Source of the DNA: an uncultured Planctomycetaceae bacterium
GTDB lineage: Bacteria; Planctomycetota; Planctomycetia; Planctomycetales; Planctomycetaceae
Direction: 5' to 3'
DNA length: 64,000 bases
NCBI GenBank assembly: GCA_963813715.1
Contig: CAWFAK010000008.1
Location: 384,001 to 448,000, forward strand
Shown here: positions 1 to 64,000 of the stretch, piece by piece
Layout: the number at the start of each line of letters is the position of its first letter
Position numbering within the stretch: position 1 is the stretch's first letter
The notes under the pieces: model-generated
Told to the model about the DNA's origin: nothing
Database searches by the model: none
Seen by the model: the letters and a program-made list of their open reading frames with translations, nothing else
Made by a program: the position numbers and the translations under genes

Positions 1-59
1 AGCCGCGATTGAGTTTGCGCAGCGGCCTCGGGGGCCTGGGGATCGATTCGGGTCGCCAT
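1..59 (-). CDS. Possible 5' end of a gene running off the window (MATRIDPQAPEAAAQTQSR...)
   Basis: ATG at 59 opens a frame that stays open to the window edge; too short to identify. Confidence 0.3.
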   Translation of the reverse strand, partial: MATRIDPQAPEAAAQTQSR

Positions 60-247
60 GAGATCCTGCCGACGGAGGGACGGGCTCGCACGGGGTGAGA
101 GAGCGAACTTGCGAGCCTCTTTTGCAGGATACTCGCGGCGCCGGGGCGACGTAAGGGTCGATCGGACCGCAGGAAGCGGGGATCGTGCGAATGGCGGCGA
201 GTCGGAATGGTCGAACGAGAAACCGACAGACAGTCGGCGATCCCGGC

Positions 248-625
248 TCAGCCTTCCCGCAGCAGGCGGCGGCGGCGGGCTCGGGTGGCGCGATACATGG
301 TCCGCTCCCCGTCCTCTGCCTCGACGAAGAAGTTCCCCGCCAGCAGCCGGTAGAAGAGCAGGATGATGAAGGCTCCCCCGGTGCCGGCAGCGAAACCGGG
401 CAGGCTGATCGGCATGATCCGCTGGCCGTGACAGAAGAAAGCGATCACGCCGCAACCCAGCACCGACCCGACGATTCCCATCAGCGTGGTGCCCAGGGCG
501 CCGCCCGGATCGCGGCCGGGCATGATCGCCTTGGCGGCGAGGCCGACAAGCGTGCCGAAGCCAACCCACAGCAGGACTTCGTGGCCGGCTTGCTGCAGAA
601 TCAGCGTGATCTGAGGCGAGGTCAT
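248..625 (-). CDS. GlsB/YeaQ/YmgE family (transglycosylase-associated) small membrane protein
   Basis: LLWVGFGTLVGLAAKAIMPGRDPGG...TLMGIVGSVLG pattern with three hydrophobic segments; ATG at 625. Confidence 0.8.
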   Translation of the reverse strand: MTSPQITLILQQAGHEVLLWVGFGTLVGLAAKAIMPGRDPGGALGTTLMGIVGSVLGCGVIAFFCHGQRIMPISLPGFAAGTGGAFIILLFYRLLAGNFFVEAEDGERTMYRATRARRRRLLREG

Positions 626-961
626 CCGTGACGCCGGGACCAGAGACGAGGACCAATCGGGGAAAGTCGCTTTATCGTTATCGTCGCCGATCGGGCGACC
701 CCTCCACCGGATTCCCCGACCAATCCCCGCCCGTACCAACGGGTGGCCACAGCCAGAATTTCGAGCTGTGGAAGTCTGCGAAGTCTGCGGAAGAACGCCG
801 GCCGCCCCGCTCCGCCCTGCATTTCGGATTTGCCGGCAGCCGCCGCCAGCCGGGGGCCCGCGCAAAAACAGCCGGCCAAACCCGGGGTCGCAAGCGTTGC
901 GGTGGACTTGACCGGCCGAAGAAGGGAGGGCACCGTCGCGGAGTCAGCGCCCCGCCGGCCG

Positions 962-1471
962 TTATTGCTGCCGGAACTGTTGGCAGTAGGGGCAGGAGTT
1001 TTGGACGGGCATACGAGTCACGGGCTGAGCGTTCTGGAACGACGTGAGAATGTTATCCCACATCTGTCCGTAGAGCGATTCGCTGGTCTGATAGACCTGG
1101 AACGCCTGCTCGTTGTCGATGATGGTAACGTGGGGAAGTTGGGGCGAGCCGAACAGCTCGTTGACCTTCTTCCCGTGGGGAGTCGACGTGTCGATCACGG
1201 TGACCACATAGTTCTGCAACAGGTCCCGCCGGACGCGCGTCTTCTGCACGTCGTCGAGCGAGATCAATGCGACCTTCGCGCCCTTCGCCGGATTCAGGAT
1301 CACCAGCATGGGCTTCTTTGCCTGTTTGGCAGCGCGGTAGGCCTTGGTGTAGTTGTCGTACGAGGTCGGAGCGACTTGGGCGTCCGCCGACGGCGTGTTG
1401 TTCGTGGCTGCCACGAACTTGTCACTTACCGCCGCTTGAGCAAACAGTAGAAGGGCGAAACCAAAGGACAT
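962..1471 (-). CDS. Hypothetical secreted protein, possible thioredoxin-like fold without CXXC in the core
   Basis: Signal-peptide-like N-terminus (MSFGFALLLFAQAA); AAGGAAG RBS upstream; YTKAYRAAKQAKKPMLVIL segment; C-terminal CPYC. Confidence 0.6.
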   Translation of the reverse strand: MSFGFALLLFAQAAVSDKFVAATNNTPSADAQVAPTSYDNYTKAYRAAKQAKKPMLVILNPAKGAKVALISLDDVQKTRVRRDLLQNYVVTVIDTSTPHGKKVNELFGSPQLPHVTIIDNEQAFQVYQTSESLYGQMWDNILTSFQNAQPVTRMPVQNSCPYCQQFRQQ

Positions 1472-1748
1472 GACACTTCCTTTCTTCATCCATTCGAGAT
1501 TCGGTCATCCAGGACCGCACCAGGCATCTCTGCCAGGTTCCAACGGCCCCCGTCCATTCCGCGAAGGCTCCACTGTGGCGGCCCGCAAACTCATGGTCAA
1601 GTTTCCCGAGGGATAAAGTTGGCAATCTCCAGCTACAACTCCCATCTCTCCTAAATTGTCAGTTTGCAGAAAATTTCGGCGCACTAATCGGCACGAGTTG
1701 ACAGCGAATTCCCCGTTCGCTTGGCGTCACGTCGCCCCCAGTCGAGCA

Positions 1749-2399
1749 TCAACCGGGCAACAGGCGCAAGATTTTCGGGTCGTCGAGACGCTCGGCAATG
1801 AACGTCGCCGCGCTGAAGTCGTGATAGCGGCTGTGCTCGTGCGGGATCGAAACGGCCACGGCCCCGGCGGCTGCGGCCGAGCGAATCCCGTTCTCGCTAT
1901 CTTCCAGCACGAGCATCTCGCCCGGCTCGACACCGAGCCGGCCGGCCGCCTTGAGGTAGATTTCCGGATGGGGTTTCCCCTCGACGACGTCTTCTGACGT
2001 CAGCAAGAGATCGAACCGCTCCACCAGCTCGAACTTGCGCAGCACCGACTCGATGTAAGGCCGCCGCGACGAAGTCGCCACCCCCTTCGGGACCGACCGC
2101 TCCTCCAAGTGCGACAGCAGCTCGAACAGGCCGGGCATCGGGGCGACGTGCTTCCAAAGCAAGTCCTGGAAGATGGCCCGCTCTTCGGCCCGCAGGTCGG
2201 CCGGCGACTCGGTCAGCCCCAGGGCGGCGATCATCAGCGGGAAGGCTTCGTCCGACCGGCGGCCCATCATCAGGCTGAGCAGCTCGGGCGTCATTTCCTT
2301 GCCCCGTCGACGCAACAGCTCCCGGCCGGAGCGGTTAAAGATGTCCTCCGTGTTGAACATCAGGCCATCGAAGTCGAAGATGACCGCTTTGATCACCAT
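1749..2399 (-). CDS. HAD-family phosphatase (beta-phosphoglucomutase-like)
   Basis: Motif I DFDGLM, motif II ATSS, KPHPEIY and LEDSENG motifs. Confidence 0.9.
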   Translation of the reverse strand: MVIKAVIFDFDGLMFNTEDIFNRSGRELLRRRGKEMTPELLSLMMGRRSDEAFPLMIAALGLTESPADLRAEERAIFQDLLWKHVAPMPGLFELLSHLEERSVPKGVATSSRRPYIESVLRKFELVERFDLLLTSEDVVEGKPHPEIYLKAAGRLGVEPGEMLVLEDSENGIRSAAAAGAVAVSIPHEHSRYHDFSAATFIAERLDDPKILRLLPG

Positions 2400-2460
2400 C
2401 GCCGGGCACCCCGCATCGAATTTCGCTCCGTCTTTCTGCCTCGTCTGTGGGCGGTGGTCG

Positions 2461-3958
2461 CTAAGCCAACCGCTGGCCGGTGCCCGGTGGCGGGGCGTTG
2501 CGGTAGCTCAGGTCGAGCACGTCCATCGGGTGGGCCACCCAGATCGGTGACCCCGCCCGCCGCAGGGCTGCCTGGATCTGCAGCGAGCAGCCGGCGTTCC
2601 CCGTGATAACCACCTGCGGCTCGCAGGCGAGAATGTTCCGCAGCTTCCGTTGCGAAAGCCGCTCGGACATTTCGGGTTCCGTCAGGTTGTAGCTGCCGGC
2701 CGCCCCGCAGCAGACCTCCGACTCGGCCAGCGGGACCAGCTCCAACCCGGGGACGAGTGACAACAAACTGCGCGGCTGTTCGCGCACCCGTTGGGCATGG
2801 ACCAGGTGGCAGGCATCGTGATAGACGGCCCGCAGCCGAATCTCGCCCCGCGGCGGCACCGGCCCCAGCTCGGCCAGAAACTCGGACACGTCCCGCACCT
2901 TGGCGGCGAACTCGGCCAGCTTCGTTTCCTCAATTCGAGTGGTACTGGCGGCTTGCCCGCCAGTGGTCTTTCCGTCCGTCACTCCACCGCCCGACGTCCG
3001 AACCGCCTCCTCGGCGATGTGCCCATAATCCTTCAGCATCGAACCGCAGCCGGCGACATTGATGATCACGGCGTCCAGGCTGGCCACGTCGAAGGCGGCC
3101 GCATTCTGGGCAGCGAACTCTAGGGCCGGCCCGGCGGCCCCGTTGTGGTAATGGATGGCTCCGCAGCACTTCTGATTTTTGGGCACGATCACGTCGCAGC
3201 CATTGGCCTGCAGGACCCGCGCCGTCGCCCAATTGGTTTGCGGGAACATGGCTTGCGCCACGCAGCCGGAGAACAGTCCGACCCGAGCCCGCCGCCGCCC
3301 GATGGCCGGCAACAAGGTCGGCATGACCGGGGCCGACGGCTGCAGCCGGGGCAGTTGGTCGTACATCCGCCGCACGAAACCGGGCAACAGCCGGGGCAAG
3401 CCGCTGCGATCGACAATCCGATCCAGTCCCGACCGCTGCAGCCAACGAGCCGGAGCCAGCGCCGCCTTCATCCGACCGGGATAGGGGAACAGCCGGTACA
3501 TCAAAGTCCGTTCGATCCACCCGCTGCCGGCACTCGGCCTGGCCGACCCGGCTCCGCCGCTCGCCGACTTCTGCTCTTCCCGCCGCATGTCGACCCGGAA
3601 GGGCTCGATCAGCCGGCCATACTGCACGCCGGAAGGACAAGCCGTTTCACAGCTTCGGCAATCGAGGCAGAGATCGAGGTGCCGTTTGACGCTGTCGTTC
3701 AGCTCAAGCCGGCCGTCGGTCACCGCCCGCATTAAGTAGATGCGGCCGCGGGGACCGTCGTTCTCGTTTCCGGTCTCCAGGTAAGTCGGGCAAGCCGAGG
3801 TGCACAAGCCGCAATGAACGCAGTCCAAAAACCGCGCCGTAGTCGATGTCGCCACCAACCCGGTGCGGTGCGGCACCAGGGGGCATTGCCCCAGCCGGTG
3901 TTTCACCGGGAGAGGCGGTCGAGGCAGCGGATTTTTCGAGGGAAGGTGAGTCAGGCAT
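2461..3958 (-). CDS. glcF: Glycolate oxidase iron-sulfur subunit (frameshift near 3835)
   Basis: Two 4Fe-4S motifs (CVHCGLCTSACP, CLDCRSCETACP), two CCG motifs, YHDACHL; the N-terminus (MPDSPSLEK...DIDY) lies in another frame. Confidence 0.85.
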
Positions 3959-4078
3959 TCCGAAGTTCGTTGGTTGGGTCTCGATTATAGTGCCGCCCCG
4001 CAAAGTTCGTCACGACGCCCGCCCACAATTCGCGAGTTACCGTCCCGGGGTGGCTGGGGTCGGGATCCTCGCCGCACC

Positions 4079-4985
4079 CATACGCATCAAGTTAAGCAAT
4101 ATTCCAGCAAGTCAGGATTGAGTAAGAGCTGGATGACGCTCGCGAAGCGTCGGATGCCAATGATTGCTTTGACCAGGCTGCGGTCAGCGTGCTTCCAGAC
4201 GGTGGCGACTAACAGCCAGTGCTGAACCATCACGGCCAGCAAACGTGCGAACACCTCAGCCGCTTGGCGGACCGGCTGCTGACTGGTGACTTCGTCAACC
4301 AGGCCGTGCGACTTCCAGAGCTTCAACAGGAGTTCGATTTGCCAGCGTGCCCGATAGAGCACCACGGCTTCGCGCAGCGTCAATCGCTCCGGCTCCACAT
4401 TCGTCACGAAAACGGTCCATTGACACCAGTCCAGGCGATCACGACTGGGCGTTCGTCCCTTCCGGTAAGCGCCTCGATGCAACGATTGCCGTCGTCTCGC
4501 GATAACCTCCGGAGGAGCCGGAAAGGCGAAAAAGCGGCAGGGAAGGCGTTCTTGAGCTCCCAGCAGAATTGGAATTTCGATGGGGCCATTCGAGGCATGG
4601 GCTCCGCAACCACGAGTGCAGCGCCAGGGGGGTGACCCTCTGGCTGAAACACCGTTCCCGATTGGATGCGCGTAATCCAGTACGCGCCATCCCGGGCGAG
4701 CCCCGCCAGCGTGGGGATGCCGAAGTAGCCTAGATCGGCCAGTCGCAGAGACCCCGCCGGAAGCGAGTCTCGCTGCAGCGACGAGCCTTGATCGGGGCAG
4801 TTTCCCGGCTCCAATCGCGCTAGCACTCAGTTCCCCGTCGGCAAATTGAGTCGCTTTTGCACCTTGAGAGACGCGGAAAAACCGTTCCCCCCACAACCCG
4901 GCCAATGCGTCGCCAGGGCGGCCGGCAAGGCGATTGTCGAACTGTCTCGCAGATAGACACCGTTGAACCGCTTCAGCAAGTCGCG
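4079..4985 (-). pseudogene. Degraded, 5'-truncated IS4-family transposase with a probable terminal repeat at 4079-4096
   Basis: Fragments across frames: LLKRFNGVYLRDSSTIALP, LRLADLGYF, WTVFVTNV...LYRARWQIELLLKLWKS; in-frame stop and frameshifts. Confidence 0.8.
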
Positions 4986-5434
4986 GCGGAACACGCGTGT
5001 CGCGCCGCTCTACGCGAATCGCGTTCCGATTTCGCGGATTTTGACGAGCCGGCCGCATCGGCGTCGCGCGCGGACAGAAAGTTCCGTCCGTTGCGACCGT
5101 CACAGCTTTCCAAAAATTCGACGCCCCATGCGCTTGCGCGTTCGCTCGTTGGCAAACGCTGAGGGTTGTGCTGCCGGTGCCCGGCGAAGGGCAAATGAGT
5201 TCCGCCCGGTCCCCGATTTTGACGCAAGATTCCTAGATCACGTGTCCTATGCTTGGCAGGATGGGGGTTCGCGAGAATCGTTTCGAATTGGCCCCGATTT
5301 TCACGCCCGCAATTCCTTTGCATTTGGCTACGGGCGTGCTGAGAATGGAGAACGATCTGCTCATGACGGCAGATGGGATTGGGGCAGTGAGTCCGTCATA
5401 AAATTTTGCGCAGCAGATTCTGGAGAATGCATTC

Positions 5435-6849
5435 ATGAGAAGCATCGGGGTTTTTGCACTGCTGGCCGTCGCGCTTTGTGCCGCAAATAGCGCGCAAGCC
5501 AGTTACTACTGCGGAGCCTGCAGCTACAGCTGTTGTCCGCCCGTCTGTTGTCAGCCGACGGCGTGTTACACCTCTTGCAAGGTCGAGCGGCAGACCTGCT
5601 ACCAAACGGTGTACGACTCGGTCTGCGAACCGCAGCAGTACACGGTGAACCGGATCGAGTACGAGACGGTGCTCGACCGTCATCAGGAGACGTGTTATCG
5701 CACCGTGATGGAGACTCGCTATCGCGACGACCATTACACGGTCTGCAAGCCGATCTGCGAGACGGCCTGCCGCGAAGAGCGCTACACGGTGCAGAAGCCG
5801 GTCGTGGAGACCTCGTATCGCGAGTGTCACTACACGGTACAGAAGCCGGTGTGGACGACTGAAGAGCGCGAATGTCGGCGGCTCGTCTATAAGCCGGTGG
5901 TCGAAACGGTCGAGCAGCAAGTGCAACGCTGCGTGATGGACCGCGTCGTCGAGACGGTCAACACCGAGCGCTGCTGCACGGTGATGCGTCCGGTGACGAC
6001 CTACAACACCGTTCAGCGCGATTGCGGCACCTGGCAAACCGTGACCGACTATCATCCCGGTCCGGTCGTGCTCCGCACGTATTGCGATCCGTGTTGCGGT
6101 CCGCGGACCTGCCCCGTGCAGTGCCCGGGCTTCACCACGTGCCGCCGCGTCTGGTGCCCGCGCGTCGTCTGTGAACAAGTCCCGTGCACGAGCTACCGCT
6201 GTGAAGTCGTGCGGCAGCAAGTTCCGGTGCAAGTCTGCCGGATGGTGCCGCGGACGATTTGCGAAAAAATTCCGGTGCAGGTGTGCCGCACCGTCTGCCA
6301 GGAAGTCGTCGAGAAGTACCCGGTGCAGCGCTGCAACTACGTCTGCGAGCAGATGACGCAGCGGATCCCGGTGCAGACTTGCCGCATGGTGTGCGAAGAG
6401 CACACCCGCCAGGTGCCGGTGACGACGTATCGCATGGTGCAAGAACCCCGCACGTGCCGCGTGGCTTACTGCGTTCCGACGCAGGTGCCCTACACGGTCG
6501 AGCGGTGTGTCCCGCGCTGCGTGTGCAAGAACGGTGCCGGTGACCTGCACGCGGTTGGTGTCCAAGTGCGTGCCGCGACAAGTTGCCTACGAGGTGTGCC
6601 GGATGGTCCCTGTGACCGTCTGTGCTCAGCCGGACTGCCCGTCGTGCGCGGTGGGCGGTTGCACGACCTGCGGCGCAACGGCGCCGGCCGGTCCGCTCAA
6701 GCCGCAGGCCGAGGTCGCCTCAGCCGCAGGACACGCGGAAGCCGCCGATGCAGGTGATTCCTCCGGTCAGCCCGCCGGCCGCTCACGAGCCGGGAGTGAA
6801 CGAGGGTTCGCCCGCGAGCCAGCCGTCGACGACCGGCCCGAAGGTTTGA
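5435..6849 (+). CDS. Secreted Cys/Val/Thr-rich YTV-repeat protein (planctomycete cell-envelope type); frameshifts near 6530 and 6720
   Basis: Signal peptide MRSIGVFALLAVALCAANSAQA; ~11/22-aa periodic repeats YTVCKP, YTVQKPV, VQVCRMVP; Pro-rich tail ending GPKV*. Confidence 0.8.
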
Positions 6850-6904
6850 TTGCCTTGCCCGTGTTCGTCATGGGAACACGGTTTTAATCTGACTCCGAAT
6901 CTGC

Positions 6905-6938
6905 AAAAGACGCGTCCGGTTTTCCGGCGCGTTTTTTT
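6905..6938 (+). terminator. Rho-independent terminator after the YTV gene
   Basis: ACGCG(T)CCGG-TTTT-CCGGCGCGT hairpin followed by a T run. Confidence 0.8.
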
Positions 6939-7015
6939 CGGTTTGCGACAGGAGAGATGGTCGCACGGATATCTATCGATTCGACGCGACCGCGGGCTGC
7001 GACTAACATGGTCGC

Positions 7016-8407
7016 ATGATTGCTCGATTCGCGCATTTCGTTCGCCTGGCCCTCGCGCTCTCGCTTGTTGCCGGCTGCTTGACGCCGGTCCTCGCTGCGA
7101 ATGATCCCCCTGTCGCGGCGCGGCGGCCGAACATCCTCTTCCTGCTCACGGACGATCAGCGGGCCGACACGATTCATGCGCTCGGCAATCCGGTGATTCA
7201 AACGCCGACGCTCGATCGGCTGGCCCGGTCGGGGCTCGTCTTTCGCAACTGTTACTGCATGGGCAGCGACATGCCGGCCGTCTGCTTCCCCAGCCGGTCG
7301 ATGCTGTTAAGCGGCCGCTCGCTGTTTCACTTGAAGCACAAACAGGGCGGTTACGGCGTCCACTACGCCGTCAACTTTCCCAAGACGCTCCGCGAGGCCG
7401 GCTACGAAACGTATCACTACGGCAAACGCCAGAACGGTCCGACCGGCATCTATAAAGACTTCGAGCACGAGAAGTACCTCGTGAACGACGATGCCGAACG
7501 CCTCTCCGGGCGGCCCGGCCAGGAAATCGCTGACGCCGCGGTGACGTTTCTCGAGACGAGAAAACGCGAGCGGCCGTTCTTCATGTACCTGGCCTTCGCC
7601 AATCCGCACGATCCGCGGGTCGTCATTCCCGAATATCGCCGCCGCTACGACGAGGCGGCCATGCCGCTGCCGGCCAACTACCTCCCCTTGCATCCGTTCG
7701 ACAATGGCTGGCTCACCGGACGCGACGAACGGCTGGCCCCCTGGCCCCGCACGCCGGCCGAGGTCAAAAAGCACATCACCGATTATTACGGGGTGATCAC
7801 CTACCTCGACGAGCAGATCGGCCGCATCCTCGAGGCGCTGCGGCGTTCGGGCGATTACGACCACACGATCATTCTCTTCTCGTCGGATCACGGCCTGGCG
7901 CTCGGCAGCCACGGGCTGATGGGCAAGCAGAGCGTGTACGAAGTCGCCCTCAAGCCGCCGCTCTTCGTGGCCGGCCCGGGCATCCGCCGCGGCGAGACCG
8001 ACGCCTTCGTCTACCTGCAGGACATCTTCCCTACTGTCTGCGACCTGGTCGGCATCAAAACGCCCGCCGGCCTCGATGCGACAAGCTTCGCCGACGTCCT
8101 TTCGGGCAAAAGCGACACGGCTCGCGACGCGATCTTTCTGGCCTTCATGGGGTGTCAACGTGCGCTCCGCGTCGGCGATTGGAAGCTGATTCGCTATCCC
8201 GAGATCAACAAGAGCCAGCTCTGCAACCTGCACGACGACCCGGACGAAATCCACGACGTCTCCGCGCAACACCCGGACAAGGAACGCGAATTGATGACAC
8301 TCCTGGCCCGGCGGCAGGCAGCCAACGGCGACACGCTGCCCTTATCGTCACCGCACCCCCGCGACCCGGCCGTCTCGGCAGACACTCTCCGCCACCGACC
8401 GGAGTGA
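7016..8407 (+). CDS. Secreted formylglycine-dependent sulfatase (choline-sulfatase-like)
   Basis: Signal peptide, PNILFLLTDDQ, CFPSR (CXPXR) motif, NPHDP, SDHG, GKQSVYE. Confidence 0.92.
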   Translation: MIARFAHFVRLALALSLVAGCLTPVLAANDPPVAARRPNILFLLTDDQRADTIHALGNPVIQTPTLDRLARSGLVFRNCYCMGSDMPAVCFPSRSMLLSGRSLFHLKHKQGGYGVHYAVNFPKTLREAGYETYHYGKRQNGPTGIYKDFEHEKYLVNDDAERLSGRPGQEIADAAVTFLETRKRERPFFMYLAFANPHDPRVVIPEYRRRYDEAAMPLPANYLPLHPFDNGWLTGRDERLAPWPRTPAEVKKHITDYYGVITYLDEQIGRILEALRRSGDYDHTIILFSSDHGLALGSHGLMGKQSVYEVALKPPLFVAGPGIRRGETDAFVYLQDIFPTVCDLVGIKTPAGLDATSFADVLSGKSDTARDAIFLAFMGCQRALRVGDWKLIRYPEINKSQLCNLHDDPDEIHDVSAQHPDKERELMTLLARRQAANGDTLPLSSPHPRDPAVSADTLRHRPE

Positions 8408-8507
8408 ATGACTCGCGCAGTGAAAGGCTCGCCCCGTGAAAGGCTCGCACAGTGAATTGTCCCCCAGCGCGTCGCATTTCGGCGGCCGGCCCCCGGTGAA
8501 GCGGCGG

Positions 8508-8858
8508 TTGCTCAAGTACGAGCGGATGAACCAGCCGCTCTTGAATCGGCGCGACTTCGCCCGCCGGCTGATCGCCAATGCCGGCTTTTCGATCGCGCTG
8601 ATTGTCGTGTCGCTGCTGGCGGGGATGGCCGGCTACCACTACCTCGAGGGGCAAAACTGGGTCGACGCCTTCGCCAACGCGGCGATGATCCTCTCGGGCA
8701 TGGGACCGCTCGGTACGCTCAACACAACCAGCGGGAAGATCTTCGCCGGGTGCTACGCCCTCTACAGCGGCCTGGCCCTGATCCTGGCCATCGGCGTGGT
8801 GATCGCCCCAATCGTCCACCGCTTCCTGCATCGCTTCCACATGGAGGCCGATTCGTAG
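8508..8858 (+). CDS. Small two-TM membrane protein resembling an ion-channel pore module; start uncertain
   Basis: TM - WVDAFANAAMILSGMGP - TM arrangement. Confidence 0.65.
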   Translation: MLKYERMNQPLLNRRDFARRLIANAGFSIALIVVSLLAGMAGYHYLEGQNWVDAFANAAMILSGMGPLGTLNTTSGKIFAGCYALYSGLALILAIGVVIAPIVHRFLHRFHMEADS

Positions 8859-8869
8859 GGAAGTCCTGC

Positions 8870-8899
8870 TTGGGCGATGCCGGGACGATTTGCTATAGT
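8870..8899 (+). promoter_or_regulatory. Sigma70-type promoter with extended -10
   Basis: TTGGGC (8870-8875), 18-nt spacer, TG-C-TATAGT (8891-8899) upstream of the small basic ORF. Confidence 0.5.
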
Positions 8900-8952
8900 C
8901 TCCCCTGCTGTTGAGGCACCAAAATTCACGCAACGGATCAGTCGAGGAACCC

Positions 8953-9075
8953 ATGGGCGCCAATCGTTCGGGCGAACGCCGAAAACTCCGCATGAAGCGC
9001 AGCAAACGCAACCTGGTCACTCAGGAAAAGGCCGACGCGGCCGCGCCGAAAAAATCGAAGAAGAAAAAGGCCTGA
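8953..9075 (+). CDS. 40-aa highly basic microprotein (MGANRSGERRKLRMKRSKRNLVTQEKADAAAPKKSKKKKA)
   Basis: GAGGA RBS 5 nt before ATG, own promoter-like element, 16 of 40 residues K/R; below the ORF-track cutoff. Confidence 0.6.
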   Translation: MGANRSGERRKLRMKRSKRNLVTQEKADAAAPKKSKKKKA

Positions 9076-9107
9076 CACCTCGGCCGCGCCCGTCGAGATT
9101 TGACGGA

Positions 9108-10639
9108 TCAGTCGCGCTTCGGTCCCGGCTGCGCCGCACTCGAAGTGCTCGCAACACCGGCATTCGCACCGGTGACGCGGGCGACCAGCTCGCGGCGGAG
9201 CACTTTGCCCAGGGTGTTCTTCGGCAGGGCGTCGACGAATAACAGCGTCCGTGGCCGCTGGTAGACAACGAGCCGGTCGCTGCACCAGGCGTGCAGCCGG
9301 GCTTCGTCCAGCGTGAGATCGCTCCGCACGATGGCGACGGCCACGCGCTCGCCCCGCTCGGCATCGGGCACGCCGAAGGCCGCGCACTCCTTCACGCCCG
9401 GGCATTCGCCCAGCACTCGCTCGACGACCTGCGGATAAACGTTGTAGCCGTTGGTGATGATCAGGTCCTTCTTGCGGCCGGCCAGCGTGAGGAAGCCGCG
9501 CTCGTCGAGCGAGCCCAGATCGTCCGTGTCGAACCAGCCGTCGCGAAAGGCGGCCCGCGTCTCCTCGGGTTTGTGCCAGTATTCGCGAAACAAGTTCGGG
9601 CTGCGGATGAGCACGCTGCCCACTTCGCCCGGTTCGACGGGCGAGCCGTCGCTGCGGACGACTTTCCGCTTCATCTCCGGCAGCGGCAGCCCGACCGATC
9701 CGCTCGGCCACGGTCCGGCCAGCGGCAGGCTGGTGATCACGTACGACTCGCTCATGCCGTAACGATTGATGACCGGGTGCCGCAAAATCTCTTCCAGCTC
9801 GGGGAGCACTTCCGGGCGAATCGGTGCCGAGCCACAGGTGAAGAGCCGGGTGCGACTCCACGAAGCGGCGGCGGTGCGAAATTCGGCCGACTCGAGCAGG
9901 CGGTAATAGATCGCCGGCACAGCCATGAAGACCGTCGACTCGCCGATCGCCGCGAGGGTCCGGCCGACGTCGAACGATTCTTCGATGCGAATGCAGCCGC
10001 CGGCGAGCCACGTCAGATGCGTGGCGAACTCCAAGCCATGAATGTGATAAAGCGGCAGCACGTTCAGCACGACGTCGTCGGCCGACAACTGCCAGTACGC
10101 TCGTAAAGCCCGCAAGCTGCCGGCCGCGCCGGCGTGCGAGTGGACCACGCCCTTCGGCCAACCCGTCGTGCCCGAACTGTAGAGGATCATCCGCGGGGCG
10201 TCGGCGGTGACGTTCGGCTCGTGGAACGGGCCGGGGGTGCTGTCGTCGACGTCGGCTTGCACAATGGGCGGCCGCGGCAGCTCGGGCGCGAGCGCGGTGA
10301 CGAGCGGCAGCTCCTCGGCCCCGGCGATCACCATCCGAGCTTCGCTGTCGCTCAAAAAGTACCGCATCTCTTCCCGCGTGAACCGCGGATTGAGCGGCAA
10401 CGGACAAGCCCCGGCATAGAGCACACCCAACTGGGCCAACAGAAACGGAATTTTGTTCCCCGTGTAGAGGGCCACGCGGTCCCCCGGCTCGACCCCGCGC
10501 CTGCAGCCGGCCAGCCCAGCGACGAGCCTCAGCATCGAGCTGGCCGTACGTGAAGACGCGTCCCTCGTGCGCCAGGGCCGGTCGCGCACGGCTGACTTTC
10601 GAATACGCTTCGCAGCTCGTGCAAGAAGTGCCTGGTCAC
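9108..10639 (-). CDS. AMP-binding acyl-CoA synthetase, malonyl-CoA synthetase (MatB)-like; N-terminal frameshifts
   Basis: YSSGTTGWPKG, RYGMSE, GRKKDLIITNGYNVYP, LPKNTLGKV; N-terminus reconstructed from GTG at 10639. Confidence 0.8.
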
Positions 10640-10780
10640 ATCGCGAGTTTACCCAAACCACGCCCGCCGCACGATCCGGCGAGCGACGTGTGGCAGCCCG
10701 CCGACTCTCGCAACGAATTCGCCTGACGCCGCGCTGTGGAAATGCTCGGGAATCGCGCGAGCCGTCGCTAGAATAAGGGC

Positions 10781-11086
10781 ATGTGGACGCCAATGCCCGA
10801 CGCATTGCCTTATTTGACCCTGCGCGAAAGACTCCTGATCGATTGCTGCTGGTTGTGCGGCGCGTGTCTTTGGGTCTGGTTCCGCCCACGTGCCAAACGC
10901 TTCGTCAACGTGCCCCCGTGTGATGACACGAGGGAACCCACGAGCCGGCCGGGAGATTGGCTCTGGCTGCGGTTGTGGGTCATCTGGCCGGATTTCTTCG
11001 GGCGGGCCATGCTCGTGCTGCTTCTCACCGTTGCGGTCGTCAGCTGGGTGAGCGACTTGATTCAGTACATACCCGTCGCCCTTTGA
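10781..11086 (+). CDS. Hypothetical membrane protein
   Basis: Trp-rich hydrophobic segments; AAGGG before ATG. Confidence 0.4.
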   Translation: MWTPMPDALPYLTLRERLLIDCCWLCGACLWVWFRPRAKRFVNVPPCDDTREPTSRPGDWLWLRLWVIWPDFFGRAMLVLLLTVAVVSWVSDLIQYIPVAL

Positions 11087-11182
11087 CCTCCCGGCTCGAT
11101 GGCGAACTTTGCTTCACGATACGAGCCCCAGTACCTACTCGCCTCCGTGCAACGCGCTTCCCGTTCCCGTTACAATCGCGGC

Positions 11183-11275
11183 ATGTCGGACCCTCTCAGA
11201 ATCCTCGCGACGTTCTTGCTGCTCGTGATCGGGGGCTATCTCGTCCGCGCCACCTACCGCCGCTGGAACGATTGA
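11183..11275 (+). CDS. 30-aa single-TM microprotein, probably leaderless (MSDPLRILATFLLLVIGGYLVRATYRRWND)
   Basis: TACAAT -10 box at 11171-11176 only 6 nt before ATG; hydrophobic core followed by a basic tail. Confidence 0.5.
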   Translation: MSDPLRILATFLLLVIGGYLVRATYRRWND

Positions 11276-11330
11276 TTCCAACTTTCTGACCTAAACCCGC
11301 GACTTCTCCCGTGAGTTAGGATCCCCGCGC

Positions 11331-12954
11331 TTGGAGCCTTCCGCGAACAACGAACCGAATAAGGCACCGAGCAACGAACGCACCGTGCTGGCGGTCGACC
11401 TGGGCAGCGGCGGGCCGAAAGTGTCCGTCGTTTCCGAGCGGGGCGAGATTCTCGCGCATGCCCGCGGCTCCGTCTCGACGATTTTCGTCGAGGGGGGCGG
11501 GGCCGAGCAGGATCCGCATGCGTGGTGGCGGGCCGTCGATCAGGCAGTGACGGCCGTCCTCTCGCAAGCCGCGCGTCGATCGCAGCCGGATCGTGGCCGT
11601 CTCCTGCACGGGGCAATGGTCGGTGACCGCGCCGGTCGACGCGGGCGGGCAGCCGCTGATGAACGCCGTCCACTGGATGGACTCGCGCGGCGCACCCGAC
11701 ACGCAAAAACTCACCGACGGCCTGATCAAGATCGACGGCTACGGGCTCGGGCGGTTGCTGCGTTGGATCCGGATCACGGGGGCCGTGCCGACGCACGCCG
11801 GGGCCGATTCGCTGGCGCACATTTTGTTTCTCAAGCGGGCCCGCCCGGACGTCTACGCGCGGACGCACAAGCTGCTCGAGCCGATGGATTACCTCAACCT
11901 GCGGCTGACCGGGCGGTTTTCGGCCTCGTACGCGACGATCTTTCCCTACATGCTCACCGACAACCGCGACGTCAACCACGTGCACTATCACGACGGGCTG
12001 TTGCAGCTCGCCGGAGTCGATCGCGAGAAGCTGCCCGACCTGGTGCCGGTGGACGCGGTGCTGGGGCCGCTCTTACCCGAGATCGCCGCGGCCTGGCAGC
12101 TCTCGCCGACGACGCAGGTGGTGTGCGGCACGACGGACAATCAGACGGCGGCGCTCGGAGCCGGTTCGATCGACGACGCCGTCGGCTACATCTCCGTCGG
12201 CACGACCTCCTGGCTGAGTTGCCACATCCCGTTCAAGAAAGCCAACCTGCTGCGGGCTATCGCCACGATGCCGTCGGCCATTCCGGGGCGGAACATCGTC
12301 GTCGCCGAACAGGGGGCGGCCGGCCGCTGTCTCGAAGCCGTGGTCGAACGGCTGCTCTGCCCCGAACACAACTATTCGCTCGACGCCGAGCGGAGCGCGG
12401 TCTACGCCAAAGTGTTCGAGGAAGCGGCGACCGTGCCGCCCGGCTGCGAGGGTTTGTTGTTTCTGCCGTGGCTCAACGGCTCGGGCCCGCCGGCGGCTGA
12501 CGGCCATGTCCGTGGCGGATTTATCAATCAGACGCTGCGAACGGGGCGTCCCGAGGCGGTGCGGGCCGTGCTGGAGGGGATTGCATTCAACTTGGGCTGG
12601 CTCTTGCCGCACGTGGAAAAATTCGTCGGCCGGCGGTTCGAGTCGCTGCGGCTGGTGGGCGGTGCGGCCGAGTCGGACCTTTGGTGCCAGATCTTCGCCG
12701 ACATCCTGGAGCGGCCCATTCAGCGAATCGCGTCGCCCCGGCTGGCAACGGTTCGCGGGGCGGCGCTGCACGCGCTGATGTCGCTGGGAATCCGTCGGCG
12801 GGACGAGATTTCGGCCCTGGTGCCGATCGCCGGCGTCTTCGAGCCCGACCCGCGCAATCGAAAAACGTACCGGGAGCTTTCGTCGGCGTTTGTGAAATGT
12901 TACAAGCGCACGCGGGGGTTGTTTGGCCTGCTGAACGGCACCTCGCATCAATGA
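11331..12954 (+). CDS. FGGY-family carbohydrate kinase (xylulokinase-like); frameshift near 11575
   Basis: VLAVDLGSGGPKV, EQDPHAWW, HWMDSRG, GTTDNQ, LLFLPWLNG, RAVLEGIAF, VGGAAES. Confidence 0.88.
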
Positions 12955-12955
12955 C

Positions 12956-13088
12956 GGCGAGCGGCGGGTGTCAGCCCGCCGGTTCTACGGCCCGTATCCA
13001 CGTCGCTCTTCATCAGCACGACAGCAAGAGAAAGCAAAAAAAAAGACAAAAGACCGAAGAACCCGGAGGCTGACACCTCCGGCTCGCC
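12956..13088. repeat. REPIN-like inverted pair, family B (GGCGAG-stem-TGTCAG-stem), copy 1
   Basis: Units at 12956-12983 and 13061-13088 in opposite orientation, with a spacer containing an A-rich stretch. Confidence 0.8.
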
Positions 13089-13124
13089 AAGAAAATAAAA
13101 CGCTCACACGATACGAGGATCGCC

Positions 13125-14560
13125 ATGGCAACCGACGTCGCTCCGCAGGTCGATCTGGCCGCTGCGCTCGATCAGATGATGCATCCCTATCGGGGCACGC
13201 TCCCCGAGTTTGTGCGGCTCCCGGCGGCGGGGATCAAGCGCCGGACGTGCTCGGCACGATGCAGGACCTCGAGGAGCGCGAGGCGGGCCGCTGGGAAAGC
13301 GGCCACGCATCGGGCGCGGTGTACAACGGCGATCGCGAGCACATCGACTTCGTCAGCCGCGTGTACACGCTGCACTCGCAGGTCAATCCGCTGCACCCCG
13401 ACCTCTTTCCGAGTGCCGCCAAGTTCGAGGCGGAAATCGTCTCGATGACGGCCCACATGCTCAACGGCGACAAGGCCGGCGCGCCGGTGGGGAGCGAAGA
13501 GGGAGTTTGCGGGTCGGTCACGTCGGGCGGTTCGGAGAGCATTCTGCTCGCGATGAAGACCTATCGCGACTGGGCCCGCGCGACCAAGAACATCACCGAG
13601 CCCGAGCTGGTCGTGCCGGTCTCCGCTCACGCGGCCTTTCACAAAGCGGCCCAATATTTCGGCCTCAAGCTGCGGGTGATTCCGCTCGACGACCAGTTCT
13701 GCGTCGACGTGCCGGCGATGGAAGCGGCGATTAACAAGAACACGATCGCGCTGGTCGGCTCGGCCTGCAATTTTCCGTACGGCACCATCGACTCGATCGA
13801 GCAGCTATCGGCCATCGCGCGGGACCGAGGCGTTGGCCTGCACGTCGACAGCTGCCTGGGCGGATTCTTCCTGCCGTGGGCCGAACGGCTCGGCCAGCCG
13901 GTGCCGCCGTTCGATTTTCGGCTGCCCGGCGTGACTTCGATGTCGTGCGACACGCACAAATACGGCTACGCACCCAAGGGAACGTCGGTCGTTCTCTATC
14001 GCGGGGCGGCCCTGCGACGGTTTCAGTATTTCACGACGTCCGACTGGCCGGGCGGACTCTATTACTCGCCGACGTTTTCGGGCAGCCGGCCGGGCGGCCT
14101 GAGCGCGGCGTGTTGGGCGGCGCTCGTGTCGATCGGCGAACAAGGCTACCTGGACGCGACGCGGCGAATCCTCGACGCCGTGGCCGTGATGAAACAGGGC
14201 GTAACCGAAATTCCCGAGCTGCGGCTGATGGGCCGCACGTTCGGCGTCTTCGCCTTCATGTCGACGAGCGAGAGCTTCAATATCTACCAGCTGCTCGATC
14301 GCATGTCGGAAAAAGGCTGGAGCCTCACCGGCCTGCAACGACCGGCGGGCATCCACGTGAGTCCCACGCTGCGGCACGCACAGCCGGGCGTCGCCGAACG
14401 CTTCGTCGCCGATCTCAAGGATGCGGTGGCGCTCGTCCGCGAGAATCCCGACTTCATGGGCGGCATGGCACCGATCTACGGTCTGGCCGCAACGGTCCCC
14501 GACCGCTCGCTCGTCCACGGCATGCTGCAGCAGGTGATGGACGTTTTTTACCGCGTGTGA
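13125..14560 (+). CDS. Sphingosine-1-phosphate lyase-like PLP-dependent enzyme (group II decarboxylase fold); frameshift near 13240
   Basis: SGAVYNG, NPLHPDLFP, TSGGSESILLA, LHVDSCLGGF, SCDTHKYGYAPKG (PLP lysine), WPGGLYYSPTFSGSRPG. Confidence 0.85.
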
Positions 14561-14612
14561 CTCGCGGTTGCCGGTCGGAAGAGCGTCGCCGGAGGTCTGC
14601 ACGACTCAGGCG

Positions 14613-16030
14613 TCAGCGCGGCCTAGACCTCGGGGATAAACACGCCGCGATCGTAGTCGCCTCTTTGCAGACGGCGCGATGGTTGATTTTGGGATCTTCC
14701 ATGCGCACCTGGATGTAGTAGTGCCCCTTTTTCGGCGGAGTGAAGGTGTGCACCCAGATGCCATATTGCGAGTTCGACGTGGCCGCCTTGCAGAACTCCA
14801 GCGGCGCCCGATTTTGACGCCGGCCATTGCGGCCCATCCCGAGCGGAAGCGGATCTTCATCTTCTCGGAGCGCACTGGCCCGCCCCAGGTGATGCCGACG
14901 ATGCGATAGACGATTTTGCCGCCGAGCTTCCACTGCTCGACACGCACGGGCAGGGCCGTCTGGTCGATCGTGGCCGCCTTATAGTCTTTGGCGAGCACTG
15001 GACCAAACGGATGCTTGAAGAAGCCGGGTTGCGGGCCGCGCGACGTATCCTGGTTCGTGCGGTCGCTAAACTCCAGCATCTGCCAGGTCGCTTTCGCGTG
15101 GTCGTCAACGAATTTGATCTCGTTGACCCACTTCACCTCGCTGCAGCCATACCAGCCCGGAATGACTAAGCGGACGGGCGCGCCGTGGTCTTTGGGCAGC
15201 GGCTGTCCGTTCATCCGCGTCGCCAGGAACGCGCCGAACTGGACGAGCTGTTCGATCGGAAAGATCCAGCTGCATGTGGGCCACGAGTGCTCCTTATAAG
15301 GAGGTCCGTGGTCGGGCAGGTTGGTGTCGTCGTCGAAACCTTGGATCAAAACGGCTTTCGCCTTGTCGGTTGGCTCGGCAATTTTGATCACCCGCTCGAT
15401 CGGGATCCCCGCCCACTCCGCGACGCTCAACAGCCCAAACTTGAGCACGTTGCCGTTTCCGGAGCACTCCAGCAAGACCGGGCCCTTCGGCTCGACATAA
15501 CGCTCCAGCGACTTGAGCGGCAGCTGCTGCGGCTTTTTGACCAGGCCGTGAATCTTGATTTTCCAATCGGCCGGCGGACGGAGCAGATCGGGATATTCAG
15601 TCCGGATAAAGAACTTGTCGGCGGGAGTCAGTCGTCCCTCGGGCGTAAACAGCGAGGCCAGGTCGATACACAACCGGGCGCCGTGTCCGCCGCCCGAGTT
15701 CGTGTAAAGCGGTGTTCGAAAGCTGTCTTCTTCCTGCGAGCGAAAGGGCACATAGCCGAGGAAGATGCCGCCGGCGCACGGATCCGGAAAGTCGGTATCG
15801 AGCAGTTGGCCGGATGACGTCAGGGCTAGAGGTTCGCCCTGGAGCAGGCCCGCCGAGCCGCCGCCGGTAGAATCCAACAGTTGCGTGTAGCGATTCCACG
15901 CATAGGCCCCCGCGCCGATTGCGCCCATGGTCGCCGTGGCGGCGAGCAAGAACCCGCGGCGGGTCAGGCCCGCCCGCGCGGCGAGGGCCAGCTCGATTTC
16001 GGAGGGGGCTAGCGGGACGCCGCGACGCAT
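14613..16030 (-). CDS. Tat-exported molybdopterin-dependent oxidoreductase (sulfite oxidase family); frameshift near 14825
   Basis: TRRGFLL twin-arginine motif, LLECSGN Moco-ligating Cys, MNGQPLPKDHGAPVRLVIPGWYG...VKWV. Confidence 0.85.
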
Positions 16031-16081
16031 TGAGTTCACCACCGGCTCGCCGCAGCGGTCGCCGTCACTACACCCAGTCGT

Positions 16082-17362
16082 CTAGTGGACGGTCAGCCCC
16101 GAGGCTGCGACGGGCAGCAGAAATCCGTCGGCGTCAAAATCCATCTCGCAAGGTCCGTCGAGGATTTCCAGGTCGCTGCGCCGCGAGACCTCCGGCAGAT
16201 AAGCCTCGCTAACCAATACTTCCGAAAGGTGTAAAGTGTTGGAAATTTGCACGACCCGGGCGTTTTCCGGCTCGTCCAGCCCGACGGTCGCCAGGGCCGC
16301 CTCGAGCACGTCCCGATCTGTGTCAAAGGTCACCGGGACAGCGGCGGCGGCCGGGTGCCCGCCAGTGAGGGCGTTGATCGTCGTGATGTTGACGTCCATC
16401 TGCTCGACGGTCCGCCGGTTGGTGAATTCCGCCAGGCCGATGCCGCAGGCGTTGCCGTGCGTCTCCTCGGTGAGACCGCGAATGAAGATTCGCGTGCAGG
16501 AAACGTCGTCCCGCCCTGCGTCCGGGTTGCCGACGAACTTGCGGCCGATGACGTTGGTGTCCATCCCCGAGCCGCTGATGTTCTTGCCGATCTCGTCGAC
16601 GATCAACAGGCCGATCCGCTTGAACGGCAGCCGGGGCATCCACTGCCGGGCCAGCGCCAACAGCTCGCGCTCGCGGTCGTAAAACCTTTCCGGCGGCACG
16701 GCTTCGATCAGGGCCGTTTGGTCGTACGCGTTTTCCACGATCGCGACGCCGCAAAGCACCCTGCACTTTTGCAGCACGACCGCGGCCACGGCCTGAATGA
16801 TTTCGGCAAAGCTGTAATCGATGATGGCCCGGTGGTAGATTTTGGCCCCTTCGTGCTTGCCCAGGCCGATCAACATCATCTTGTGCAAGCCCGACTCGAT
16901 CTCGCCCACGAACCCCGTGTGCGGCTTGATCCGCCCGGCGACGATCACATGGTCGCACTCGAACGCGTGGCGATCGAAATGCACGGGAATCCGCTGCGGC
17001 GTGCGGTCGACGATCACCGTCTCCATCGACGAGCGGATCTCGGCCCCGGTGAACTCTTCGGTCACCCCGTACGACTCGACAATCGCCCGCTGCGCCTCGG
17101 CCGTCCCCCCGCCATGGCTACCCATCGCCGGAATGATCACCGGCTTGGCGCCGAGCGAGCGGACGTGATCGCAAATCGCCTTCGTAATCTCGGCAATATT
17201 CGCAATCCCGCGACTGCCGACGGTAATCGCCACGGTCTGCCCGGGCCGGACTTTCTGGCCCAGGTTGAGCCGGCGGAGCTGGCCGGAAGTCTCCGCCGCA
17301 ACGTCCACGACGCGCTGGACTTCGAATTTCTGGCGAACGCGAACCATCTTGGGAAAAGGCAT
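16082..17362 (-). CDS. Lactate racemase (LarA)-domain / DUF2088-like protein
   Basis: VAITVGSRGIANI, PAMGSHGGGTAE, RIKPHTGF, IGLGKHEGA, GKNISGSGMDTNVIGR. Confidence 0.8.
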   Translation of the reverse strand: MPFPKMVRVRQKFEVQRVVDVAAETSGQLRRLNLGQKVRPGQTVAITVGSRGIANIAEITKAICDHVRSLGAKPVIIPAMGSHGGGTAEAQRAIVESYGVTEEFTGAEIRSSMETVIVDRTPQRIPVHFDRHAFECDHVIVAGRIKPHTGFVGEIESGLHKMMLIGLGKHEGAKIYHRAIIDYSFAEIIQAVAAVVLQKCRVLCGVAIVENAYDQTALIEAVPPERFYDRERELLALARQWMPRLPFKRIGLLIVDEIGKNISGSGMDTNVIGRKFVGNPDAGRDDVSCTRIFIRGLTEETHGNACGIGLAEFTNRRTVEQMDVNITTINALTGGHPAAAAVPVTFDTDRDVLEAALATVGLDEPENARVVQISNTLHLSEVLVSEAYLPEVSRRSDLEILDGPCEMDFDADGFLLPVAASGLTVH

Positions 17363-17594
17363 CGTGAACTCCGACTGAGCCGTGGCCGATTTCGGCCCCT
17401 CTCTAATCAGTCTAAGTCCTCTTCGCAAGGGACGAAAGAGCGTCTGCGACCCACCTGAGAATGATCAGCCGTGCCAGCGGCGCGTGAAGAGCACATCGGC
17501 CGCGCGAGCGGCTCGTCAATAACACTGTGCCGAGAATTCGGAATGGCGAATCCCTGCGGCGCGTCCTGCCAGGTTAAAGTTGCGAGTCGCGCGG

Positions 17595-18554
17595 TTACTT
17601 ACGGTCGACCGACTGGCGGAATTCGCCCCAGTTCGTGAGCGTGATGCCAAGGCGGGCGAGTTGGGCCCGGGTGTCCGGATCGGTGACGAAGCGGCGGTCG
17701 CTGTCGCGGAGTTGGGCCGAATCGGTGATGGCTTCCAGCTCGGGATTATCGACGCCGCAGTGGACGATCAGTTCGTTCACGCCCGGCGGCAGCGTCTCGA
17801 AGGCCTTGAAATAGTTGTGGGTGCGGACGCTGTGTTGGCCCTTGTTGTAGAGCATCACGACCGACGACAGCACGGGGAGATGGTGGGTGTCGAGCATGTC
17901 GAGCAGCTGGCGATCGTGGCCGCGGAGGGCCGGATACTTGGCCTGAAACGCCTGGAGCGATGCCTGGCGGGTGAACATCACGGGCAGGTTGTAGGCGATG
18001 CCCAGGTTGACGTAGAGCTCCAAAAAGTCGGGACGGTCGAGCAGCGTACCCATGTGCGTGTCGAGGTGCGAGAGCCGAATGCCGAAGGCCTTGGCCCGAT
18101 CGATTTGGGCCCGCAGCTCGGTTTCGGCCTCGCTGAGCTTGGCCTTGGCAACGACGGGCGGGTTGTCGCGATGCAAATAGCCCTGCTCGTCGAGCAGGCT
18201 GGGGACTTGGTCGCGCGGCGCCACTGGACCCCAGCGATAGTTTTTCCACTCGCAGGTCAGCGTGAGATGAATGCCGTAGTCGCGCTCCGGGTGCTTCCGC
18301 GCGTAGGCGGCAAACTCCGGAAACCAGGCGCACGGAACCAGAATGCTCGTCGACGTGACGACGCCGTGCTCGAGCCCCTCGATCGTCGCCATGTTCGCCG
18401 AGTGCGACATGCCGGCATCGTCGGCGTGAATGATCAGCGAGCGCGCCGGCTTGCCCGCGGGCGAATCATCGCCACGCGCCGGAGCGTGCGACGCGAGAAT
18501 CAACAGTGCAACTAGTGAGGACAATCCGATCGAGCGGCAAATCATCGGTGACAA
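17595..18554 (-). CDS. Secreted ChbG/YdjC-family carbohydrate deacetylase
   Basis: Signal peptide; LIIHADDAG, GIHLTLT, SHLDTHMG motifs. Confidence 0.88.
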   Translation of the reverse strand: MSPMICRSIGLSSLVALLILASHAPARGDDSPAGKPARSLIIHADDAGMSHSANMATIEGLEHGVVTSTSILVPCAWFPEFAAYARKHPERDYGIHLTLTCEWKNYRWGPVAPRDQVPSLLDEQGYLHRDNPPVVAKAKLSEAETELRAQIDRAKAFGIRLSHLDTHMGTLLDRPDFLELYVNLGIAYNLPVMFTRQASLQAFQAKYPALRGHDRQLLDMLDTHHLPVLSSVVMLYNKGQHSVRTHNYFKAFETLPPGVNELIVHCGVDNPELEAITDSAQLRDSDRRFVTDPDTRAQLARLGITLTNWGEFRQSVDRK

Positions 18555-18603
18555 CTCCAGGCAATCGTGTCCGGCGCGGACTCGGCGAGACCGGCACGTC
18601 CGC

Positions 18604-18858
18604 TCACAGGCGGACCTCCGAGCGTTCTTTGACCGTTTCGAGCATTTTTTTCAGTCGAGGCGAGCGCGTCGCGCCGTTACGCAGCAAGCGAATCAAGAAC
18701 CGGTGCATCTTGATCGTGGGAGACATGCCCCCCGACTCCAACAGCTTCACGGCCTGCCGATCCTCCAGCTCGATCCGAGTGGCCAGCTCGGCCTCGCTCA
18801 TCTTCAGCGTCTTGCGGAGGATTTTGATCTCCTCCGCGGTCATCTTCAGAATGGGCAT
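18604..18858 (-). CDS. XRE-family helix-turn-helix protein
   Basis: MTAEEIKILRKTLKMSEAELATRI...VKLLESG HTH pattern; GGAG RBS. Confidence 0.75.
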   Translation of the reverse strand: MPILKMTAEEIKILRKTLKMSEAELATRIELEDRQAVKLLESGGMSPTIKMHRFLIRLLRNGATRSPRLKKMLETVKERSEVRL

Positions 18859-18966
18859 TCGTGTGCTCCGTTATCGAGTTCCCACTCACTTGCCGTCAAA
18901 GAGCCGCGCACGCAATAAGCAGTGTCTTTTGTTTTGATTCGAGGCGATGCAAGAGCCCTCGCTCAC

Positions 18967-19949
18967 CAACTTTTTTCATCTCGTGACGTAAGTCGTTTTT
19001 TGGCATCGCCGTCGCAAGGCGGTAAAGATGAGCTTGCCTTGCACCCAGCGGTGGACGCGTCGGTGGCCGCGAACCCAAGCGGGCAGTGCCTGCAATCCGG
19101 CGCTCCAAGTGCTCAAGTATCCGAAGTAGCGTTCGATCGCGTTACGTTCTTGATGGAGGGCACGGCCGAACGAGCTTTGCGGATTCGAGAGCAGTTCAAG
19201 AGATCGCAGCCGAGCGGGACTCTGACGCCGATGGCCACGGCGACGGCCAAATCCGTAACGCGGAGGTGCCACCAGTTGCACGCCGCGTTCGAGGCAGACG
19301 TCGTGTAACTGGTTCGAGTCGAAATTTGCATCGGCGAGCAAGTACCCTTGCACAGCCGCTTGCTTCAACATCCGCCGCCCCATCGCCCGCTCATCCTTTT
19401 GCATGGGAGCCACGCGCCAGGCAGCGATCGAGCCATCGCTGCCGACCACCGCGTGTAGCTTGTACCCTTTGGCTTTGCAGCCCGCGGCGCGGCCGTACCC
19501 AGCTTGCCGGTCTTTCGAGCAACCGCCGATCGGCAGAGGCTTGCCATCGATCATCCAATACAGGGGCTTGTTCCCACGAGGAGCCAGTTCAGAACGTTCG
19601 ATCTCTTGCAGCATTTGCTGGACCTCGGCACTCCGCAGTCGTCTCGACATGGTGCTCGACGATGGCAATTTGCGGCGACGCTCATGCAGCGGCCAGTTCC
19701 GAAGATCGCACGCCCAGGACACAGGCCGACCGTGCAGAACGGCCCACAGCCAAACCTGCACAATGTCGTCTGCCCCGTATCGTTCCCGCGTGCACCGACG
19801 AAGCTTGCTCGCCTGTTTGAGAAGGATCAAAATCGCCTTCCAGAGTTGGTGTTCCACATCCGTCTCCTTTCGTGTGGTTACGATTGAGACTATGTGTAGC
19901 ACCAACTTTTTATTGCGCAAGTCTTTATGACTCCTCGCGCAAAAAGCTG
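18967..19949 (-). mobile_element. Insertion sequence copy 1 (983 bp, IS982/IS5-like DDE), inserted in a family A REP
   Basis: Short terminal IRs CAACTTTTT / AAAAAGCTG, flanked by TCAC at 18963-18966 and 19950-19953; near-identical to 41215-42199. Confidence 0.92.
18976..19857 (-). CDS. DDE transposase (DDE_Tnp_1-like), 293 aa
   Basis: IDGKPLP, GYKLH, LLADANFD, RNAIERYF; GTG start with AAAGGAG RBS. Confidence 0.9.
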   Translation of the reverse strand: MEHQLWKAILILLKQASKLRRCTRERYGADDIVQVWLWAVLHGRPVSWACDLRNWPLHERRRKLPSSSTMSRRLRSAEVQQMLQEIERSELAPRGNKPLYWMIDGKPLPIGGCSKDRQAGYGRAAGCKAKGYKLHAVVGSDGSIAAWRVAPMQKDERAMGRRMLKQAAVQGYLLADANFDSNQLHDVCLERGVQLVAPPRYGFGRRRGHRRQSPARLRSLELLSNPQSSFGRALHQERNAIERYFGYLSTWSAGLQALPAWVRGHRRVHRWVQGKLIFTALRRRCQKTTYVTR

Positions 19950-20032
19950 TCACGCTTCGGGTTGGTAAAGACGCCCCTGGCTCACGCTTCGCGTTGGTGT
20001 GTCGTCTTACTAACCCGAAGCGTCAGCGCGGG
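19950..20032. repeat. Family A REP cluster (CCTCGCTSACGCTTCGGGTTRGT): interrupted unit, direct unit 19976-20000, inverted unit 20009-20032
   Basis: Same motif at 32341-32398, 42200-42251 and 46213-46275. Confidence 0.85.
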
Positions 20033-20242
20033 ATCCTCCAGACCTATTCGCGGCCCCTTCACGATTAACGAGGCGATGACAAAAAAGACACCGCTTACGG
20101 CGTGCGCGGCTCCTTCCCACGCGCGGACGTCAGTCCACTTCCGTCCAATATTGTCCCGAATGTCGTCCCGTTTCCGACCCCTGAACCAGTCACAATATCC
20201 GCGGCGCGTCGCGGTAAGTCAAACCAGATTGTCGATTTGCGT

Positions 20243-20284
20243 CCGTGACAAAACCGTGACAATCCGGTGACGGTACGCTGACGC
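20243..20284. promoter_or_regulatory. Four direct repeats with 11-bp period (TGAC cores; TGTCAC-like on the minus strand), candidate OmpR/PhoB-type operator
   Basis: TGAC at 20246, 20257, 20268 and 20279, upstream of the desaturase. Confidence 0.55.
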
Positions 20285-20368
20285 TGTTTTTCTACCCTCC
20301 CGCTAAAGTTTCACACAGAAACCACGCACCTTCGGCCGATAGACGGCAAAAGATTACGGGAGATTTTG

Positions 20369-21337
20369 ATGGCCAGCACTGTGATTGCTCCTCCCAAGCG
20401 TCGTCGTCGCAAGAAGCAGGCGCGGCGACATCACAACTCGCCTTCGGTTGAGCGAACGGTCGCCCCGCAGGAAGTCTACGACTGGTTCAACCCCGCGCAG
20501 TTGAATTGGAAGAACATCGATTGGGTGACACTCGTCTGGATGGTCGGCATTCACGCCGGCTGTTTGGCGGCGCCGTTCTTCTTCACCTGGAAAGCGATCG
20601 GCGTCGCGCTGGTCGCCCATTGGCTCACGGCCAGCGTCGGCGTCTGCCTCGGCTATCACCGCTACCTGTCGCACAAGTCACTGAAGTTGTCTCGGCCGGC
20701 CGAGTTCTTCGTCCTCTTCTGCTCGGTTGCCTCGGGACAGGGCTCGCCGCTGATGTGGGCGGCCACGCATCGCCTACACCATCAGCGCTCGGACCAGGAA
20801 GGCGATCCGCATTCGCCCCTCGAAGGGGGATGGTGGTCGCACATTCTGTGGCTGTTCGTCAATCACACGCCCGAGCAGCGGGCCCAGCTCTATCGGCGGT
20901 ACATTCCCGATCTGGTCGATCGCCCGATCATGCAGTTCTACGAGAAGTTCTACGGCCCGGTCCTGGTCGGCATCGGCGTGGTGCTGTACCTGATCGCAGG
21001 CATCCCGGGAGTGCTGTGGGGCTTGTGCGTGCGGATGGCGTGGGCGTACCACTGCACGTGGTTCGTCAACTCGGCCACGCACCTGTGGGGCTACCGCAAT
21101 TACGAGACGCGCGACGAATCGCGGAACTTGTGGTGGGTGGCCGTGCTCGCCTTCGGCGAAGGCTGGCACAACAACCATCACGCCCACCCGCACGCCGCCC
21201 GCGCCGGACATCGCTGGTGGGAAATCGATCCGACCTGGTGGGTCATCCGCGGCCTCCGCGCCACGGGCATGGCCACGCAAGTCGACGATCGCATCCCGGA
21301 AGCCGGCGCCAAACCGGACGAAGCGCTCGTCGTTTAG
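20369..21337 (+). CDS. Delta-9-type fatty acid desaturase
   Basis: His boxes HRYLSH, HRLHH, HNNHH; VNSATHLWG. Confidence 0.92.
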   Translation: MASTVIAPPKRRRRKKQARRHHNSPSVERTVAPQEVYDWFNPAQLNWKNIDWVTLVWMVGIHAGCLAAPFFFTWKAIGVALVAHWLTASVGVCLGYHRYLSHKSLKLSRPAEFFVLFCSVASGQGSPLMWAATHRLHHQRSDQEGDPHSPLEGGWWSHILWLFVNHTPEQRAQLYRRYIPDLVDRPIMQFYEKFYGPVLVGIGVVLYLIAGIPGVLWGLCVRMAWAYHCTWFVNSATHLWGYRNYETRDESRNLWWVAVLAFGEGWHNNHHAHPHAARAGHRWWEIDPTWWVIRGLRATGMATQVDDRIPEAGAKPDEALVV

Positions 21338-21350
21338 TCGGCGCGACGCT

Positions 21351-21366
21351 GGGTGGCTGGGGTCGG
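21351..21366. repeat. 16-nt intergenic repeat GGGTGGCTGGGGTCGG (second copy at 4048-4063), tentative REP family D
   Basis: Exact duplicate in two intergenic regions. Confidence 0.45.
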
Positions 21367-21413
21367 CGTCTTCGCCACCCTCAGGCGTCGTGGTGCGTCT
21401 ACCACTAAATGTC

Positions 21414-21492
21414 GGGTGCCATGCCCACCGGTTTCGGTGGGCATCCGCGATTCGCAGCGGAAAACATGCCCACGCCGGGCCGTGGGCATGGC
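21414..21492. repeat. REP-like inverted pair, family C (GGGTGCCATGCCCAC-loop-GTGGGCAT)
   Basis: Hairpins at 21414-21444 and 21465-21492; third unit at 47266-47297. Confidence 0.75.
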
Positions 21493-21643
21493 TGTCAGAT
21501 CGCGATGGACGGACCAGGTTTTCGCCGCTCAGTGCCGACGGCAGGCACAGCCTGCCCTGCCCAAGGCGTTCGTGATCGCGTCGGTCATTTTTGCTCTGTC
21601 GGCGCACTCTGTCCGAGGGTATCGCGAGACGCGTCGGTCGCGC

Positions 21644-23045
21644 TTACTCGATCACCTGATAAACCGCTCCGCCGCCGGGCGGCAGCGTCACTGTGATGCT
21701 TCGCCCCGACACTTGAAGGGCCGGCGCATTCCCCATTGGGACTAGCGACTGGACCTTTCTGTTCAGCGACAGGCTGATCGAGCCCGACGTTCGCTCCGGC
21801 GACGAAACGATCGCCGCATAAGTCACACCCCCTGGGCCGCCGAGGAAATTGAGGTAGTCTCCCGGCATTTGCCGACCCGATAAGCTCACGGGCGTTGGGT
21901 TCGGCGGAGAATGAATCAGCGTGTGCGACGCAAGCAGGATCGTCTGAACCGATTGGATATCGGGAATCGTTTGAGTCTGCAGCTGCACGAGCTGGGGCCC
22001 TGGCGTGTACCCCGGAAAACTGACGAGCCCGGGATAGCTGCCGGTGTTGTAGGCCTTCTTATAGGCCCAAGATGCTCCGCGCGGCGGTGCCGTCGCATCC
22101 GTCGACACCCACTCTGGAATCTGCGCGTAGACAAAAAAGATGACGCCTTTGGCTCCCATCGCAGCAGCCGCCCAAGCTTGCCACGATGCTTGCGCAGGCG
22201 TCGGCATCTCCCACTCGAGTCCGGAGCCCGCCGCGACCGTGACCGTTCCATTGGCATTGATCACGGAGGTTCCTTCCACTCCCTGGAACGCCTGGCCCAT
22301 CGCCCAGACTTGCGGGTTGCCCTCCTCGTACGCGGTCCCAATATCCGCCGCCATGTCGAGAAAATACGAGTAGGAACTGTTTCCGGTTGGCCCCGAGTTG
22401 GGATCGGCGAAAAAGGGATAGCGATCGAACGAAACCCAGGTCAGCGTGTTCACCGCTTTCAAGATCGTCGAGACGGTGCCCGGAGCCAGCACGGTCGTTA
22501 CGGGCAGATTGGCAGCCTGGGCCTGGGTCACATACGACGCGAGTTGTTTCGCATCCGCGGCCGGCGGTTCGTCGCCCAAACTGAAGGCGAACGGTTTCGT
22601 GTTGGCTCCATTCCAGATCGTTCCCAACGTCTCCAGAGCCGATGCGATGAAGGCGTTATTGTTCTGCGACGCGTTCAGGTAAAAGTCCCCGTCGGAGCCG
22701 TTGATGTTCATGACTCCAAACTGCTGCGCAGCCGCGGCGAACTCCGACACTTCGGCACTCGTGGCTTCAGGACCATCGGTCGTCCAAACCAGATTGAAGC
22801 TGTTGTTGGCCGTCAGGACGGGGAAAAAAGTCTGGGTCAAGAACGGAGTCAGGTTTTGTGCGCGATTGGCGGGGGTGTCCGTGTAGTCGGGAATGTAGGT
22901 CGTTTCCCAAGCCGTATACACGCCGAACACAAACTGCGTGGTCGGCGCATTGGTCTGGGCGAAATTGTTCGCAGTTACGGGTGAGAACGAGGTGACGACC
23001 AAAAGCAGAGAACAGCAAAGAAAGAGCAAGTGTCGTGGTTCTCAT
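21644..23045 (-). CDS. Secreted protein, putative glycoside-hydrolase-like TIM barrel; start uncertain (23029 or 23045 with frameshift)
   Basis: Signal peptide; FSLGDEP, VSFDRYPF, VWAMGQAF, AAAMGAKGVIFFVY; beta-rich C-terminus. Confidence 0.55.
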
Positions 23046-23413
23046 CTTTTGGACCTTGAAAACTGCGGTGGGGATTGCAGCTTTTTTGCCACAACTCAGG
23101 ACGTAGGCGGGTCTCGATCGAAGAGGCTTGCGGTGGCAGCCGATTGAGGGCGGAGAGAGCGGACAATCCCAGCGGGCGATTTCCTGGAAGGATACGGCGA
23201 CTGCGCAATACACGAGACATATGGCCGGATGCGCTGCTGCAAATCAAGCGGTAATTGTCAAGTTGAGCCGACAAACGATGAAAATGGCGCCGTCAATTAG
23301 TGGACAAACGTTTCAAGACGCGCCGACAACCCCGGGCGGGCCGCAGTGCATCCGCTGGGTGCGCCGCCAAAATCGAGCGCGAGCCCGATGCACTAACCGT
23401 GGACTCTCTAATC

Positions 23414-25306
23414 TCAGCGAACGGCTGGCACCCCCTGACCTGGGTCGATCGAAGTCCGCCCCACGGTGGCGTCTCGCGGTTGGGGGACAGAATTGTCCCG
23501 CGGAACTCGCAAATAGCCGAGCGTCTGTCGCAGGATCTCCGCGGCGGCTGGGGCGGCGACCGTTCCGCCGTAGTGGGTGCCGCTCGTCGTCGGTTCGTCG
23601 ACGACGACCAGCACGAGCACGCGCGGCGCGGCGGCCGGGGCTCCGCATAAGAAGGAGCTGACGTACTTGTCGGCCGAGTACGTTCCCGTCGCCGGATCGA
23701 GCTTTTGGGCTGTCCCCGTTTTGCCGAAGACTGAATAGCCGGGCAAATTCGCTCGCGTGCCCGTGCCGCGGAGGACGACGTCGCGCATCGGCCCTTCGAT
23801 GAGCCAGCGTGCCGATTCGTGATCGGTCGGGCGGCTGACAAGGGGCGTCGATAGCGGCAACTCTCTCCCACCTTCGGCCGGCGCGTCGAGTGTGCGGCCA
23901 TCGAGCGTACGCAACACGAGCTTGGGCGAGATCAGCGTCCCGCCGTTGGCGAGTGCGGCGTGGGCGGCGATCATCTGCAGCGGCGTCACCGCCAACTCCT
24001 GGCCGATCGAGAGCGACGCGTTCGAGTACGACGACCAGCGCTTCACCGGATGCACCAGGCCGCCAATTTCTCCGGGCAGCCCCGAGCCGGGAACGCGGCC
24101 GAAGCCGAACGCGGCGATCGTCGCGAACAGCTCGGCGTTCGACAGCCGCGCCCCGATTCGCGACATGCCGATGTTGCTCGACTTCACCAACACGTCGGCC
24201 ACGCTGAGCAGGCCGAACGGATGCGTGTCGTGAAAGATGCGGCTGGCGAGGTGTGTTTCGCCGCCGGCGCAATCGATCGCCTCGTCGGGCCTGACACGGC
24301 CGCGCTCGAGCGCCCCGGCGACGACGAACGGCTTGAACGTCGAGCCCGGCTCGTACATCCAGGCGATGGCCCGATTCATCCAGGCTTCTTCCGAGACGCC
24401 TTCCGGACGGTTCGGATCGAAGGCCGGCCGCGACGCCATCGCGAGGATCTCGCCGCTGGCCGGATCCGCGACGAGCGCGACGGCCCCGCGCGGCATCCAC
24501 TCGGCGACGACCCGATCGAGCTCGCGCTCGGCGTAAAGCTGGACGATCGAATCGAGCGTCGTCACGACCGAGCGCCCGGGTTGCGGCGGAATATCGGTAT
24601 CGTCGGGCACGTCGATCACGCGGCCCCGCGCGTCGCGGTACAGCGTTCGCCTTCCCGGTTTCCCGCGGAGGACGGCCGCCAACGACTGCTCCAGGCCGCC
24701 GCGGCAATTTCCGTCGACGTCCCGCAGACCGAGGACGTGGGCCGCGAGCGCCCCCTGCGGATATCGGCGGACGAACTCGTCGCGAAATCCCCATGCGGCC
24801 GGCGGCAGGTCGAGCGCGCCGACGGCTTGCTCTTCCTCTGGAGTCAGCCGCCGCTTCACCCAGGCGAATTTCTTGTCGTCCCGCTGTAGCCGCTCGCAGA
24901 GGCGACCGGCATCGAGACCCAGCGCGCGGGCGACGCGCTGTGCGGAAGGCCACGGGTCAGCGATTTTTTCCGGCACGACGAACAAGCTGCGGGCGACAAC
25001 CGACGTCGCCAGCACGCGGCCGCCGCGGTCGAGCAAATCGCCGGGCGGCGCGGGCAGCAGCTCGACGTACGATTTCTGCCGCGTCCCCCGCTCCGCCAGC
25101 CGCGCGCGTTCGACCACCTGCAGCTGCACGAGCCTCGCTGCGACGGCCAGGCCGCCCAGCGCGAGCATGCCCACGATCATGCCGCGCCGCAGCCGAATGT
25201 TGGCGGGCTTCCCGGGGCGCCGTAACAACGGTGCGCGCACGGGCGGCGCAGTGGCAGCGAGGGTATCCGCATGAGACGGATCGAGGGGCGCGGGCTCTGC
25301 GGACAT
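23414..25306 (-). CDS. ftsI: Class B penicillin-binding protein (FtsI/PBP3-like)
   Basis: N-terminal TM; GDLLDRGG, RRYPQG, GLEQSL dimerisation motifs; intact STFK, SSN and KTGT catalytic motifs; dcw position. Confidence 0.85.
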   Translation of the reverse strand: MSAEPAPLDPSHADTLAATAPPVRAPLLRRPGKPANIRLRRGMIVGMLALGGLAVAARLVQLQVVERARLAERGTRQKSYVELLPAPPGDLLDRGGRVLATSVVARSLFVVPEKIADPWPSAQRVARALGLDAGRLCERLQRDDKKFAWVKRRLTPEEEQAVGALDLPPAAWGFRDEFVRRYPQGALAAHVLGLRDVDGNCRGGLEQSLAAVLRGKPGRRTLYRDARGRVIDVPDDTDIPPQPGRSVVTTLDSIVQLYAERELDRVVAEWMPRGAVALVADPASGEILAMASRPAFDPNRPEGVSEEAWMNRAIAWMYEPGSTFKPFVVAGALERGRVRPDEAIDCAGGETHLASRIFHDTHPFGLLSVADVLVKSSNIGMSRIGARLSNAELFATIAAFGFGRVPGSGLPGEIGGLVHPVKRWSSYSNASLSIGQELAVTPLQMIAAHAALANGGTLISPKLVLRTLDGRTLDAPAEGGRELPLSTPLVSRPTDHESARWLIEGPMRDVVLRGTGTRANLPGYSVFGKTGTAQKLDPATGTYSADKYVSSFLCGAPAAAPRVLVLVVVDEPTTSGTHYGGTVAAPAAAEILRQTLGYLRVPRDNSVPQPRDATVGRTSIDPGQGVPAVR

Positions 25307-25321
25307 CCGAGCGTGCCCTGA

Positions 25322-25636
25322 TTAGTAGTCGCGAGTGCCGGTTTCGTGCTCCGCCACGATCGCCGGTCGCCGTGCGACCTCAGCGTGCGATTTGCCCGTC
25401 GCTTTGCCCGCGATCACTTCGCGCCGCTCGTTCTCCAGCGCATCGAGCAGCCGGGCCGGGGCGCCGAGCTGCTGCGTCTGCAGCCGCTGCCGCGCGTAGA
25501 GGTCGCGCAGAACCTCGTAGCGATAGTGCTCGCGGGCCAGCGCGCGGCGGAGCGTCAGGCACCGTTTTTCGAGGGCGATCCCCGAGACGGCAACCAGCAC
25601 CGCCAGCACCAACGCCGCACCGAAGCGAAAATACAT
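25322..25636 (-). CDS. FtsL-like small bitopic coiled-coil protein
   Basis: TM followed by a Leu-periodic helix and QQLGAPARL; sits immediately upstream of ftsI. Confidence 0.55.
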   Translation of the reverse strand: MYFRFGAALVLAVLVAVSGIALEKRCLTLRRALAREHYRYEVLRDLYARQRLQTQQLGAPARLLDALENERREVIAGKATGKSHAEVARRPAIVAEHETGTRDY

Positions 25637-25646
25637 CGCTTCGTAG

Positions 25647-27535
25647 TTATCGGCGCTCGTCGACCTCGCTCGACAGTCCGACGCTGCTGGCATCGCCGGG
25701 CAGCGCCAGCTCGAGCCCGACTTTCACTTGGTTGGGGTTGGACAACTTATCGCGGTTCATCTCGTAAATCTGAATCCAGCGCGACGAACGCCCCAGATGC
25801 TTGGACGCGATCTCCGAGAGCGTGTCGTGCTCGCCCGTGCGATATTTCGCGGTGCCGTCGGGGCTGATGAAGAATCCGGTTGGCGCGGATTTGGCGGTTG
25901 CGTCCTCGGCGGCCGTCGTCTGCACCCGCGTGCCCGCCGGCAGGAACTGGCCATACTGCTCCTCCAGCACCTCGACCGGCGGCGTGCTGACCTTCATGCC
26001 CGGACGCATCCGGCTCGGATCGGGAATCCGCGACTTGTTGAGCTCGGCGAGCGCCTGGAAGTAGCGGGCGTTGCCGTATTTTTTCCGCGAGATGGTCCAA
26101 AAGTTGTCCTGCGGCTGCACGACGTAGTAGTCGCCGGCGTCGCTGGTCGTTCCCACCGGCGAGACGGCGCCGGGGCTCGTCGTCGCGTGAGCCGGCTGGG
26201 CGAGCGGATTTTCGGCCGTGGCCGAGGGCGAGAACCTTTCGGCCGAACCCGACTGAGAAAACCTTTCGGCCGAACCCGTGCCCGCTCCCGGTCGATTGCC
26301 GCCAAACGGATCGTCGGACCCAGCCGCCGGACGGGGCTCGCCGTTTTGCACGAGCGTGTTGCTCGACGCGTTGAGCGACGCCGTGCCGGCGGTGCGCTGT
26401 TGCGGCGGCTCGCCACCAAACGGGGAGTCGCCACTGCTGGGCGAGCGTTCGTTGCCACCCAGGAGCGCTTCCGCCCTGCCACTAGTCGACGCTCCGGCCA
26501 TTGGCGCGCCCGCGGCGGCCGCTCCTCCACTCGGGCCGCCGGGATTGAAGCCCTCCGTGCCGGTGGCGTGCGCATTCTGATTGAAATGGACCACGCCGTT
26601 GCCGGCCGTCGTCGGGTGCCCGACGTGCGGGTGCTCGTCCAGCGTGTCGTTGTCCAGCGGCTCACTCTGCGCGGGTGGATTGCGGCCTGCATTGTTTTGG
26701 CCCATCTGATTTGGCAGCTGGGCTGTCTTCGCGAGGCCCGCCGGTTCCAGTTGATTCTCGCGTCCCGCCATGTGCTGCGGATTTTGCCCCGCCAATTCGC
26801 GGCGGCCGCCATTCTCGTCCGGGAAGAGGTTCTGCATGTCGGAGTCAGCTTTGGCGGCCGTCGCGTGCGGAGCGCCGGCGCTTCCTGCCGGAAGGCCCGC
26901 GTTCTGACCGCGTGAACCCGCGAAGTCTTGGCCGCCGTTCGGCGGGAATTTACCATTCGGCTCGACTCTGCCTGAGGGCGACGCGTTGTCAAAGGGAGAC
27001 GCGCCGCCCTGCGCCCCGCCAGCGACCGGCTGGCCAGGCTCCGACTGTGCCGGGGGCTGTTGCGGCCGACGCTCCGGTTGTCCGCCCAAGTCTCCGAATG
27101 GATTGGCTTCGGTCTCGTGTCCGCCCGCAGGGGCGGAGTGGCCTGCCGGTGTCAGTGCGACGGAGCCGGCACCCGCGCGATTCTGTTGACGATTTCGCTC
27201 GGCCGGATTCACACCGCGGTTGGCACCCTGTTCGTCGAGCGAGCCAAAGCCGTTGGCCGAAGTGCCGCCGAGATGGGCGATGCCGGCCGTTCTCTGCCCA
27301 GCGACGCGGCGCCGCCGGTAAGATTTTCGTGAGTATTCCCGTCGTGCTCGCCGTCAAAGGGCGAGTTGCTCGCGTCGGCGTGCTTCTCCCCCGCAGCGCC
27401 CTCGGTGCCGGGCGCCGTCGCGTCGACGGTCAGCGCGTCAGGGTTGTGCTTGGCTTCCTGGTACTTGCGATAGGCGACGAAGCTGAAGACGCCGGCCAGC
27501 ACTACGACTAGCACCAGCCCCAGGATGCGACTCAA
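25647..27535 (-). CDS. Membrane-anchored protein with a long low-complexity linker and two C-terminal LysM domains; frameshift near 27210
   Basis: TTG start overlaps the rsmH stop (TTGA); TM ILGLVLVVVLAGVFSFVAY; LysM1 YVVQPQDNFWTISRKKYG; LysM2 YRTGEHDTLSEIASKHLG. Confidence 0.8.
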
Positions 27536-28533
27536 GGTCGAGTTGTCCGGGGAGGCGGGGACGTCCCAGTCGGCCTCGTGGCCGTCTTCCGCGTCGCTGC
27601 CCGCAGCTTCGCGGTGCGCGAGCGCGGATTCATCCTCTGTTCCGCCGACCGAGCCGTGACCGGTTTGGGGGTAAGGTTTTGCCATAGTGCTTGGTCCCGA
27701 AAAGCGTCTTTGACCAATCGATCTTCGAGGGAATGAAAACTGGCGATCACCGCGCGGCCGCCCGGCTTCAACCGGTCGGGCAGCGCTGTGGCGAGGAATT
27801 CTTGGAGGTGTTCCAGCTCGTGATTGACGGCAATCCGCAAGGCTTGAAAGACACGAGTGGCTGGGTGAGTGGAGACAGGAGCGGCGTGATGCCGCTTGGG
27901 ACCGCGGGGCTGCGCGGCGGCAACAGCCGCGACAAGATTGGCGGCCGTCCAATGCGTGACATCCGCGCGACGCGCGACGATGGCTCGAGCAATCGCCCGG
28001 CTGGCCCGCTCTTCGCCAAAACGCTCGAGCAACTCGGCCAATTCGCTTTCGTCGAGCGTAGCGAGCAGTTCCGATGCGGTTGGCCCAGTGGAAGGATCGA
28101 ATCGCATATCGAGCGGCGCGCGGCCCGACTGGCTTTGCTGAATGCCGCTCTGGATGCCGAACCCGCGCAACGGGTCGGCCAATTGGTCGGACGACAGTCC
28201 CAGGTCGAGCAGCAAGCGGTCGACTTGGGCGATTCCGAGTGAGTCGAGGATGGTGGGCAGCTCGGCATAACTGGCTGGTTTCAAGGTCACGCGGGTGTCC
28301 GCCAAGACGCGGGACGCTCGGGCGAGCATTGTGGGATCGCGGTCCAGGCCGATCAGTCGGCCGTCGGCTCCGAGTTGTTCGAGGATGACTTGGCTATGAC
28401 CGCCACCGCCGACCGTGCCGTCGACTACCACGAGTCCCGGTTGCAGCTCCAGAAGCTGCAAGACTTCCCGGACGAGCACCGGACGGTGCACGGACGCGCC
28501 CGGATCGTGGCCGGCCGGCGTCGGATCGGACAT
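27532..28533 (-). CDS. rsmH: 16S rRNA m4C1402 methyltransferase
   Basis: HRPVL, VDGTVGGGGHS, DLGLSSDQL, PLDMRFD, FQALRIAVNHEL, SFHSLEDRLVK, NPRSRTAKLRA. Confidence 0.96.
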   Translation of the reverse strand: MSDPTPAGHDPGASVHRPVLVREVLQLLELQPGLVVVDGTVGGGGHSQVILEQLGADGRLIGLDRDPTMLARASRVLADTRVTLKPASYAELPTILDSLGIAQVDRLLLDLGLSSDQLADPLRGFGIQSGIQQSQSGRAPLDMRFDPSTGPTASELLATLDESELAELLERFGEERASRAIARAIVARRADVTHWTAANLVAAVAAAQPRGPKRHHAAPVSTHPATRVFQALRIAVNHELEHLQEFLATALPDRLKPGGRAVIASFHSLEDRLVKDAFRDQALWQNLTPKPVTARSAEQRMNPRSRTAKLRAATRKTATRPTGTSPPPRTTRP

Positions 28534-29225
28534 TGGCTTTATGCGAAGGCGTTTGAGTTGTGTTGTGAGCGAGCGCTACGAGACGGGAAATGAGAGCGTT
28601 GGGTAGTTGCTGGTCGAAAGCCGGTCGCAGCCGCCCCGACGGATTTTGGCCCGAGGAAACTCGGCCCGAAAGGAACTTTGAGGGGGAATCTTAGAGGGGA
28701 GGTTGCGGGCTCGACCGCCGAAGGGAGGCGCTTTTACGAGATTTTCAGAATCCTGAAAACCCCAAAACGCCGCGGGGAGGAGCCGTTTCGCGCCAATCGC
28801 GGGAGGAAAAAACGCACCCGCGGCGAAGCGCGGGCAGAAGAAAATGCGCCCGCGGTCAGCGCGGGGCAGAATTAAACGGGGCACGCGGCGGCCGGCAGGG
28901 CGCCTGCCCGCGCCGCGGCCCCCAAATGCCACTGGCAAAAAAGTAAACCGAGCCATTCGCCTCCGGGAGACATCCTTGGCTCCCGATCGGAGAGGCGAAT
29001 GGCTCATGGACTAGCAGGACAGGGTGGCCCTGCATCAACCGTCCATAGGTTTACCGGCGAAGCCTCCTGCTTCCCGTGTCCGCAAAGCCCGGTAAGCCAG
29101 CGGATTATTCCTGCGAAACTGATGCAATTTCGGTCAACAACGCGGCGCTTCGATCATCAACGGGGCGCTTAATCAACAACGTGACGAGTGGAACGAGAAC
29201 CGTCGCGGCGGCGAACAGACGAACG

Positions 29226-29672
29226 TCAGTCGAGCGCCTGCGAACCCAGATCGTCGAAGTTGGGAGCGTTCTTCGTCAGCAGCTCATCCCAGGCCATTTT
29301 GTCCCAAATTTCCGCATGATCCCGCACGCCGACCAGCACGATGTCGTGCTTCAGGGCGGCGTGCTTCACGAGTCGTTCCGGGATGCGAATTCGTCCTTGA
29401 GGATCCACGGAGATCTCCTCGGCTGACGGAAAGAGCATGCGGAAAAAATTGCGGGAGCCGGCCTGGTTGGTGGCATGCTCCTGAAGTCTGGCGGACCGCG
29501 CTTCAAACCCTTCGGCACTAAACAGGTCGAGACACCCGTCCATTCCGGGGGCCACAAAAACCACTACCTCTTCGTCTTGCGAGAGCTGCTTTCTCAGAGG
29601 CTTCGGAATGGCGATGCGGAGCTTTTCATCCAGGATTCGCTCATAGGTACCCGTGAGGGTCCTGGTCGCCAT
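29226..29672 (-). CDS. mraZ: Division/cell wall cluster repressor MraZ
   Basis: Two SpoVT-AbrB repeats (LDEKLRIAIP, VDPQGRIRIP); VGVRDHAEIWD. Confidence 0.93.
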   Translation of the reverse strand: MATRTLTGTYERILDEKLRIAIPKPLRKQLSQDEEVVVFVAPGMDGCLDLFSAEGFEARSARLQEHATNQAGSRNFFRMLFPSAEEISVDPQGRIRIPERLVKHAALKHDIVLVGVRDHAEIWDKMAWDELLTKNAPNFDDLGSQALD

Positions 29673-29692
29673 TTTTCACCATAATTCACCAC
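29667..29692 (-). promoter_or_regulatory. Three MraZ-binding-type direct repeats with 10-bp period
   Basis: GTGGTG-aatt-ATGGTG-aaaa-ATGGCG on the minus strand; the third includes the mraZ start codon. Confidence 0.7.
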
Positions 29693-29864
29693 TGCGTGGG
29701 ATTCCGTTTTTACCAAGTGCCGGCGGTGTTTCAAGCGAGGGATTTGTTAAATGTCTGGCCAGCGCGCCGTGTCCGCGCAAGATCGTTCCGACAAGCGGAG
29801 TTACGACTTCTCAACTTTTTTTCACGCGAGGCCGAATGCGCAAAGTTGAACGTCGTTATATGCG

Positions 29865-31094
29865 TCACTTGGACGAGCGAGCGGCCAATTCGGCATAAAG
29901 CCGCTCATAGGCCGCGGCCACAATCGGCCAGGTAAAGCGTTCTTTGACAATGCTTTGCGCCTCGGCTGCGGCGTCCCGCGAGTGCTCGCGATCGGCCAGA
30001 GTCGCCCGCAAAGCGTCCGCCAAGCCATTCTCCCCACTGCTACCCACCCCGGCGTCCAATTGCCGATCGCCGCCCCCCACACCGCCCATTTGCGGACCGA
30101 CGCTCACCACCCGTCCCCACTTCCCGTCCCCCAGCAAGTCGCGGATCCCTTCCACTGTGGTGGCCACCACCGGTGTTCCGGCGGCCATCGCTTCCAGCAC
30201 GACGTTGGGCAATCCCTCCCATCGCGACGGCAGCACAAACACGTCGGCCGCCCGCATCAGTCCGGCGATGTTGGCCTGGCGGCCCGCGAAGTGAATCCGC
30301 CCGTCCAGATTTCGCGCGGTTGTCCACGCGCGTAGTTCACTCGCCAGCGGACCGTCTCCGACCATCAACAGATGCACGTCGGCGTGATCGACGACGAGCT
30401 GCGCGGCCGCATGCAACAGTTCGAACGGACCTTTTTGCGGATCGAGCCGACCGACGAACAACACGACGCGACTGCCGGTCGGCACGCCAAACGGCGCGAG
30501 ATCAACGGGCGCCGCGTTCGCGAAGCGCTCGACGTCGACGCCGTTGGGAATCACGGACATCTTCGCGCTGGGTAAGCGGCCAACCTGCGCGGAGAAATCC
30601 GCCACGTCGCGGCTAACGCAGACGTGCCGCGTCACCAACCGATCGGTGAGGCGATCGAGCCACAGCCGCGGGCGGCTGCGTTTTTCCGCCACGCGAATTC
30701 CGGAGACAATCACGGGCACGCGAGCCGCGGTTCCTGCCAGGCGTCCCACGATGTTCGCATGAAACAGGAAAGTCTGCAGGATCGCGGGCCGCAGCGCCGC
30801 CAATCGCCGCGCGAGGGGCCACACAACAAAGAAATCGCGCAAGCACCGCGCCCCCAGACAGACGACGTCGACGCCGGCCGCCCGCAGCTCGTCGACCAGG
30901 ACGCCCCCGGCGTCGAGACAAAATACGTGCGGTTCCCAGCGGCGGCGATCGAGTCGCGTTACGATTTGCACGAGCGCTCGCTCGGCCCCACCCGCGTCGA
31001 GATCGGTGACGCAAAAGGCGATGCGCGTGGGCGATGTCTGGCTGGGCTGCGTCTGAGTGGGCGGGGTTTCGCGGGACACGGGGTTGAGCGACAC
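29865..31094 (-). CDS. GT4-family glycosyltransferase
   Basis: GGAERAL, IPNGVD, FVGRLDPQKG, LPSRWEGLPNVVLEAMAAG. Confidence 0.92.
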   Translation of the reverse strand: MSLNPVSRETPPTQTQPSQTSPTRIAFCVTDLDAGGAERALVQIVTRLDRRRWEPHVFCLDAGGVLVDELRAAGVDVVCLGARCLRDFFVVWPLARRLAALRPAILQTFLFHANIVGRLAGTAARVPVIVSGIRVAEKRSRPRLWLDRLTDRLVTRHVCVSRDVADFSAQVGRLPSAKMSVIPNGVDVERFANAAPVDLAPFGVPTGSRVVLFVGRLDPQKGPFELLHAAAQLVVDHADVHLLMVGDGPLASELRAWTTARNLDGRIHFAGRQANIAGLMRAADVFVLPSRWEGLPNVVLEAMAAGTPVVATTVEGIRDLLGDGKWGRVVSVGPQMGGVGGGDRQLDAGVGSSGENGLADALRATLADREHSRDAAAEAQSIVKERFTWPIVAAAYERLYAELAARSSK

Positions 31095-31188
31095 GAGGTT
31101 TGCGCGACGGGAGGGTTCGCGCGGCAGGGTTTCGCGCGAGACGGAACGCTTTTCGACTTCAGTCTAACAGGTGAATGGCCCGCCGCAG

Positions 31189-32257
31189 ATGGACGAATTA
31201 GCCGCCTACGACTACGAGCTGCCGGCCGAGCTGATCGCGACGGAGCCGTTGCCCCGCCGCGACGCCGCGCGTTTGCTCGTCGTCGACCGCTCGACCGGAC
31301 GCCTCGAGCACCGCAGCGTCAGCGACCTACCGGAAATTCTGCGCCCGGGCGATCGCCTCGTCTTGAACGACACGCGGGTCGTCCCGGCCCGGCTGTTCGG
31401 CATACGGAAGGCCACCGGCGGCAAATGGGACGGGCTGTTTCTCGAAACCGACGCCGCCGGTCATTGGCGGCTGATCGGCCACTCGGGCGGCAAGCTGCAG
31501 GCGGGCGAGACGCTGGTGATTGCTCCCGCTCACCACCCCGAGTCTCCCGCGCGGCTGGAACTGACTCTGCTCGCCTGCGACGCCGAGGGAATTTGGACCG
31601 CGGCTCCCACCGCCACTTCCCGCATTTGATCGGTCGGCCGTCGCTCTGCTCGAAGAATTCGGCACCGTTCCGCTGCCTCCTTATCTGCACCGCAAGCTGG
31701 GGGCCACGCTCGACTGGGACCGCTACCAGACGACGTTCGCCGAGCGGCCCGGTGCGGTTGCCGCCCCGACCGCCGGTCTGCACTTCACGCCCGAACTGCT
31801 CGAACGCTGCGACCGCCGCGGCATTCCCCGAACGTTCGTCACGCTGCACGTGGGCATCGGCACCTTTCGACCAATCAGCGTCGAACGGCTGAGCGAGCAC
31901 ACGATGCACGCCGAGTGGTGCGAACTTTCGCCGACGGCCAGCACGACGCTGAACGACACACGCGCAGCCGGCGGCCGCATCGTCGCCGTCGGCACGACGA
32001 GCGTCCGCACGCTGGAGACGGCATCCCACGACGGCCAGTTCACTCCGTGGAGCGGCCCAACGCGGATCTTCATCCGGCCCCCGTATCAATTCGGCGGCGT
32101 CGATTGCCTGCTGACGAATTTCCACCTGCCCCGCTCGACGCTGTTCGTCCTGGTCAGTGCGCTGGCCGGCCTGGAGCTGATCCAGCGGGCCTACGCGGAA
32201 GCCGTCCGCGAACGCTATCGGTTCTACAGCTATGGCGACGCGATGCTCATCGTGTAG
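31189..32257 (+). CDS. queA: S-adenosylmethionine:tRNA ribosyltransferase-isomerase; frameshifts near 31600-31670
   Basis: YDYELPAELIA, LNDTRVVPARL, AAPTAGLHFT, LHVGIGTF, VGTTSVRTLE, TNFHLPRST, YRFYSYGDAM. Confidence 0.93.
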
Positions 32258-32340
32258 CGTCTGTTTCCTAGTTAACGGCTTTACTCACTCAAAGACGCAA
32301 AGGTCCCGAAGCAAGTAAGCTCGAGGACAATTGGAGCTTT

Positions 32341-32398
32341 CTTCGCTGACGCTTCGGGTTAGTGCAGACGATAAACCAACCCGAAGCGTCAGCAAGGG
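32341..32398. repeat. Intact family A REP inverted pair
   Basis: CTTCGCTGACGCTTCGGGTTAGTG ... ACCAACCCGAAGCGTCAGCAAGGG. Confidence 0.85.
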
Positions 32399-32437
32399 CT
32401 CTTGCAGGGTGGCCCGGCTTGCATCTTCGGCCGCAAT

Positions 32438-34486
32438 GTGGTGGATTCGGAAGAGCCAATCACGATCGATCTCGATCGTCGCACTCCAATTCCGGGCCCG
32501 TCCACAAGTGACCAACCGACCGACATCCGCAGCAACGAATCCCTCGGGAGGCCCCGGCGCCCCGAGAGCCCCGCTCTCTCAGTGGACCGCCGCGAACTGG
32601 TCGTGGCTCTGCTGTTGTTCGGCTCGACGCTGCTCGTCTATGCCCAAGTCTGGAATTTCGGGTATTGCATCCTCGACGACAGCGCCTACGTCACCGACAA
32701 CGGTTACGTCCAGCAAGGACTCACGCGGGCGGGAGTCGAATGGAGCTTCACGACGGTCCACGACGCCAACTGGATTCCGCTCACGTGGATCTCGTTGATG
32801 CTCGATAGCGATCTCTACGGCGTTCGCCCCGGCGGATATCACTTCACGAATGCCCTCTTGCACGCCGCGAATGCCGTGCTGCTTCTGCTGGCGTTGTCGC
32901 GGGCAACGGGAAGTCTGTTTCGCAGCGGATTTGTCGCCGGGCTGTTCGCTTTGCATCCGCTGCATGTCGAATCGGTGGCGTGGATCGCCGAGCGGAAGGA
33001 CGTCCTGAGCATTTTCTTCGGACTGCTCTCGCTATTGGCCTACGTCCGCTACGCGACCGGAGCCAGCCGCTGGAACTTGGGGGTTTCATGGCTGTGCCTG
33101 GTCGCGAGCTTGGCGTCGAAACAAACGCTGGTGACGCTGCCGTTCGTTTTTTTGCTATTGGACTATTGGCCGCTGGGCCACTGGACCGCCGCCGAGCCGA
33201 GTCCCGCACCGAGCGCACGGCCAGCAAAGACTCGCGGAAAGAGCCGAGCGAAGGCCGCCAAGCGTGAACCGCGAATTTCCCGGTGGAATCGTCCGGCGTT
33301 ACGACTGGTGAGTGAAAAGATTCCGTTCTTCGCCGTCGCCGCGATTTTTTGCGGAGTCGCTTTGAAGGCCCAGCGCGATTACGGTGCCGTGATCGCCCTG
33401 CAGGGCATTTCGTTCCCCTTGCGTTGCATGAACGCGATCTACGTCTACGCCGCCTATTTGGAGAAAACCCTGGTCCCGTACGATCTGGCGATCTACTACC
33501 CGCACCCGTTCGGGACTTTGAGTTGGCTCGCGGTGGGACTGGCGGCCACTCTGCTTTTGGCCGTGAGCGCCGCGGCGATCGTGTTCATTCGCCGTTTGCC
33601 GTTTCTGTTTGTCGGTTGGTTCTGGTACCTCGGCACGCTGGTGCCGATGATCGGCCTCGTGCAGATCGGCTCGCAGCAGATGGGCGATCGCTACACGTAC
33701 TTCCCGCTGATCGGTGTGTTTCTGGCCGTGACGTGGCTGGTTGCTGAGTTCGTGCCGGCCGGAGTTTTGCGCACGCGAGTCCTGCCGGCGGCCGCGGTGG
33801 CGAGCTTGGTGCTCTTAGCGGCGACGTCCTACTCCCAAATTGGCTACTGGCACGACAACATCACCCTCCTGCGGCATTCCGAGGAATGCACGGCCGACAG
33901 CGGCGCAATTCACGAATTCCTGGGCAGCGCGGAGCTGCTGGAAGGCGACCCCAACGAGGCGGTGGCCGAGCTGAAAAAGGCGCTGGCGTTTTCCCCGAAC
34001 TATGGGCCCGTGCATCGCAATCTGGGAACCGCCTATCAACGGCTCGGCCGATTCACCGAGGCGTCCGCCGAATATCAAACCGCCATTGGGCTCGGCGAGC
34101 AGGATCCCGAGACCTACGTCGATCTGGGCGTGACGCTGTTCAATCGCGGGCAGGCCGAGGCCTCCAAAGCCCAATTTCTCCAGGCGCTCGCGATCGATCC
34201 CAATTCGGTCCCCGCCAACTACAATTTGGCGCTCGCCTGTTCGGAAACCAAGGACTTCGCCGCCGCCGTCACCTACGGGGAGCGGGCCCTGCAACTCGAT
34301 CCCAACCTGGCGAGTTGCCACGTCTGCGTTGCGCTCGCGCTAGAGGCCCAAGGACACCTGGACGAGTCGATTCGCCACATGCAGCGGGCCGTCGAACTCG
34401 AGCCCAACGACCAGGCCGCCCGGCAAGAATTGGCGCGGATGCAGTCGCAGCAGCCAAACGCCTTTCAGACTTCGCCGCCTCGCTAG
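32438..34486 (+). CDS. Multi-TM GT-C-like protein with C-terminal TPRs (TMTC-like); start uncertain
   Basis: LDDSAYV, NWIPLT, LFALHPLHVESVAWIAERKDVL, MGDRYTYFP, followed by tandem TPRs. Confidence 0.85.
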   Translation: MVDSEEPITIDLDRRTPIPGPSTSDQPTDIRSNESLGRPRRPESPALSVDRRELVVALLLFGSTLLVYAQVWNFGYCILDDSAYVTDNGYVQQGLTRAGVEWSFTTVHDANWIPLTWISLMLDSDLYGVRPGGYHFTNALLHAANAVLLLLALSRATGSLFRSGFVAGLFALHPLHVESVAWIAERKDVLSIFFGLLSLLAYVRYATGASRWNLGVSWLCLVASLASKQTLVTLPFVFLLLDYWPLGHWTAAEPSPAPSARPAKTRGKSRAKAAKREPRISRWNRPALRLVSEKIPFFAVAAIFCGVALKAQRDYGAVIALQGISFPLRCMNAIYVYAAYLEKTLVPYDLAIYYPHPFGTLSWLAVGLAATLLLAVSAAAIVFIRRLPFLFVGWFWYLGTLVPMIGLVQIGSQQMGDRYTYFPLIGVFLAVTWLVAEFVPAGVLRTRVLPAAAVASLVLLAATSYSQIGYWHDNITLLRHSEECTADSGAIHEFLGSAELLEGDPNEAVAELKKALAFSPNYGPVHRNLGTAYQRLGRFTEASAEYQTAIGLGEQDPETYVDLGVTLFNRGQAEASKAQFLQALAIDPNSVPANYNLALACSETKDFAAAVTYGERALQLDPNLASCHVCVALALEAQGHLDESIRHMQRAVELEPNDQAARQELARMQSQQPNAFQTSPPR

Positions 34487-34595
34487 AGACAGACAGATCG
34501 AATTCGCAGCCACAGCTCGAATTGGCTGCGCCAGGCGGGGTTTTTGTTTGCGCCGAATCCGCCGCTAGAATGACGGCATGAGCGACAGTCAGGGC

Positions 34596-34667
34596 CCGCC
34601 CTTAGTTCAATGGTTAGAACGCGCTCCTTATAAGGGCGTAATCCGGGTTCGATTCCCGGCGGGCGGA
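34596..34667 (+). tRNA. tRNA-Ile with UAU anticodon (CCA not encoded)
   Basis: Cloverleaf: acceptor CCGCCCT/CGGGCGG (one mismatch), D-stem GTTC/GAAC, anticodon stem CGCTC/GGGCG with loop CT-TAT-AA (34629-34631), T-arm CCGGG-TTCGATT-CCCGG, discriminator A. Confidence 0.9.
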
Positions 34668-34754
34668 TTTCCGCCCGACATAAACTCCCGTGCCGCTGAC
34701 GACCACGTGACACTCCCGACCAGCTGACACGATCTACTCGACGACGCCCACAAA

Positions 34755-36254
34755 ATGACGCTGCCGATGAATGCTGCTGACACGTCCGCGGCCCCCTCCC
34801 GTTCGCCCGGTTCGGGCACTGCTCCCGCCCTGCTCGCCCGGTTTCGCGACATCGTCGGCGAAGGCGGCCTGCTGTCGGCGGCCGAAGAGCTGCTCGTCTA
34901 CGAGTGCGATGGCTACGTCGTGGAGAAGAAGGCGCCCGACGTCGTGCTGTTCCCCGAAACGCGGGAGCAAGTGGTCGCCATCGTCAAAGCGTGCAACGAA
35001 TTCGACGTCCCGTTCGTGCCGCGGGGTGCCGGGACGAGCCTGTCGGGCGGCTGCCTGCCGGTCGGCGGCGGCGTAATGATCGCGCTTACGCGGATGAAGC
35101 GGATTCTCGAGGTCAATCTCCGCGATCGGTACGCCGTCGTCGAGCCGGGCCTCGTCAACGTCCACCTCACGCAGCATCTCAAAGGGACCGGCTACCACTA
35201 CGCTCCCGATCCGTCGAGCCAGGGCGCCTGCACGATCGGCGGCAACGTGGCCACGAACTCCGGCGGCCCGCACACGCTGAAATACGGCGTGACGGTGAAT
35301 CACGTGCTGGCCGTCGAAGTCGTGCTGCCCGACGGCTCGGTCGTCGAGCTGGGCAGTCCGACCGGCGACTCGCCCGGCTACGATCTGACGGGGCTTTTCG
35401 TCGGCAGCGAAGGGACGTTTGGAATCTGCACACGAATCACCGTGCGACTGACCCGCAACCCGGCCGCCTATCGCACGCTGTTGGGCATCTTCGAGACGGT
35501 CGCGGACGCCACGCAGGCGATCAGCCGCATCATCGGCGCGGGCATCATCCCGGCGGCCCTCGAAATGATGGACCAGGGGATCGTCGGCGCGGTCGAGGCG
35601 GCGTTTCATTTCGGCTTTCCGCTCGACGCCGGCGCCGTCCTCTTAATTGAGGTCGACGGGCTGGAAGTGGCCGTCGACGAAGAGGCCGAAAAAATCGTCG
35701 CGCTCTGCCAGGCAGCCGGAGCCCGCGAAGTCCGCCGGGCCACGACCGAAAAAGAACGCCTGCTCTTGTGGAAGTGCCGCAAGCAGGCCTTCGGCGCGAT
35801 CGGCCGCTTGAGCCCCAGCTACTGCACGCAAGACGGCGTCGTCCCCCGCACGCGGCTGCCGGAAATTCTGGCTTTCATCACCGAGTGCGGCACTCGCCAC
35901 GGCATCCGCATCGTGAACGTGTTTCACGCCGGCGACGGCAACATCCATCCGATCCTGCTCTTCGACGAACGCGACACCGCCCAAGTCGCCCGCGTCCTCG
36001 AAGCCAGCGACGAAATTCTCGGCAAGTGCATCGAAATGGGCGGCAGCGTGACGGGCGAACACGGCATCGGCGTCGAAAAAATCAGCTTCATGGACAAACT
36101 CTTCACGCCCGACGACCTGGCCGTGATGCGACTCGTCCACGACGTCTTCAATCCCACCGGCCGCTGCAGCCCCCAAAAAATGCTCCCCACCGCCGGCGGC
36201 TGCGGCACCGAGCAAATCGAACGCAGTGCCCCGGGCCGCCGGGCGGCGCTGTGA
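34755..36254 (+). CDS. glcD: Glycolate oxidase FAD-linked subunit
   Basis: PRGAGTSLSGG, APDPSSQGACTIGGN, GSEGTFG, HAGDGNIHP, GEHGIGVEK. Confidence 0.9.
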   Translation: MTLPMNAADTSAAPSRSPGSGTAPALLARFRDIVGEGGLLSAAEELLVYECDGYVVEKKAPDVVLFPETREQVVAIVKACNEFDVPFVPRGAGTSLSGGCLPVGGGVMIALTRMKRILEVNLRDRYAVVEPGLVNVHLTQHLKGTGYHYAPDPSSQGACTIGGNVATNSGGPHTLKYGVTVNHVLAVEVVLPDGSVVELGSPTGDSPGYDLTGLFVGSEGTFGICTRITVRLTRNPAAYRTLLGIFETVADATQAISRIIGAGIIPAALEMMDQGIVGAVEAAFHFGFPLDAGAVLLIEVDGLEVAVDEEAEKIVALCQAAGAREVRRATTEKERLLLWKCRKQAFGAIGRLSPSYCTQDGVVPRTRLPEILAFITECGTRHGIRIVNVFHAGDGNIHPILLFDERDTAQVARVLEASDEILGKCIEMGGSVTGEHGIGVEKISFMDKLFTPDDLAVMRLVHDVFNPTGRCSPQKMLPTAGGCGTEQIERSAPGRRAAL

Positions 36255-36576
36255 GCGCAGCTCAAGGCAGAGCCCCGGCCTCTCGCTCCTTGTCGGACTG
36301 TTCGACCCGGATGACGCGGGACTCGTCCTTGAGTTTGCGAAGTTCGTCGAGCACGATCCGAATTTGTGCGTGATTCGCTTCTCGACGGAGGCATCCGCAG
36401 CGGGATCAACACAGGCTTGAAGTCGGGGGACAGAGACATCAGTCCCTCGCGGTGCGGCTGCCCAGTTGATGGATCGTTGCCTGTCAGCTCGAACCAAATA
36501 TAGGCGCGACTTCCGATCTGACCTGAAATCGCCTGAATCTACTCGGGCCAGACGTGCTTCCCCGGAAAGGGGTGGA

Positions 36577-39122
36577 TCAGCATTTCTTTTCCCACATCGG
36601 TCGATACCGTCGAAGAGGTGAGAGCCGGGAGGCGTCTGTGGCTAATTTCACCAGGAAGTCACACCGGTCCTTGGCGAGCAACGTGGCCGATCCGCCGTGC
36701 TCCGCCGACGCGTCGATCCCGGCTGCTTCGATCAAGTCTGCCGCATGCTGCTGCAGCAAGGTGGTGCGAAACGTAATCTTGAGCCGCTGCGGTTTGCGAA
36801 GCTCTTGCAGGAGGTGCTGGATTTGTTCGTGGACCGGCTGCGTCTGCCCAATCACCAGGGAGAGCGTCTTGTCGACGTGCTGAATTCGCCCCTCACCGCC
36901 CGCCCCTTCCCAGCTTTTGGGCTCGGCCGCGGTCCGGATGAGCTTCTCCAGTGAATTGAAGTCGATCTTTTCGTCGCGGACCGCTCCAGACTGCGGCTGG
37001 GAAGCCAGCAACAGATCGGCGACCGGATAGGCGAGAAACACCAACGGGTCGGCCGGCGCGAGCAGGAACATTTCGTCCTGGAATTCGCATCGCACGCCCG
37101 CTTGCTGAAACCCTTGTTTGAGAACCGATTCGAGCGTCACCTCTTTGACGTGCATCGTAATCGGCGCTTGCAGGTTTACCGTCATTGAGACGACGACGTT
37201 GCCGAGATGCCAGTCCTTCCACATGTGATCAATAAACTGTCTCAGAGACAACTTTTCGCAATCGAAGTTCATGCGTCGCTGCAAAGCCTCGCGCAGCTTC
37301 TTATCGGCTGGAAACTCGATCCGAAGACTCCCATTCTCGAACTCATATCGCAAATGCAGCTGATCGAAGATGCGTTGCAAGGCGACGGAAACGGGCACGT
37401 CGGCGACATGCAGCGTCACGTGTTGGGGACACCGCGCATCAAGATTCGCCGCTTCGTGAGCCTCGAGAAGCTTCTGCGCACTGCGCTTGGCGTCAGATTC
37501 GGATCCCGGAAAATGGAAATAGGGATAGTGGAAGGTGCTAAACGGCTGCTCGTAGCGAAATTCGATTTTGGGACGCTCGCGAAAAATCTGCTCCAGGACT
37601 TCAGAGAGCGGCAGATTGTCGCAGTCGATGGTGACGTGCCGATCCAGTTGAGGCACGACGGCGTGCGATTCCGGGCGCTTTCGGGCAGGCTCGGCAGGAC
37701 GCCAATCGCCGAAGTGTTTGAGCGCCTGGCGAATCTCTTCTTCCGTTTGGATCCCCGACAAGGGGATTCCCTGGTCGCCCGAATTGATCCAGATTGTCGG
37801 AACCGCCTTGACCTTGAATCGTGTCTGCTCGCCGGTCATGGGAGCGTTGACATCGACTTTGATGATCCGATGTCCCTCCGCTTGCAGTCGGTCGATGATC
37901 GGCATCATCTGTTGGCACGGTGGGCTGTTCTTTGAATAAAAGAAATAAGCGTAGGTGGGCCGATCGTCGGGATGACCAACCATCGGCGACGCCTTCGCTG
38001 CCGGCTCCTCCTTCCCCTTCGCGGCTCCGCGGACAAATTCGTCGGCCAGCAGGTGGTCTCGGAACTCGGCCTTGAGGCTCAGTAAGGACGTGCCTTGCTC
38101 GCGAAGCTTCTTGTTGACGTCGAACGCCGTCGCGACCTTAAAATCTCTTTTCAAATTTTCGACATACTTGTTGAACTCGTCCGTAATCGCATTCTCGGCC
38201 TTCTCTCTCTCCGCCTTTCCAAGCGAGGCGATCATGGCTTGCGCCCACCCGCGGGTGTTGAGGTAATTCTGGGAAAACTTACGCAGCGCGAGCAGTTGCA
38301 GTTGCCGGTAGTCCGACTCCTCGATCTGGCCGGCGGCCAAAGCCTTTGTCGCCGTCGCCAGGCTGGTGTCGTCGGGAGTGAGCGGCTCGGTCCACGCCCG
38401 CTGAAAGATGTCCGACGCAAGCACAGGCTGGCCGTCGACCGACGCGATCATTTCGTTGCCCGTCATCTTCTTGCCGCTCGTCGCCTGCAAAGCTCTCAAT
38501 GTAATTCTTGATCTGCACCACTTTGCGATCGGGGATCGCAGCAGCCGGGGGATCTCTGGGCGTAATGATGACGTTCCAATGACTGACTTTTTCCGGGGCG
38601 TTGGAAGGGTCGGGCGGCGCGAAGAACTTGCCGACGATCGAGCGCACCGTGTCTTCGCGATTCAGCCCCCTCAGCGCCGTCAACCCGTTCGGTTGTTTCA
38701 GGATGAGCAGGGGATGGAAGGAAATCGGATCTGGGTCCACGCCATATTTCTGTTTTAGGTCTTGCGCGATGTCGATCTTGGTGATGGGATAGCCTTGTCC
38801 CCGCAGGTGGTCGATCAAGGGTGTCAACAGTTGCGACTCGCTGTCGCTCCGCGAGTAGATGTAATAGGCGCCGTCAGCGAGTGGCGCGGTGCTGCCGGAC
38901 TGCTTCTCAGTCGTCTGCGGCGGGGCGGCGGGAGGGGACTTCTTCTCGAGCAGCTCGCGCAATACCTTCACGTCGTGCCGCAGGTCGCGGACTTCGTCGC
39001 GAATTTGCTGGAGGGCCGGCTGCAGGTCGGTGTCGGCCGACTGCGCGGCCGCCGGCGAGGGCCGCCAAGGCGATGGACGTCAGGCCGATCGTGGTCAGGC
39101 TGGTACGGACAAAACAAAACAT
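36577..39122 (-). CDS. Large secreted multidomain protein (coiled coil, two thioredoxin-like domains, SurA-N-like region, STN/secretin-N-like repeats); frameshifts near 39060 and 38490
   Basis: AAGGAAGGA RBS and signal peptide at 39122; YIYSRSDSESQLL and YFFYSKNSPPCQQM; IASVDGQPVLASDI; YPVADLL...SLVIGQTQPVHEQIQHLL. Confidence 0.65.
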
Positions 39123-39175
39123 GGGGAAGCTCCTTCCTTGGCTGCGGAAATGCCGCGCGGGCGTTTGGCTGAGCG

Positions 39176-40753
39176 TCATGGCTCTGCTCCCTTCGAGAGG
39201 TCCGCTCGATCTGGGCCGGCTGAGGAACGGTCGGCCGGCGTGATGGTGGTGAGCGTGAGTCGTTGATAGCGGTCGTCTAGCTGTGTCGCCCTTGCCGCGA
39301 TCCGGCGTGCCAGCTCGACGACCCGTACATCGTCCGGCCGCCGCGTCTCGGCCAGGTCGATGACTGCATCGATTTCGCCGTGTAATTGGTCCAGTTCGCG
39401 GCCTAACGCCGTCGCCGCTGCCCGCTCGCTCGGCGAAAGTGACGCGAACGCAGCTCGCTCGCCGCGTCCGTCTGCGAGTGCTACGGCCGCGCTGGCCAGC
39501 ACCGTCGTTCGCGGCGCGGCGCAGACGAAGAGGCTCGCGATGCCGACCGCGGCCAGGGTGACGAGTCGGCCGCGGGCACGGGTGTTCCACGCATCGCGAA
39601 CCGGCGTGCCGTTGAGCAGCCGTTCGACCCGTTCGCCCAGATGCGAGACGGCTCCCAGTGCCCAGAGAGCCTGGAGCCGGGGGGCGGTCGGCGAATTGAG
39701 CGCGGCGATTTGCGTCAGGCAGCGAGCGAGTGCCAGGCCGTTTGCCGCACGAGTCACGGCCCATTCGTCGCAGAGGATCTCGGCCGAGCGACGCCATTCG
39801 CGACGGGCGAGAAAATTCAGCGGCTGAAACGCGAAGCACGAACAGAGGATGCGGCCCCACCAGAGCCAAATCGCATCGCCGCGGACCAGATGCGCCGCCT
39901 CGTGCGCGAGCAGGGCGTACACCTCGCTCGAATCGAACGTGCGCAACACCTCTTCGGGCAGCACGATCGTCCAACGAAAGACGCCGAAGGCCGCCGGCTG
40001 GCGAAACGTCGGCGAGGCGAGAAGTCGAAACTTTCGACGCACGCCGCCGTGCCGCGCAATCCGCTCGAGCTGCCGGCAGACCGACGGTTCGCCGATGACG
40101 CGACAGTCTCGCAGTCGTAGCGAAAGGAGGATCGTTTGCCACGCGAGCCTCACGATTCCCGCGCAGCAGAGGGCGATCAGCAGGCCGGCGAGCCAGGTTA
40201 AGGCTAGCGAAGCGCGCGGTCTCTCCGGTGCGAGCGGCGCAACGTTGTCCGAGGTCGCGCTCGACACTGGCGCGGTCAACGCCGGCTCGCGTCCGCCCGG
40301 GGGCCGATCGGCGACGAACTCGATTGCCGCCAGTGTGCGATCCGGTTCGGCAGCACCGTCAACGAGCGGTGCGCCCGCGTCTGCCCGCGGTGCTTCTTCC
40401 GACAGTAGCGACACCGTGGGCACGCGCTCATCGGGCGAAGCGGCGAGTTCGGCAACGGGTTCGCCGAGTTTTTCCCGGATCGACGTGCCGCCGAAGGCCA
40501 GGTCGAGCGTTGGGGGCGAGAAGCCTAACTCCAACTCCAGAGGCGCGGTGACGAGGGCCAGCACAGCCGACAGTTTCCAAAGTCGTTCCTTGAGCCTCTC
40601 GCTGCGAATGCGGCCCGTGCGGATGGCCAGCCATGTTCCGCCTAAAAGCAACGTCGAGTGCAGCAGGTACGTGGTCGCGAGCGTCAACGTCGCCGGGGCG
40701 AACGATGCGGCGGCGAACGATGCGCGGATGAGCGTCGACAATTCATTTGCCAT
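39176..40753 (-). CDS. BlaR1/MecR1-like M56 peptidase signal transducer
   Basis: TM segments, PAAFGVFRWTIVLP, LAHEAAHL zinc motif, AEILCDEWA. Confidence 0.9.
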   Translation of the reverse strand: MANELSTLIRASFAAASFAPATLTLATTYLLHSTLLLGGTWLAIRTGRIRSERLKERLWKLSAVLALVTAPLELELGFSPPTLDLAFGGTSIREKLGEPVAELAASPDERVPTVSLLSEEAPRADAGAPLVDGAAEPDRTLAAIEFVADRPPGGREPALTAPVSSATSDNVAPLAPERPRASLALTWLAGLLIALCCAGIVRLAWQTILLSLRLRDCRVIGEPSVCRQLERIARHGGVRRKFRLLASPTFRQPAAFGVFRWTIVLPEEVLRTFDSSEVYALLAHEAAHLVRGDAIWLWWGRILCSCFAFQPLNFLARREWRRSAEILCDEWAVTRAANGLALARCLTQIAALNSPTAPRLQALWALGAVSHLGERVERLLNGTPVRDAWNTRARGRLVTLAAVGIASLFVCAAPRTTVLASAAVALADGRGERAAFASLSPSERAAATALGRELDQLHGEIDAVIDLAETRRPDDVRVVELARRIAARATQLDDRYQRLTLTTITPADRSSAGPDRADLSKGAEP

Positions 40754-41126
40754 GCCGCCCCTCCTTCTCCCGGATGAGCTCTTTGAGCCGGGCCAACTCT
40801 TCGGCAGAGACCTCGCGACTGTCGAGCAGATGGCTGACCATCTCAGCCAGGTCGCCGCCGAAGAGCCGCGCGGTCAGGTCGGCAAGCATCGAGCGGCGGA
40901 CGTTTTCTCGTTGCACGGCCGCCCGGTAAATGTTCACTCGGCCGTCGGACCGATGACGGACCTGGCCGTTGCGTTCCATCTTGGCCAACATGGTGCCGAC
41001 CGTGGTATGGGCCAGCGGCCGCGACTTGTGCAGGGCCTCGCGCACGTCGGCCACCGTGGCTTCGCCGCGTTCCCACAGCACCTGCATGATGGCTAGCTGC
41101 AAGGTCGCCAGTTGATGTTTGGCCAC
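40743..41126 (-). CDS. BlaI/MecI/CopY-family repressor
   Basis: LAIMQVLWERGEATVADV, LAHTTVGTMLAKME, LFGGDL; overlaps the M56 gene start. Confidence 0.92.
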   Translation of the reverse strand: MAKHQLATLQLAIMQVLWERGEATVADVREALHKSRPLAHTTVGTMLAKMERNGQVRHRSDGRVNIYRAAVQRENVRRSMLADLTARLFGGDLAEMVSHLLDSREVSAEELARLKELIREKEGRHGK

Positions 41127-41214
41127 GATACGATTCTCTCTCGCGTGTCTTGCTCGATCGAGGACGAGACTAGTCGGTCAGTCGAAGCGTGTATCCTGCA
41201 GTGACCTCGCTCAC

Positions 41215-42199
41215 CAACTTTTTTCATCTCGTGACGTAAGTCGTTTTTTGGCATCGCCGTCGCAAGGCGGTAAAGATGAGCTTGCCTTGCACCCAGCGGT
41301 GGACGCGTCGGTGGCCGCGAACCCAAGCGGGCAGTGCCTGCAATCCGGCGCTCCAAGTGCTCAAGTATCCGAAGTAGCGTTCGATCGCGTTACGTTCTTG
41401 ATGGAGGGCACGGCCGAACGAGCTTTGCGGATTCGAGAGCAGTTCAAGAGATCGCAGCCGAGCGGGACTCTGACGCCGATGGCCACGGCGACGGCCAAAT
41501 CCGTAACGCGGAGGTGCCACCAGTTGCACGCCGCGTTCGAGGCAGACGTCGTGTAACTGGTTCGAGTCGAAATTTGCATCGGCGAGCAAGTACCCTTGCA
41601 CAGCCGCTTGCTTCAACATCCGCCGCCCCATCGCCCGCTCATCCTTTTGCATGGGAGCCACGCGCGAGGCAGCGATCGAGCCATCGCTGCCGACCACCGC
41701 GTGTAGCTTGTACCCTTTGGCTTTGCAGCCCGCGGCGCGGCCGTACCCAGCTTGCCGGTCTTTCGAGCAACCGCCGATCGGCAGAGGCTTGCCATCGATC
41801 ATCCAATACAGGGGCTTGTTCCCACGAGGAGCCAGTTCAGAACGTTCGATCTCTTGCAGCATTTGCTGGACCTCGGCACTCCGCAGTCGTCTCGACATGG
41901 TGCTCGACGATGGCAATTTGCGGCGACGCTCATGCAGCGGCCAGTTCCGAAGATCGCACGCCCAGGACACAGGCCGACCGTGCAGAACGGCCCACAGCCA
42001 AACCTGCACAATGTCGTCTGCCCCGTATCGTTCCCGCGTGCGCCGACGACGCTTGCTCGCCTGTTTGAGAAGGATCAAAATCGCCTTCCAGAGTTGGTGT
42101 TCCACATCCGTCTCCTTTCGTGTGGTTACGATTGAGACTATGTGTAGCACCAACTTTTTATTGTGCAAGTCTTTATGACTCCTCGCGCAAAAAGAGCTG
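41215..42199 (-). mobile_element. Insertion sequence copy 2 (985 bp), inserted in a family A REP
   Basis: TCAC duplication at 41211-41214 and 42200-42203; differs from copy 1 by about 4 substitutions and a 2-nt insertion at the end. Confidence 0.92.
41224..42105 (-). CDS. DDE transposase, 293 aa
   Basis: Same protein as 18976-19857 with three amino-acid changes. Confidence 0.9.
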   Translation of the reverse strand: MEHQLWKAILILLKQASKRRRRTRERYGADDIVQVWLWAVLHGRPVSWACDLRNWPLHERRRKLPSSSTMSRRLRSAEVQQMLQEIERSELAPRGNKPLYWMIDGKPLPIGGCSKDRQAGYGRAAGCKAKGYKLHAVVGSDGSIAASRVAPMQKDERAMGRRMLKQAAVQGYLLADANFDSNQLHDVCLERGVQLVAPPRYGFGRRRGHRRQSPARLRSLELLSNPQSSFGRALHQERNAIERYFGYLSTWSAGLQALPAWVRGHRRVHRWVQGKLIFTALRRRCQKTTYVTR

Positions 42200-42251
42200 T
42201 CACGCTTCGGGTTAGTGAATACGACAGACCAACCCAAAGCGTGAGCGAGGG
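42200..42251. repeat. Family A REP pair (left unit interrupted by the IS; inverted unit 42228-42251)
   Basis: TCACGCTTCGGGTTAGTG ... ACCAACCCAAAGCGTGAGCGAGGG. Confidence 0.8.
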
Positions 42252-42281
42252 CGACTTTAGGATCCGCGTGCCACGCCAGAT

Positions 42282-42307
42282 CTACTACCACGGTAGTAGT
42301 TCGTCAA
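42282..42307 (-). promoter_or_regulatory. Candidate BlaI operator palindrome inside a minus-strand promoter
   Basis: Perfect inverted repeat CTACTACC-AC-GGTAGTAG (42282-42299) next to a TTGACG -35 (42302-42307, minus strand). Confidence 0.6.
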
Positions 42308-42425
42308 GAGCAAAGGTCCGATTTTCAGCCGCGACGATTCGCTGACTCGCCGACTGCCCGAATGCCGCCCCTGACTGGTGCCGGCGACGTCAACTGTCAA
42401 GAATCGTCAAAACCCCAGCGACCCA

Positions 42426-43725
42426 ATGAACTCTGAGCACCGGTATTCCGCCACGGCATTTTCTCCCTCGACCTCGGAAGAGCTGCGCGCCTTCCTTGTG
42501 GAGAATTTTGGCGCTGCGAAGCGGCCGCTGGTTGCCGTCGGCGGTGGCACCTCGTTCGAACTCGAGACGCACGGCGCCGAGCGGCAGGCTGAATGTCGCT
42601 ACGCGCGGGCTCGATCGCGTCGTCGAATTTGCCGCTCGCGATATGACGATCACCGTCGAAGCGGGAATTCCCATCGCGCGGCTCGATGAGGTTCTCCGCG
42701 GCGAAGGCTTGCGGCTGCCGATCGATATCCCGCAGTGGGACCGGGCGACGCTCGGCGGAGCGGTCGCGGCCGATGCCAGCGGGCCGCGGCGTTACGGGTT
42801 GGGAACGTTTCGCGATTACGTGATCGGGCTCGCGGCGATGAAGGCCGACGGTCAGGTGTTTCATTCCGGCGGCCGCGTCGTCAAAAACGTGGCGGGCTAC
42901 GATCTGTGCAAGCTGATGGTCGGATCGCGGGGGACACTGGCGATCCTCACGCAGATCACGCTCAAGCTGAAGCCGATACCCGAAACGTCGGCCCTGGTTT
43001 GCGCGGCCTTCGCCAACGTGAGCGATCGCGAGGCGGCGGTCACCGGCTTGTTGCAGTCGAAAACGCGACCGGTCGCTCTCGATTCGCTCAACCGCGCCGC
43101 GATCGAGGGGCTGGAGAGCCGGCTGCAACTCGGTATTCCGGCCGGCGGCCCCGCGCTCGTCGTCGGCTACGAAGGCACGCAGCGAGAGACCGACTGGCAG
43201 ATCGTCACGCTGCTCGACGAGCTGGCCGTTTCCCGACCGCTCGGCCTGCACGTGCTCCGCAACGCCGACGGGGCGCCGCTCTGGAATGCGTTGACGGAAT
43301 TCGCCGTGCCAACGGACGACCTTTCCGCGTTCGAGGTCCGGCTGCTGCCGTCGAAGATCGCGGCGTTTGAGACGGGCTGCGACGGTCTAGATTCCCCACT
43401 GCCGGTCGAACTCGTCGCACGGGCCGCCAACGGAGGTGTGTTTGGCCGACTCACCGAGCGGCCGGCCGCGGGTTCCGCTGTCACGCATCCGAGTGGCGGT
43501 CCGCAAGCCGTCGGTCAGGCGGCCGTCGATCCGCGGGTCGTCGACAGCCTGTTGGAGGAAGTGGCCGCCCTCGCGACGGGAGCGGGAGGCACATTGCGGC
43601 TCGTGCACGGGAAATCCCGCGTCACCCAAGATCCACCGCACTCGGCTCGAACGGGAAACGTCCGCCAGCTGACGCAACAGCTCAAGGCCGCCTTCGACCC
43701 CGCCAATTTGCTGCCGTCGCCCTGA
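42426..43725 (+). CDS. glcE: Glycolate oxidase FAD-binding subunit; frameshift near 42580
   Basis: VGGGT, DMTITVEAG, ATLGGAVA, GGRVVKNVAGYDLCKLMVGSRGTL, LKAAFDPANLL. Confidence 0.85.
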
Positions 43726-44153
43726 TTGCCGGACGGTTCCCGGGCGCTTGCTGAAATCATTCGTCGCGGGCCGAGATCTCTCCACGGCGCATCGTCAGCC
43801 GCACCCCGAACCGCTCCCTTCCGGACTCCGAAACGTGTGTACAGTTTGCGTACACTCCAGACTCTGTCAAAAATGCCCCTGTGTATCAAAACTGACCATA
43901 CCTGAGTTTCTGATGAAACGAACGTAAGAAGATTTCCTCGAATCGGGGTATCGGCGTGGGAATCCGCGAAACAGCGGGGCTCCCATCGGGGTTGATACCT
44001 AGACCCGTTGATATGCGGTCATGCGGAGTGCCGCGTTCCGATCCCGAACCGAATCGGGGTCCGAATGCCGCGGCCGTCGATTTTGCGGGCCCAATGTGAG
44101 GCGAGCTAAGGGAAACGCTCGCTGACGCACGGCGGACGATCGATCGTCCCGGA

Positions 44154-46141
44154 ATGAGCCGGGGTTTCGTCACCGATGGGCGGATGATGTCGACACTGGA
44201 GCATGACGGAAACCGACTGCGGTTCCGCGAACAACCCGATCCTCCTCGCCGCCCGCCGGCCGCGCCGGTGCCACCGGTAGATGCGCCACTGCCGCAGGCA
44301 AATGCGCCGGTGCCGCAGGCGTTCGTCTCCGCTCGCCCGCCGCAGCGGCATCTCGAACCGCTCGTCATCGACCTGGCTCGCTGGCTGGGCGGAGTCGCCG
44401 AGTTTCTAGCGACGGTCACGGCCGTCAGCCTGGTGGTCGCCGCCGTGACGCTCGTGCGGAAAGCCCGCGCGGCACTGATCGAGTTCGCCGACCGGCCCGC
44501 TGACCCATTGACCGCCGGCGTGGCCCGCATCCTCTTTGCCGCCAGCGGCATCTGGTACGCGGCCACGCTCACCGGCTACATCGAACTCAACTGGTACTCG
44601 CAGTCCCCCGCCGTCCGCACCGAGATCCTTTACGGCCACTGGTTCTGGATCGGCACGCTGGTGTTGTTGCTGCTGGGGATCGGCGGCCGGCTGGTCGCGT
44701 TTCTGCAGCTGGCGATCGCCGTCTTGATCTTCAATGCGGACGACTTAGGAAGCACGGTCTCGAGCGACTTGTATCTGATCGGCTCGTTCTGGCTGTCGTT
44801 CACGCGGCTCGACGGCCGGTTGCGACTGCCGTTGCCCCGCTGGATCGAGCGCCGCTTTCCGGCCCCCTCGGAGGCCGACGCGCTGCCCAAGGCGTGGCCG
44901 CTCGTGCTCTTGGGCATCAACGACGGCGTGCTGTTGTTGACTTCGGGCATCTCCAAGTTCTTCGATCCGTTTTGGATTCGGGGCATCGGCTTTTACGAAA
45001 CGTTCGCCCTCCCCTGGATCAAAGATCCCGCCGCCACGGTGCTGCTGAAATCCGAATCCTTGATGATGGTGATGAACTACGGCGGCATCGCGGTCGAGAT
45101 TCTGTTTCTGCCGCTGTTCTTCCTGAAGCGCACGCGAGCCGCGGCCTGCATCATCTTCGTATCGTTTTTCGCGATGCTCACCTGGCCGATTCGCATCGAC
45201 TTCATCGGCCAGGTGGGGATGATCCACGGCATCGCGCTGGCGGCGGCCGTCCCGTCGCTCGCCCGGCGTCTCAATCGGCTGACGCGGTCGATCGGCCTGC
45301 ACCGCTTCACCGCAAGTCCCCAGACGAGCTGATCGTCGAGGACGACCCGGTCCGCGCCCGTTTGCGGCGGACGATGGCTCGCGCTGTCGTGGGACTCTTC
45401 GTCGTTTACGTCGGCTTCTGGAGCCTGTATTCGACGGTCCTCGTCCGCTTCAACCCGTGGTTCACGTACCCGCTGACGCAGGCCAAAACCGTGGCTCAAA
45501 TGCTGCCGGGCGAACGGCCGCCGGAAATCACCGGTCCCTCTTCGTGGATCGAGCCCTATCGCCGCCAGCTGCTGTACTTCTTCGAAGACCATGTCGCGGG
45601 CAACAGTGCCTTCGTGCCCCTCGATCTCGCCAATCGGCTGACGACACGGATGGGACCGAAGGTCCTGTTCTGCGCCACGCACTTCATCGGCATCTACGAA
45701 TATCGGGTGACGCTGACCCTGGCGGACGGCCGCCAGCTCGAGCCCGTGCAGGTCTTCAACGACGACAAAACGGCCGGCCCCTACACGGCCGGCGCCGGCT
45801 GCCCGCGCTGTCTGCAACGGCTGATGTACGACGTCACCTCGATCTGCCAGGATCGGCTCAACAACCCGAAGGCGTCCCCCGACCAGGAACACCCGACGCT
45901 CGACCGGCTGATCCACTTCTCGATCTCGAAGCTGCCGCCGGCGGAGCAGGACCAGGTGACGCGAGCCGACGTGCTCGTCAGCCCGATTGTCGTCCCGCTG
46001 GCCTTCGAGGGAGACAGCCGCCCGTGGCTCGGCTACCCCTGGACCCGCCTCTACGAGCGCGACACCAAGAAGTCGACCGCCCGCTTCTGCGAACCGCCGG
46101 CCCTCTATCCCGACCAGCTGGTGATGTACCGGGCCCGGTAA
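44154..46141 (+). CDS. HTTM-like multi-TM protein with a soluble C-terminal domain; probably one gene with a frameshift near 45310 (or two overlapping genes)
   Basis: LLTSGISKFFDPFWIRG, IAVEILFLPLFF; the second frame continues with a TM and a domain containing CPRC. Confidence 0.6.
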
Positions 46142-46212
46142 GTGCACCGGAGCTGTCCCCCATCCCTGCCTCTGGGATGAGACTTTCTGACCGGCGGACC
46201 GTCGTGCAGAGC

Positions 46213-46275
46213 GCCCTCGCTGACCGCTTCGGGTTAGTGGATCCGCCAAAACCACCCGAAGCGGTCAGCGAGGGC
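46213..46275. repeat. Family A REP inverted pair, variant with a matching extra base in both arms
   Basis: GCCCTCGCTGACCGCTTCGGGT ... ACCCGAAGCGGTCAGCGAGGGC. Confidence 0.85.
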
Positions 46276-46366
46276 AGCGAGAGAAAAACGCTTCGAATTC
46301 AAGAAGCGTCTTATCCGAAGCCACGGGCAAGGCACACGCGTTCAATTTCGCTCCGCAGTGACCCGC

Positions 46367-47149
46367 TCAGTTTGGCTTTGAGGGAGATGCCTTCAGTAAT
46401 TCTGCGATGTCCTCGAAGCCATTGCTCGTGGCGATTGCCAGAGGCGTGTTGCCTTTGTTGGGCAACTGCGACGAAAAACTGGGTAAGCCCATACTGTCAT
46501 GCTCGGAGTCGTGCTCCGAGCCACCAGGATTGTCTGCGTGTGGGTCAGCCCCCTTCGCGAGCAGCGCTTTGACAACGGAGTAGCGGTCGGCGCGATTCAC
46601 ATCGTTTGATCGCAAAACGATGTGGAGGGCCTGCCAGCCGTATTTGTCGCGTTTGGTCAGGTCGGCCTTGTTGGCGAGTAGCAGCTCGATCACCGCGAGA
46701 TTCCCCAACCGCACGGCTGCCATCAACGGCGTGACACCATATCGATCCGCGGCATTCACGGAGGCACCCCGTTTCACCAAGAATTCGGCGGTCTCCAAGT
46801 GTCCGTTGCGAGCTGCAAAATGGAGCGGTGTTTCCCCGGAATCGTCGGCGACATCGAGTTTCGCGCCGTGCTCCAACAGAAACCTCACGACCTCGGTCTG
46901 TCCGGCGTCGGCCGCCACAGTCAGTGGGCAGTCGCCGAAGCCGTCGCGATGATTCGGGTTCTTTCCCGACTTCAACAAGTCGCGGACGAGATCCAAATCC
47001 CCAGCGTGAGCCGCATTCAGGAGCGGATCGCCGAAATCACCGAGACTTTCAAAGAAAACGAGGTAAACCCCGACAACGAGCACCAGCAGCAACAAGAAGA
47101 ATGCCGGGTACGCGACTAATCGAATCGCGATCGACCGTTTTATGCCCAT
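46367..47149 (-). CDS. Membrane-anchored ankyrin-repeat protein
   Basis: N-terminal TM; repeats GDCPLTVAA, GETPLHFAA, GVTPLMAAV, GNTPLAIA. Confidence 0.9.
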   Translation of the reverse strand: MGIKRSIAIRLVAYPAFFLLLLVLVVGVYLVFFESLGDFGDPLLNAAHAGDLDLVRDLLKSGKNPNHRDGFGDCPLTVAADAGQTEVVRFLLEHGAKLDVADDSGETPLHFAARNGHLETAEFLVKRGASVNAADRYGVTPLMAAVRLGNLAVIELLLANKADLTKRDKYGWQALHIVLRSNDVNRADRYSVVKALLAKGADPHADNPGGSEHDSEHDSMGLPSFSSQLPNKGNTPLAIATSNGFEDIAELLKASPSKPN

Positions 47150-47265
47150 CGCACACACCCCGGCGACCGATCTGTACTTGCTGAGCCGGTCCGCCTGCGT
47201 TTCATGTTAGGGCCCAGCTTTGTTTGCCCACAAGGTACGCCACGCGATGACCTAAACGGAAAAGG

Positions 47266-47297
47266 CATGCCCATGCCGAGCCATGGGCATGGCACCC
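47266..47297. repeat. Family C REP unit
   Basis: CATGCCCATG-CCGAGC-CATGGGCATGGCACCC. Confidence 0.7.
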
Positions 47298-47340
47298 GGC
47301 GCTGTCGCTGCGCCAGCAAGTCGAGTTGTGGCCCGACGCT

Positions 47341-47631
47341 TCAAGCCGTCTTTGCTCGCTGCCACGCCGAAGACTGAAATTCTCGCCACGCGTGCCAGCC
47401 AGGCGGCAATTCGGCCAGCTCCCCGATGCTTTCGTCCAGCTTCAGGATTTCGCGCAAGCTGACGACCGCGGCGTCGGTCTCGCTTGGTGGCCCGGGCTCG
47501 TTGGTGTGAAACTGCCAGCCGCCATCGTCGGCGTCGTGAGAGACGTACGCGATCCAATCGCCATCCTGAAAGATCTTGCGATTCACAATGACGGCCAGAT
47601 TGGGCGGGTCGGGGAAGGGCCAGGGATTCAT
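47341..47631 (-). CDS. Small acidic Trp-rich protein (DUF2185/Imm33-like)
   Basis: VSHDADDGGWQF...ILKLDESIGELAELPPGW pattern. Confidence 0.6.
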   Translation of the reverse strand: MNPWPFPDPPNLAVIVNRKIFQDGDWIAYVSHDADDGGWQFHTNEPGPPSETDAAVVSLREILKLDESIGELAELPPGWHAWREFQSSAWQRAKTA

Positions 47632-47692
47632 TGGATGGTGCGACCGGCTACGACGAGTGGCGGAAGTTTTGCGATCGATTTAGTGTAGGCGA

Positions 47693-48763
47693 ATGGCCGG
47701 AATTGGGAGCGAGGAAATTGGTGCGTTCTTCAGTGGGGCGCGGCGGCCCGCAGCTGGCGAATCGGCGGTGGTTGGCGTCGTTGTCATTGGTCTGAACGAA
47801 GGCGATCGGCTGACGCGGTGTCTCGAGTCGGTGCGCGGTCAGGCGGGGCGAGTCGTTTATGTTGACTCGGGTTCGACCGACGGCAGTCCGGCGGCGGCGA
47901 GTGCGTTGGGTGTCGAGGTCGTCGAGTTGGATCCGTCGCTGCCGTTTTCGGCTGCTCGTGCGCGGAATACGGGGCTCGATCGGCTGGTTGAAATTTCGCC
48001 TGGGGTCGAGTTCGTGCTGTTCGTCGATGGCGATTGCGAAGTTGCCGAGAGTTTTTTGCCTGCCGGCTGTCGCGCACTGCGGGCCGACGCGCGGGTGGCG
48101 GCGGTGGCCGGACGGCTGCGTGAGCGGTTTCCTGCACGCTCGATTTACAACCGCCTGTGCGACATGGAATGGGACGTGCCGGCCGGCGCTGCCAAAAGTT
48201 GCGGCGGCATCGCCCTCTTTCGCGTGGCCGCGCTCCGTGAAACGGGCGGGTTTAATCCGCGGGTGGTTGCCGGCGAGGAGCCGGAGTTGTGCGTGCGGCT
48301 GCGGCAGCGCGGCTGGACGATCCAGCGACTTGCCAACGAGATGGCCCTGCACGACGCGGCGATGACCCGGTTCTCCCAGTGGTGGATACGGGCCGTTCGC
48401 GCCGGGCATGCCTACGCGGAAGGCGCGGCGATGCACGGCCGTTCGCCCGAGCGGCACTTCGTTCGCGAGTCACTCAGCGGCTGGCTCTACGGCGTGCTCT
48501 TGCCCGCGGCCATCGTGGCAAGCGCGATCGTCGTCAGCCCGTGGGCGCTCCTGGCTTTCCTCATCTATCCGTTGCTCTGGGCGAAGATCGCTCGGGGACG
48601 GCGGCGGAGTAATGGCGATCCTCGGCGGTTCGCCGGCTTTTACGCGGGGGCCTGCCTGCTCGCCAAGCCGGCCGAATGCTGGGGCCAGACGCGGTATTGG
48701 GTGCGACGCGTGCTGCGCCGTCCGCCCAAGATCATCCAGCACAAACCTGCCTGTCCCGGATGA
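47693..48763 (+). CDS. GT2-family glycosyltransferase
   Basis: VVVIGLNEG, VDSGSTDGS, FVDGD, GEEPELC, C-terminal TMs. Confidence 0.9.
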   Translation: MAGIGSEEIGAFFSGARRPAAGESAVVGVVVIGLNEGDRLTRCLESVRGQAGRVVYVDSGSTDGSPAAASALGVEVVELDPSLPFSAARARNTGLDRLVEISPGVEFVLFVDGDCEVAESFLPAGCRALRADARVAAVAGRLRERFPARSIYNRLCDMEWDVPAGAAKSCGGIALFRVAALRETGGFNPRVVAGEEPELCVRLRQRGWTIQRLANEMALHDAAMTRFSQWWIRAVRAGHAYAEGAAMHGRSPERHFVRESLSGWLYGVLLPAAIVASAIVVSPWALLAFLIYPLLWAKIARGRRRSNGDPRRFAGFYAGACLLAKPAECWGQTRYWVRRVLRRPPKIIQHKPACPG

Positions 48764-48836
48764 CGGCGTTGGTCGCCGTCGGTCTCGGATGACGGGGCAG
48801 TTTCGCGTCAGTCCCGCACGACGGGACGGCTCGCCG

Positions 48837-49822
48837 TTAATCGCGAAGCACGGGCAGTTCCCATTGCGGAGCCGCCGGGCCGCGCGGGGTCGTCGCCGGC
48901 ACGATGGCGGGAACGACGACCGTAGTGCCGATTGGTGCAGTCGCGCCCGTCGGATTCACGTTCGTCGACGGCGCGTGGGCGGCCGGACCGGGGACGGGGG
49001 TCGCGGGGCCGCTCGATCCCGCATGGGGCGGTGCTGCAGCGGATGGCGGCAGGTTGTACGGCGCGGCGATCGGCGACGGGCGAAGCGCCGGTTCGGCCTC
49101 GGACGCGGGCGCCGGAGGCGGCATGTTCGACGCGTCGGGGCCCATCGACCGCAAACTGCCGATTCCAGGGAAAGCGGCCGAGCCGTGATAGTGCGTCGCC
49201 GAATTTTGCGTGCCCGAGATATCCAGCGGTGCCGCAGGGACAGCCTCGCTTGCCGGATTACCGGGCGGATAAGACGTGTCGGCCGGCGCGGCAGCGCTAC
49301 TCCAAGTGGGAGGCAGCGACGGAATCGCACCGGGCGTCATTCCGCCGGGCAGCGGCTGTCCCTGGTCTGGCGGGCCGCCGATCTGTCCGAGCGAGCCGGG
49401 CCCCGGATAATAGAGGACATCGGGGACGCCTTCGGGCGGCTGGGCGCTCTGAGCGTCAAGCGCGCTGGCGACCTGGTTTCCGTCTTGTTGCGCGGCCATC
49501 GCTCCGTGCGTGAAGCCGTCGCACCAAGCCTGCGCCTCTTGGACGTCCTTTTCGGTCATCCCGTCGGCACCCAGAAATGGCTCGGCCCCGGCGGCGTGCA
49601 CGAATCTCCGCCGCAATTGGCGAAGCGATACCCGGCCTTGAATCCCGCCTTGAAGCTCGACTCACAGGGGATGTCTTCGTACATCCACTTGCGGGCGCGC
49701 CAGGCCTTGTTGGAGGTCCAGGTCTGCTCCACCCAAGTGGCGCAAGAGTTCATTTCCGCAATGCAGCCGGCGTCGAAACAGGCCACGATCAGCCCGAGCA
49801 CCAGGCCGAACGATTTTTTCAT
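48837..49822 (-). CDS. Putative lipoprotein with Pro-rich tail; frameshift near 49580
   Basis: MKKSFGLVLGLIVACFDAGC lipobox-like signal; FKAGFKAGY and WCDGFTHGA motifs; ATG overlaps the upstream stop (TGATG). Confidence 0.6.
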
Positions 49823-52800
49823 CAGGGCGACCCCGCCTTCGTGCCCCCCGGCGGACTCGACAGATCGAAGGGCGACTCGTCGCTGACTGGGGGGCTGACT
49901 GCCGGGGTGACTGGGGGCGCCGACTTCGGAGCGGCGGCGACCGGTCGCGGCGGCGGCAGTTCGGCGTTCCGATCGATGGGCCGCGCGGGAACGTCCGGCA
50001 GACGCGACGGCTCTGCCGAATGGTGGGTTCGCGCGACGGCCGACGAGCCGTCGGAACCGATTTCCTCTCCTTCGTGAATCGATATGCCGCGAGACCCGAC
50101 CGCGGGCGGAAAGCGGGCGGTCACCGAGTCGCTCGTCGGGGTGACGGCCTGGAACTTGCCATCGGTCGGCGTCGGCCGACCCAGATCGGGGAAGAGGAAC
50201 GGGGCAGTCGCGGGCTTTTCGAGTTCCGTTCGCTCGGCTGGGGTGCGCTCGACTGCTGGTTGCTGCGGACCCGAGAATGCATGGGAACCTGGAGCGGTGG
50301 GCACACGTTCCAGCGGACCAGCGGGCGGAGCGGGCGACATTTCTCGCGCCGGAGCTTCGACGTTGCTAGCCGGAGTGGCGACGGGCGTTGGGCCAAGCGT
50401 CGACTGGCTGCCGCGAATTGACGCCAACGCGGCGAGCGCCGCGCGCTGCATCCGAGGCACGTCGTTCGAGGCGGCCGTTTCCAGACGTGGCACTGCGTCG
50501 ACGGCCGCCGGTCCGAATTGGGCCAGCGACAACGCCGCCATAATACGGACCCGCGGATTGGCATCATCGAGGGCATCAGTCAGGCGGACGATGGCGGTCG
50601 CATTGGCTGTCACCGACGCGCCGCTGAGTGCACCGGCCGCCGCTTGCCGCACATTGGCATCGTTCGGATCGACGAGCAGCCGCGAGAGCGTGTCGAGCGC
50701 GGGGCGGTTGTTCGGCTGCAGTTTCAGGATGGCTTCGGCAATGTGCGCGAGCACGGTCTTGTTGGGCTCGACGGTCAACAGCTGGTGCAGCGCGGGCAGG
50801 GCCGTGCGGGCCTCCGGGCCCGACAGTCCGATTCGCAGCGCGACCAGCAAGCGGTGCCGCGGCTCGGCCTGCGACAGCAGCTCGAGCCCGTCGAGTACGG
50901 GCCGCGTGTGGATCTCGCGGAACTCGGGGTCCTTGATGAGTGCGACCAGATCGAACGCGGGCTTCGGCTCGGCACGGCGTTCGTCGTCAAATTGTGCGGC
51001 ACGCGGCGCGCGGCTGGCGCGGGGTTCCGTTGCTTCGCTCGAGTCGGCGACCGAATCGGTGCGGACGTGCCGCGGAGCCGGCCGTTCGTCGTCGTCTTCG
51101 CGACGGGTGCGGTCGGTCGGCGGAGCCGAATTGCGGCGGCCGGCTTGTCGTTGTCACCTTTATACGCATCAGTTTTATGCGTGTCAGACTTGTCCGTGTC
51201 AGGCGAGGAGGGGGCGGCGTCGGTGCTCGGGGCGGGCGGTCCGCTGGGGATGGTCGACTTCCAGCCGCTGGTCGGGATGTCGAAAGCCGAGTCGGGCGGC
51301 GTGGCGGCGTTCTTGCCCTCGACGTTCAGCAGAGTTTCCAGTCGCGAATATCCGTTGCCGCGATTGCCGGGAATGATGCGGATGTCGTCGGTTTGTTTGG
51401 CGAGCTTGGCGGCTTCGTCGAGGATCGCGTTCGAGGTTTCGCGCTCGGACGCCAGCGGGAACCGTTCGCGGCACTTGTCGGGGCGAGAGGTCGACGGGCG
51501 GCGGCGCGCTCGGCAGCGTGACCACGCCCGGCGCCTCGAGTGACTCCGTGGATTCCGCGGGGGCGAGGCGTCGTTCGCGATTGGGCCCGGGCAGACTGAA
51601 GGCCGGCGGCTCCTGATCGAAGGGCTTGGGGCCGCCGGTCGACGTGGCTGCCGTTGCGGACTGCGGCGTGCGCGACGGCAGGTCGGGCAAGGGCTGCGTG
51701 TGAAAGTTGGGTAGCTCGTCGGCCGCCTGCCGCGCGGCTTCTCGCGCCAATTCCAACGGATGAGCCGTCGAGATGGCGGACGCTTCGCCGTTGGCGGGAG
51801 TTGCGGTTGGAGTTGCGACGGGCTGCGTACTGCTGACCGGCACGGCGCTGGTCGCGGCGAGGTTCGCTGGTCCCGCGCTGGCCGGCGTCGCGTTGACTGG
51901 TTTTGCGCTGAACGAAGTCTCGAACGGAGCGGGAGTAGCGGCGGTTGCCGGATTCGCAGTCTTGGCGGCCGGCTCGGCTTGCACGAGTGCGGCCGGCAGT
52001 GGTGTGATCGCGGCGCGCCAACCGTTCGAGTTGTGTTCGACGCTCGGGAGCCGTCGTTGTGACGGTTGCGGCGGGCGGGGCTTCGTCCGAGACGCTCCCT
52101 GCTGCCGATCGAGGACCATCACCGGCGGTTCGGCAACTGTGGAGACAGTCACTTCGGGCGCTGGGCTCGGCCGGAATCCGGCGCTTGGCGTCGGTACGGC
52201 GGCCGGCGATTGCAGGGACTGCGGCGAGAAGTTTTCGTTGTCGACTGTCTGTGTATTGGAAGTTTCCGGCGGATTGGCAGCCGGCTGGGCGGTGATTGTG
52301 GGCTGCGCGTTTGCTCCCGGCTGTGCCCAGCTCTCGCTCGCGGGCGCAGCTTGAGTGCTCGCCTGGAATTGAGGTGTCGGTTGATAGGGCTGAAATGCGG
52401 AAGGGAATTGAGTGGGGGGCAACTGGGACGGCGCGACCTGCCGTTGATTCGTCGCGTAGCCTGGGGCCATGCCGGAGCCCCAAGTCGGCGTCATGGCGGG
52501 TGCGTTGGGCTGCGCGGAGCCGTAAGGTGCAAAGCCGGCGGGTGGCTGGTGATTGAACGTGGGCGACGGCGTTTGCGTGAGTGCCGACGCGCGGATGATG
52601 CTGCGGCGCTGCAGCTCGAGATAGATTCGCTGGGCCGGGGCCGTGCGACCTTGCTGCATGAACAAGCGCGCCTCGGCCGCCAGCTGCTCGTCCGTTTGGC
52701 CGGAGAACTGGGGGTCGGCCGAGATGTTCGCCGTGTTTTGTGTGGTTGTGTTTTGCGGCGCGGCGTAGTTTTGCGGCGTCGCGTAGCTTTGGGGCACGCC

Positions 52801-52980
52801 GTAATTGGCGGGCGGCGTGCTCTGCGGATATTGGGCCCATGCGAACGGGGCCAACAGTCCTCCGCCGAAGAGTCCCGCCAGCGCCAGGCGAGCCAGCGCA
52901 CTTCCCGGACGGGGGGCTGTTGCAGCCCCGCGGAAAGTCGCTCCCACCAGGAACGAACGAGTCGGTGATTGCTGAGTCAT
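49822..52980 (-). CDS. Large secreted Pro/Ala-rich protein with a HEAT-repeat domain; frameshifts near 51460 and 51120
   Basis: Signal peptide ending AWAQ; HEAT repeats (NVRQAAAGAL, RVRIMAALSLAQFGPAAVDAVPRL); continuous coding sequence across three frames. Confidence 0.65.
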
Positions 52981-53318
52981 CGGTTCCGCGCTTCCGAGGT
53001 GCGTACAATCCGGGCGGAATCTGGACGTGAGATCGCCTTCTGTCCTTATCGGTTGTAGCGGTCAAGGAAATTCAGTCATTTAGGAAGGCTGCAGCGACTT
53101 TTCCGAAATTGCGGCCACTGATCGCAGTCGGCCGCCGGTTGACGCAAACAGAATCGGCAATTTCTGCCGTCGGCGGTTCTCGAACCACGTTCTGCCGGTG
53201 CGCCAACGCGCGAATGAAAGGCGATTCGCAATCTGTTAAACCTGTTACCACTAGATGAGCGGCGGCAGACGTCGGATCGACGTGATTCGACACTATCTAA
53301 AGGGATCGGGGGCGAGCG

Positions 53319-54041
53319 GTGAGTCTGTTGTATTTGGTGCGCCACGGGCAGGCGTCGTTCTTCGCGGAGAATTACGACCGCTTATCGCCGCTGGGGGAAC
53401 GGCAAGCGCGCCGGCTTGGCGAATATTTCGCGGCACGGAAGGTCAAGTTCGACGCGGTCTACTCCGGTCCGGCCGAGCGACAACAGCGGACGACGCAGAT
53501 TGTGCTGGAGACGATGGCCACGGCCGGCTGCCGGAGTCCGGCAGCGACGATCGTCCCCGGGCTCAACGAGCATGGAGGCGACAAGCTCTTGAGCAAGCCG
53601 CACATGCAACTCGTGCTGGAAAAGTATCCGGAGCTGGGCGGGCTCGAGCAGTCCTTCCGCGACGCCCGCGAGCCGGAGGACGTGCAGCGAAGCTTTCAAA
53701 AGCTGTTCGAGGCGGCCGTCTTATTGTGGACCAAGGGCGAGCTGAACGCGCCGGGGATGGAATTGTGGGACGAGTTTCACGCGCGGGCACGGGGCGCGTT
53801 CGAGTCGATCATCTCGCACGCCGAGCGGGGCCAGACGACGCTCGCCGTGTCGTCGGTCGGGCCGATCTCAGTGGCAGTGCAGATGGCGCTGGCCACGTCG
53901 ATTCCCGTCAGCCTCGATCTGGGCTGGCGGCTGCGGAACGCCTCGGTGACGACATTCCTCTACACGCCGGGCCGGTTCAACCTCGACAGTTTTAATTCGT
54001 TGGCGCATCTGGCGGATCCGGCGGAGATCACGTACCGTTGA
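53319..54041 (+). CDS. Histidine phosphatase family protein
   Basis: LYLVRHGQASF, LSPLGERQA, GLNEH. Confidence 0.9.
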   Translation: MSLLYLVRHGQASFFAENYDRLSPLGERQARRLGEYFAARKVKFDAVYSGPAERQQRTTQIVLETMATAGCRSPAATIVPGLNEHGGDKLLSKPHMQLVLEKYPELGGLEQSFRDAREPEDVQRSFQKLFEAAVLLWTKGELNAPGMELWDEFHARARGAFESIISHAERGQTTLAVSSVGPISVAVQMALATSIPVSLDLGWRLRNASVTTFLYTPGRFNLDSFNSLAHLADPAEITYR

Positions 54042-54089
54042 AGTTTATAGATCGAAAAACAATTCGTTGACGTTCGGGCGGGAGCACTC

Positions 54090-55286
54090 ATGGACTTCTC
54101 AATTCCGCAACCGCTGCAAGACACGCTTAAATCGGTGCGCAAGTTTTTGATCGACGAGGTGTATCCGCTCGAGCCGGACTTGTTGACGCGTCCGTTCCGA
54201 GAACTGTTGCCGGCCCTCAACGCCAAGCGCGACAAAGTCCGCGAGCTGGGGCTCTTCACGCCGCAGGTCAGCAAGGAGAACGGCGGCTCGGGGCTCAAGT
54301 TCATGGAGCACGCGCTCTTGAGCGAAGAGCTGGGGCGGACGCCGCTGGGGCACTATGTCTTCAACTGCCAGGCGCCCGACGCAGGCAACATGGAAATCCT
54401 GCAGGAGTTCGGCACCCCCGAACAAAAGGAGACGTGGCTCAAGCCGCTGGTGGCCGGCAAAATTCGCAGCTGCTTTTCGATGACGGAGCCCGGCTATCCC
54501 GGCTCGAACCCCGTCTGGATGAACACGACCGCCGTCCTCGATGGCGAGTCGTACGTGATCAACGGACGAAAATGGTTCACGTCGTCGGCTGACGGATCGC
54601 GGTTCGCCATCGCCATGGTAGTCACCGACCCCAACGCCGATCCGCACGCGCGGGCCAGCCAGATCATCGTGCCGACGGATACGCCGGGATTCAAAATCGT
54701 CCGCAACATCTCGGTGATGGGACACGCGGGCGAGGACTGGCCCAGCCACAGCGAAGTTTCTTACGACAATGTCCGCGTGCCCAAAAAGAACCTGCTCGGC
54801 CGCGCGGGGGCCGGCTTCGAGATCGCCCAGGCGCGGCTCGGACCGGGGCGAATCCATCACTGCATGCGTTGGATGGGAATCTGCGAGCGCTCGTTCAGCC
54901 TGCTGTGCGAGCGGGCGGCCCGCCGCGATTTGGCCCCGGGCGACAAGCTGGGCAACCGCCAGACAATTCAAAACTGGATCGCCGAGAGCCGAGCCGAGAT
55001 CAACGCGTCCCGCTTGATGGTGCTGAAGGCGGCTTGGACGATCGACCGCGAGGGGACCAAGGCGGCCCGCGACGAGATCTCGCTGATCAAGTTTTTTGCG
55101 GCCGACGTGCTGATGAAGGTCATCGATCGGGCTCTGCAGGCCCACGGGGCCCTCGGCATGACCGACGACACGATCCTCTCCTATTATTACCGCCACGAAC
55201 GGGCGGCCCGGATTTACGACGGGCCGGACGAAGTGCACAAGAGCGTCGTCTCGCGGCGGATTCTGCGCGGCTACGGTTTGACGTGA
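54090..55286 (+). CDS. Acyl-CoA dehydrogenase, ACAD10/11- or LvaC-like subgroup
   Basis: FNCQAPDAGNMEIL, SCFSMTEP, AQARLGPGRIHHCMR, RIYDGPDEVH. Confidence 0.9.
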   Translation: MDFSIPQPLQDTLKSVRKFLIDEVYPLEPDLLTRPFRELLPALNAKRDKVRELGLFTPQVSKENGGSGLKFMEHALLSEELGRTPLGHYVFNCQAPDAGNMEILQEFGTPEQKETWLKPLVAGKIRSCFSMTEPGYPGSNPVWMNTTAVLDGESYVINGRKWFTSSADGSRFAIAMVVTDPNADPHARASQIIVPTDTPGFKIVRNISVMGHAGEDWPSHSEVSYDNVRVPKKNLLGRAGAGFEIAQARLGPGRIHHCMRWMGICERSFSLLCERAARRDLAPGDKLGNRQTIQNWIAESRAEINASRLMVLKAAWTIDREGTKAARDEISLIKFFAADVLMKVIDRALQAHGALGMTDDTILSYYYRHERAARIYDGPDEVHKSVVSRRILRGYGLT

Positions 55287-55292
55287 AATACC

Positions 55293-55399
55293 GGCGAGCG
55301 TCGGGTGTCAGCCCGACGGTGCTTGATTCCCGTTTTCAAACTGAACCAACGCAAAACCAACAAGCCCAAGAACCGGCCGGCTGACACCGGCCGCTCGCC
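55293..55399. repeat. REPIN-like inverted pair, family B, copy 2
   Basis: Units at 55293-55320 and 55372-55399. Confidence 0.8.
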
Positions 55400-55405
55400 A
55401 ATCGC

Positions 55406-56491
55406 ATGACCGAGCCCAGCACCAAAGCGTTCGCCGACTCGTCGGCTCCCGTTCGCAAGGGCGAGGAGCTCGACGCGGCACGGCTCGGCGCGTATCTGGC
55501 CGAGCAGCTCCACGAGCCCAACGCGCGGCTGGAGATCGAGCAGTTTCCGCAGGGGTTCTCGAACCTCACCTACCTGGTGCGGTTTGGCAGCGAGGATTAC
55601 GTCCTGCGGCGGCCGCCGTTCGGCAACACGGTGAAGTCGGCCCACGATATGGGCCGCGAGTACAACGTTTTGTCGAAGCTCTCCAAAGTCTACGAGCTGG
55701 CCCCCAAGCCGATCGTCTACTGCACCGACGAAGCGGTGCTCGGCGCGCCGTTCTATTTAATGGAGCGGCGACGCGGCGTGATCTTGCGGCGGAAACTGCC
55801 CAAGGACCTCAAGCTCGACCCGGCAACGTTCCGCGGGCTGGGCACCGCCTTCATCGACAATCTGGCCCGCCTCCACGCGCTCGACTTCCGCGCGGCCGGA
55901 CTGGCCGACCTGGGCAAGCCGGAGGGTTATGTCGAGCGGCAGGTGAACGGCTGGATCGGCCGTTACGAGAAGGCGAAGACCGACGAGTGGCCCGAGATGG
56001 ACTCGGTCGCGAAGTGGCTGGTCGAAAACCGTCCGCCCGAGTCAGGCGCCGCGCTGATCCACAACGACTACAAGTTCGACAACGTCGTCCTCGACTCCCA
56101 CGACCTCACAAAGATCATCGGCGTGCTCGATTGGGAGATGTGCACGATCGGCGATCCGCTGATGGATCTCGGCTGCACGCTGGCTTATTGGATCCAGGCG
56201 GACGATACCGAGGCGCTCAAATATTTTGTGCCCGGCCCGACGTTCCTGCCGGGTAATCTGACCCGCCGGGAGCTGCTCGAACGCTACGCGCAGACGTCGG
56301 GCCGCGACGTGGGGCAGGTCCTTTTTTATTACTGCTACGGCCTCTACAAATTGGCCGTCATTATCCAGCAAATCTATGCACGGTTTGCGCGCGGGTTTAC
56401 ACAGGACCCGCGGTTTGCCGACATGAATCAGCAAGTCGGCAGCCTGAGTCGCTCCGCCGCCCGAGCAATTGCAATCGGCGGAGTTTCTTGA
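55406..56491 (+). CDS. APH-like phosphotransferase (ACAD10/11 kinase domain or LvaA-like)
   Basis: QFPQGFSNLTY, VLRRPP, SAHDMGREY, HNDYKFDN, LDWEMCTIGDPLMDLG. Confidence 0.9.
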   Translation: MTEPSTKAFADSSAPVRKGEELDAARLGAYLAEQLHEPNARLEIEQFPQGFSNLTYLVRFGSEDYVLRRPPFGNTVKSAHDMGREYNVLSKLSKVYELAPKPIVYCTDEAVLGAPFYLMERRRGVILRRKLPKDLKLDPATFRGLGTAFIDNLARLHALDFRAAGLADLGKPEGYVERQVNGWIGRYEKAKTDEWPEMDSVAKWLVENRPPESGAALIHNDYKFDNVVLDSHDLTKIIGVLDWEMCTIGDPLMDLGCTLAYWIQADDTEALKYFVPGPTFLPGNLTRRELLERYAQTSGRDVGQVLFYYCYGLYKLAVIIQQIYARFARGFTQDPRFADMNQQVGSLSRSAARAIAIGGVS

Positions 56492-56738
56492 CACAATTCA
56501 CGGCGGGACCTTTGACGCGATAGGCCTGGGAAAGCGTTTTTTCGCTTTTTGATGGGTCCGGGCTCTACGCGTTTGACGTTAGTTTTGCGATCCGATTTAC
56601 AAATCGTGAGGGGTACGTTCCCGGCCGTTCCGTGGCCCTCTGCCGCGGAGACGCGATCCGTGTGGGGCGAGGTGCTTGGGGCACCCAGCTTCCGGACGAC
56701 CGGTGCGTTCGCTTCGGGTGGAAAGGTGTGACGAGCCC

Positions 56739-58661
56739 ATGAATCCGCAAATGCGCGAGTTGGACGAGCACGCGACCGAGACGGCGACCTTCGTCGAAAC
56801 GGCTCTCAAGCTGGGGGGAGCAAGCGAAGAAGAAGCCAAGAAGACCGGAGCCCTCGACCGCGCCGACGAGCAGATTGAGGACTTGTTCGCACCCAAGTAT
56901 CAAACGGCCGGCAGTCCCGCCCACCGCGCAGTCTGGGACAAGGAATTCCCGATCGACATCTTCGTCGGTCACGCGAAGCCCGCGTCGCCGGCAGCCCAAA
57001 CGGTGATGGACAAAACGATCGAGCTCGTCAAGCGCCTCCGCGATGGCGGCACGCTGTTCGACGAGAAAAACAAGATTCGCCAGAGCGCGATCGACGAGCT
57101 CGGCAAAGTCGGCTACTGGGGCCTGTTGGTCGATCAGAAGTACGGCGGCTCCGGCTGCAATTTCGGCGCATTCGCCCGGTTCCTGGTGAAGATGGGCGCC
57201 GTCGACCCGACGACCGGCGGCCTCGCGTCCGTCCACGGCTGCATCGGCGCCGTCGACCCAGTCCGCACGTTCGGCAGCACCGAACAGAAGGAAGAGTACT
57301 TGCCCAAGCTGGCCAGCGGCGAGCGGGTCTCCGCCTTCGCGCTGACCGAGCCGGCGGCCGGTTCCGACCTCACGGCTCTGCGCACCAAAGCCGAACTCGT
57401 CGGCGATTACTACGTCGTCAACGGCGAGAAGCTGTTCATTACGAACGTCGTGCCCGGCCGCACCGTCGGTCTGGTCTGCCTCGTCAATAACAAGCCGGCC
57501 GTGCTGATTGCCGACCTGCCGAATCAAGAGGACGAGACCTTCCAACTGGTGAAGTACGGTCTGCATGCTCTCAAGCACACCTACAACCAGGGCATGATCT
57601 TCAAGAACTTCAAGGTGCCCAAGAAGAACCTGTTGCAGCCGACGCGCGGCGACGGTTTGACGGTCGGCTACCACGGCCTCAATCGCGGCCGCGTTGCCGT
57701 TTGTGCGACGGGCGCATCCGGCATGCGGCTGATGCTGGCCAACATGCTGCCGTGGGCCAAGTTCCGTAAGACGTACGGCGAACAGATTGTGAAGCGCGAG
57801 CTCGTCCGTCGGCGCATCGGCCGCATGGCCGCTCTCATCGTCGGCTGCGACGCGCTCATCGATTGGTGCTCGTGGCTCTTGGACGAAGGCTACCGCGGCG
57901 AAATGGAGTGCACCGTCGCCAAGATCTTCGGCAGCGAATCGCTGAAAGAAGCGGCGATCGAGCTGTTCATGAAGACCCACGGCGGCCGTTCCTTCCTGCA
58001 TGGCCACATCTTCGGCGACAACGTGCACGAGTACCTGGCTCCGTGCATCTACGAGGGCGAAGGCGAGATGCTCTGCATGGGCTTCTTCAAGTCGCTCATC
58101 AAGGAGCACGGCCACAAGTACTACGAGCCGATCGGCAAGGCCCTGTACGCCGCCGGCATCAAGCAGCCCAACTTGGCCAATCCGGCCCACATGATGAAGC
58201 TGGCTCCGGCCGCCATGCCGTGGCTCAAGTGGCGCACCAATGAGATGGTTGCCGGCCCCGTGCGGGCCAAGCTGCCGTCGATGCCGCCGTCGCTGTCCGA
58301 GCTGGCACAGTTCGCGGCCGACAACCTGCAGGGCAGCCGGCTCGAAGTCGACCGCCTGATGCAGAAGAACCAGCTCAAGCTGGCCGACCGCCAGTGCTTG
58401 ATGGTCGAGCTGTCGCAGCGGATCCAGAGCTTGATCGTGATGCTCACGACGGCGCTCTGGGCGGCCAAGCAGTCCGACGAGCTGGTCAAGACCGCGGCAA
58501 TCGTGCTGGGTCGCGATATCCGCCGCCAGATCACGGGCAAGCGGCCGACGTCCGAAGACTTCCGCCTGACGACCAAGCTCGGCGCCGACATCGCCGAGGG
58601 TGGCTTCAAGGCGCTCGCCGGCGTCGAAGAAGTCGAGCTGTTGATGCCGTATCAGCAGTAA
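56739..58661 (+). CDS. Long acyl-CoA dehydrogenase family protein (FadE-like)
   Basis: SAFALTEPAAGSD, NGEKLFITN, LNRGR, IYEGEGE. Confidence 0.9.
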   Translation: MNPQMRELDEHATETATFVETALKLGGASEEEAKKTGALDRADEQIEDLFAPKYQTAGSPAHRAVWDKEFPIDIFVGHAKPASPAAQTVMDKTIELVKRLRDGGTLFDEKNKIRQSAIDELGKVGYWGLLVDQKYGGSGCNFGAFARFLVKMGAVDPTTGGLASVHGCIGAVDPVRTFGSTEQKEEYLPKLASGERVSAFALTEPAAGSDLTALRTKAELVGDYYVVNGEKLFITNVVPGRTVGLVCLVNNKPAVLIADLPNQEDETFQLVKYGLHALKHTYNQGMIFKNFKVPKKNLLQPTRGDGLTVGYHGLNRGRVAVCATGASGMRLMLANMLPWAKFRKTYGEQIVKRELVRRRIGRMAALIVGCDALIDWCSWLLDEGYRGEMECTVAKIFGSESLKEAAIELFMKTHGGRSFLHGHIFGDNVHEYLAPCIYEGEGEMLCMGFFKSLIKEHGHKYYEPIGKALYAAGIKQPNLANPAHMMKLAPAAMPWLKWRTNEMVAGPVRAKLPSMPPSLSELAQFAADNLQGSRLEVDRLMQKNQLKLADRQCLMVELSQRIQSLIVMLTTALWAAKQSDELVKTAAIVLGRDIRRQITGKRPTSEDFRLTTKLGADIAEGGFKALAGVEEVELLMPYQQ

Positions 58662-58700
58662 CGGCGGACGGCCGCCCGGCTGACAAGCTTCGTCGATCGA

Positions 58701-58730
58701 CGGAGTCCGAGCCCCTTGGCTCGGACTCCG
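58701..58730. other. Perfect 13-bp intergenic hairpin
   Basis: CGGAGTCCGAGCC-CCTT-GGCTCGGACTCCG with no T tail. Confidence 0.7.
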
Positions 58731-58785
58731 CCTCTCTCTCACATCACGCACGAATTCCGTACGGCTCCCCATTTCTGGAGCAGCA

Positions 58786-60951
58786 ATGTCCACCGCGTTT
58801 CGGCTGGAAGAACTCCCCGGGCCGATTGCCCTGTTGACGATGGACGTCCCCGAGCAGAGCGTCAACACGTTTTCCCGGCCGGTCATGACCGAGCTGAGCA
58901 AGGTCGTCGATCAACTCGGCGAGCGGAGAGACCTCAAGGGGCTCTTGCTCAAGAGCGGCAAGAAGGGGCAATTCATCGCCGGGGCCGACCTCAAGGAAAT
59001 GGGCGCGCTGGCCTTTGCCACCAAGGAAGAAGTGCTGCCCGCGCTCCGCGGCGGTCACGAGGTATTTAACCGCCTCAGTCGCCTGCCGTTCCCGACCATC
59101 GCCCTCATCGACGGCAACTGCATGGGAGGCGGGACGGAGATCACGCTCGCCATGGATTACCGCATCGCCGCGGACACTCCGGCGACCAAGATCGGGCTGC
59201 CCGAAGTCAAAGTCGGCATCATTCCCGGCTGGGGTGGCACGCAGCGGCTGCCCCGCGTCGTCGGCATCCAGCAAGCCATCCAGATGATTACCTCCGGCGA
59301 GCCGATCGATGCCAAGCAAGCCGCCAAGTGCGGGTTGGTGTTCGACGCGGTCCCCGCCGAGCGGCTGGTGGAAGAGGGCCGCCGTCTGATCGACTACGCC
59401 CAGCAAACGGGCGAGTGGAAAGAACTGCGCCGCAAGAAGGAACAGCCGCTGGGCCTCAGCGACGACCAGCTGAACTTCGCCTTCGGCGTGTCGGAAGGGG
59501 CCGTCCGCGGAGCGACGAAGGGACAATATCCCGCGCCGTTGGCGGCGCTACGGGCGATGAAAGAGGGGATCAACCTGCCGCTTGCCGAAGGCATCGAGAT
59601 CGAGCTTCGCGAGTCGCAGGGCGTGGTCGGCACGCCGACGTCCGCCGCGCTCATCGGCGTCTTCTTCATGCAGAACCTGTTGGCCCGCGATCGCGGCGTG
59701 ACCGACCCCAGCGTCAAGGCCCGCCCGGTCAGCCGCGTGGGCGTGCTCGGAGCGGGGCAAATGGGGGCGGGTATCGCCACGGCCCACGCCCGCTCAGGCA
59801 TTCCCACCGTGATGGTCGACGTGGACGACGCGCGGATTGCCGACGGCATGCGTCGCGCCGCCGACGTGGTCATGGGCCGTATCAAGATCGGCCGCGCGAC
59901 GACGGCCGACCTGCAATCGCTGTTGTCGCAACTGAGCGCGTCGACCTCGCACCAGGTCTTTTCCGATCGCGACGTGGTGGTCGAAGCCGTGACCGAAAAC
60001 GAGGAGCTGAAGACGGCCCTCTATCGGCAGCTGTCGACGGCGATGAAAAAAGACGCCATTCTGGCGACCAACACCTCGACGATTTCGATCACCCGCATGG
60101 CCGAGGCGTGGCCCGAGCCGTCGCGGTTCATCGGCATGCACTTCTTCCTGCCGGTCGACCGGATGCAGCTGGTCGAGGTGATTCGCGGCAAACGCACGAG
60201 CGAAGAAACGGTCGCCACGATCGTCGAGCTGTCGAAGCGGATCAAGAAGACGCCGATCGTCGTCAACGACTGTGCGGGCTTCCTCGTCAACCGCATCCTG
60301 CTGCCCTACATGACCGAGGCGCTTGCGCTCTTGCTCGAAGGCGCGTCGATGGACGCCGTCGACCGCGTGGCGACGAAGTTCGGCATGCCCGTCGGACCGA
60401 TCGCGCTGCAGGACATGGTGGGGCTCGACACGTCGTGCTTTGCCGGCAAGGTGCTGGCGGCCGCCTACAGCGACCGGGCCCTCAAGATCACGCTGTTGGA
60501 CGATCTGATCGCCGCCAAGCGGCTGGGCAAGAAGACGGCGCCGGCTTCCGCAAGTTTGCCGGCACGAAGGGGAAGCCGGCCGACGATCCCGACCTTCGCC
60601 CCCTTCCTGGAAAAACACCGCACGGCGAAGCGCGAAGTGACCGACCAGGAGATCGAGGATCGGCTCTTCCTGTCGATGCTGCTCGAGGCGGTCCGCACGC
60701 TGGAAGAGGGGATCGTCCGCGAGCCCGCCCACGTCGATATGGGCATGATTCTCGGCGTCGGCTTCCCGCCGTTCCGCGGCGGCATCCTTCGCTGGTGCGA
60801 CGCGGTGGGCGCCGCGCCGCTCGTCGATCGGGCGTCCAAGTACACGTCGTTGGGCAAGCGGTTCGAGCCGAGCCCGATGCTCGTCGACATGGCCAAGACC
60901 GGCAAGAAGTTTTATCCGCGGCCAGCGGCTCCCGCGGCCGCCGCGAAGTAA
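58786..60951 (+). CDS. fadB: Fatty-acid oxidation complex alpha subunit (enoyl-CoA hydratase / 3-hydroxyacyl-CoA dehydrogenase); compensating frameshifts at about 60540-60590
   Basis: FIAGADL, GLPEVKVGIIPGWGGTQRLPR, GAGQMGAGIA, GMHFFLPV, GFLVNRIL; the expected GKKTGAGF appears in the alternate frame. Confidence 0.88.
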   Translation: MSTAFRLEELPGPIALLTMDVPEQSVNTFSRPVMTELSKVVDQLGERRDLKGLLLKSGKKGQFIAGADLKEMGALAFATKEEVLPALRGGHEVFNRLSRLPFPTIALIDGNCMGGGTEITLAMDYRIAADTPATKIGLPEVKVGIIPGWGGTQRLPRVVGIQQAIQMITSGEPIDAKQAAKCGLVFDAVPAERLVEEGRRLIDYAQQTGEWKELRRKKEQPLGLSDDQLNFAFGVSEGAVRGATKGQYPAPLAALRAMKEGINLPLAEGIEIELRESQGVVGTPTSAALIGVFFMQNLLARDRGVTDPSVKARPVSRVGVLGAGQMGAGIATAHARSGIPTVMVDVDDARIADGMRRAADVVMGRIKIGRATTADLQSLLSQLSASTSHQVFSDRDVVVEAVTENEELKTALYRQLSTAMKKDAILATNTSTISITRMAEAWPEPSRFIGMHFFLPVDRMQLVEVIRGKRTSEETVATIVELSKRIKKTPIVVNDCAGFLVNRILLPYMTEALALLLEGASMDAVDRVATKFGMPVGPIALQDMVGLDTSCFAGKVLAAAYSDRALKITLLDDLIAAKRLGKKTAPASASLPARRGSRPTIPTFAPFLEKHRTAKREVTDQEIEDRLFLSMLLEAVRTLEEGIVREPAHVDMGMILGVGFPPFRGGILRWCDAVGAAPLVDRASKYTSLGKRFEPSPMLVDMAKTGKKFYPRPAAPAAAAK

Positions 60952-61006
60952 GCAAGCCAACGGACAACGAAGCAAACAGATCGCGAAACTGGATCGGAGC
61001 GACGAG

Positions 61007-62167
61007 ATGAGACATGCGGTCGTGATCGACGCCGTGCGGACGCCGATCGGCAAGGCGTCGGCGGACAAGGGCATCTACCGCGACGTTCGTGCCGAAGAGC
61101 TGTCGGCCCACATCATCGACGCGCTCGTCAAGCGGACGGGCATCGATCCGCACCTGGTCGACGACGTGCGTTGGGGCTGCGTGCAACAGCAGGGCGAGCA
61201 GGGCTTCGACGTCGCCCGCACGATCGCGCTGATGGCCGGCCTGCCGATCGAGGCGGGCGGCGTGACCATCAATCGCAACTGTGCCTCGAGCCTGCAGGCG
61301 ATCAACGACGCGGCCATGAACGTCGCCGCCTGCTGCGAAGACGTGCAGATTGCCGGCGGCGTGGAGCACATGGACCACGTGCCGATGAACAAGGACTACA
61401 ACCCGCCGCCGGGCCTGTTCTTCAAGCACAGCGAAGCCATCATGAACATGGGCCTCACCGCCGAATACATGGCGATGAAGTACCAGATTCCGCGGCAGAA
61501 GCAGGACGAGTTTTCGGTGCGAAGCCACCAGCTGGCGGCCGAAGCGACGACGGGCGGCGGCTTCAAGTCCGAAGTCGTGCCGACCTGGGGCCGCGACGAC
61601 GAAGGACGCAAAGTCCAAATCGCACAGGACCAGGGGATTCGCTTCGATTGCTCGATCGAGGGGCTCGGCAAGCTGCCGGCGGCCTTCAACCCGGCAGGCG
61701 GATCGGTGACGGCCGGCAACAGCTCGCAGGTGAGCGTGGGGGCCACGGCCGTGCTCGTGATGTCGGAAGAAAAGGCCCAGGAGCTGGGCCTCAAGCCAAT
61801 GGCCAAGATTCGCGCGATGGCGGTCGCCGGCGTCGATCCGAGCGAAATGGGCATCGGCCCCGTTCCCGCCATTCACAAGGTGCTCCGCCGCGCCGGCCTG
61901 ACGCTGGCGGACATCGGCAGCATCGAGCTCAACGAAGCGTTCGCGGTGCAGGTGCTTTCTTGCCTGCGGCTGTTGGGGACGGACGAGAAGCGGGTGAATC
62001 GCCGGGGCGGAGCGATCGCGCTCGGGCATCCGCTGGGCGCCAGCGGCGCACGGATCGTGACGACGCTCTTGCACCGCATGCGCGACGAAGGTTCGAAGTA
62101 CGGCCTGGCGACGATGTGCGTCGGCCAGGGGCAGGGGGTCGCCACCGTTTTTGAAGCTTGCGAGTAA
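61007..62167 (+). CDS. fadA: 3-ketoacyl-CoA thiolase
   Basis: [34 protein letters not shown]. Confidence 0.9.
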
Positions 62168-62210
62168 GGGTTTTCGCACGCACGTGCGATGCGAGGGGAG
62201 GTGCGGTCTG

Positions 62211-63882
62211 ATGGCGTTTTCTAATCTCTCCGACATGCATCGCCGCCAGTGCGAGCTTTTGGGCCCGCGGACGGCCGTGCGCTTTAAGCGGAACGGCCTG
62301 TACCACGATCTCACTTGGACCGACTATCGCTGGATGGCCGACCGCGCGGCAGCCGGACTCATCGAGCTGGGCGTCAACCCGGGCGACCGGGTCGCCATTC
62401 TGTCGGAAAATCGCTACGAGTGGTTGATCGCCGACGAAGCCATCCTTTCCACGGGCGCGGCCGACGTGCCGTTGCACGCTCCGCTTGCTCCGCGGCAGGT
62501 TGAGTACCAGGTCGGCCACAGCCAGTCGCGCGGCATCATCGTCAGCTGTCAGCAGCAGGCCGACAAAGTCTTCCACGTGCTCGAGTCGCTGCCCAACCTC
62601 GAGTTTCTCGTCTCGTTCGATCCGGTCGTCTCGCCCACCGACAAGATCCAGGTCCTCTCCTGGAACGGTCTGATGCAGCGCGGCAGCCGGGCCAACAAAC
62701 AGGACGAAATTCGCCGTCGCGAGGCCAAGATCACGGGCAAAGACCTGGCGACCATCATCTACACGAGCGGCACGACCGGAAATCCCAAGGGCGTGATGCT
62801 CACGCACGACAACCTGGTGAAGAACGCCGCGACGACGCTCGAAATCGGCCCCCGCGAGCCGACCGACGTGCTCTTGAGCTGGCTCCCTTATAGCCATATT
62901 TATGCCCGCACGTGCGATCTGTACGTGCCGGCGATCGCCGGTTCGGCGGTGGCGCTCGCCGAGTCGATGGACACGCTGGTCGTCAATCTGGCCGAGACGT
63001 GGCCGACCTGGCTCACCTCGGTCCCCCGCTTCTACGAAAAGGTGTGGGCGAAGGTCGAAGAGCTGCCGGCCGAGAAGCGCGGCGCCACGTCTCAAGAAAA
63101 TCTTCGGGCCGCGGATTCGCCAGCTCTCCTCCGGCGGCGCGCCGCTGCCCCGCCACGTATGCCAGGGCTTCTTCGAGGCGGGGTTGCCGCTCTTGGAAGG
63201 TTACGGCCTCACCGAGACGTCGCCCGTCGTCAGTTTTAATCGGCTCGACGATTACCGCATCGGCACCGTTGGCAAGGCCATTCCCGGGGTCGAGATCAAG
63301 ATCGCCCCGGACGGCGAAATCCTAGTCCGCGGGCCCAACATCATGCAGGGCTACTGGCGCAATCCCGAGGCGACGGCCGAGGTCATCGAAAAGGACGGCT
63401 GGTTCCACACGGGGGACGTCGGCCACATCGATGCGGACGGTTACCTGACGATCACCGATCGCAAAAAGGATCTGATCATCACGTCGGCCGGGAAGAACAT
63501 CGCGCCGAGCGAGCTCGAGCGGCTGTTGGTCAGCGACATTTATATTGACCAGGCGGTCGTCTACGGCGACGGCCGCAAATTCGTAAGCGCCCTGATCGTG
63601 CCCAACTTCGAGCAGCTCAAGGCGAAGGCGGCCGAACTTAAGTGCCAGCTCGAATCGACGCCGCAGGGCTTCTTGAACTCGAGATGGCTACACGAGTTTT
63701 TCTCGCAGCGGATCGACGCGGTGATGCAGGAAGTCAGCAATCCTGAGCGGGTCAAGAAATTCCTGGTGCTCGATCGCGCCTTCCAGCTCGATGCCGACGA
63801 GCTGACGGCGACGCTCAAGGTTCGCCGCAACCATATCATTGGCAAGTTCGAGCCCCAGCTGGCGGCGCTTTACGATGAATGA
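62211..63882 (+). CDS. Long-chain fatty acid-CoA ligase; frameshift near 63085
   Basis: YTSGTTGNPKG, EGYGLTET, HTGDVG, DRKKDLIITSAGKNIAP. Confidence 0.88.
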
Positions 63883-63906
63883 GTCCGAAGGCCAAGACGG
63901 TCGCTG

Positions 63907-64000
63907 ATGGACAACGGTCTGAAAAAGCGGGTCGGGAACACGGCGTTCACCTTCCGCGGCTACAACATCTCCAACTTGGGCAGGACGCCCGAGCTTTTGG
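63907..64000 (+). CDS. 5' end of a gene, possibly ACP S-malonyltransferase-like (partial)
   Basis: MDNGLKKRVGNTAFTFRGYNISNLGRTPELL is open to the window edge; the assignment rests on recalled similarity of this N-terminus only. Confidence 0.45.
   Translation, partial: MDNGLKKRVGNTAFTFRGYNISNLGRTPELL

Follow-up and report, generated by a model that had tools for sequence, protein, structure and literature searches.

Organization of the locus

The window analysed here is a stretch of 64,000 nucleotides from an uncultured Planctomycetaceae bacterium. Two genes were identified on its forward strand, separated by a spacer of 170 bases. The first (positions 11331 to 12954) carries the Pfam domains FGGY_N and FGGY_C and encodes an FGGY-family kinase of a subfamily linked to sphingosine-1-phosphate lyase (SPL); its true start may be a GTG codon near position 11382. 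The second (13125 to 14560) carries the Pfam domain Pyridoxal_deC and encodes an SPL of the StSPL type, without an N-terminal membrane or flexible segment.

Within the spacer, a palindromic element of 31 bases occurs in two inverted copies. As read from the sequence, copy 1 (12956 to 12986, forward strand) comprises GGCGAGC, a GC-rich hairpin with the loop TGTCAG, and GGTTCT; copy 2 (13058 to 13088, reverse strand) has a stem which is altered on both sides with the pairing retained. Based on a strict definition of the hairpin, 51 copies were identified in the 7.49-Mb genome, 23 of them with an identical stem. The flanks of the copies are conserved and the changes in the stems are compensatory. 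A second inverted pair is located in the window at about 55298 and 55373. The element is thus a short imperfect palindrome present in many copies and in inverted pairs, and was classed as REP-like. Many contigs from four soil sequencing runs cover exactly the interval 12956 to 12986. The copy between the kinase and SPL genes sits between stop and start codons, the intergenic position having been checked for the copies in the window. A sequence scan of positions 10700 to 14800 revealed four terminator-like sites, compared with 3.7 expected, and no promoter-like sites.

The original prediction of co-oriented FGGY and SPL neighbours divided by a REP pair was borne out by the Pfam domains and by the inverted palindromes of the spacer. 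Both genes are present as it described; neither is a single open frame in the window, each being interrupted by a single-base break which is considered below.

Identity of the lyase

The product of the second gene matched StSPL, the solved Symbiobacterium thermophilum enzyme (PDB 3mad, UniProt Q67PY4), over residues 7 to 478 with 609 bits (E 4.6e-182). The scores were 424 bits for the Burkholderia SPL and 397 for human SGPL1, versus 87 for MfnA and 84 for glutamate decarboxylase. Its best Pfam and NCBIfam models were Pyridoxal_deC and the MfnA tyrosine decarboxylase, the latter with a score (210.6) below the cut-off of 299.4.

Using the list of 14 catalytic and phosphate-binding residues given in Table 3 of PMC6148460, all 14 were found to be kept in the window protein, one of them (T169) as Ser. 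In the PLP site these are the PLP-binding lysine of the motif DTHKYG (K311 in StSPL numbering), the PLP aspartate (D274), the sandwich His and Cys (H201 and C276) and the phosphate cup (G168, T169, H310 and S353). The pocket for the substrate phosphate (Y105, A103, N126, H129 and K317) and the entry residue Tyr482 are likewise complete. Among 59 SPLs linked to a kinase of this subfamily, K311, D274, H201, C276, G168 and H310 are invariant, as are Y105, N126, K317 and Y482, while H129 is found in 58 and A103 in 48, with Ser in another 10. Counted over the list of 14, nine residues are invariant and the rest mostly vary conservatively. Based on these matches the window protein is classified as a sphingosine-1-phosphate lyase and a close relative of StSPL, and it is predicted to cleave sphingosine-1-phosphate (S1P). 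StSPL itself has been shown to break down S1P both in vitro and in blood; its natural function was described by its authors as "still unknown", and they named no kinase partner (PMC3148216).

Identity of the kinase

An intact orthologue of the kinase, from the relative G002, scored 244.9 bits against the XylB model (NCBIfam TIGR01312), which is below the cut-off of 380.25; the larger piece of the window gene scored 195.2 bits. An AF2 model of the kinase (pLDDT 80.8, pTM 0.86) has the FGGY fold. In Foldseek searches with this model, xylulo-, glucono- and glycerol kinases were matched with TM values of 0.75-0.88 and no closer subfamily was found, and the matches in the ESM Atlas were to "xylulokinase family" clusters only.

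When aligned to GlpK and XylB of E. coli, the linked subfamily was seen to keep the DxGT/S phosphate-1 motif (iDLGtsgpK), the catalytic Asp (GtpD; D245 of GlpK and D233 of XylB) and the GGxA ATP motif (GGgA.S..WCQI.ADv). In this subfamily the polar Arg-Glu pair of GlpK is replaced by Trp-Ser, and GlpK Phe270 by Trp. Two motifs, TDNRD and WltCHvPFKK, are confined to it. By its alignments and model scores the kinase is assigned to a distinct FGGY subfamily. Pfam identified FGGY_N and FGGY_C only, with no DAGK catalytic domain on the protein; the kinase is no member of the sphingosine/diacylglycerol kinase family, although it may be like sphingosine kinase in function.

The distribution of xylose isomerase was also determined. 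It was present in 37 of 41 related genomes, 25 of which belong to the 29 without the SPL-linked kinase. In the source genome (G000) the isomerase gene is located on contig C12 and the kinase gene on contig C8, and no xylose-isomerase family occurred among the clusters of flanking genes. The kinase is the best XylB-like match of the source genome, where no FGGY gene passes the XylB cut-off. The expectation that this is something other than a plain xylulokinase therefore stood, the score being under the cut-off and the isomerase being unlinked and frequent in relatives without the kinase.

Conservation of the pairing

The kinase subfamily gave at least 575 matching stretches in species-representative genomes, and linkage was counted on the best 80 loci. 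SPL was adjacent and co-oriented in 72 of these. Of the other eight, five lie on contigs that break off no more than 200 bases from the kinase gene, and SPL adjoins the kinase in 72 of the 75 loci with enough downstream sequence; three loci with adequate flanks (L069, L085 and L092) have no adjoining SPL. Based on the record titles, the paired loci come from Planctomycetota, Chloroflexota, Desulfobacteraceae, Myxococcota, Leptospirales, KSB1, Omnitrophota, Iamiaceae, Symbiobacteriaceae and Gammaproteobacteria.

In an all-against-all clustering of 960 open reading frames from the flanks, only two families were widely shared, namely FGGY (74 loci) and SPL (67 loci); the family ranking next was found in nine loci, all of one genus. 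A Pfam scan of 95 of 238 selected flank frames, the other 143 being covered by clustering only, identified no common transporter, regulator or dehydrogenase; unrelated housekeeping genes were found instead.

The kinase subfamily (E < 1e-100) and SPL (E < 1e-40) were present in the identical 12 of the 41 relatives. G034 and G039 carry the two genes unlinked, with SPL-like genes that deviate at one to three of the 14 sites. The pairwise identities of kinases and SPLs are correlated (r = 0.75, 1485 pairs), a result which shared organismal descent would also give. The gene-neighbourhood statistics and the matching presence in relatives thus confirmed that the pairing is conserved. Our search of the literature found no paper on a pairing of FGGY kinase and SPL. 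Recurrence of the pair in very different bacteria suggests, on genomic grounds, an unrecognised kinase feeding the lyase.

A fused sister clade and other neighbours

Thirteen protein clusters of about 1037 amino acids were found in which an aldehyde:ferredoxin oxidoreductase is fused to an SPL domain. On contigs of the Desulfobacterales type the fusion is followed by an FGGY gene. Downstream sequence is available for three of the metagenome loci, and in each of these the fusion is directly followed by an FGGY kinase with 35-40% identity to that of the window. A scan of metagenomes with the oxidoreductase-SPL alignment, the patterns for which came from the oxidoreductase half, identified the fusion in four of 80 loci; the other 76 are oxidoreductases standing alone, and neither SPL nor FGGY was matched in them. 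Two joined reading frames of SPL and FGGY_N (P0137 and P0145) were rejected as fusions. Their domains are partial and they are perhaps gene-calling artefacts of frame-shifted assemblies. Fusions of MFS_2 to SPL were also encountered.

A divergently transcribed AMP-dependent ligase with the Pfam domain AMP-binding is encoded on the reverse strand at about 9108 to 10648, with two frame breaks in the assembly. Its presence agrees with the acyl-CoA ligase that had been noted near the pair; as a member of the pathway it was rejected. The best solved relatives of this protein are malonyl-CoA synthetases (4fuq, 4.5e-93), the gene adjoins the pair in only nine loci, all of the planctomycete genus, and G003 keeps a remnant of 60 residues. 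For these reasons the ligase was excluded from the module.

The single neighbour which points to lipids is an Mpo1-like gene adjoining the kinase in G039. Members of this family occur in 28 of the 41 relatives. As a general third gene, the Mpo1-like 2-hydroxy-fatty-acid dioxygenase was rejected: beside the kinase it is found only in G039, and it is missing from all other fetched flanks.

Proposed pathway and substrate

We propose that the two genes form a self-contained kinase-lyase module for 2-amino-1,3-diols. The likeliest substrates would be free sphingoid long-chain bases, an assignment which we favour by a modest degree. In the first step the FGGY-type kinase would use ATP to phosphorylate the terminal C1 hydroxyl of the amino-diol. 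By analogy with StSPL, the amine would then be bound by the PLP lyase as an external aldimine, and retro-aldol cleavage between C2 and C3 would follow. This is expected to yield phosphoethanolamine together with an aldehyde, which could be oxidised to the acid in general metabolism. Candidate substrates are sphinganine, sphingosine and phytosphingosine, presumably acquired from the surroundings, and the module might serve as a source of carbon, nitrogen and phosphoethanolamine or in the removal of membrane-toxic bases. The FGGY subfamily would then be an unrelated functional analogue of sphingosine kinase.

The source genome has one alpha-oxoamine-synthase gene, which scores as BioF, and no obvious serine palmitoyltransferase was identified in it; since the genome is 82.6% complete, absence of the latter is unproven. 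That no linked transporter was found is weakly in keeping with a lipophilic substrate. The two-step pathway put forward originally, in which a non-homologous kinase feeds the SPL, gains support from the comparisons above, with either a sphingoid base or a small amino-polyol as its presumed substrate.

The same logic of kinase and retro-aldol lyase could operate on a small water-soluble amino-polyol, such as serinol, threoninol, 2-amino-1,3,4-butanetriol or a 2-amino-2-deoxy-alditol, giving a short aldehyde and phosphoethanolamine. This is possible but rather unlikely. The FGGY kinases characterised to date take small polyols and ketoses; as far as is known, their substrates are all small sugars or polyols soluble in water, and one that resembles a lipid would be without precedent. 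Likewise, the kinase has its nearest models and structures in xylulokinase, gluconokinase and glycerol kinase. The subfamily motifs TDNRD and PFKK are partly polar or acidic and would suit an ammonium-polyol head group, and the aldehyde:ferredoxin oxidoreductase family is best known for short and aromatic aldehydes. In nature, however, small amino-diols are rare next to sphingoid bases, and no sugar or amino-alcohol transporter was linked in any examined locus. On the side of the lyase, StSPL, to which the window protein is so similar, cleaves the C18 substrate S1P, and the entry residue Tyr482 is the same in every linked SPL. A long hydrophobic tunnel leads to the active site of StSPL, according to two reviews (PMC6148460, PMC10243590), and this also argues for the sphingoid bases.

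It is improbable that the lyase homologue works as a decarboxylase or other PLP enzyme whose substrate is a phosphorylated amino acid, as in the conversion of phosphoserine to phosphoethanolamine, with the FGGY protein supplying the phospho-compound. The group II decarboxylase fold and the identity of the best models would agree with such an activity, but the score to the solved SPL is some seven times that to MfnA, the phosphate-binding and entry residues specific to SPLs are all kept, and the oxidoreductase fusion of the sister clade fits a lyase which forms an aldehyde. The original view of the PLP enzyme as more than an amino-acid decarboxylase is in line with these results.

Integrity of the reading frames

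Alignment to G002 attributes the frame shift of the kinase gene at 11569/11570 to a single extra base. The Pfam FGGY_N match is split, with positions 2-63 in the first frame and positions 66-245 in the following one. Three-frame translation and alignment to G002 revealed that one base is missing from the SPL gene behind 13240. Both genes are unbroken in G002, the closest relative, with 97-99% amino-acid identity. Contigs from all four soil runs, which belong to four studies, omit one base at 11569/11570 and insert a C behind 13240. In one contig piece of 312 bases the inserted C is the sole difference from the window.

Orthologues in G009 and G010, two metagenome assemblies with k141 names, also served for comparison with the window genes. 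Between 5.2 and 21.3 kb, five of ten genes are broken, with eight breaks in about 12 kb (YTV three, AMP-ligase two, and FGGY, SPL and Mo-oxidoreductase one each). Because both breaks are missing from all four runs and half of the neighbouring genes are also broken, the breaks are most likely assembly errors and not decay particular to the kinase and SPL. The kinase-lyase module is therefore probably unbroken in the organism. The presence of a frame-breaking single-base indel in each gene would also be expected if the two were true pseudogenes and the module were dead in this strain and alive in its relatives. We give this little credence: the near-identical contigs have neither indel, the breaks extend over the neighbouring genes, and the source genome scores 82.6% complete with just 18 contigs, a pattern which points to assembly error.

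Significance

That the adjacency is meaningless, the kinase being a xylulokinase or other sugar kinase and the lyase acting alone on imported S1P, would agree with the kinase being the best XylB-like match of a genome that has a true xylose isomerase and no FGGY gene above the cut-off, but is very improbable given an SPL neighbour at nine-tenths of the best loci in many phyla with no other common neighbour, the exact co-occurrence in relatives, and an isomerase which is unlinked, frequent where the kinase is missing and not represented in the flank clusters.

A broader proposal, for which we consider the case about evenly balanced, is that the FGGY subfamily is a widespread and unrecognised bacterial sphingoid-base kinase with a fold unlike that of known sphingosine kinases. 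With an StSPL-type lyase it would make up a portable two-gene cassette, allowing bacteria from many phyla in soil and sediment to feed on free long-chain bases or to detoxify them. In strict anaerobes the cassette would be extended through fusion of the lyase with an aldehyde oxidoreductase of the tungsten type.

Work on bacterial S1P lyases has treated them as structural models and as virulence factors. A kinase partner would offer an explanation of how free-living bacteria get the phosphorylated substrate of SPL, and a conserved kinase of another fold would amount to a non-orthologous replacement in sphingolipid catabolism. If the proposal is true, the FGGY family gains a new class of substrate, the sphingoid bases of eukaryotes and Bacteroidota have a turnover route in soils and anoxic sediments, and there is also an explanation of what StSPL, an enzyme much studied, does in nature.

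Comparison with known systems

The window SPL is, like StSPL, predicted to be soluble, with no transmembrane helix, and shares with it the PLP lysine, phosphate cup, substrate-phosphate residues and entry tyrosine. An orthologue from Symbiobacteriaceae (L053, 757 bits to StSPL) adjoins an FGGY kinase of the same subfamily. The window protein differs in the Ser in place of Thr169 and in a start about 40 residues later, so that most of the proline-rich flexible N-terminus described for StSPL is absent (PMC3148216).

The two-domain fold (TM-score 0.76-0.88 to solved members of the family), catalytic Asp and ATP motifs of the kinase are common to XylB and GlpK, but identity to these is only 20-27% and the score remains under the XylB cut-off. 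The acceptor site reads Gln-Trp-Ser in the window kinase, Gln-Arg-Glu in GlpK and Gln-Met-His in XylB, and the extra TDNRD segment and the WltCHvPFKK motif are further differences. Instead of xylA or glpF, the gene has SPL as its linked partner.

In chemistry the proposed module would be like the degradation of long-chain bases in eukaryotes (Lcb4/5 or SphK1/2, then Dpl1 or SGPL1), with phosphorylation at C1 followed by PLP-dependent retro-aldol cleavage; the oxidation of the aldehyde downstream is mirrored by the oxidoreductase-SPL fusions. Eukaryotic sphingosine kinase has the DAG-kinase fold, whereas the window kinase has the FGGY (actin-like ATPase) fold. Unlike the components of the eukaryotic pathway, the bacterial enzymes are soluble and encoded in a two-gene cluster, and their hosts are mostly not known as makers of sphingolipids.

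The dihydrosphingosine kinase of Porphyromonas gingivalis (PMC9045371) resembles the proposed activity of the window kinase in being bacterial and in phosphorylating a sphingoid base. Its host belongs to the sphingolipid-producing Bacteroidota; the enzyme is of the DAG-kinase type, and no FGGY protein is known to be involved.

Conservation of the kinase-lyase pair

The linkage of the FGGY kinase gene (11331-12954, + strand) with the gene for a sphingosine-1-phosphate (S1P) lyase (SPL)-like enzyme (13125-14560, + strand) is very strong, crosses phyla and is exclusive. Within the genus, the lyase gene was located directly downstream of the kinase gene in all nine kinase-bearing genomes. An alignment of the kinase subfamily, scanned against one genome per species, matched at least 597 stretches, at least 575 of which encode relatives. 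The best 80 of these were examined for pairing, and at 72 a lyase gene was found beside the kinase gene (71 with a lyase match of at least 100 residues, plus L058, a 71-residue stub at a contig end). Five of the eight misses end less than 200 bases past the kinase gene; loci L069, L085 and L092 had enough flank and no lyase was found there. Based on record titles, the paired loci are from Planctomycetota, several classes of Chloroflexota, Desulfobacteraceae and other former Deltaproteobacteria, Myxococcota, Leptospirales, KSB1, Omnitrophota, Iamiaceae, Symbiobacteriaceae and Gammaproteobacteria. These neighbourhood statistics were the main test of the original prediction, and by them the pairing is conserved.

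When 960 ORFs from the best 80 loci were clustered, no family was widely shared apart from the kinase (74 loci) and the lyase (67 loci). The third commonest was present at nine loci, all from the planctomycete genus, and the flanking ORFs scanned with Pfam (95 of 238 selected) were unrelated. Of the 41 nearest genomes, an identical set of 12 carries the kinase subfamily and the lyase, the two genes being unlinked in two of these (relatives G034 and G039). Pairwise identities of the two proteins were correlated (r = 0.75; 1485 pairs, 55 loci), for which common descent alone could suffice.

Features of the two enzymes

The two genes encode an FGGY kinase and an SPL, with conserved active-site residues. 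The kinase possesses the complete FGGY architecture (Pfam), and its AlphaFold2 model (pLDDT 80.8, pTM 0.86) superimposed in a structure search on xylulo-, glucono- and glycerol kinases with TM scores of 0.75-0.88 and identities of only 20-27%. In a computed alignment with E. coli GlpK and XylB, the catalytic Asp is retained together with the phosphate-1 and ATP motifs. The acceptor site differs, reading Gln-Trp-Ser as against Gln-Arg-Glu (GlpK) and Gln-Met-His (XylB), with Trp at the position of GlpK Phe270. The motifs TDNRD and GTssWltCHvPFKK are peculiar to this kinase. The subfamily is well set apart among the relatives, its members matching at E 1e-105 or better and other FGGY paralogues at 1e-38 or worse.

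An intact orthologue of the lyase matched the solved SPL of Symbiobacterium thermophilum (StSPL) over residues 7-478 (E 4.6e-182, 609 bits), followed by the SPLs of Burkholderia (424 bits), human (397), yeast (372) and Legionella (201), as against only 84-87 bits for tyrosine and glutamate decarboxylases. Fourteen SPL residues, covering the PLP lysine, aspartate, sandwich, phosphate cup, substrate-phosphate pocket and entry tyrosine, are tabulated in a review (PMC6148460, Table 3; see also PMC10243590). The window lyase keeps all 14, Thr169 being Ser, and in an alignment of 59 kinase-linked SPLs nine are invariant and the others nearly so.

Proposed reaction and substrate

The kinase would phosphorylate a 2-amino-1,3-diol on its C1 hydroxyl, giving the substrate of the lyase, which would then yield phosphoethanolamine and an aldehyde. 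Sphingoid long-chain bases are the favoured candidates, because the lyase is very close to StSPL, an enzyme that splits C18 S1P and contains a hydrophobic tunnel, because the entry tyrosine is invariant in the lyases, because no linked transporter was present at the loci examined, and because, among natural compounds of the 2-amino-1,3-diol type, these bases are by far the most common. The source genome carries a single alpha-oxoamine synthase gene, which is BioF-like (440.5 bits, cut-off 426.45); the substrate would therefore be of extracellular origin. The natural substrate could instead be a small amino-polyol. The motifs peculiar to the kinase subfamily are partly polar and we know of no FGGY kinase that accepts a lipid, so this remains a serious rival to the sphingoid bases.

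XylB is the best curated model for the kinase, whose 244.9 bits fall well short of the cut-off of 380.25. This gene is the best XylB match in the source genome, none of whose FGGY genes exceeds the cut-off. A true xylose isomerase gene is found on a different contig of this genome. However, 37 of 41 relatives have xylose isomerase, among them 25 of the 29 without the kinase subfamily, and it is absent from the flank clusters (960 ORFs, best 80 loci). On these scores and distributions the kinase is not a plain xylulokinase, and its occurrence tracks that of the lyase instead of xylose metabolism. The putative kinase-lyase pathway of the original prediction has withstood all three findings named beforehand as able to refute it: an unconserved pairing, a plain xylulokinase and a PLP enzyme that only decarboxylates amino acids.

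Fusions and neighbouring genes

Among longer proteins searched for the lyase, thirteen clusters (P0123-P0135, approximately 1037 aa) have AFOR_N and AFOR_C domains, a tungsten-type aldehyde:ferredoxin oxidoreductase, joined to a C-terminal SPL domain with 41-45% identity to the query; members named by NCBI are labelled Desulfobacterales or Deltaproteobacteria. A metagenome scan gave four loci of this fusion, including L116 (8001-13024), L117 and L119, and an FGGY kinase follows directly downstream in all three with downstream sequence. That kinase is 35-40% identical to the window kinase (E down to 1e-132) and diverges more at the signature motifs. In this fusion the lyase domain is physically joined to an enzyme that consumes aldehydes, and the kinase is again its neighbour. 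In two further clusters (P0140 and P0141; 913 and 970 aa) SPL is fused to an MFS_2 transporter, a family which includes lysolipid carriers. Two ORFs combining SPL with FGGY_N have only partial domains; these ORFs may be artefacts and were not taken as fusions.

The divergent AMP-dependent ligase noted originally is indeed nearby, and is rejected as a member of the module: it is nearest to malonyl-CoA synthetases (4fuq, 4.5e-93) and adjoins the pair within the genus only, relative G003 retaining a 60-residue remnant. YTV-repeat and sulfatase genes are also neighbours of the pair in the window (Pfam) and help to assign it to the Planctomycetaceae. Downstream, 14606-18554 (- strand) is a conserved block whose synteny extends to most genomes of the genus. 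Its genes encode a sulfite-oxidase-like molybdopterin oxidoreductase with a TAT signal, a nickel-pincer-cofactor isomerase that exceeds the cut-off of NCBIfam group 22 (527 bits), and a YdjC-family protein. At 18976-19953 (- strand) there is a DDE transposase gene, and a transposase gene 55% identical to it directly follows the lyase gene in the closest relative, G002 (L013, 12803-13645), which shows insertion-sequence activity around the locus.

In G039, genes for an Mpo1-like 2-hydroxy-fatty-acid dioxygenase, a TetR regulator and an esterase are located just upstream of the unlinked kinase (L022, 5132-9203); this Mpo1-like neighbour is a single case from a family common among the relatives. 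The unlinked SPL-like gene of G039 (L107, 1362-10922) has TetR, penicillin-amidase-family (N-acyl amidase) and patatin-like phospholipase genes beside it, a lipid-flavoured context seen once.

Spacer and reading frames

In the 170-base spacer a 31-base element is present twice, in opposite orientations (12956-12986, + strand; 13058-13088, - strand). It is composed, in this order, of GGCGAGC, a hairpin that is GC-rich and has the loop TGTCAG, and GGTTCT. The stem differs on both sides between the copies with pairing kept. A strict search of the genome (7-base stem, at most one mismatch) yielded 51 hairpins from 1480 occurrences of the loop hexamer, with conserved flanks; 23 of them share the same stem. 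The window has another inverted pair of this REP-like element near 55298/55373 (about 55298-55395), and many unrelated contigs from the four metagenome runs match exactly 12956-12986. Given the multicopy hairpins and inverted pairs, "REP pair" was a fair description of the spacer.

Neither gene is one open frame in the window (G+C approximately 64%; genome 7.49 Mb, 18 contigs, completeness score 82.6%). The first piece of the kinase gene starts at 11331 and carries FGGY_N positions 2-63; the second, in the next frame from approximately 11570 to the stop at 12954, carries FGGY_N 66-245 and FGGY_C (Pfam). The lyase gene begins with ATG at 13125, moves one frame back after 39 codons and stops at 14560. 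Compared to G002 (97-99% amino-acid identity), in which both frames are open, the window has one base more in the kinase gene and one less in the lyase gene. Alignment with the orthologues of G009 and G010, two metagenome assemblies of the genus with k141 names, revealed frame changes in five of ten window genes between 5.2 and 21.3 kb: three in the YTV-repeat gene (5266-6843), two in the AMP-ligase gene (9177-10648), and one each in the kinase, lyase and molybdopterin oxidoreductase (14626-16042) genes. The breaks outside the pair suggest that single-base indels are frequent in this assembly. Region 11300-14600 is present near-identically in soil metagenome runs from 18 studies, and all four runs compared (four studies) have contigs without one base at 11569/11570 and contigs with an extra C behind 13240, this C being the sole difference from the window in one 312-base contig. 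Since five of these ten genes are broken and contigs of all four runs lack both breaks, we conclude that those in the pair are most likely errors of the assembly and that both genes are, in all likelihood, unbroken in the source organism; true strain-specific decay retains a small chance. The adjacent, co-oriented genes of the original prediction are thus real, each being frame-broken as assembled.

Relation to known S1P lyases

A link between an FGGY kinase and S1P lyase was not found in the full-text literature searched; most subscription journals are outside its coverage, and a published link could have been missed. In the one bacterial paper containing both "FGGY" and "sphingosine" the terms occur in unrelated passages. 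The closest known enzyme, StSPL, breaks down S1P in vitro and in blood, and its authors (PMC3148216) describe what it naturally does in S. thermophilum as "still unknown". The pair order is kinase followed by lyase on the same strand except in one Symbiobacteriaceae MAG, where the lyase is first and matches StSPL with 757 bits.

Follow-up and report, generated by a model that had tools for sequence, protein, structure and literature searches.

The window, the whole 64,000-nucleotide stretch analysed here, comes from the genome of a soil bacterium and carries two copies of a small mobile element, an insertion sequence (IS) of 983-985 bp with a single 293-aa DDE transposase. Both copies lie between the members of a divergent gene pair, which for copy 1 are a YdjC-like gene and a fatty-acid desaturase gene and for copy 2 an M56 peptidase gene and an FAD oxidase gene. 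They point the same way, and their alignment shows 7 differing positions. A metagenome contig of 983 bp from soil run X1 covers copy 1 exactly, from end to end.

Each copy interrupts a REP-A unit, a 20-mer with the sequence CCCTCGC/TSAC/GCTTCGGGTT, where the slashes set off the centre at which the IS is inserted. The site is roughly two-fold symmetric (CC-N3-GC / N4 / GC-N3-GG). Copy 1 is laid out as CCCTCGC-TCAC-IS-TCAC-GCTTCGGGTTGGT and copy 2 as CCTCGC-TCAC-IS-TCAC-GCTTCGGGTTAGT, with coordinates given in Table 1. A preliminary description of this DNA had placed two copies, in the same orientation, at the same point of the same repeat, and the sequence confirms these positions. It had also listed several intact REPs in the window; these are real, with small offsets in their coordinates, except that the one at 46213 is a variant whose centre has 5 nt (TGACC).

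The terminal inverted repeats, CAACTTTTTTC and GCAAAAAGCTG, match at 9 of 11 positions, in line with the earlier estimate of about 9 bp; the ends can also be written as CAACTTTTTTC and CAGCTTTTTGC. A possible hairpin in the 5' leader would enclose the ribosome-binding site and the GTG start, and a role in translational control is possible. An Rfam scan of the window had a tRNA as its sole match and assigned no family to the IS or the REPs.

Table 1. Features of the two IS copies and of the REP-A units in the window
Feature	Position	Strand	Basis or remark
Outer REP-A half CCCTCGC, copy 1	18956-18962	+	Sequence; same half beside 5 copies genome-wide
Left 4-bp target-site duplication TCAC, copy 1	18963-18966	+	Single tetranucleotide at G002 orthologous site; X1 contig
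IS copy 1, 983 bp	18967-19949	- (transposase gene strand)	BLAST boundaries
Terminal inverted repeat CAACTTTTTTC, transposase-stop end, copy 1	18967-18977	+	11-mer end type kept in 56 related metagenome loci
Transposase CDS, copy 1, 293 aa, intact	18976-19857	-	GTG start after AAGGAG; ORF, Pfam, alignment, AF2 model
Possible 5'-leader hairpin	19844-19907	-	16-nt arms 19844-19859 and 19892-19907, 88% complementary
Terminal inverted repeat GCAAAAAGCTG, promoter end, copy 1	19939-19949	+	Sequence; metagenome end comparison
Right target-site duplication TCAC, copy 1	19950-19953	+	Sequence; X1 contig
Inner REP-A half GCTTCGGGTTGGT, copy 1	19954-19966	+	Sequence and genome-wide flanks
Two more intact REP-A units of the copy 1 cluster	19976-19995; 20012-20031	+; -	Motif scan and folding
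Intact REP-A doublet without IS, folds as long hairpin	32341-32360; 32378-32397	+; -	Fold z-score -5.9
Outer REP-A half CCTCGC, copy 2	41205-41210	+	Sequence
Left target-site duplication TCAC, copy 2	41211-41214	+	G002 empty site: single TGAC inside intact doublet
IS copy 2, 985 bp	41215-42199	-	Extra AG close to promoter end
Transposase CDS, copy 2	41224-42105	-	
Right target-site duplication TCAC, copy 2	42200-42203	+	Sequence
Rest of the copy 2 REP doublet	42204-42250	.	Inner half 42204-42216; inverted partner unit 42231-42250
Intact REP doublet, variant with 5-nt centre (TGACC/GGTCA)	46213-46274	.	Fold z-score -9.5

The transposase and its place among known families

The transposase passes two Pfam thresholds, with 48 bits for PF01609 (cut-off 23) and 29.8 bits for PF13612 (cut-off 27). 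In an alignment of 20 homologues, conservation is complete for D103 and D175 and at least 90% for E241 (numbered on row 1 of the alignment, initiator left out), which makes these three residues candidates for the catalytic triad. The AF2 model has a mean pLDDT of 79 and a predicted fold of the RNase-H type, as in DDE transposases and integrases, with matches to piggyBat, retroviral integrases and ISCth4 at TM scores of only 0.2-0.4. In this predicted model, the candidate acidic triad and the RNase-H-like fold that characterize a DDE transposase occur together.

The best match among curated models is the NCBIfam model for IS982 (NF033520), at 51.7 bits and an E-value of 8e-14; this is below the cut-off of 130 and spans only profile positions 36-199 of 243. 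Members of the IS982 family are about 1 kb long with a single ORF of about 290 aa, which the present IS fits, and their terminal repeats are longer than its ~11 bp. The PF13612 match, above cut-off, is a further likeness to that family. The IS5 models also fall below their cut-offs (IS5_3, 36.7 against 110; IS5_2, 29.3 against 140; IS5_4, 16.3 against 140). A search of a plasmid collection for a family name gave no match. The transposase is nearest to IS982 and IS5 while staying under every curated family cut-off, and the earlier label 'IS982/IS5-like' holds as a likeness, not as membership.

Other families fit less well. The NCBIfam IS4 model gives 19.6 bits against a cut-off of 115, and IS4 duplications are about 10 bp long (PMC2266710), compared with 4 bp here. 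IS3 members have two overlapping ORFs and an rve catalytic domain, and the single 293-aa ORF with no rve match is at odds with membership. Pfam gives only PF01609 and PF13612, as opposed to what an IS110 member would show, and this bears on whether the target could be found by RNA guidance with a bridge or seek RNA, as in the REP elements of IS110/IS1111. The known REP-specific elements IS621 and ISPpu9/10 operate in this way according to the published accounts we drew on. Here, however, the IS encodes a PF01609 DDE transposase rather than a DEDD recombinase, its non-coding parts amount to just ~9 and ~92 nt, and it has terminal inverted repeats as well as a 4-bp duplication. Complementarity between the IS and the REP was no greater than in shuffled sequence. 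We regard an RNA guide as extremely improbable.

Insertion sites across the genome

A BLAST search of the whole genome (7,488,327 bp) found 10 copies of the IS, nine near full length and one internally deleted. All 10 adjoin REP halves at one identical position, the junction being invariably CCTCGC/N4 or N4/GCTTCGGG. Five are oriented CCTCGC-N4-IS-N4-GCTTCGGG, while four and the deleted copy face the opposite way. Collecting the copies and tabulating their flanks, as the preliminary description had proposed, turned up no copy outside a REP. The flanks beyond the REP are different at each site, which bears out the view that the insertions were independent.

The genome contains 54 intact REP-A units at up to 2 mismatches to the 20-mer, or 73 at up to 4. 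Random insertion into one of the intact centres has a probability of about 1e-5, and the placement of the copies is far beyond chance. The association is of type 1 in the sense used for REP-targeting elements: every genomic copy is inside a REP, at the same position, and taking away the IS with one direct repeat restores the REP.

Eight copies have both junctions intact. The 4-bp duplication is perfect in five of them, reads TGAC/TCAC in two and is missing a base in one. Since one of the perfect duplications is GGAC/GGAC, the four bases derive from the target rather than the IS. We considered insertion into the stem of an extruded hairpin as a source of the TGAC/TCAC hybrids and dropped it on topological grounds, by reasoning only. 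The genomic copies are 98.5-99.8% identical (2-15 nt apart) and six are fully intact, so the IS has probably been active recently.

Natural empty alleles exist for the window sites. In a sister species (G002), whose flanks are ~90% identical, an intact REP with one tetranucleotide occupies both positions. At copy 1, a 10,078-bp contig from soil run X1 joins 18962 directly to 19950, with four letters that fit either side; the 987 bp skipped are exactly the IS and one TCAC. The restoration of the REP by removing the IS and one TCAC, which had been deduced from the filled sites, is therefore seen in real alleles, and the proposal of site-specific targeting is upheld by them together with the 10 genomic copies. 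Two RNA-library contigs also lie over copy 1, one of 1,063 nt (X15, over 18951-19950) and one over 19019-19785 (X16). DNA may be present in these libraries and contigs cannot show transcription, so we do not count them as evidence of expression; bins without cover in the two libraries likewise carry no evidential weight.

These observations bear on two other explanations. In the first, the REP halves would be long terminal repeats belonging to the IS itself, and the REPs its footprints or miniature derivatives, with no target specificity at all. A terminal inverted repeat of ~25 bp can indeed be assembled from flank and IS end at 18 of 53 related metagenome loci and in some copies of a sibling IS. 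The IS, however, is found both ways round relative to the asymmetric REP, and the halves vary (GGTTGG, GGTTAG, GGTTCG) among IS copies whose identity is nearly constant. Between 54 and 73 intact REP-A units have no IS, the empty orthologous sites hold an intact REP, and the similarity of the REP to the ends and interior of the IS is at chance level. This explanation is already contradicted, and we consider it very improbable; the possibility raised in the preliminary description, that the REP halves move with the element, is answered in the same way.

In the second, insertion would be random or regionally biased, and purifying selection would spare only the harmless copies in intergenic REPs. 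The REPs are intergenic and both window copies are between genes, as this would predict; the same facts fit the earlier suggestion that the REPs act as a safe harbour. Selection cannot, however, account for the use of a single phosphodiester bond by all 10 copies and by dozens of relatives, and intergenic DNA far exceeds the roughly 80 REP centres. Selection as the sole cause is accordingly a very remote prospect. Under targeting of REP centres, insertion leaves coding sequence unbroken because REPs lie between genes, and the element or its host may benefit.

REP-A does not show the arrangement expected of a REP/RAYT system, in which a Y1 transposase gene is flanked by the same REPs. The genome has eight PF01797 matches, none with a REP-A unit within ~1.5 kb; marker genes put its completeness at only 82.6%, so the assembly may lack a RAYT.

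Relatives and a sibling element

Relatives at 45-67% identity in four other genomes occupy the same kind of insertion site. In genomes G019 and G026, all copies (4/4 and 2/2) have 4-bp duplications within the same REP family, which occurs 184 and 298 times, respectively, compared with 0-1 times for a control pattern.

For metagenome loci, we set the IS ends by an 11-mer end rule, which resolved 56 of 80 loci; a motif-free end search runs too far where the flanks are inverted repeats. The 24 loci left unresolved and 3 whose flanks were shorter than 12 nt were excluded, and the remaining 53 were counted. Both half-sites fit CC-N2-3-GC/N4/GC-N2-3-GG in 45 of the 53, a fit found at 0.03% of random genome positions, and GC directly adjoins the 4-nt centre on the left in 51 and on the right in 52. 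Two of the loci, L053 and L054, match the query at 99-100% identity and are not independent of the genome; excluding them gives 43/51. The exceptions among relatives include four of the 53 loci, which match neither half-site pattern, the locus L095, with a REP-like half on one side only, and the relative L002, which at 55% identity is outside any recognisable REP. At 18 of the 53 loci, the identical REP half is found on both sides and the tetranucleotides are inverted rather than direct, which we tentatively attribute to chimeric short-read assembly or recombination between IS copies.

The genome of the window also contains a sibling IS, 60% identical and present in two copies, which uses only the palindrome GGTCCCAAGC-N4-GCTTGGGACC. 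Of the five elements found on this palindrome, four form one clade. Because the sibling uses a different palindrome within the same genome, it is the element that encodes the choice of target. The pair isolates specificity to the element itself, which is one of the new aspects of this case.

A single-protein scan of genome contigs gave two loci only. In an even sample of the phylum, with at most five candidates scored per genome, a match was found in 2 of 401 genomes including the window's own, which at best indicates patchiness and not absence. The nearest named records are Planctomycetota MAGs. From these comparisons, targeting of the REP centre appears to be a habit common to a large clade of mostly planctomycete elements, a conserved heritable trait and not the quirk of one element.

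A wider reading would make this unclassified PF01609 clade an obligate REP-centre lineage, and we lean towards it by a little. It would comprise thousands of members, mostly in soil Planctomycetota, each reading a quasi-symmetric site of ~18 bp by protein alone and cutting it 4 bp apart. It would also have sister elements of a single genome re-tuned to other palindromes, and the clade and the REP families of its hosts diversified together. If true, these elements would form a large natural series of transposases and targets from which the recognition code of guide-free DDE enzymes could be revealed.

Target recognition and comparison with known systems

We consider it highly probable that this is an autonomous IS of ~985 bp whose transposase reads the REP centre and makes a 4-bp staggered cut, as a trait of its whole clade. 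Its ends are imperfect inverted repeats of 11 bp, and it encodes one DDE transposase with a predicted RNase-H fold. Transposition would take place almost only into the 4-bp centre TSAC; the staggered cuts would be followed by repair that duplicates the centre. Since the site is approximately two-fold symmetric, entry can occur in either orientation. The duplex sequence would be read by the transposase itself, apparently with no RNA guide and probably by a dimer in which each subunit takes one half-site, and sibling elements would have been re-tuned to different palindromes. Transposition is inferred here from static genomes and assemblies, in which the site, the duplication, both orientations, the empty alleles and the clade-wide pattern are directly visible; the dimeric read-out and the cutting chemistry are our interpretation of that pattern.

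The loose symmetric consensus occurs 682 times in the genome and only 41 of these occurrences are in REP-A, so recognition must involve more than the loose consensus. Requiring a TSAC centre leaves 42 sites, of which 25 are in REP-A, a distribution only marginally distinguishable from pure sequence choice.

Structure rather than sequence could also be what is recognised, with the transposase binding an extruded hairpin or cruciform and inserting at its axis or loop. Folding predicts stems of ~28 bp for the REP-A doublets (z -6 to -9.5). The palindromes of relatives are unrelated in sequence and share one geometry: GGTCCCAAGC-N4-GCTTGGGACC, in which N4 would be a tetraloop, CCGACGC-GCAA-GCGTCGG and GTAGGTTGTGC-N4-GCACAACCTAC. 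Insertion at a symmetry axis has been noted for ISPsy8 and ISRm22 (Tobes & Pareja 2006, PMC1525189). The 4-nt centre of REP-A, however, sits mid-arm in the doublet stem and not in a loop, the sequence around the centre of a lone unit does not pair with itself (CTC against TTC), and at least two occupied units (C5 and C11) have no visible inverted partner. By reasoning, integration into an intrastrand stem would also break the strand. Recognition of structure therefore seems unlikely to us, and we prefer a read-out of duplex sequence.

IS1397 and ISKpn1 insert into the loop of a palindromic unit. These IS3-family elements resemble the present IS in being DDE elements specific to enterobacterial REP/PU palindromes with a short duplication, as far as their published descriptions go, and differ in having two ORFs (OrfA/OrfB) and an rve-type domain where the IS has one PF01609 ORF. 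Experiments cited in PMC1525189 indicate that their specificity is set by the transposase itself. The IS110-family elements IS621, ISPpu9, ISPpu10 and ISPa11 are likewise described as base-precise, with every genomic copy in a REP, but they combine a DEDD recombinase with a bridge or seek RNA, make no duplication or one of 2 bp and mostly lack terminal inverted repeats.

The preliminary description had REP targeting documented mainly for IS3 and IS110 members, which is true of these families and incomplete. In 2006, Tobes & Pareja (PMC1525189) extended it to the IS4 (ISRm22), IS5 (ISNm1106) and IS256 families, and their article describes insertion at the REP axis by the PF01609-type ISRm22 and by IS3, IS110, IS256 and IS5 members. 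The closest parallel is ISRm22 of Sinorhizobium meliloti, given there as an IS4-family element with a Transposase_11 (PF01609) domain and a type 1 REP association. Like the present IS, it has a single PF01609-type transposase and all its copies (10/10) at one REP point; its insertions are at the axis of palindromy with GC pairs at the ends of the duplication, and some of its direct repeats are hybrids, which the authors ascribe to recombination between copies (PMC1525189). It differs in its 6-bp duplications as against 4 bp, in host phylum, in REP sequence and in being filed under IS4, whose model gives our transposase only 19.6 bits. ISNm1106 of Neisseria meningitidis is PF01609-type and enriched beside REP-like repeats, but the survey's account gives it a type 2 association only (4/7 and 7/14 copies near or adjacent to REPs), without broken REP halves at its flanks or a single insertion point.

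The phenomenon is thus not new: IS1397, IS621 and the 2006 survey had already made REP-specific insertion known, and the earlier claim of novelty was overstated. What is added is a clean case in a different clade and host group, with filled and empty natural alleles seen directly. In the literature we searched, we found no paper on a REP-targeting IS in Planctomycetes and none linking IS982 to palindromic targets. To our knowledge, few DDE transposases pick a single site with no RNA guide. The practical interest of such enzymes is as insertion tools, and the rules of recognition could be tested on a natural series of enzyme-site pairs.

There is also a consequence for annotation. Insertion at REP centres accounts for short-read assemblies that break into ~1 kb contigs ending in REP halves, and existing annotations of cluster members read just 'hypothetical protein' or 'Transposase DDE domain'.

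Copies of the insertion sequence and their common insertion point

Both copies of a DDE insertion sequence (IS) in the window lie exactly where the preliminary description had placed them, as the sequence confirms. In each, the left flank ends in ...CCTCGC-TCAC and the right flank begins with TCAC-GCTTCGGGTT, and removing the IS together with one TCAC restores the 20-mer CCTCGCTCACGCTTCGGGTT. This is a unit of REP-A, a palindromic repeat of the form CCCTCGC-TSAC-right half. The ends of the element, CAACTTTTTTC and GCAAAAAGCTG, match at 9 of 11 positions, in keeping with the terminal repeats of ~9 bp originally proposed. Intact REPs are also present elsewhere in the window, as had been described, but three minus-strand starts needed revision and one unit proved to be a variant.

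Features of the window
Feature	Position	Strand	Details
IS copy 1	18967-19949		983 bp, read from sequence; neighbours YdjC-like and fatty-acid desaturase, divergent
IS copy 2	41215-42199		985 bp, extra AG near one end, read from sequence; neighbours M56 peptidase and FAD oxidase, divergent
Genes bordering both insertions	17595-18554, 20366-21337, 39176-40753, 42496-43725		divergent pairs
Transposase ORF	18976-19857	-	293 aa, GTG start six bases after AAGGAG
Transposase leader inverted repeat	19844-19907		16-nt arms
Intact REP-A	19976, 32341		
Intact REP-A	20012, 32378, 42231	-	
Variant REP	46213		5-nt centre
tRNA gene	34596-34667		sole Rfam match within the window

A BLAST search of the whole genome assembly (7.49 Mb, 18 contigs, 63% G+C), in which the window spans C8:384001-448000, gave a copy number of ten: eight full length, one end-truncated and one internally deleted. 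The last two (C8:43846 and C8:42864), both decayed, stand in tandem within one REP (C8:42367-43898); the former is without its last ~20 bp, where a 17-bp stretch repeats the left REP flank instead, and the latter has an internal deletion of ~470 bp. When all copies and flanks were tabulated, as had been suggested, 10/10 adjoined REP halves at the identical point and none lay outside REPs. The probability of random insertion into any of the ~80 REP centres in 7.5 Mb is ~1e-5. The association is real and strongly non-random, and the original interpretation, of an IS982/IS5-like element targeted to REPs as a safe harbour, is right.

Five copies, on contigs C8 (twice), C12, C5 and C9, read CCTCGC-N4-[IS]-N4-GCTTCGGG; the opposite orientation, CCCGAAGC-N4-[IS]-N4-GCGAGGG, is found on C11, C7 and C2, at C8:43846 and in the deleted copy. 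Of the flanking tetranucleotide pairs, three are TCAC/TCAC, one is GTGA/GTGA, one GGAC/GGAC and two are TGAC/TCAC hybrids, and a further copy lacks a base; the GGAC/GGAC copy shows that the four duplicated bases are the target's rather than the element's. As already claimed for the window pair, the insertions were separate, since the sequence outside the REP differs at all sites in the genome. Six copies are fully intact in coding terms, the C12 copy has an in-frame stop and the C9 copy a frameshift. As the copies differ from one another at only 2-15 nt, the family has been recently active.

The hybrid duplications (C5:249253-250269 and C2:4636-5621, plus metagenome loci L053 and L054) share one polarity in 4/4 cases, TGAC beside CCTCGC and TCAC beside GCTTCGGG, regardless of IS direction; with n=4 this is not significant.

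Both window insertions are intergenic, between divergently oriented genes, and the REP clusters that hold them lie in probable promoter regions, unlike convergent gene ends, the classical REP location.

The target repeat and its read-out

The genome holds 12 exact intact REP-A units, 54 at ≤2 mismatches and 73 at ≤4; among 94 loosely matched units the centre is TCAC in 23 and TGAC in 21. The units usually form inverted pairs ~17 nt apart, with stems of ~28 bp and a fold z of -6 to -9.5, and these pairs are, on predicted folding, REPIN-like doublets. The insertion point lies mid-arm of the doublet, outside its loop, and a single unit has no self-complementarity around its centre. The frame common to both sides of the centre, CC-N3-GC / N4 / GC-N3-GG, is identical on either strand, which fits IS entry in both orientations. 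This frame alone is insufficient for targeting, since only 41 of its 682 genomic occurrences fall within REP-A. Combined with a TSAC centre it occurs at 42 sites, 25 of them within REP-A, so a sequence read-out of these ~12 specified bases could nearly account for the restriction to REPs; alternatively, the target may be recognised by a structure read-out.

No Rfam family matched the REP repeat. The genome has eight matches to PF01797 (Y1 transposase, IS200/IS605 or RAYT type), including C3:75290-75631 and C12:190957-191178, and no REP-A unit lies within ~1.5 kb of any of the eight.

Empty alleles, relatives and metagenome loci

Both window copies have counterparts of their flanks in the sister species G002, at 81-92% identity and contiguous save for the IS. 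At site 2 the alignments join at G002:C10:388142/3 within an intact doublet, CCCTCGC-TGAC-GCTTCGGGTTGGT...ACTAACCCGAAGC-GTCA-GCGAGGG, and at site 1 the window's TCAC-[IS]-TCAC corresponds in position to an intact CCCTCGC-TGAC-GCTTCGGGTTGG. Independently of G002, the stretch 18600-20300 is represented in many soil metagenome runs, four of which were aligned to it. In soil run X1, a contig of 10,078 bp joins 18962 to 19950, skipping 987 bp (the IS and one repeat), with four letters that fit either side; the IS forms its own contig, spanning exactly 18967-19949 at ~3.5x the depth of the flanks. The RNA-type library X16 holds a 303-nt contig with the identical joint. These empty joints and the separate IS contig indicate that the insertion is polymorphic in nature, with boundaries as inferred, and the empty alleles of G002 and X1 agree with the REP rebuilt by removing the IS.

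In the site-2 doublet (window 41205-42250 versus G002:C10:~388100-388200, L048), the tetranucleotide of each arm is TCAC in the window but TGAC in G002, a compensated difference. Its inner part, including the loop, is reverse-complemented between the two; the hairpin is retained with its sequence flipped.

Transposase relatives number 3,390 in the database at E≤0.001. Among the 120 matches listed, identity is 58-76% (the query's own entry aside), 118 are 288-301 aa long and most are on contigs of ~1-2 kb. Planctomycetota is the label carried, on very few members, by the nearest Atlas clusters, and the two named genome records are Planctomycetota MAGs. A match is present in 6 of 41 related genomes. 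In the complete genome G019 (47% identity), 4/4 copies have perfect 4-bp duplications, at CCGACGC-GCAA-GCGTCGG, CCCTCGC-TTGC-GCTTCGGG, CCGGAGC-TTGC-GCTCCGG and CCGGGGC-GTGA-GCTTCGGG; in G026 (51%), both copies are within CCCGCAGC-GCAA-GCGAGGG. These genomes, which belong to a different genus and a different family within the same class, share a REP family with a TTGC centre, whose repeat CCCTCGCTTGCGCTTCGGGCT has 184 copies in G019 and 298 in G026 (≤3 mismatches) versus 0-1 for the reversed control, which indicates that the REP family is old and widespread in this bacterial group.

A profile-based scan of metagenome contigs yielded 80 loci. With the IS ends set solely from the conserved 11-mer plus its inverted counterpart, 56 of these were resolved, and 53 of them have at least 12 nt of flank at each end. 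GC borders the 4-nt centre in 51/53 on its left side and in 52/53 on its right; CC-N2-3-GC fits both halves at 45 loci, just one at 4 and neither at another 4, and 0.03% of random positions in the window's genome fit both. The exceptions are L002, whose site is not REP-like, and L095, with a genuine TTCC duplication but a REP-like half on just one of its two sides. The relative at locus L057 lies in a quite different palindrome, CGTAGGTTGTGC-TTCA/TGAA-GCACAACCTACG, again with GC flanking the 4-nt centre; this palindrome has the GTAG tag that typifies REPs associated with RAYTs.

At the 24 loci with two different REP halves the tetranucleotides are direct (at least 3/4 matching in 19) and inverted in none; at the 18 with an identical half on both sides they are inverted (at least 3/4 in 16) and direct in none. 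The latter pattern is expected from combining left and right junctions of oppositely inserted copies, which can happen when a multi-copy element is assembled from short reads or when IS copies recombine. For the main IS type the same-half arrangement was not seen in the well-assembled genomes (that of the window, G019 and G026); it is present in the sibling element described below. Recombination has been invoked for the hybrid repeats of ISRm22 (Tobes and Pareja, 2006; PMC1525189).

Transposase, sibling element and known systems

The Pfam models DDE_Tnp_1 and DDE_Tnp_1_3 hit the transposase at 48 and 29.8 bits, against cut-offs of 23 and 27. None of the best NCBIfam models is near its cut-off (IS982 51.7/130 bits, IS5_3 36.7/110, IS1182 35.9/270), and the curated models place the element outside IS4, IS5 and IS982. 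Alignment of 20 homologues shows D103 and D175 to be invariant and E241, in an R-x3-E-R-x-F context, to be nearly so; the N-terminal ~100 residues are tryptophan-rich and strongly conserved. For the AlphaFold model (pLDDT 79), the best solved relatives are the piggyBat transposase, retroviral integrases and the ISCth4 transposase, and the modelled fold class is the expected one despite low TM scores. The leader's inverted repeat would enclose the ribosome-binding site and start codon, the start-codon region being predicted to pair with upstream sequence; such pairing is a common IS way of blocking translation of read-through transcripts.

A sibling IS, ~60% identical in aa sequence, has two copies in the same genome (L029, C7:~471800-472800; L030, C5:~250300-251300), of which the C5 copy directly adjoins a main-IS copy. 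Its ends read GAGGATTTT..., and both copies lie within a different palindrome, GGTCCCAAGC-N4-GCTTGGGACC, as do all four G002 copies of its close relative (L004, L010, L015 and L019). In a tree of 59 transposases, four of the five users of this second palindrome fall in one clade beside that of the window IS; the fifth, L056, lies elsewhere. Target choice is encoded by the element itself. An RNA guide of the kind now known to direct IS110-family targeting is argued against by the short non-coding parts of the IS and by complementarity between its interior and the REP that is no higher than in shuffled controls. Experiments with IS1397 and ISKpn1 indicated that specificity is set by the transposase (PMC1525189).

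REP targeting itself is already known. In the type 1 association of Tobes and Pareja (2006; PMC1525189), all copies lie in REPs, at one position, with the REP rebuildable, and the window IS shows every one of these features. The members they name are ISPsy8 (IS3), ISPa11, ISPpu9, ISPpu10 and ISRm19 (IS110), and ISRm22 (IS4); ISRm5 (IS256) and ISNm1106 (IS5) are given as looser associations. The mechanism of the window IS is most like that of ISRm22, described there as having a Transposase_11 (PF01609) transposase, 10/10 copies in REPs, 6-bp repeats and entry on the palindromy axis. REPs have been reported in Planctomycetes (PMC3733652), and our search of one literature collection returned no account of an IS targeting planctomycete REPs, nor of palindromic targets for IS982-like elements. 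The novelty lies in the host group, in a transposase clade that is unclassified, in filled and empty alleles occurring naturally, in conservation across the clade, and in two sibling elements of one genome whose palindromic targets differ.

The sibling ORF is split at a common point near residue 195 in both copies of the window's genome and in two G002 copies (C13 and C4), and unbroken in G002:C14; possible explanations of the split are a slippery site, a programmed frameshift and a sequencing artefact. In three of six sibling copies (L004 and L015 in G002, L029 in the window's genome) the flanking tetranucleotides are reverse complements (TCCC...GGGA), not direct repeats, and flank plus IS end form a perfect inverted repeat of ~25 bp. 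These inverted tetranucleotides may stem from recombination between copies inserted in opposite directions or from 'correction' of a quasi-palindrome by template switching.

Follow-up and report, generated by a model that had tools for sequence, protein, structure and literature searches.

The gene described here encodes a tRNA-Ile with a UAU anticodon; it is well conserved and comes from a soil planctomycete. We read it as an extra AUA decoder of a known kind and not as a new decoding system; what is unusual is its setting, solitary and coupled to a promoter-like module. Judged from sequence comparisons, it is probably a working supplementary decoder that is redundant with TilS, comes from a mobile pool of tRNAs in the family and has been maintained by selection acting on the RNA. 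In bacteria, tRNA-Ile(UAU) is generally seen as a rare exception linked to the loss of TilS. The window is the whole 64-kb stretch of DNA that was analysed (G000:C8:384001-448000), and the source genome, G000, is a 7.49-Mb assembly of 18 contigs with 63% GC and a completeness of 82.6%. Because the assembly is incomplete and contains indel errors, which break IleRS and queA, the gene counts given for it are lower bounds. The features of the locus are collected in Table 1.

Table 1. Features at and around the tRNA-Ile(UAU) gene, in window coordinates.
Feature	Position	Strand	Remarks
TPR-repeat protein, 694 aa, upstream neighbour	32402..34486	+	Pfam TPR families
Copy of the module (promoter-like, with start codon), AATCCGCCGCTAGAATGACGGCATGAGCGAC	34555..34586	+	TAGAAT 34566-34571, ATG 34578-34580
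Predicted 5' leader of the precursor tRNA, 18 nt	34578..34595	+	Predicted from the spacing TAGAAT, 6 nt, ATG
tRNA-Ile(UAU) gene	34596..34667	+	72 nt, no encoded CCA; ARAGORN, Rfam RF00005, cloverleaf reading
Conserved 3' trailer	34668..34696	+	CCGCCCG (34671-34677) can pair with the 3' acceptor strand (hairpin in fold)
FAD-linked oxidase, 499 aa, downstream neighbour	34755..36254	+	Pfam PF01565, PF02913

ARAGORN finds a single tRNA in the window, tRNA-Ile(tat) at 34596-34667. The Rfam model RF00005 matches it over its full length (1-71 of 71) with 58.9 bits against a gathering threshold of 29 (E-value 3.5e-10), so that both programs agree with the initial annotation, which had read a clean cloverleaf with a UAU anticodon from the letters. 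The anticodon loop reads CUUAUAA, i.e., seven nucleotides with C32, U33, U34, A35, U36, A37 and A38, and the T and D loops are canonical. Every identity base named in that annotation (A37, A38, A73, C4-G69, U12-A23 and C29-G41) is present in the sequence. Together these bases form what we take to be the isoleucine identity set of E. coli IleRS; the tRNA satisfies this E. coli set in full, and the host IleRS, being of type 2, may have an identity set that differs. Additional features are a C1-G72 pair, a variable loop of 4 nt and a U7.C66 mismatch at the base of the acceptor stem. The mismatch would weaken this stem and counts against a working tRNA. The missing CCA is normal for the genome: of its 87 tRNA genes, hardly any encodes it. 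The Rfam score falls near the bottom of the range for housekeeping tRNAs scanned in G000 (58.8-76.5 bits) and exceeds that of most tRNAs on the large tRNA array of the same genome (31.5-67.6 bits), which mostly fall below the housekeeping ones.

It is quite improbable that the gene specifies a tRNA-shaped RNA that does not decode isoleucine, i.e., one that carries another amino acid, serves as an attachment or recombination site or acts as a processing signal for transcripts from the module. The C1-G72 pair and the U7.C66 mismatch, which are atypical of a housekeeping tRNA-Ile, would suit such a role, as would the position of the tRNA in a slot that is filled by a small ORF behind other copies of the module. 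However, the presumed E. coli identity set is complete, the T and D loops are canonical and the Rfam match is full-length, and neither an integrase (by Pfam) nor half-tRNA scars were found nearby.

The T at 34629 is real rather than a sequencing error, because the same 72 bases were found in several independent sources. They recur unchanged in G002, which is a separately assembled genome of a second species in the genus and has flanks that are about 89% identical, and in two metagenome contigs, one of which is syntenic (L126, 95.7%) and the other of which has unrelated flanks (L127). Contigs from three studies (runs X1 and X2, both DNA, and run X4, an RNA library) cover at least 34557-34864 and show the tRNA with no listed difference. 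The initial annotation had marked this base for checking in reads, and the T is upheld by the independent assemblies and the public-run contigs. A same-genus twin locus with an identical tRNA (L053) comes from an uncultured Planctomycetaceae. In the source assembly, the sole IleRS gene (G000:C9:59984-63530) is broken by at least four frameshifts and queA (window 31171-32254) lies in two pieces. Both splits point to assembly indel errors, which probably contribute to the completeness figure of 82.6%. The errors of this assembly are indels, and the sequence of the tRNA is backed by the independent sources.

The comparison with G002 also reveals where the locus is conserved. The block at 34558-34696 has one difference between the two genomes, compared with 131 of 620 aligned positions in the flanks (about 21%); for the tRNA itself, the count is 0 of 72 (Fisher p 1e-7 against the flanks). 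A second comparison is offered by L127, in which the module, the tRNA and the trailer (window 34563-34684, 122 nt, 94% identity) are found in unrelated DNA of 56.5% GC, with a Schlafen/AlbA_2-like gene on one side and a run of small ORFs plus a second copy of the module on the other. Here too the tRNA is unchanged (0 of 72), against 7 differences in 50 bases of module and trailer (p 0.0015). As the tRNA stayed the same while its surroundings diverged in both comparisons, the RNA is most likely under selection. It is concluded that the tRNA and the promoter-like module travel together as a single small unit.

Two other explanations of this conservation have to be weighed. The tRNA may be a selfish or neutral passenger, i.e., a recently moved fragment of an array or a cassette that is intact through its youth and has no role in translation. 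The patchy distribution of the tRNA, the occurrence of the unit at two unrelated loci, the tiny demand for AUA decoding in a genome that has TilS, and the lower Rfam scores of the array tRNAs in G000 all fit a passenger. Nevertheless, this explanation is considered unlikely: the tRNA has no change in 72 bases against a diverged leader, trailer and flanks in two independent comparisons, and G000, G002 and L126, with flanks that are 89-96% identical, have all retained it at one and the same locus. The other explanation is that the conservation reflects a coding sequence, that of a peptide starting at the module ATG (34578), and that the tRNA-like fold is incidental. A frame is indeed open from 34578 through the tRNA, giving 49 aa in G000 and 43 aa in L127. 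However, there are no synonymous changes over the 72 nt, the codon changes in the flanking parts alter the peptide, and a chance fold would have to reach a cloverleaf of 58.9 bits; a peptide is hardly credible and is disfavoured. The preferred reading remains that of a working tRNA under selection.

The surroundings of the gene are those of a housekeeping region. Over roughly 20 kb in either direction, Pfam identifies mraZ, rsmH, a PBP, a GT4 transferase, queA, the TPR protein, the FAD-linked oxidase and BlaR1/BlaI-like genes, together with two IS transposases. No phage gene or integrase was detected by Pfam from 14.6 to 55.3 kb of the window, which bears out the earlier statement that the gene lies outside any obvious prophage. 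Neither half-tRNA repeats nor nested tRNA fragments were found in 34300-34900, and the GC content at the locus (0.62-0.63) matches that of its surroundings. The closest other tRNA on the contig is more than 220 kb away. The two transposases are DDE_Tnp_1 (IS4-like) copies at 18976-19950 and 41224-42288, both on the minus strand, and the pair brackets about 21 kb with mraZ, rsmH, the PBP, queA, the tRNA and the BlaR1/BlaI-like genes.

The FAD-linked oxidase has an orthologue in all 11 other genomes of the genus. The tRNA has no counterpart at 10 orthologous loci of these genomes, i.e., nine FAD-oxidase loci and the TPR locus of G010. In G003, G009, G007 and G006, both the TPR gene and the tRNA are missing between the orthologues of the queA-like gene and the oxidase, and another gene abuts the oxidase. 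By BLAST, one of 40 relatives (G002) has the tRNA-Ile(UAU).

Upstream of the tRNA lies a copy of a module of about 30 nt (CCGCCGCTAGAATGACGGCATGAGCGAC) that is repeated in the genome. There are 37 copies by blastn-short in G000, and the core GAATGACGGCATG is found in 35 exact copies, each of which precedes a small ORF; copies at 92-100% identity are present in all 11 other genus genomes. Elsewhere the ATG of the module opens small and diverse ORFs of 5-132 aa, many of which start with MSDEP and many of which are hydrophobic. The tRNA begins 18 nt after this ATG, and so occupies the slot of the small ORF. We infer from the TAGAAT, its spacing and its repetition that the module acts as a promoter, and the predicted leader holds if transcription begins at the module ATG, like that of a leaderless mRNA. 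A scan of 34300-34900 for two-hexamer sigma-70 promoters and for terminators returned no promoter-like and no terminator-like site. The housekeeping tRNAs of G000 have sigma-70-like hexamers at similar distances, which is loosely supportive of a promoter in the module. The TAGAAT proposed as the -10 element in the initial annotation is thus present at 34566-34571, but it does not belong to a dedicated tRNA promoter, as it is part of a repeated module that starts small ORFs elsewhere. Among RNA libraries, a contig of run X4 (34557-34909) covers the tRNA plus the upstream gene region, which may reflect DNA carry-over or read-through, and the contigs of run X14 give no cover over the tRNA.

The module was sought at the other solitary UAU tRNAs and is absent at seven loci in the family and two in the phylum. 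A GAATACG or GATACG is seen some 20-35 nt upstream of seven solitary UAU tRNAs (L083, L086, L088, L094, L102, L032 and L033), and this motif may be a lineage-typical -10 element.

On the other side of the tRNA, the trailer contains AACTCCCGTGCC (34683-34694), which is the opening 12 nt of a junction element of about 55 nt; in the module-led arrays, this element comes after the stop codons of small ORFs. G000 contains 15 copies of the junction motif, which is found at ORF ends in the array on contig C15. Runs of such small ORFs (5-146 aa) were seen at G000:C15:99800-109100 (L128), at C5:1499300-1504100 (L129) and C5:442500-447000, and at C8:492998. Each ORF follows a module in which TAGAAT or an SD-like GAGGT precedes GACGGCATGAGCGACGAA, and many end with a junction that consists of the stop codon, ACTCCCGTGCCAATCGC, a small hairpin and CCCACTACC. 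The arrays are hypervariable: they are not conserved in G002 or G003, whereas their flanks are.

Integron cassettes and recombinase-associated immunity-gene arrays are likewise hypervariable runs of small ORFs that are separated by conserved junction sequences. The module-led arrays resemble both in their small ORFs and conserved junctions, with the tRNA filling one slot. However, the junction differs from that of integrons in that it spans the stop codon, an optional hairpin, the promoter or SD and the first codons, and is probably not an attC. The integron reading was rejected: no IntI was found in the 82.6% complete assembly (the best TIGR02249 score being 78.2 bits against a cut-off of 265), Rfam returned no family on the arrays except the tRNA, and none of six small ORFs matched Pfam at curated cut-offs. 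A more tentative proposal, rather doubtful at present, is that the tRNA is the cargo of an undescribed cassette system peculiar to this planctomycete genus, in which hypervariable runs of small ORFs are bracketed by conserved 5' and 3' junctions and the 122-nt unit would be a non-coding cassette that moves by recombination at the junctions. As part of this same doubtful reading, the 5' junction would be TAGAAT or SD followed by GACGGCATGAGCGAC, and the 3' junction the stop codon, ACTCCCGTGCCAATCGC and an optional hairpin. If true, such a system would provide a protein-independent way of spreading an AUA decoder.

To place the gene, a census was made with a pattern for UAU tRNAs that have C32, A37, A38 and a standard T-loop; the matches were checked by ARAGORN, and the counts are lower bounds. 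Within the genus, two of 12 genomes have a confirmed UAU tRNA (only G000 and G002), and a degenerate tRNA-like piece of 66 nt was found in G006. Confirmed carriers in the family number 27 of 121 genomes, G000 included. In the sample of the phylum, they number seven of 401, again with G000, and five of 380 outside the family. That UAU tRNAs are rare, as the initial annotation had it, applies to bacteria at large as described by Taniguchi et al. (2013) and in tRNADB-CE, which lists TAT tRNA genes in 19 bacterial species (PMC4013482), and Modrusan et al. (2026; PMC13752280) still speak of 'rare cases'. It does not apply to this family, where about a fifth of the sampled genomes carry such a tRNA, mostly on mobile arrays and sometimes as a stand-alone gene.

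Among the 26 other carriers of the family, the UAU tRNA is array-borne in 19 and solitary in seven. The array-borne gene adjoins Lys(UUU) in all 19, and the order Ile(GAU)-Lys(UUU)-Ile(UAU)-Lys(CUU) is seen in 16 of these; in the phylum sample, four of the six other UAU tRNAs are array-borne. G000 has an array of its own (C7:914718-919431, L110) with 32 tRNAs on one strand. It covers most amino acids and lacks both Met and Ile(UAU), and it reads Ile(GAU)-Lys(UUU)-Lys(CUU), in a gene order that is common to the arrays of many genomes of the family. The solitary UAU tRNA of G000 is 66-74% identical to the main array type. Against the seven other solitary genes, the identity is 61-66% in six cases and 43% in the remaining one. 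With the main array type the G000 tRNA has in common the length of 72 nt, the 4-nt variable loop and the C1-G72 pair. An identity of at most 74% over 72 nt, together with this architecture, hints at a shared origin of the array type and the gene studied here.

Similar tRNAs are also found further afield. The 17-nt anticodon arm CGCUCCUUAUAAGGGCG is identical in the UAU tRNAs of two Mollicutes genomes (L054 and L056) and of an Armatimonadales MAG (L055). The same arm occurs in the UAU tRNAs of 19 IMG/VR phage contigs, which have a similarly compact build and are 65-72% identical to the gene studied here. This suggests that one anticodon-arm design was converged on by, or spread among, distant bacteria and these phages. 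However, the phage UAU tRNA always adjoins a tRNA-Met(CAU) in a tRNA cluster, unlike the present gene with its phage-free surroundings, and among 50,697 phage records no relative reached 80% identity.

The genome possesses what the canonical lysidine route needs. A single tilS (C9:261330-261899) scores 180.6 bits with TIGR02432 against a cut-off of 93.6, and its ORF of 374 aa is intact. The tRNA set comprises 87 genes plus a tmRNA, with two Ile(GAU), one Ile(UAU) and three CAU tRNAs, of which one is initiator-like (a 1:72 mismatch and A11-U24) and two are of the elongator type. Both elongator-type CAU tRNAs are 96-100% identical in all five genus genomes tested. The acceptor and anticodon-stem features that were compared do not tell which of the two is tRNA-Ile2. 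The initial annotation had proposed looking for tilS and the CAU tRNA in the genome, and had left the choice between TilS-independent and redundant decoding of AUA. With tilS and three CAU tRNAs found, the decoding is most likely redundant and TilS independence is not supported, and the UAU tRNA would sit beside the TilS route.

It is consequently very improbable that AUA is read mainly or solely by the UAU tRNA, in the manner of Mycoplasma mobile, with tilS and tRNA-Ile2(CAU) on their way out. Such a replacement could draw on the fact that neither elongator CAU tRNA is distinguishable as tRNA-Ile2 and that one of them has an unusual C33. It is contradicted by the intact tilS, which scores above the curated cut-off, and by the conservation of both elongator CAU tRNAs even in members of the genus that have no UAU tRNA and must therefore decode AUA canonically. 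The CAU tRNA with the unusual base (C5:486776-486850, L107, with orthologues L114-L118) has the loop UCCAUAA and a G1.U72 pair. The C33 of its conserved U32-C33 stands in place of the near-universal U33, and this tRNA is conserved in all six genus genomes examined.

A supplementary decoder also needs a synthetase. The only IleRS of G000 is of type 2, as it scores 320 bits with 1ILE and 271 with PmIleRS2 of P. megaterium, against 126 with SaIleRS1 of S. aureus. Charging of the UAU tRNA by this eukaryote-like enzyme is plausible. A type 2 IleRS is also found in the tilS-less, UAU-using Bifidobacterium and Neorickettsia, according to Taniguchi et al. (2013; PMC3575796). On the other hand, Modrusan et al. 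(2026) describe IleRS2 as reading the anticodon more stringently than IleRS1; as this holds for PmIleRS2, efficient charging of a UAU tRNA is not assured. The test of Taniguchi et al. at the W905 position is inapplicable here, the IleRS being of type 2.

The demand for AUA decoding is small. AUA is the rarest sense codon, with 905 of 1,595,179 codons (0.57 per 1000, or 1.3% of Ile) in 4081 high-confidence ORFs. In a looser set, in which some of the ORFs are spurious, the share of AUA among Ile codons climbs from 4% to 10% with falling GC content of the ORF.

The closest precedent comes from the same phylum. Kim et al. (2016; PMC4807772) reported that several Planctomycetes, all Rhodopirellula among them, carry a canonical, single-copy tRNA-UAU in degenerate tRNA clusters; they considered it horizontally acquired and proposed that it aids the translation of acquired genes that are richer in AUA. 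This was the only report found in the literature on tRNA-UAU or Ile-TAT in Planctomycetes. The present gene has the phylum, the single copy, the canonical structure, the rare AUA codon and the proposed origin and role in common with it. However, the tRNA-UAU of that account lies 'exclusively within degenerate tRNA clusters', whereas the present one is solitary and stands behind a module, and the 32-gene array of its genome has no UAU tRNA.

Other precedents differ in the decoding machinery. Taniguchi et al. (2013) named nine bacteria that lack tilS and have a TAT tRNA gene, and reported that E. coli IleRS1 charges UAU poorly. In their account, tilS and tRNA-Ile(TAT) occur together in Cyanothece PCC 7424, Ferrimonas balearica, Lactobacillus casei and L. 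plantarum, for which redundant decoding was proposed. G000 is like these species in having both routes in one genome, but they have a type 1 IleRS, in which a Trp or Arg at the position of E. coli W905 is predictive, and G000 has type 2. The tRNA-Ile2(UAU) of Mycoplasma mobile, as described there, is alike in its UAU anticodon and A37. That organism, however, has neither tilS nor tRNA-Ile(CAU) and uses an adapted IleRS and ribosome with an unmodified U34, while G000 has tilS.

In the mechanism proposed, the gene would have been drawn from the pool of UAU tRNAs in the family, most of which are carried on large, horizontally spread tRNA arrays. In the lineage of G000 and G002, an intergenic region among housekeeping genes would then have received a unit of about 122-139 nt (the module, the 18-nt leader, the tRNA and the trailer). 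The TAGAAT of the module would drive transcription, and the precursor would be processed by RNase P and at its 3' end, followed by the addition of CCA. After formation of t6A37, the type 2 IleRS would charge the tRNA with isoleucine, and the tRNA, discriminating against AUG, would read AUA mainly in acquired genes that are AUA-richer and lower in GC. It would supplement, without replacing, the canonical route in which tRNA-Ile2(CAU) is made AUA-specific via TilS. Cultured members of the family are a practical place to study how a tRNA with U34 avoids AUG. They would also suit the questions of whether a type 2 IleRS accepts UAU and whether an extra AUA decoder aids foreign genes that are richer in AUA.

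Outside the window, a further ARAGORN tRNA with an uncommon anticodon was noted at G000:C8:182792-182863 (L113). Its anticodon is UUA, i.e., of the ochre-suppressor type, and it scores 61.3 bits with Rfam and has an unusual T-loop, ATCGTAC.
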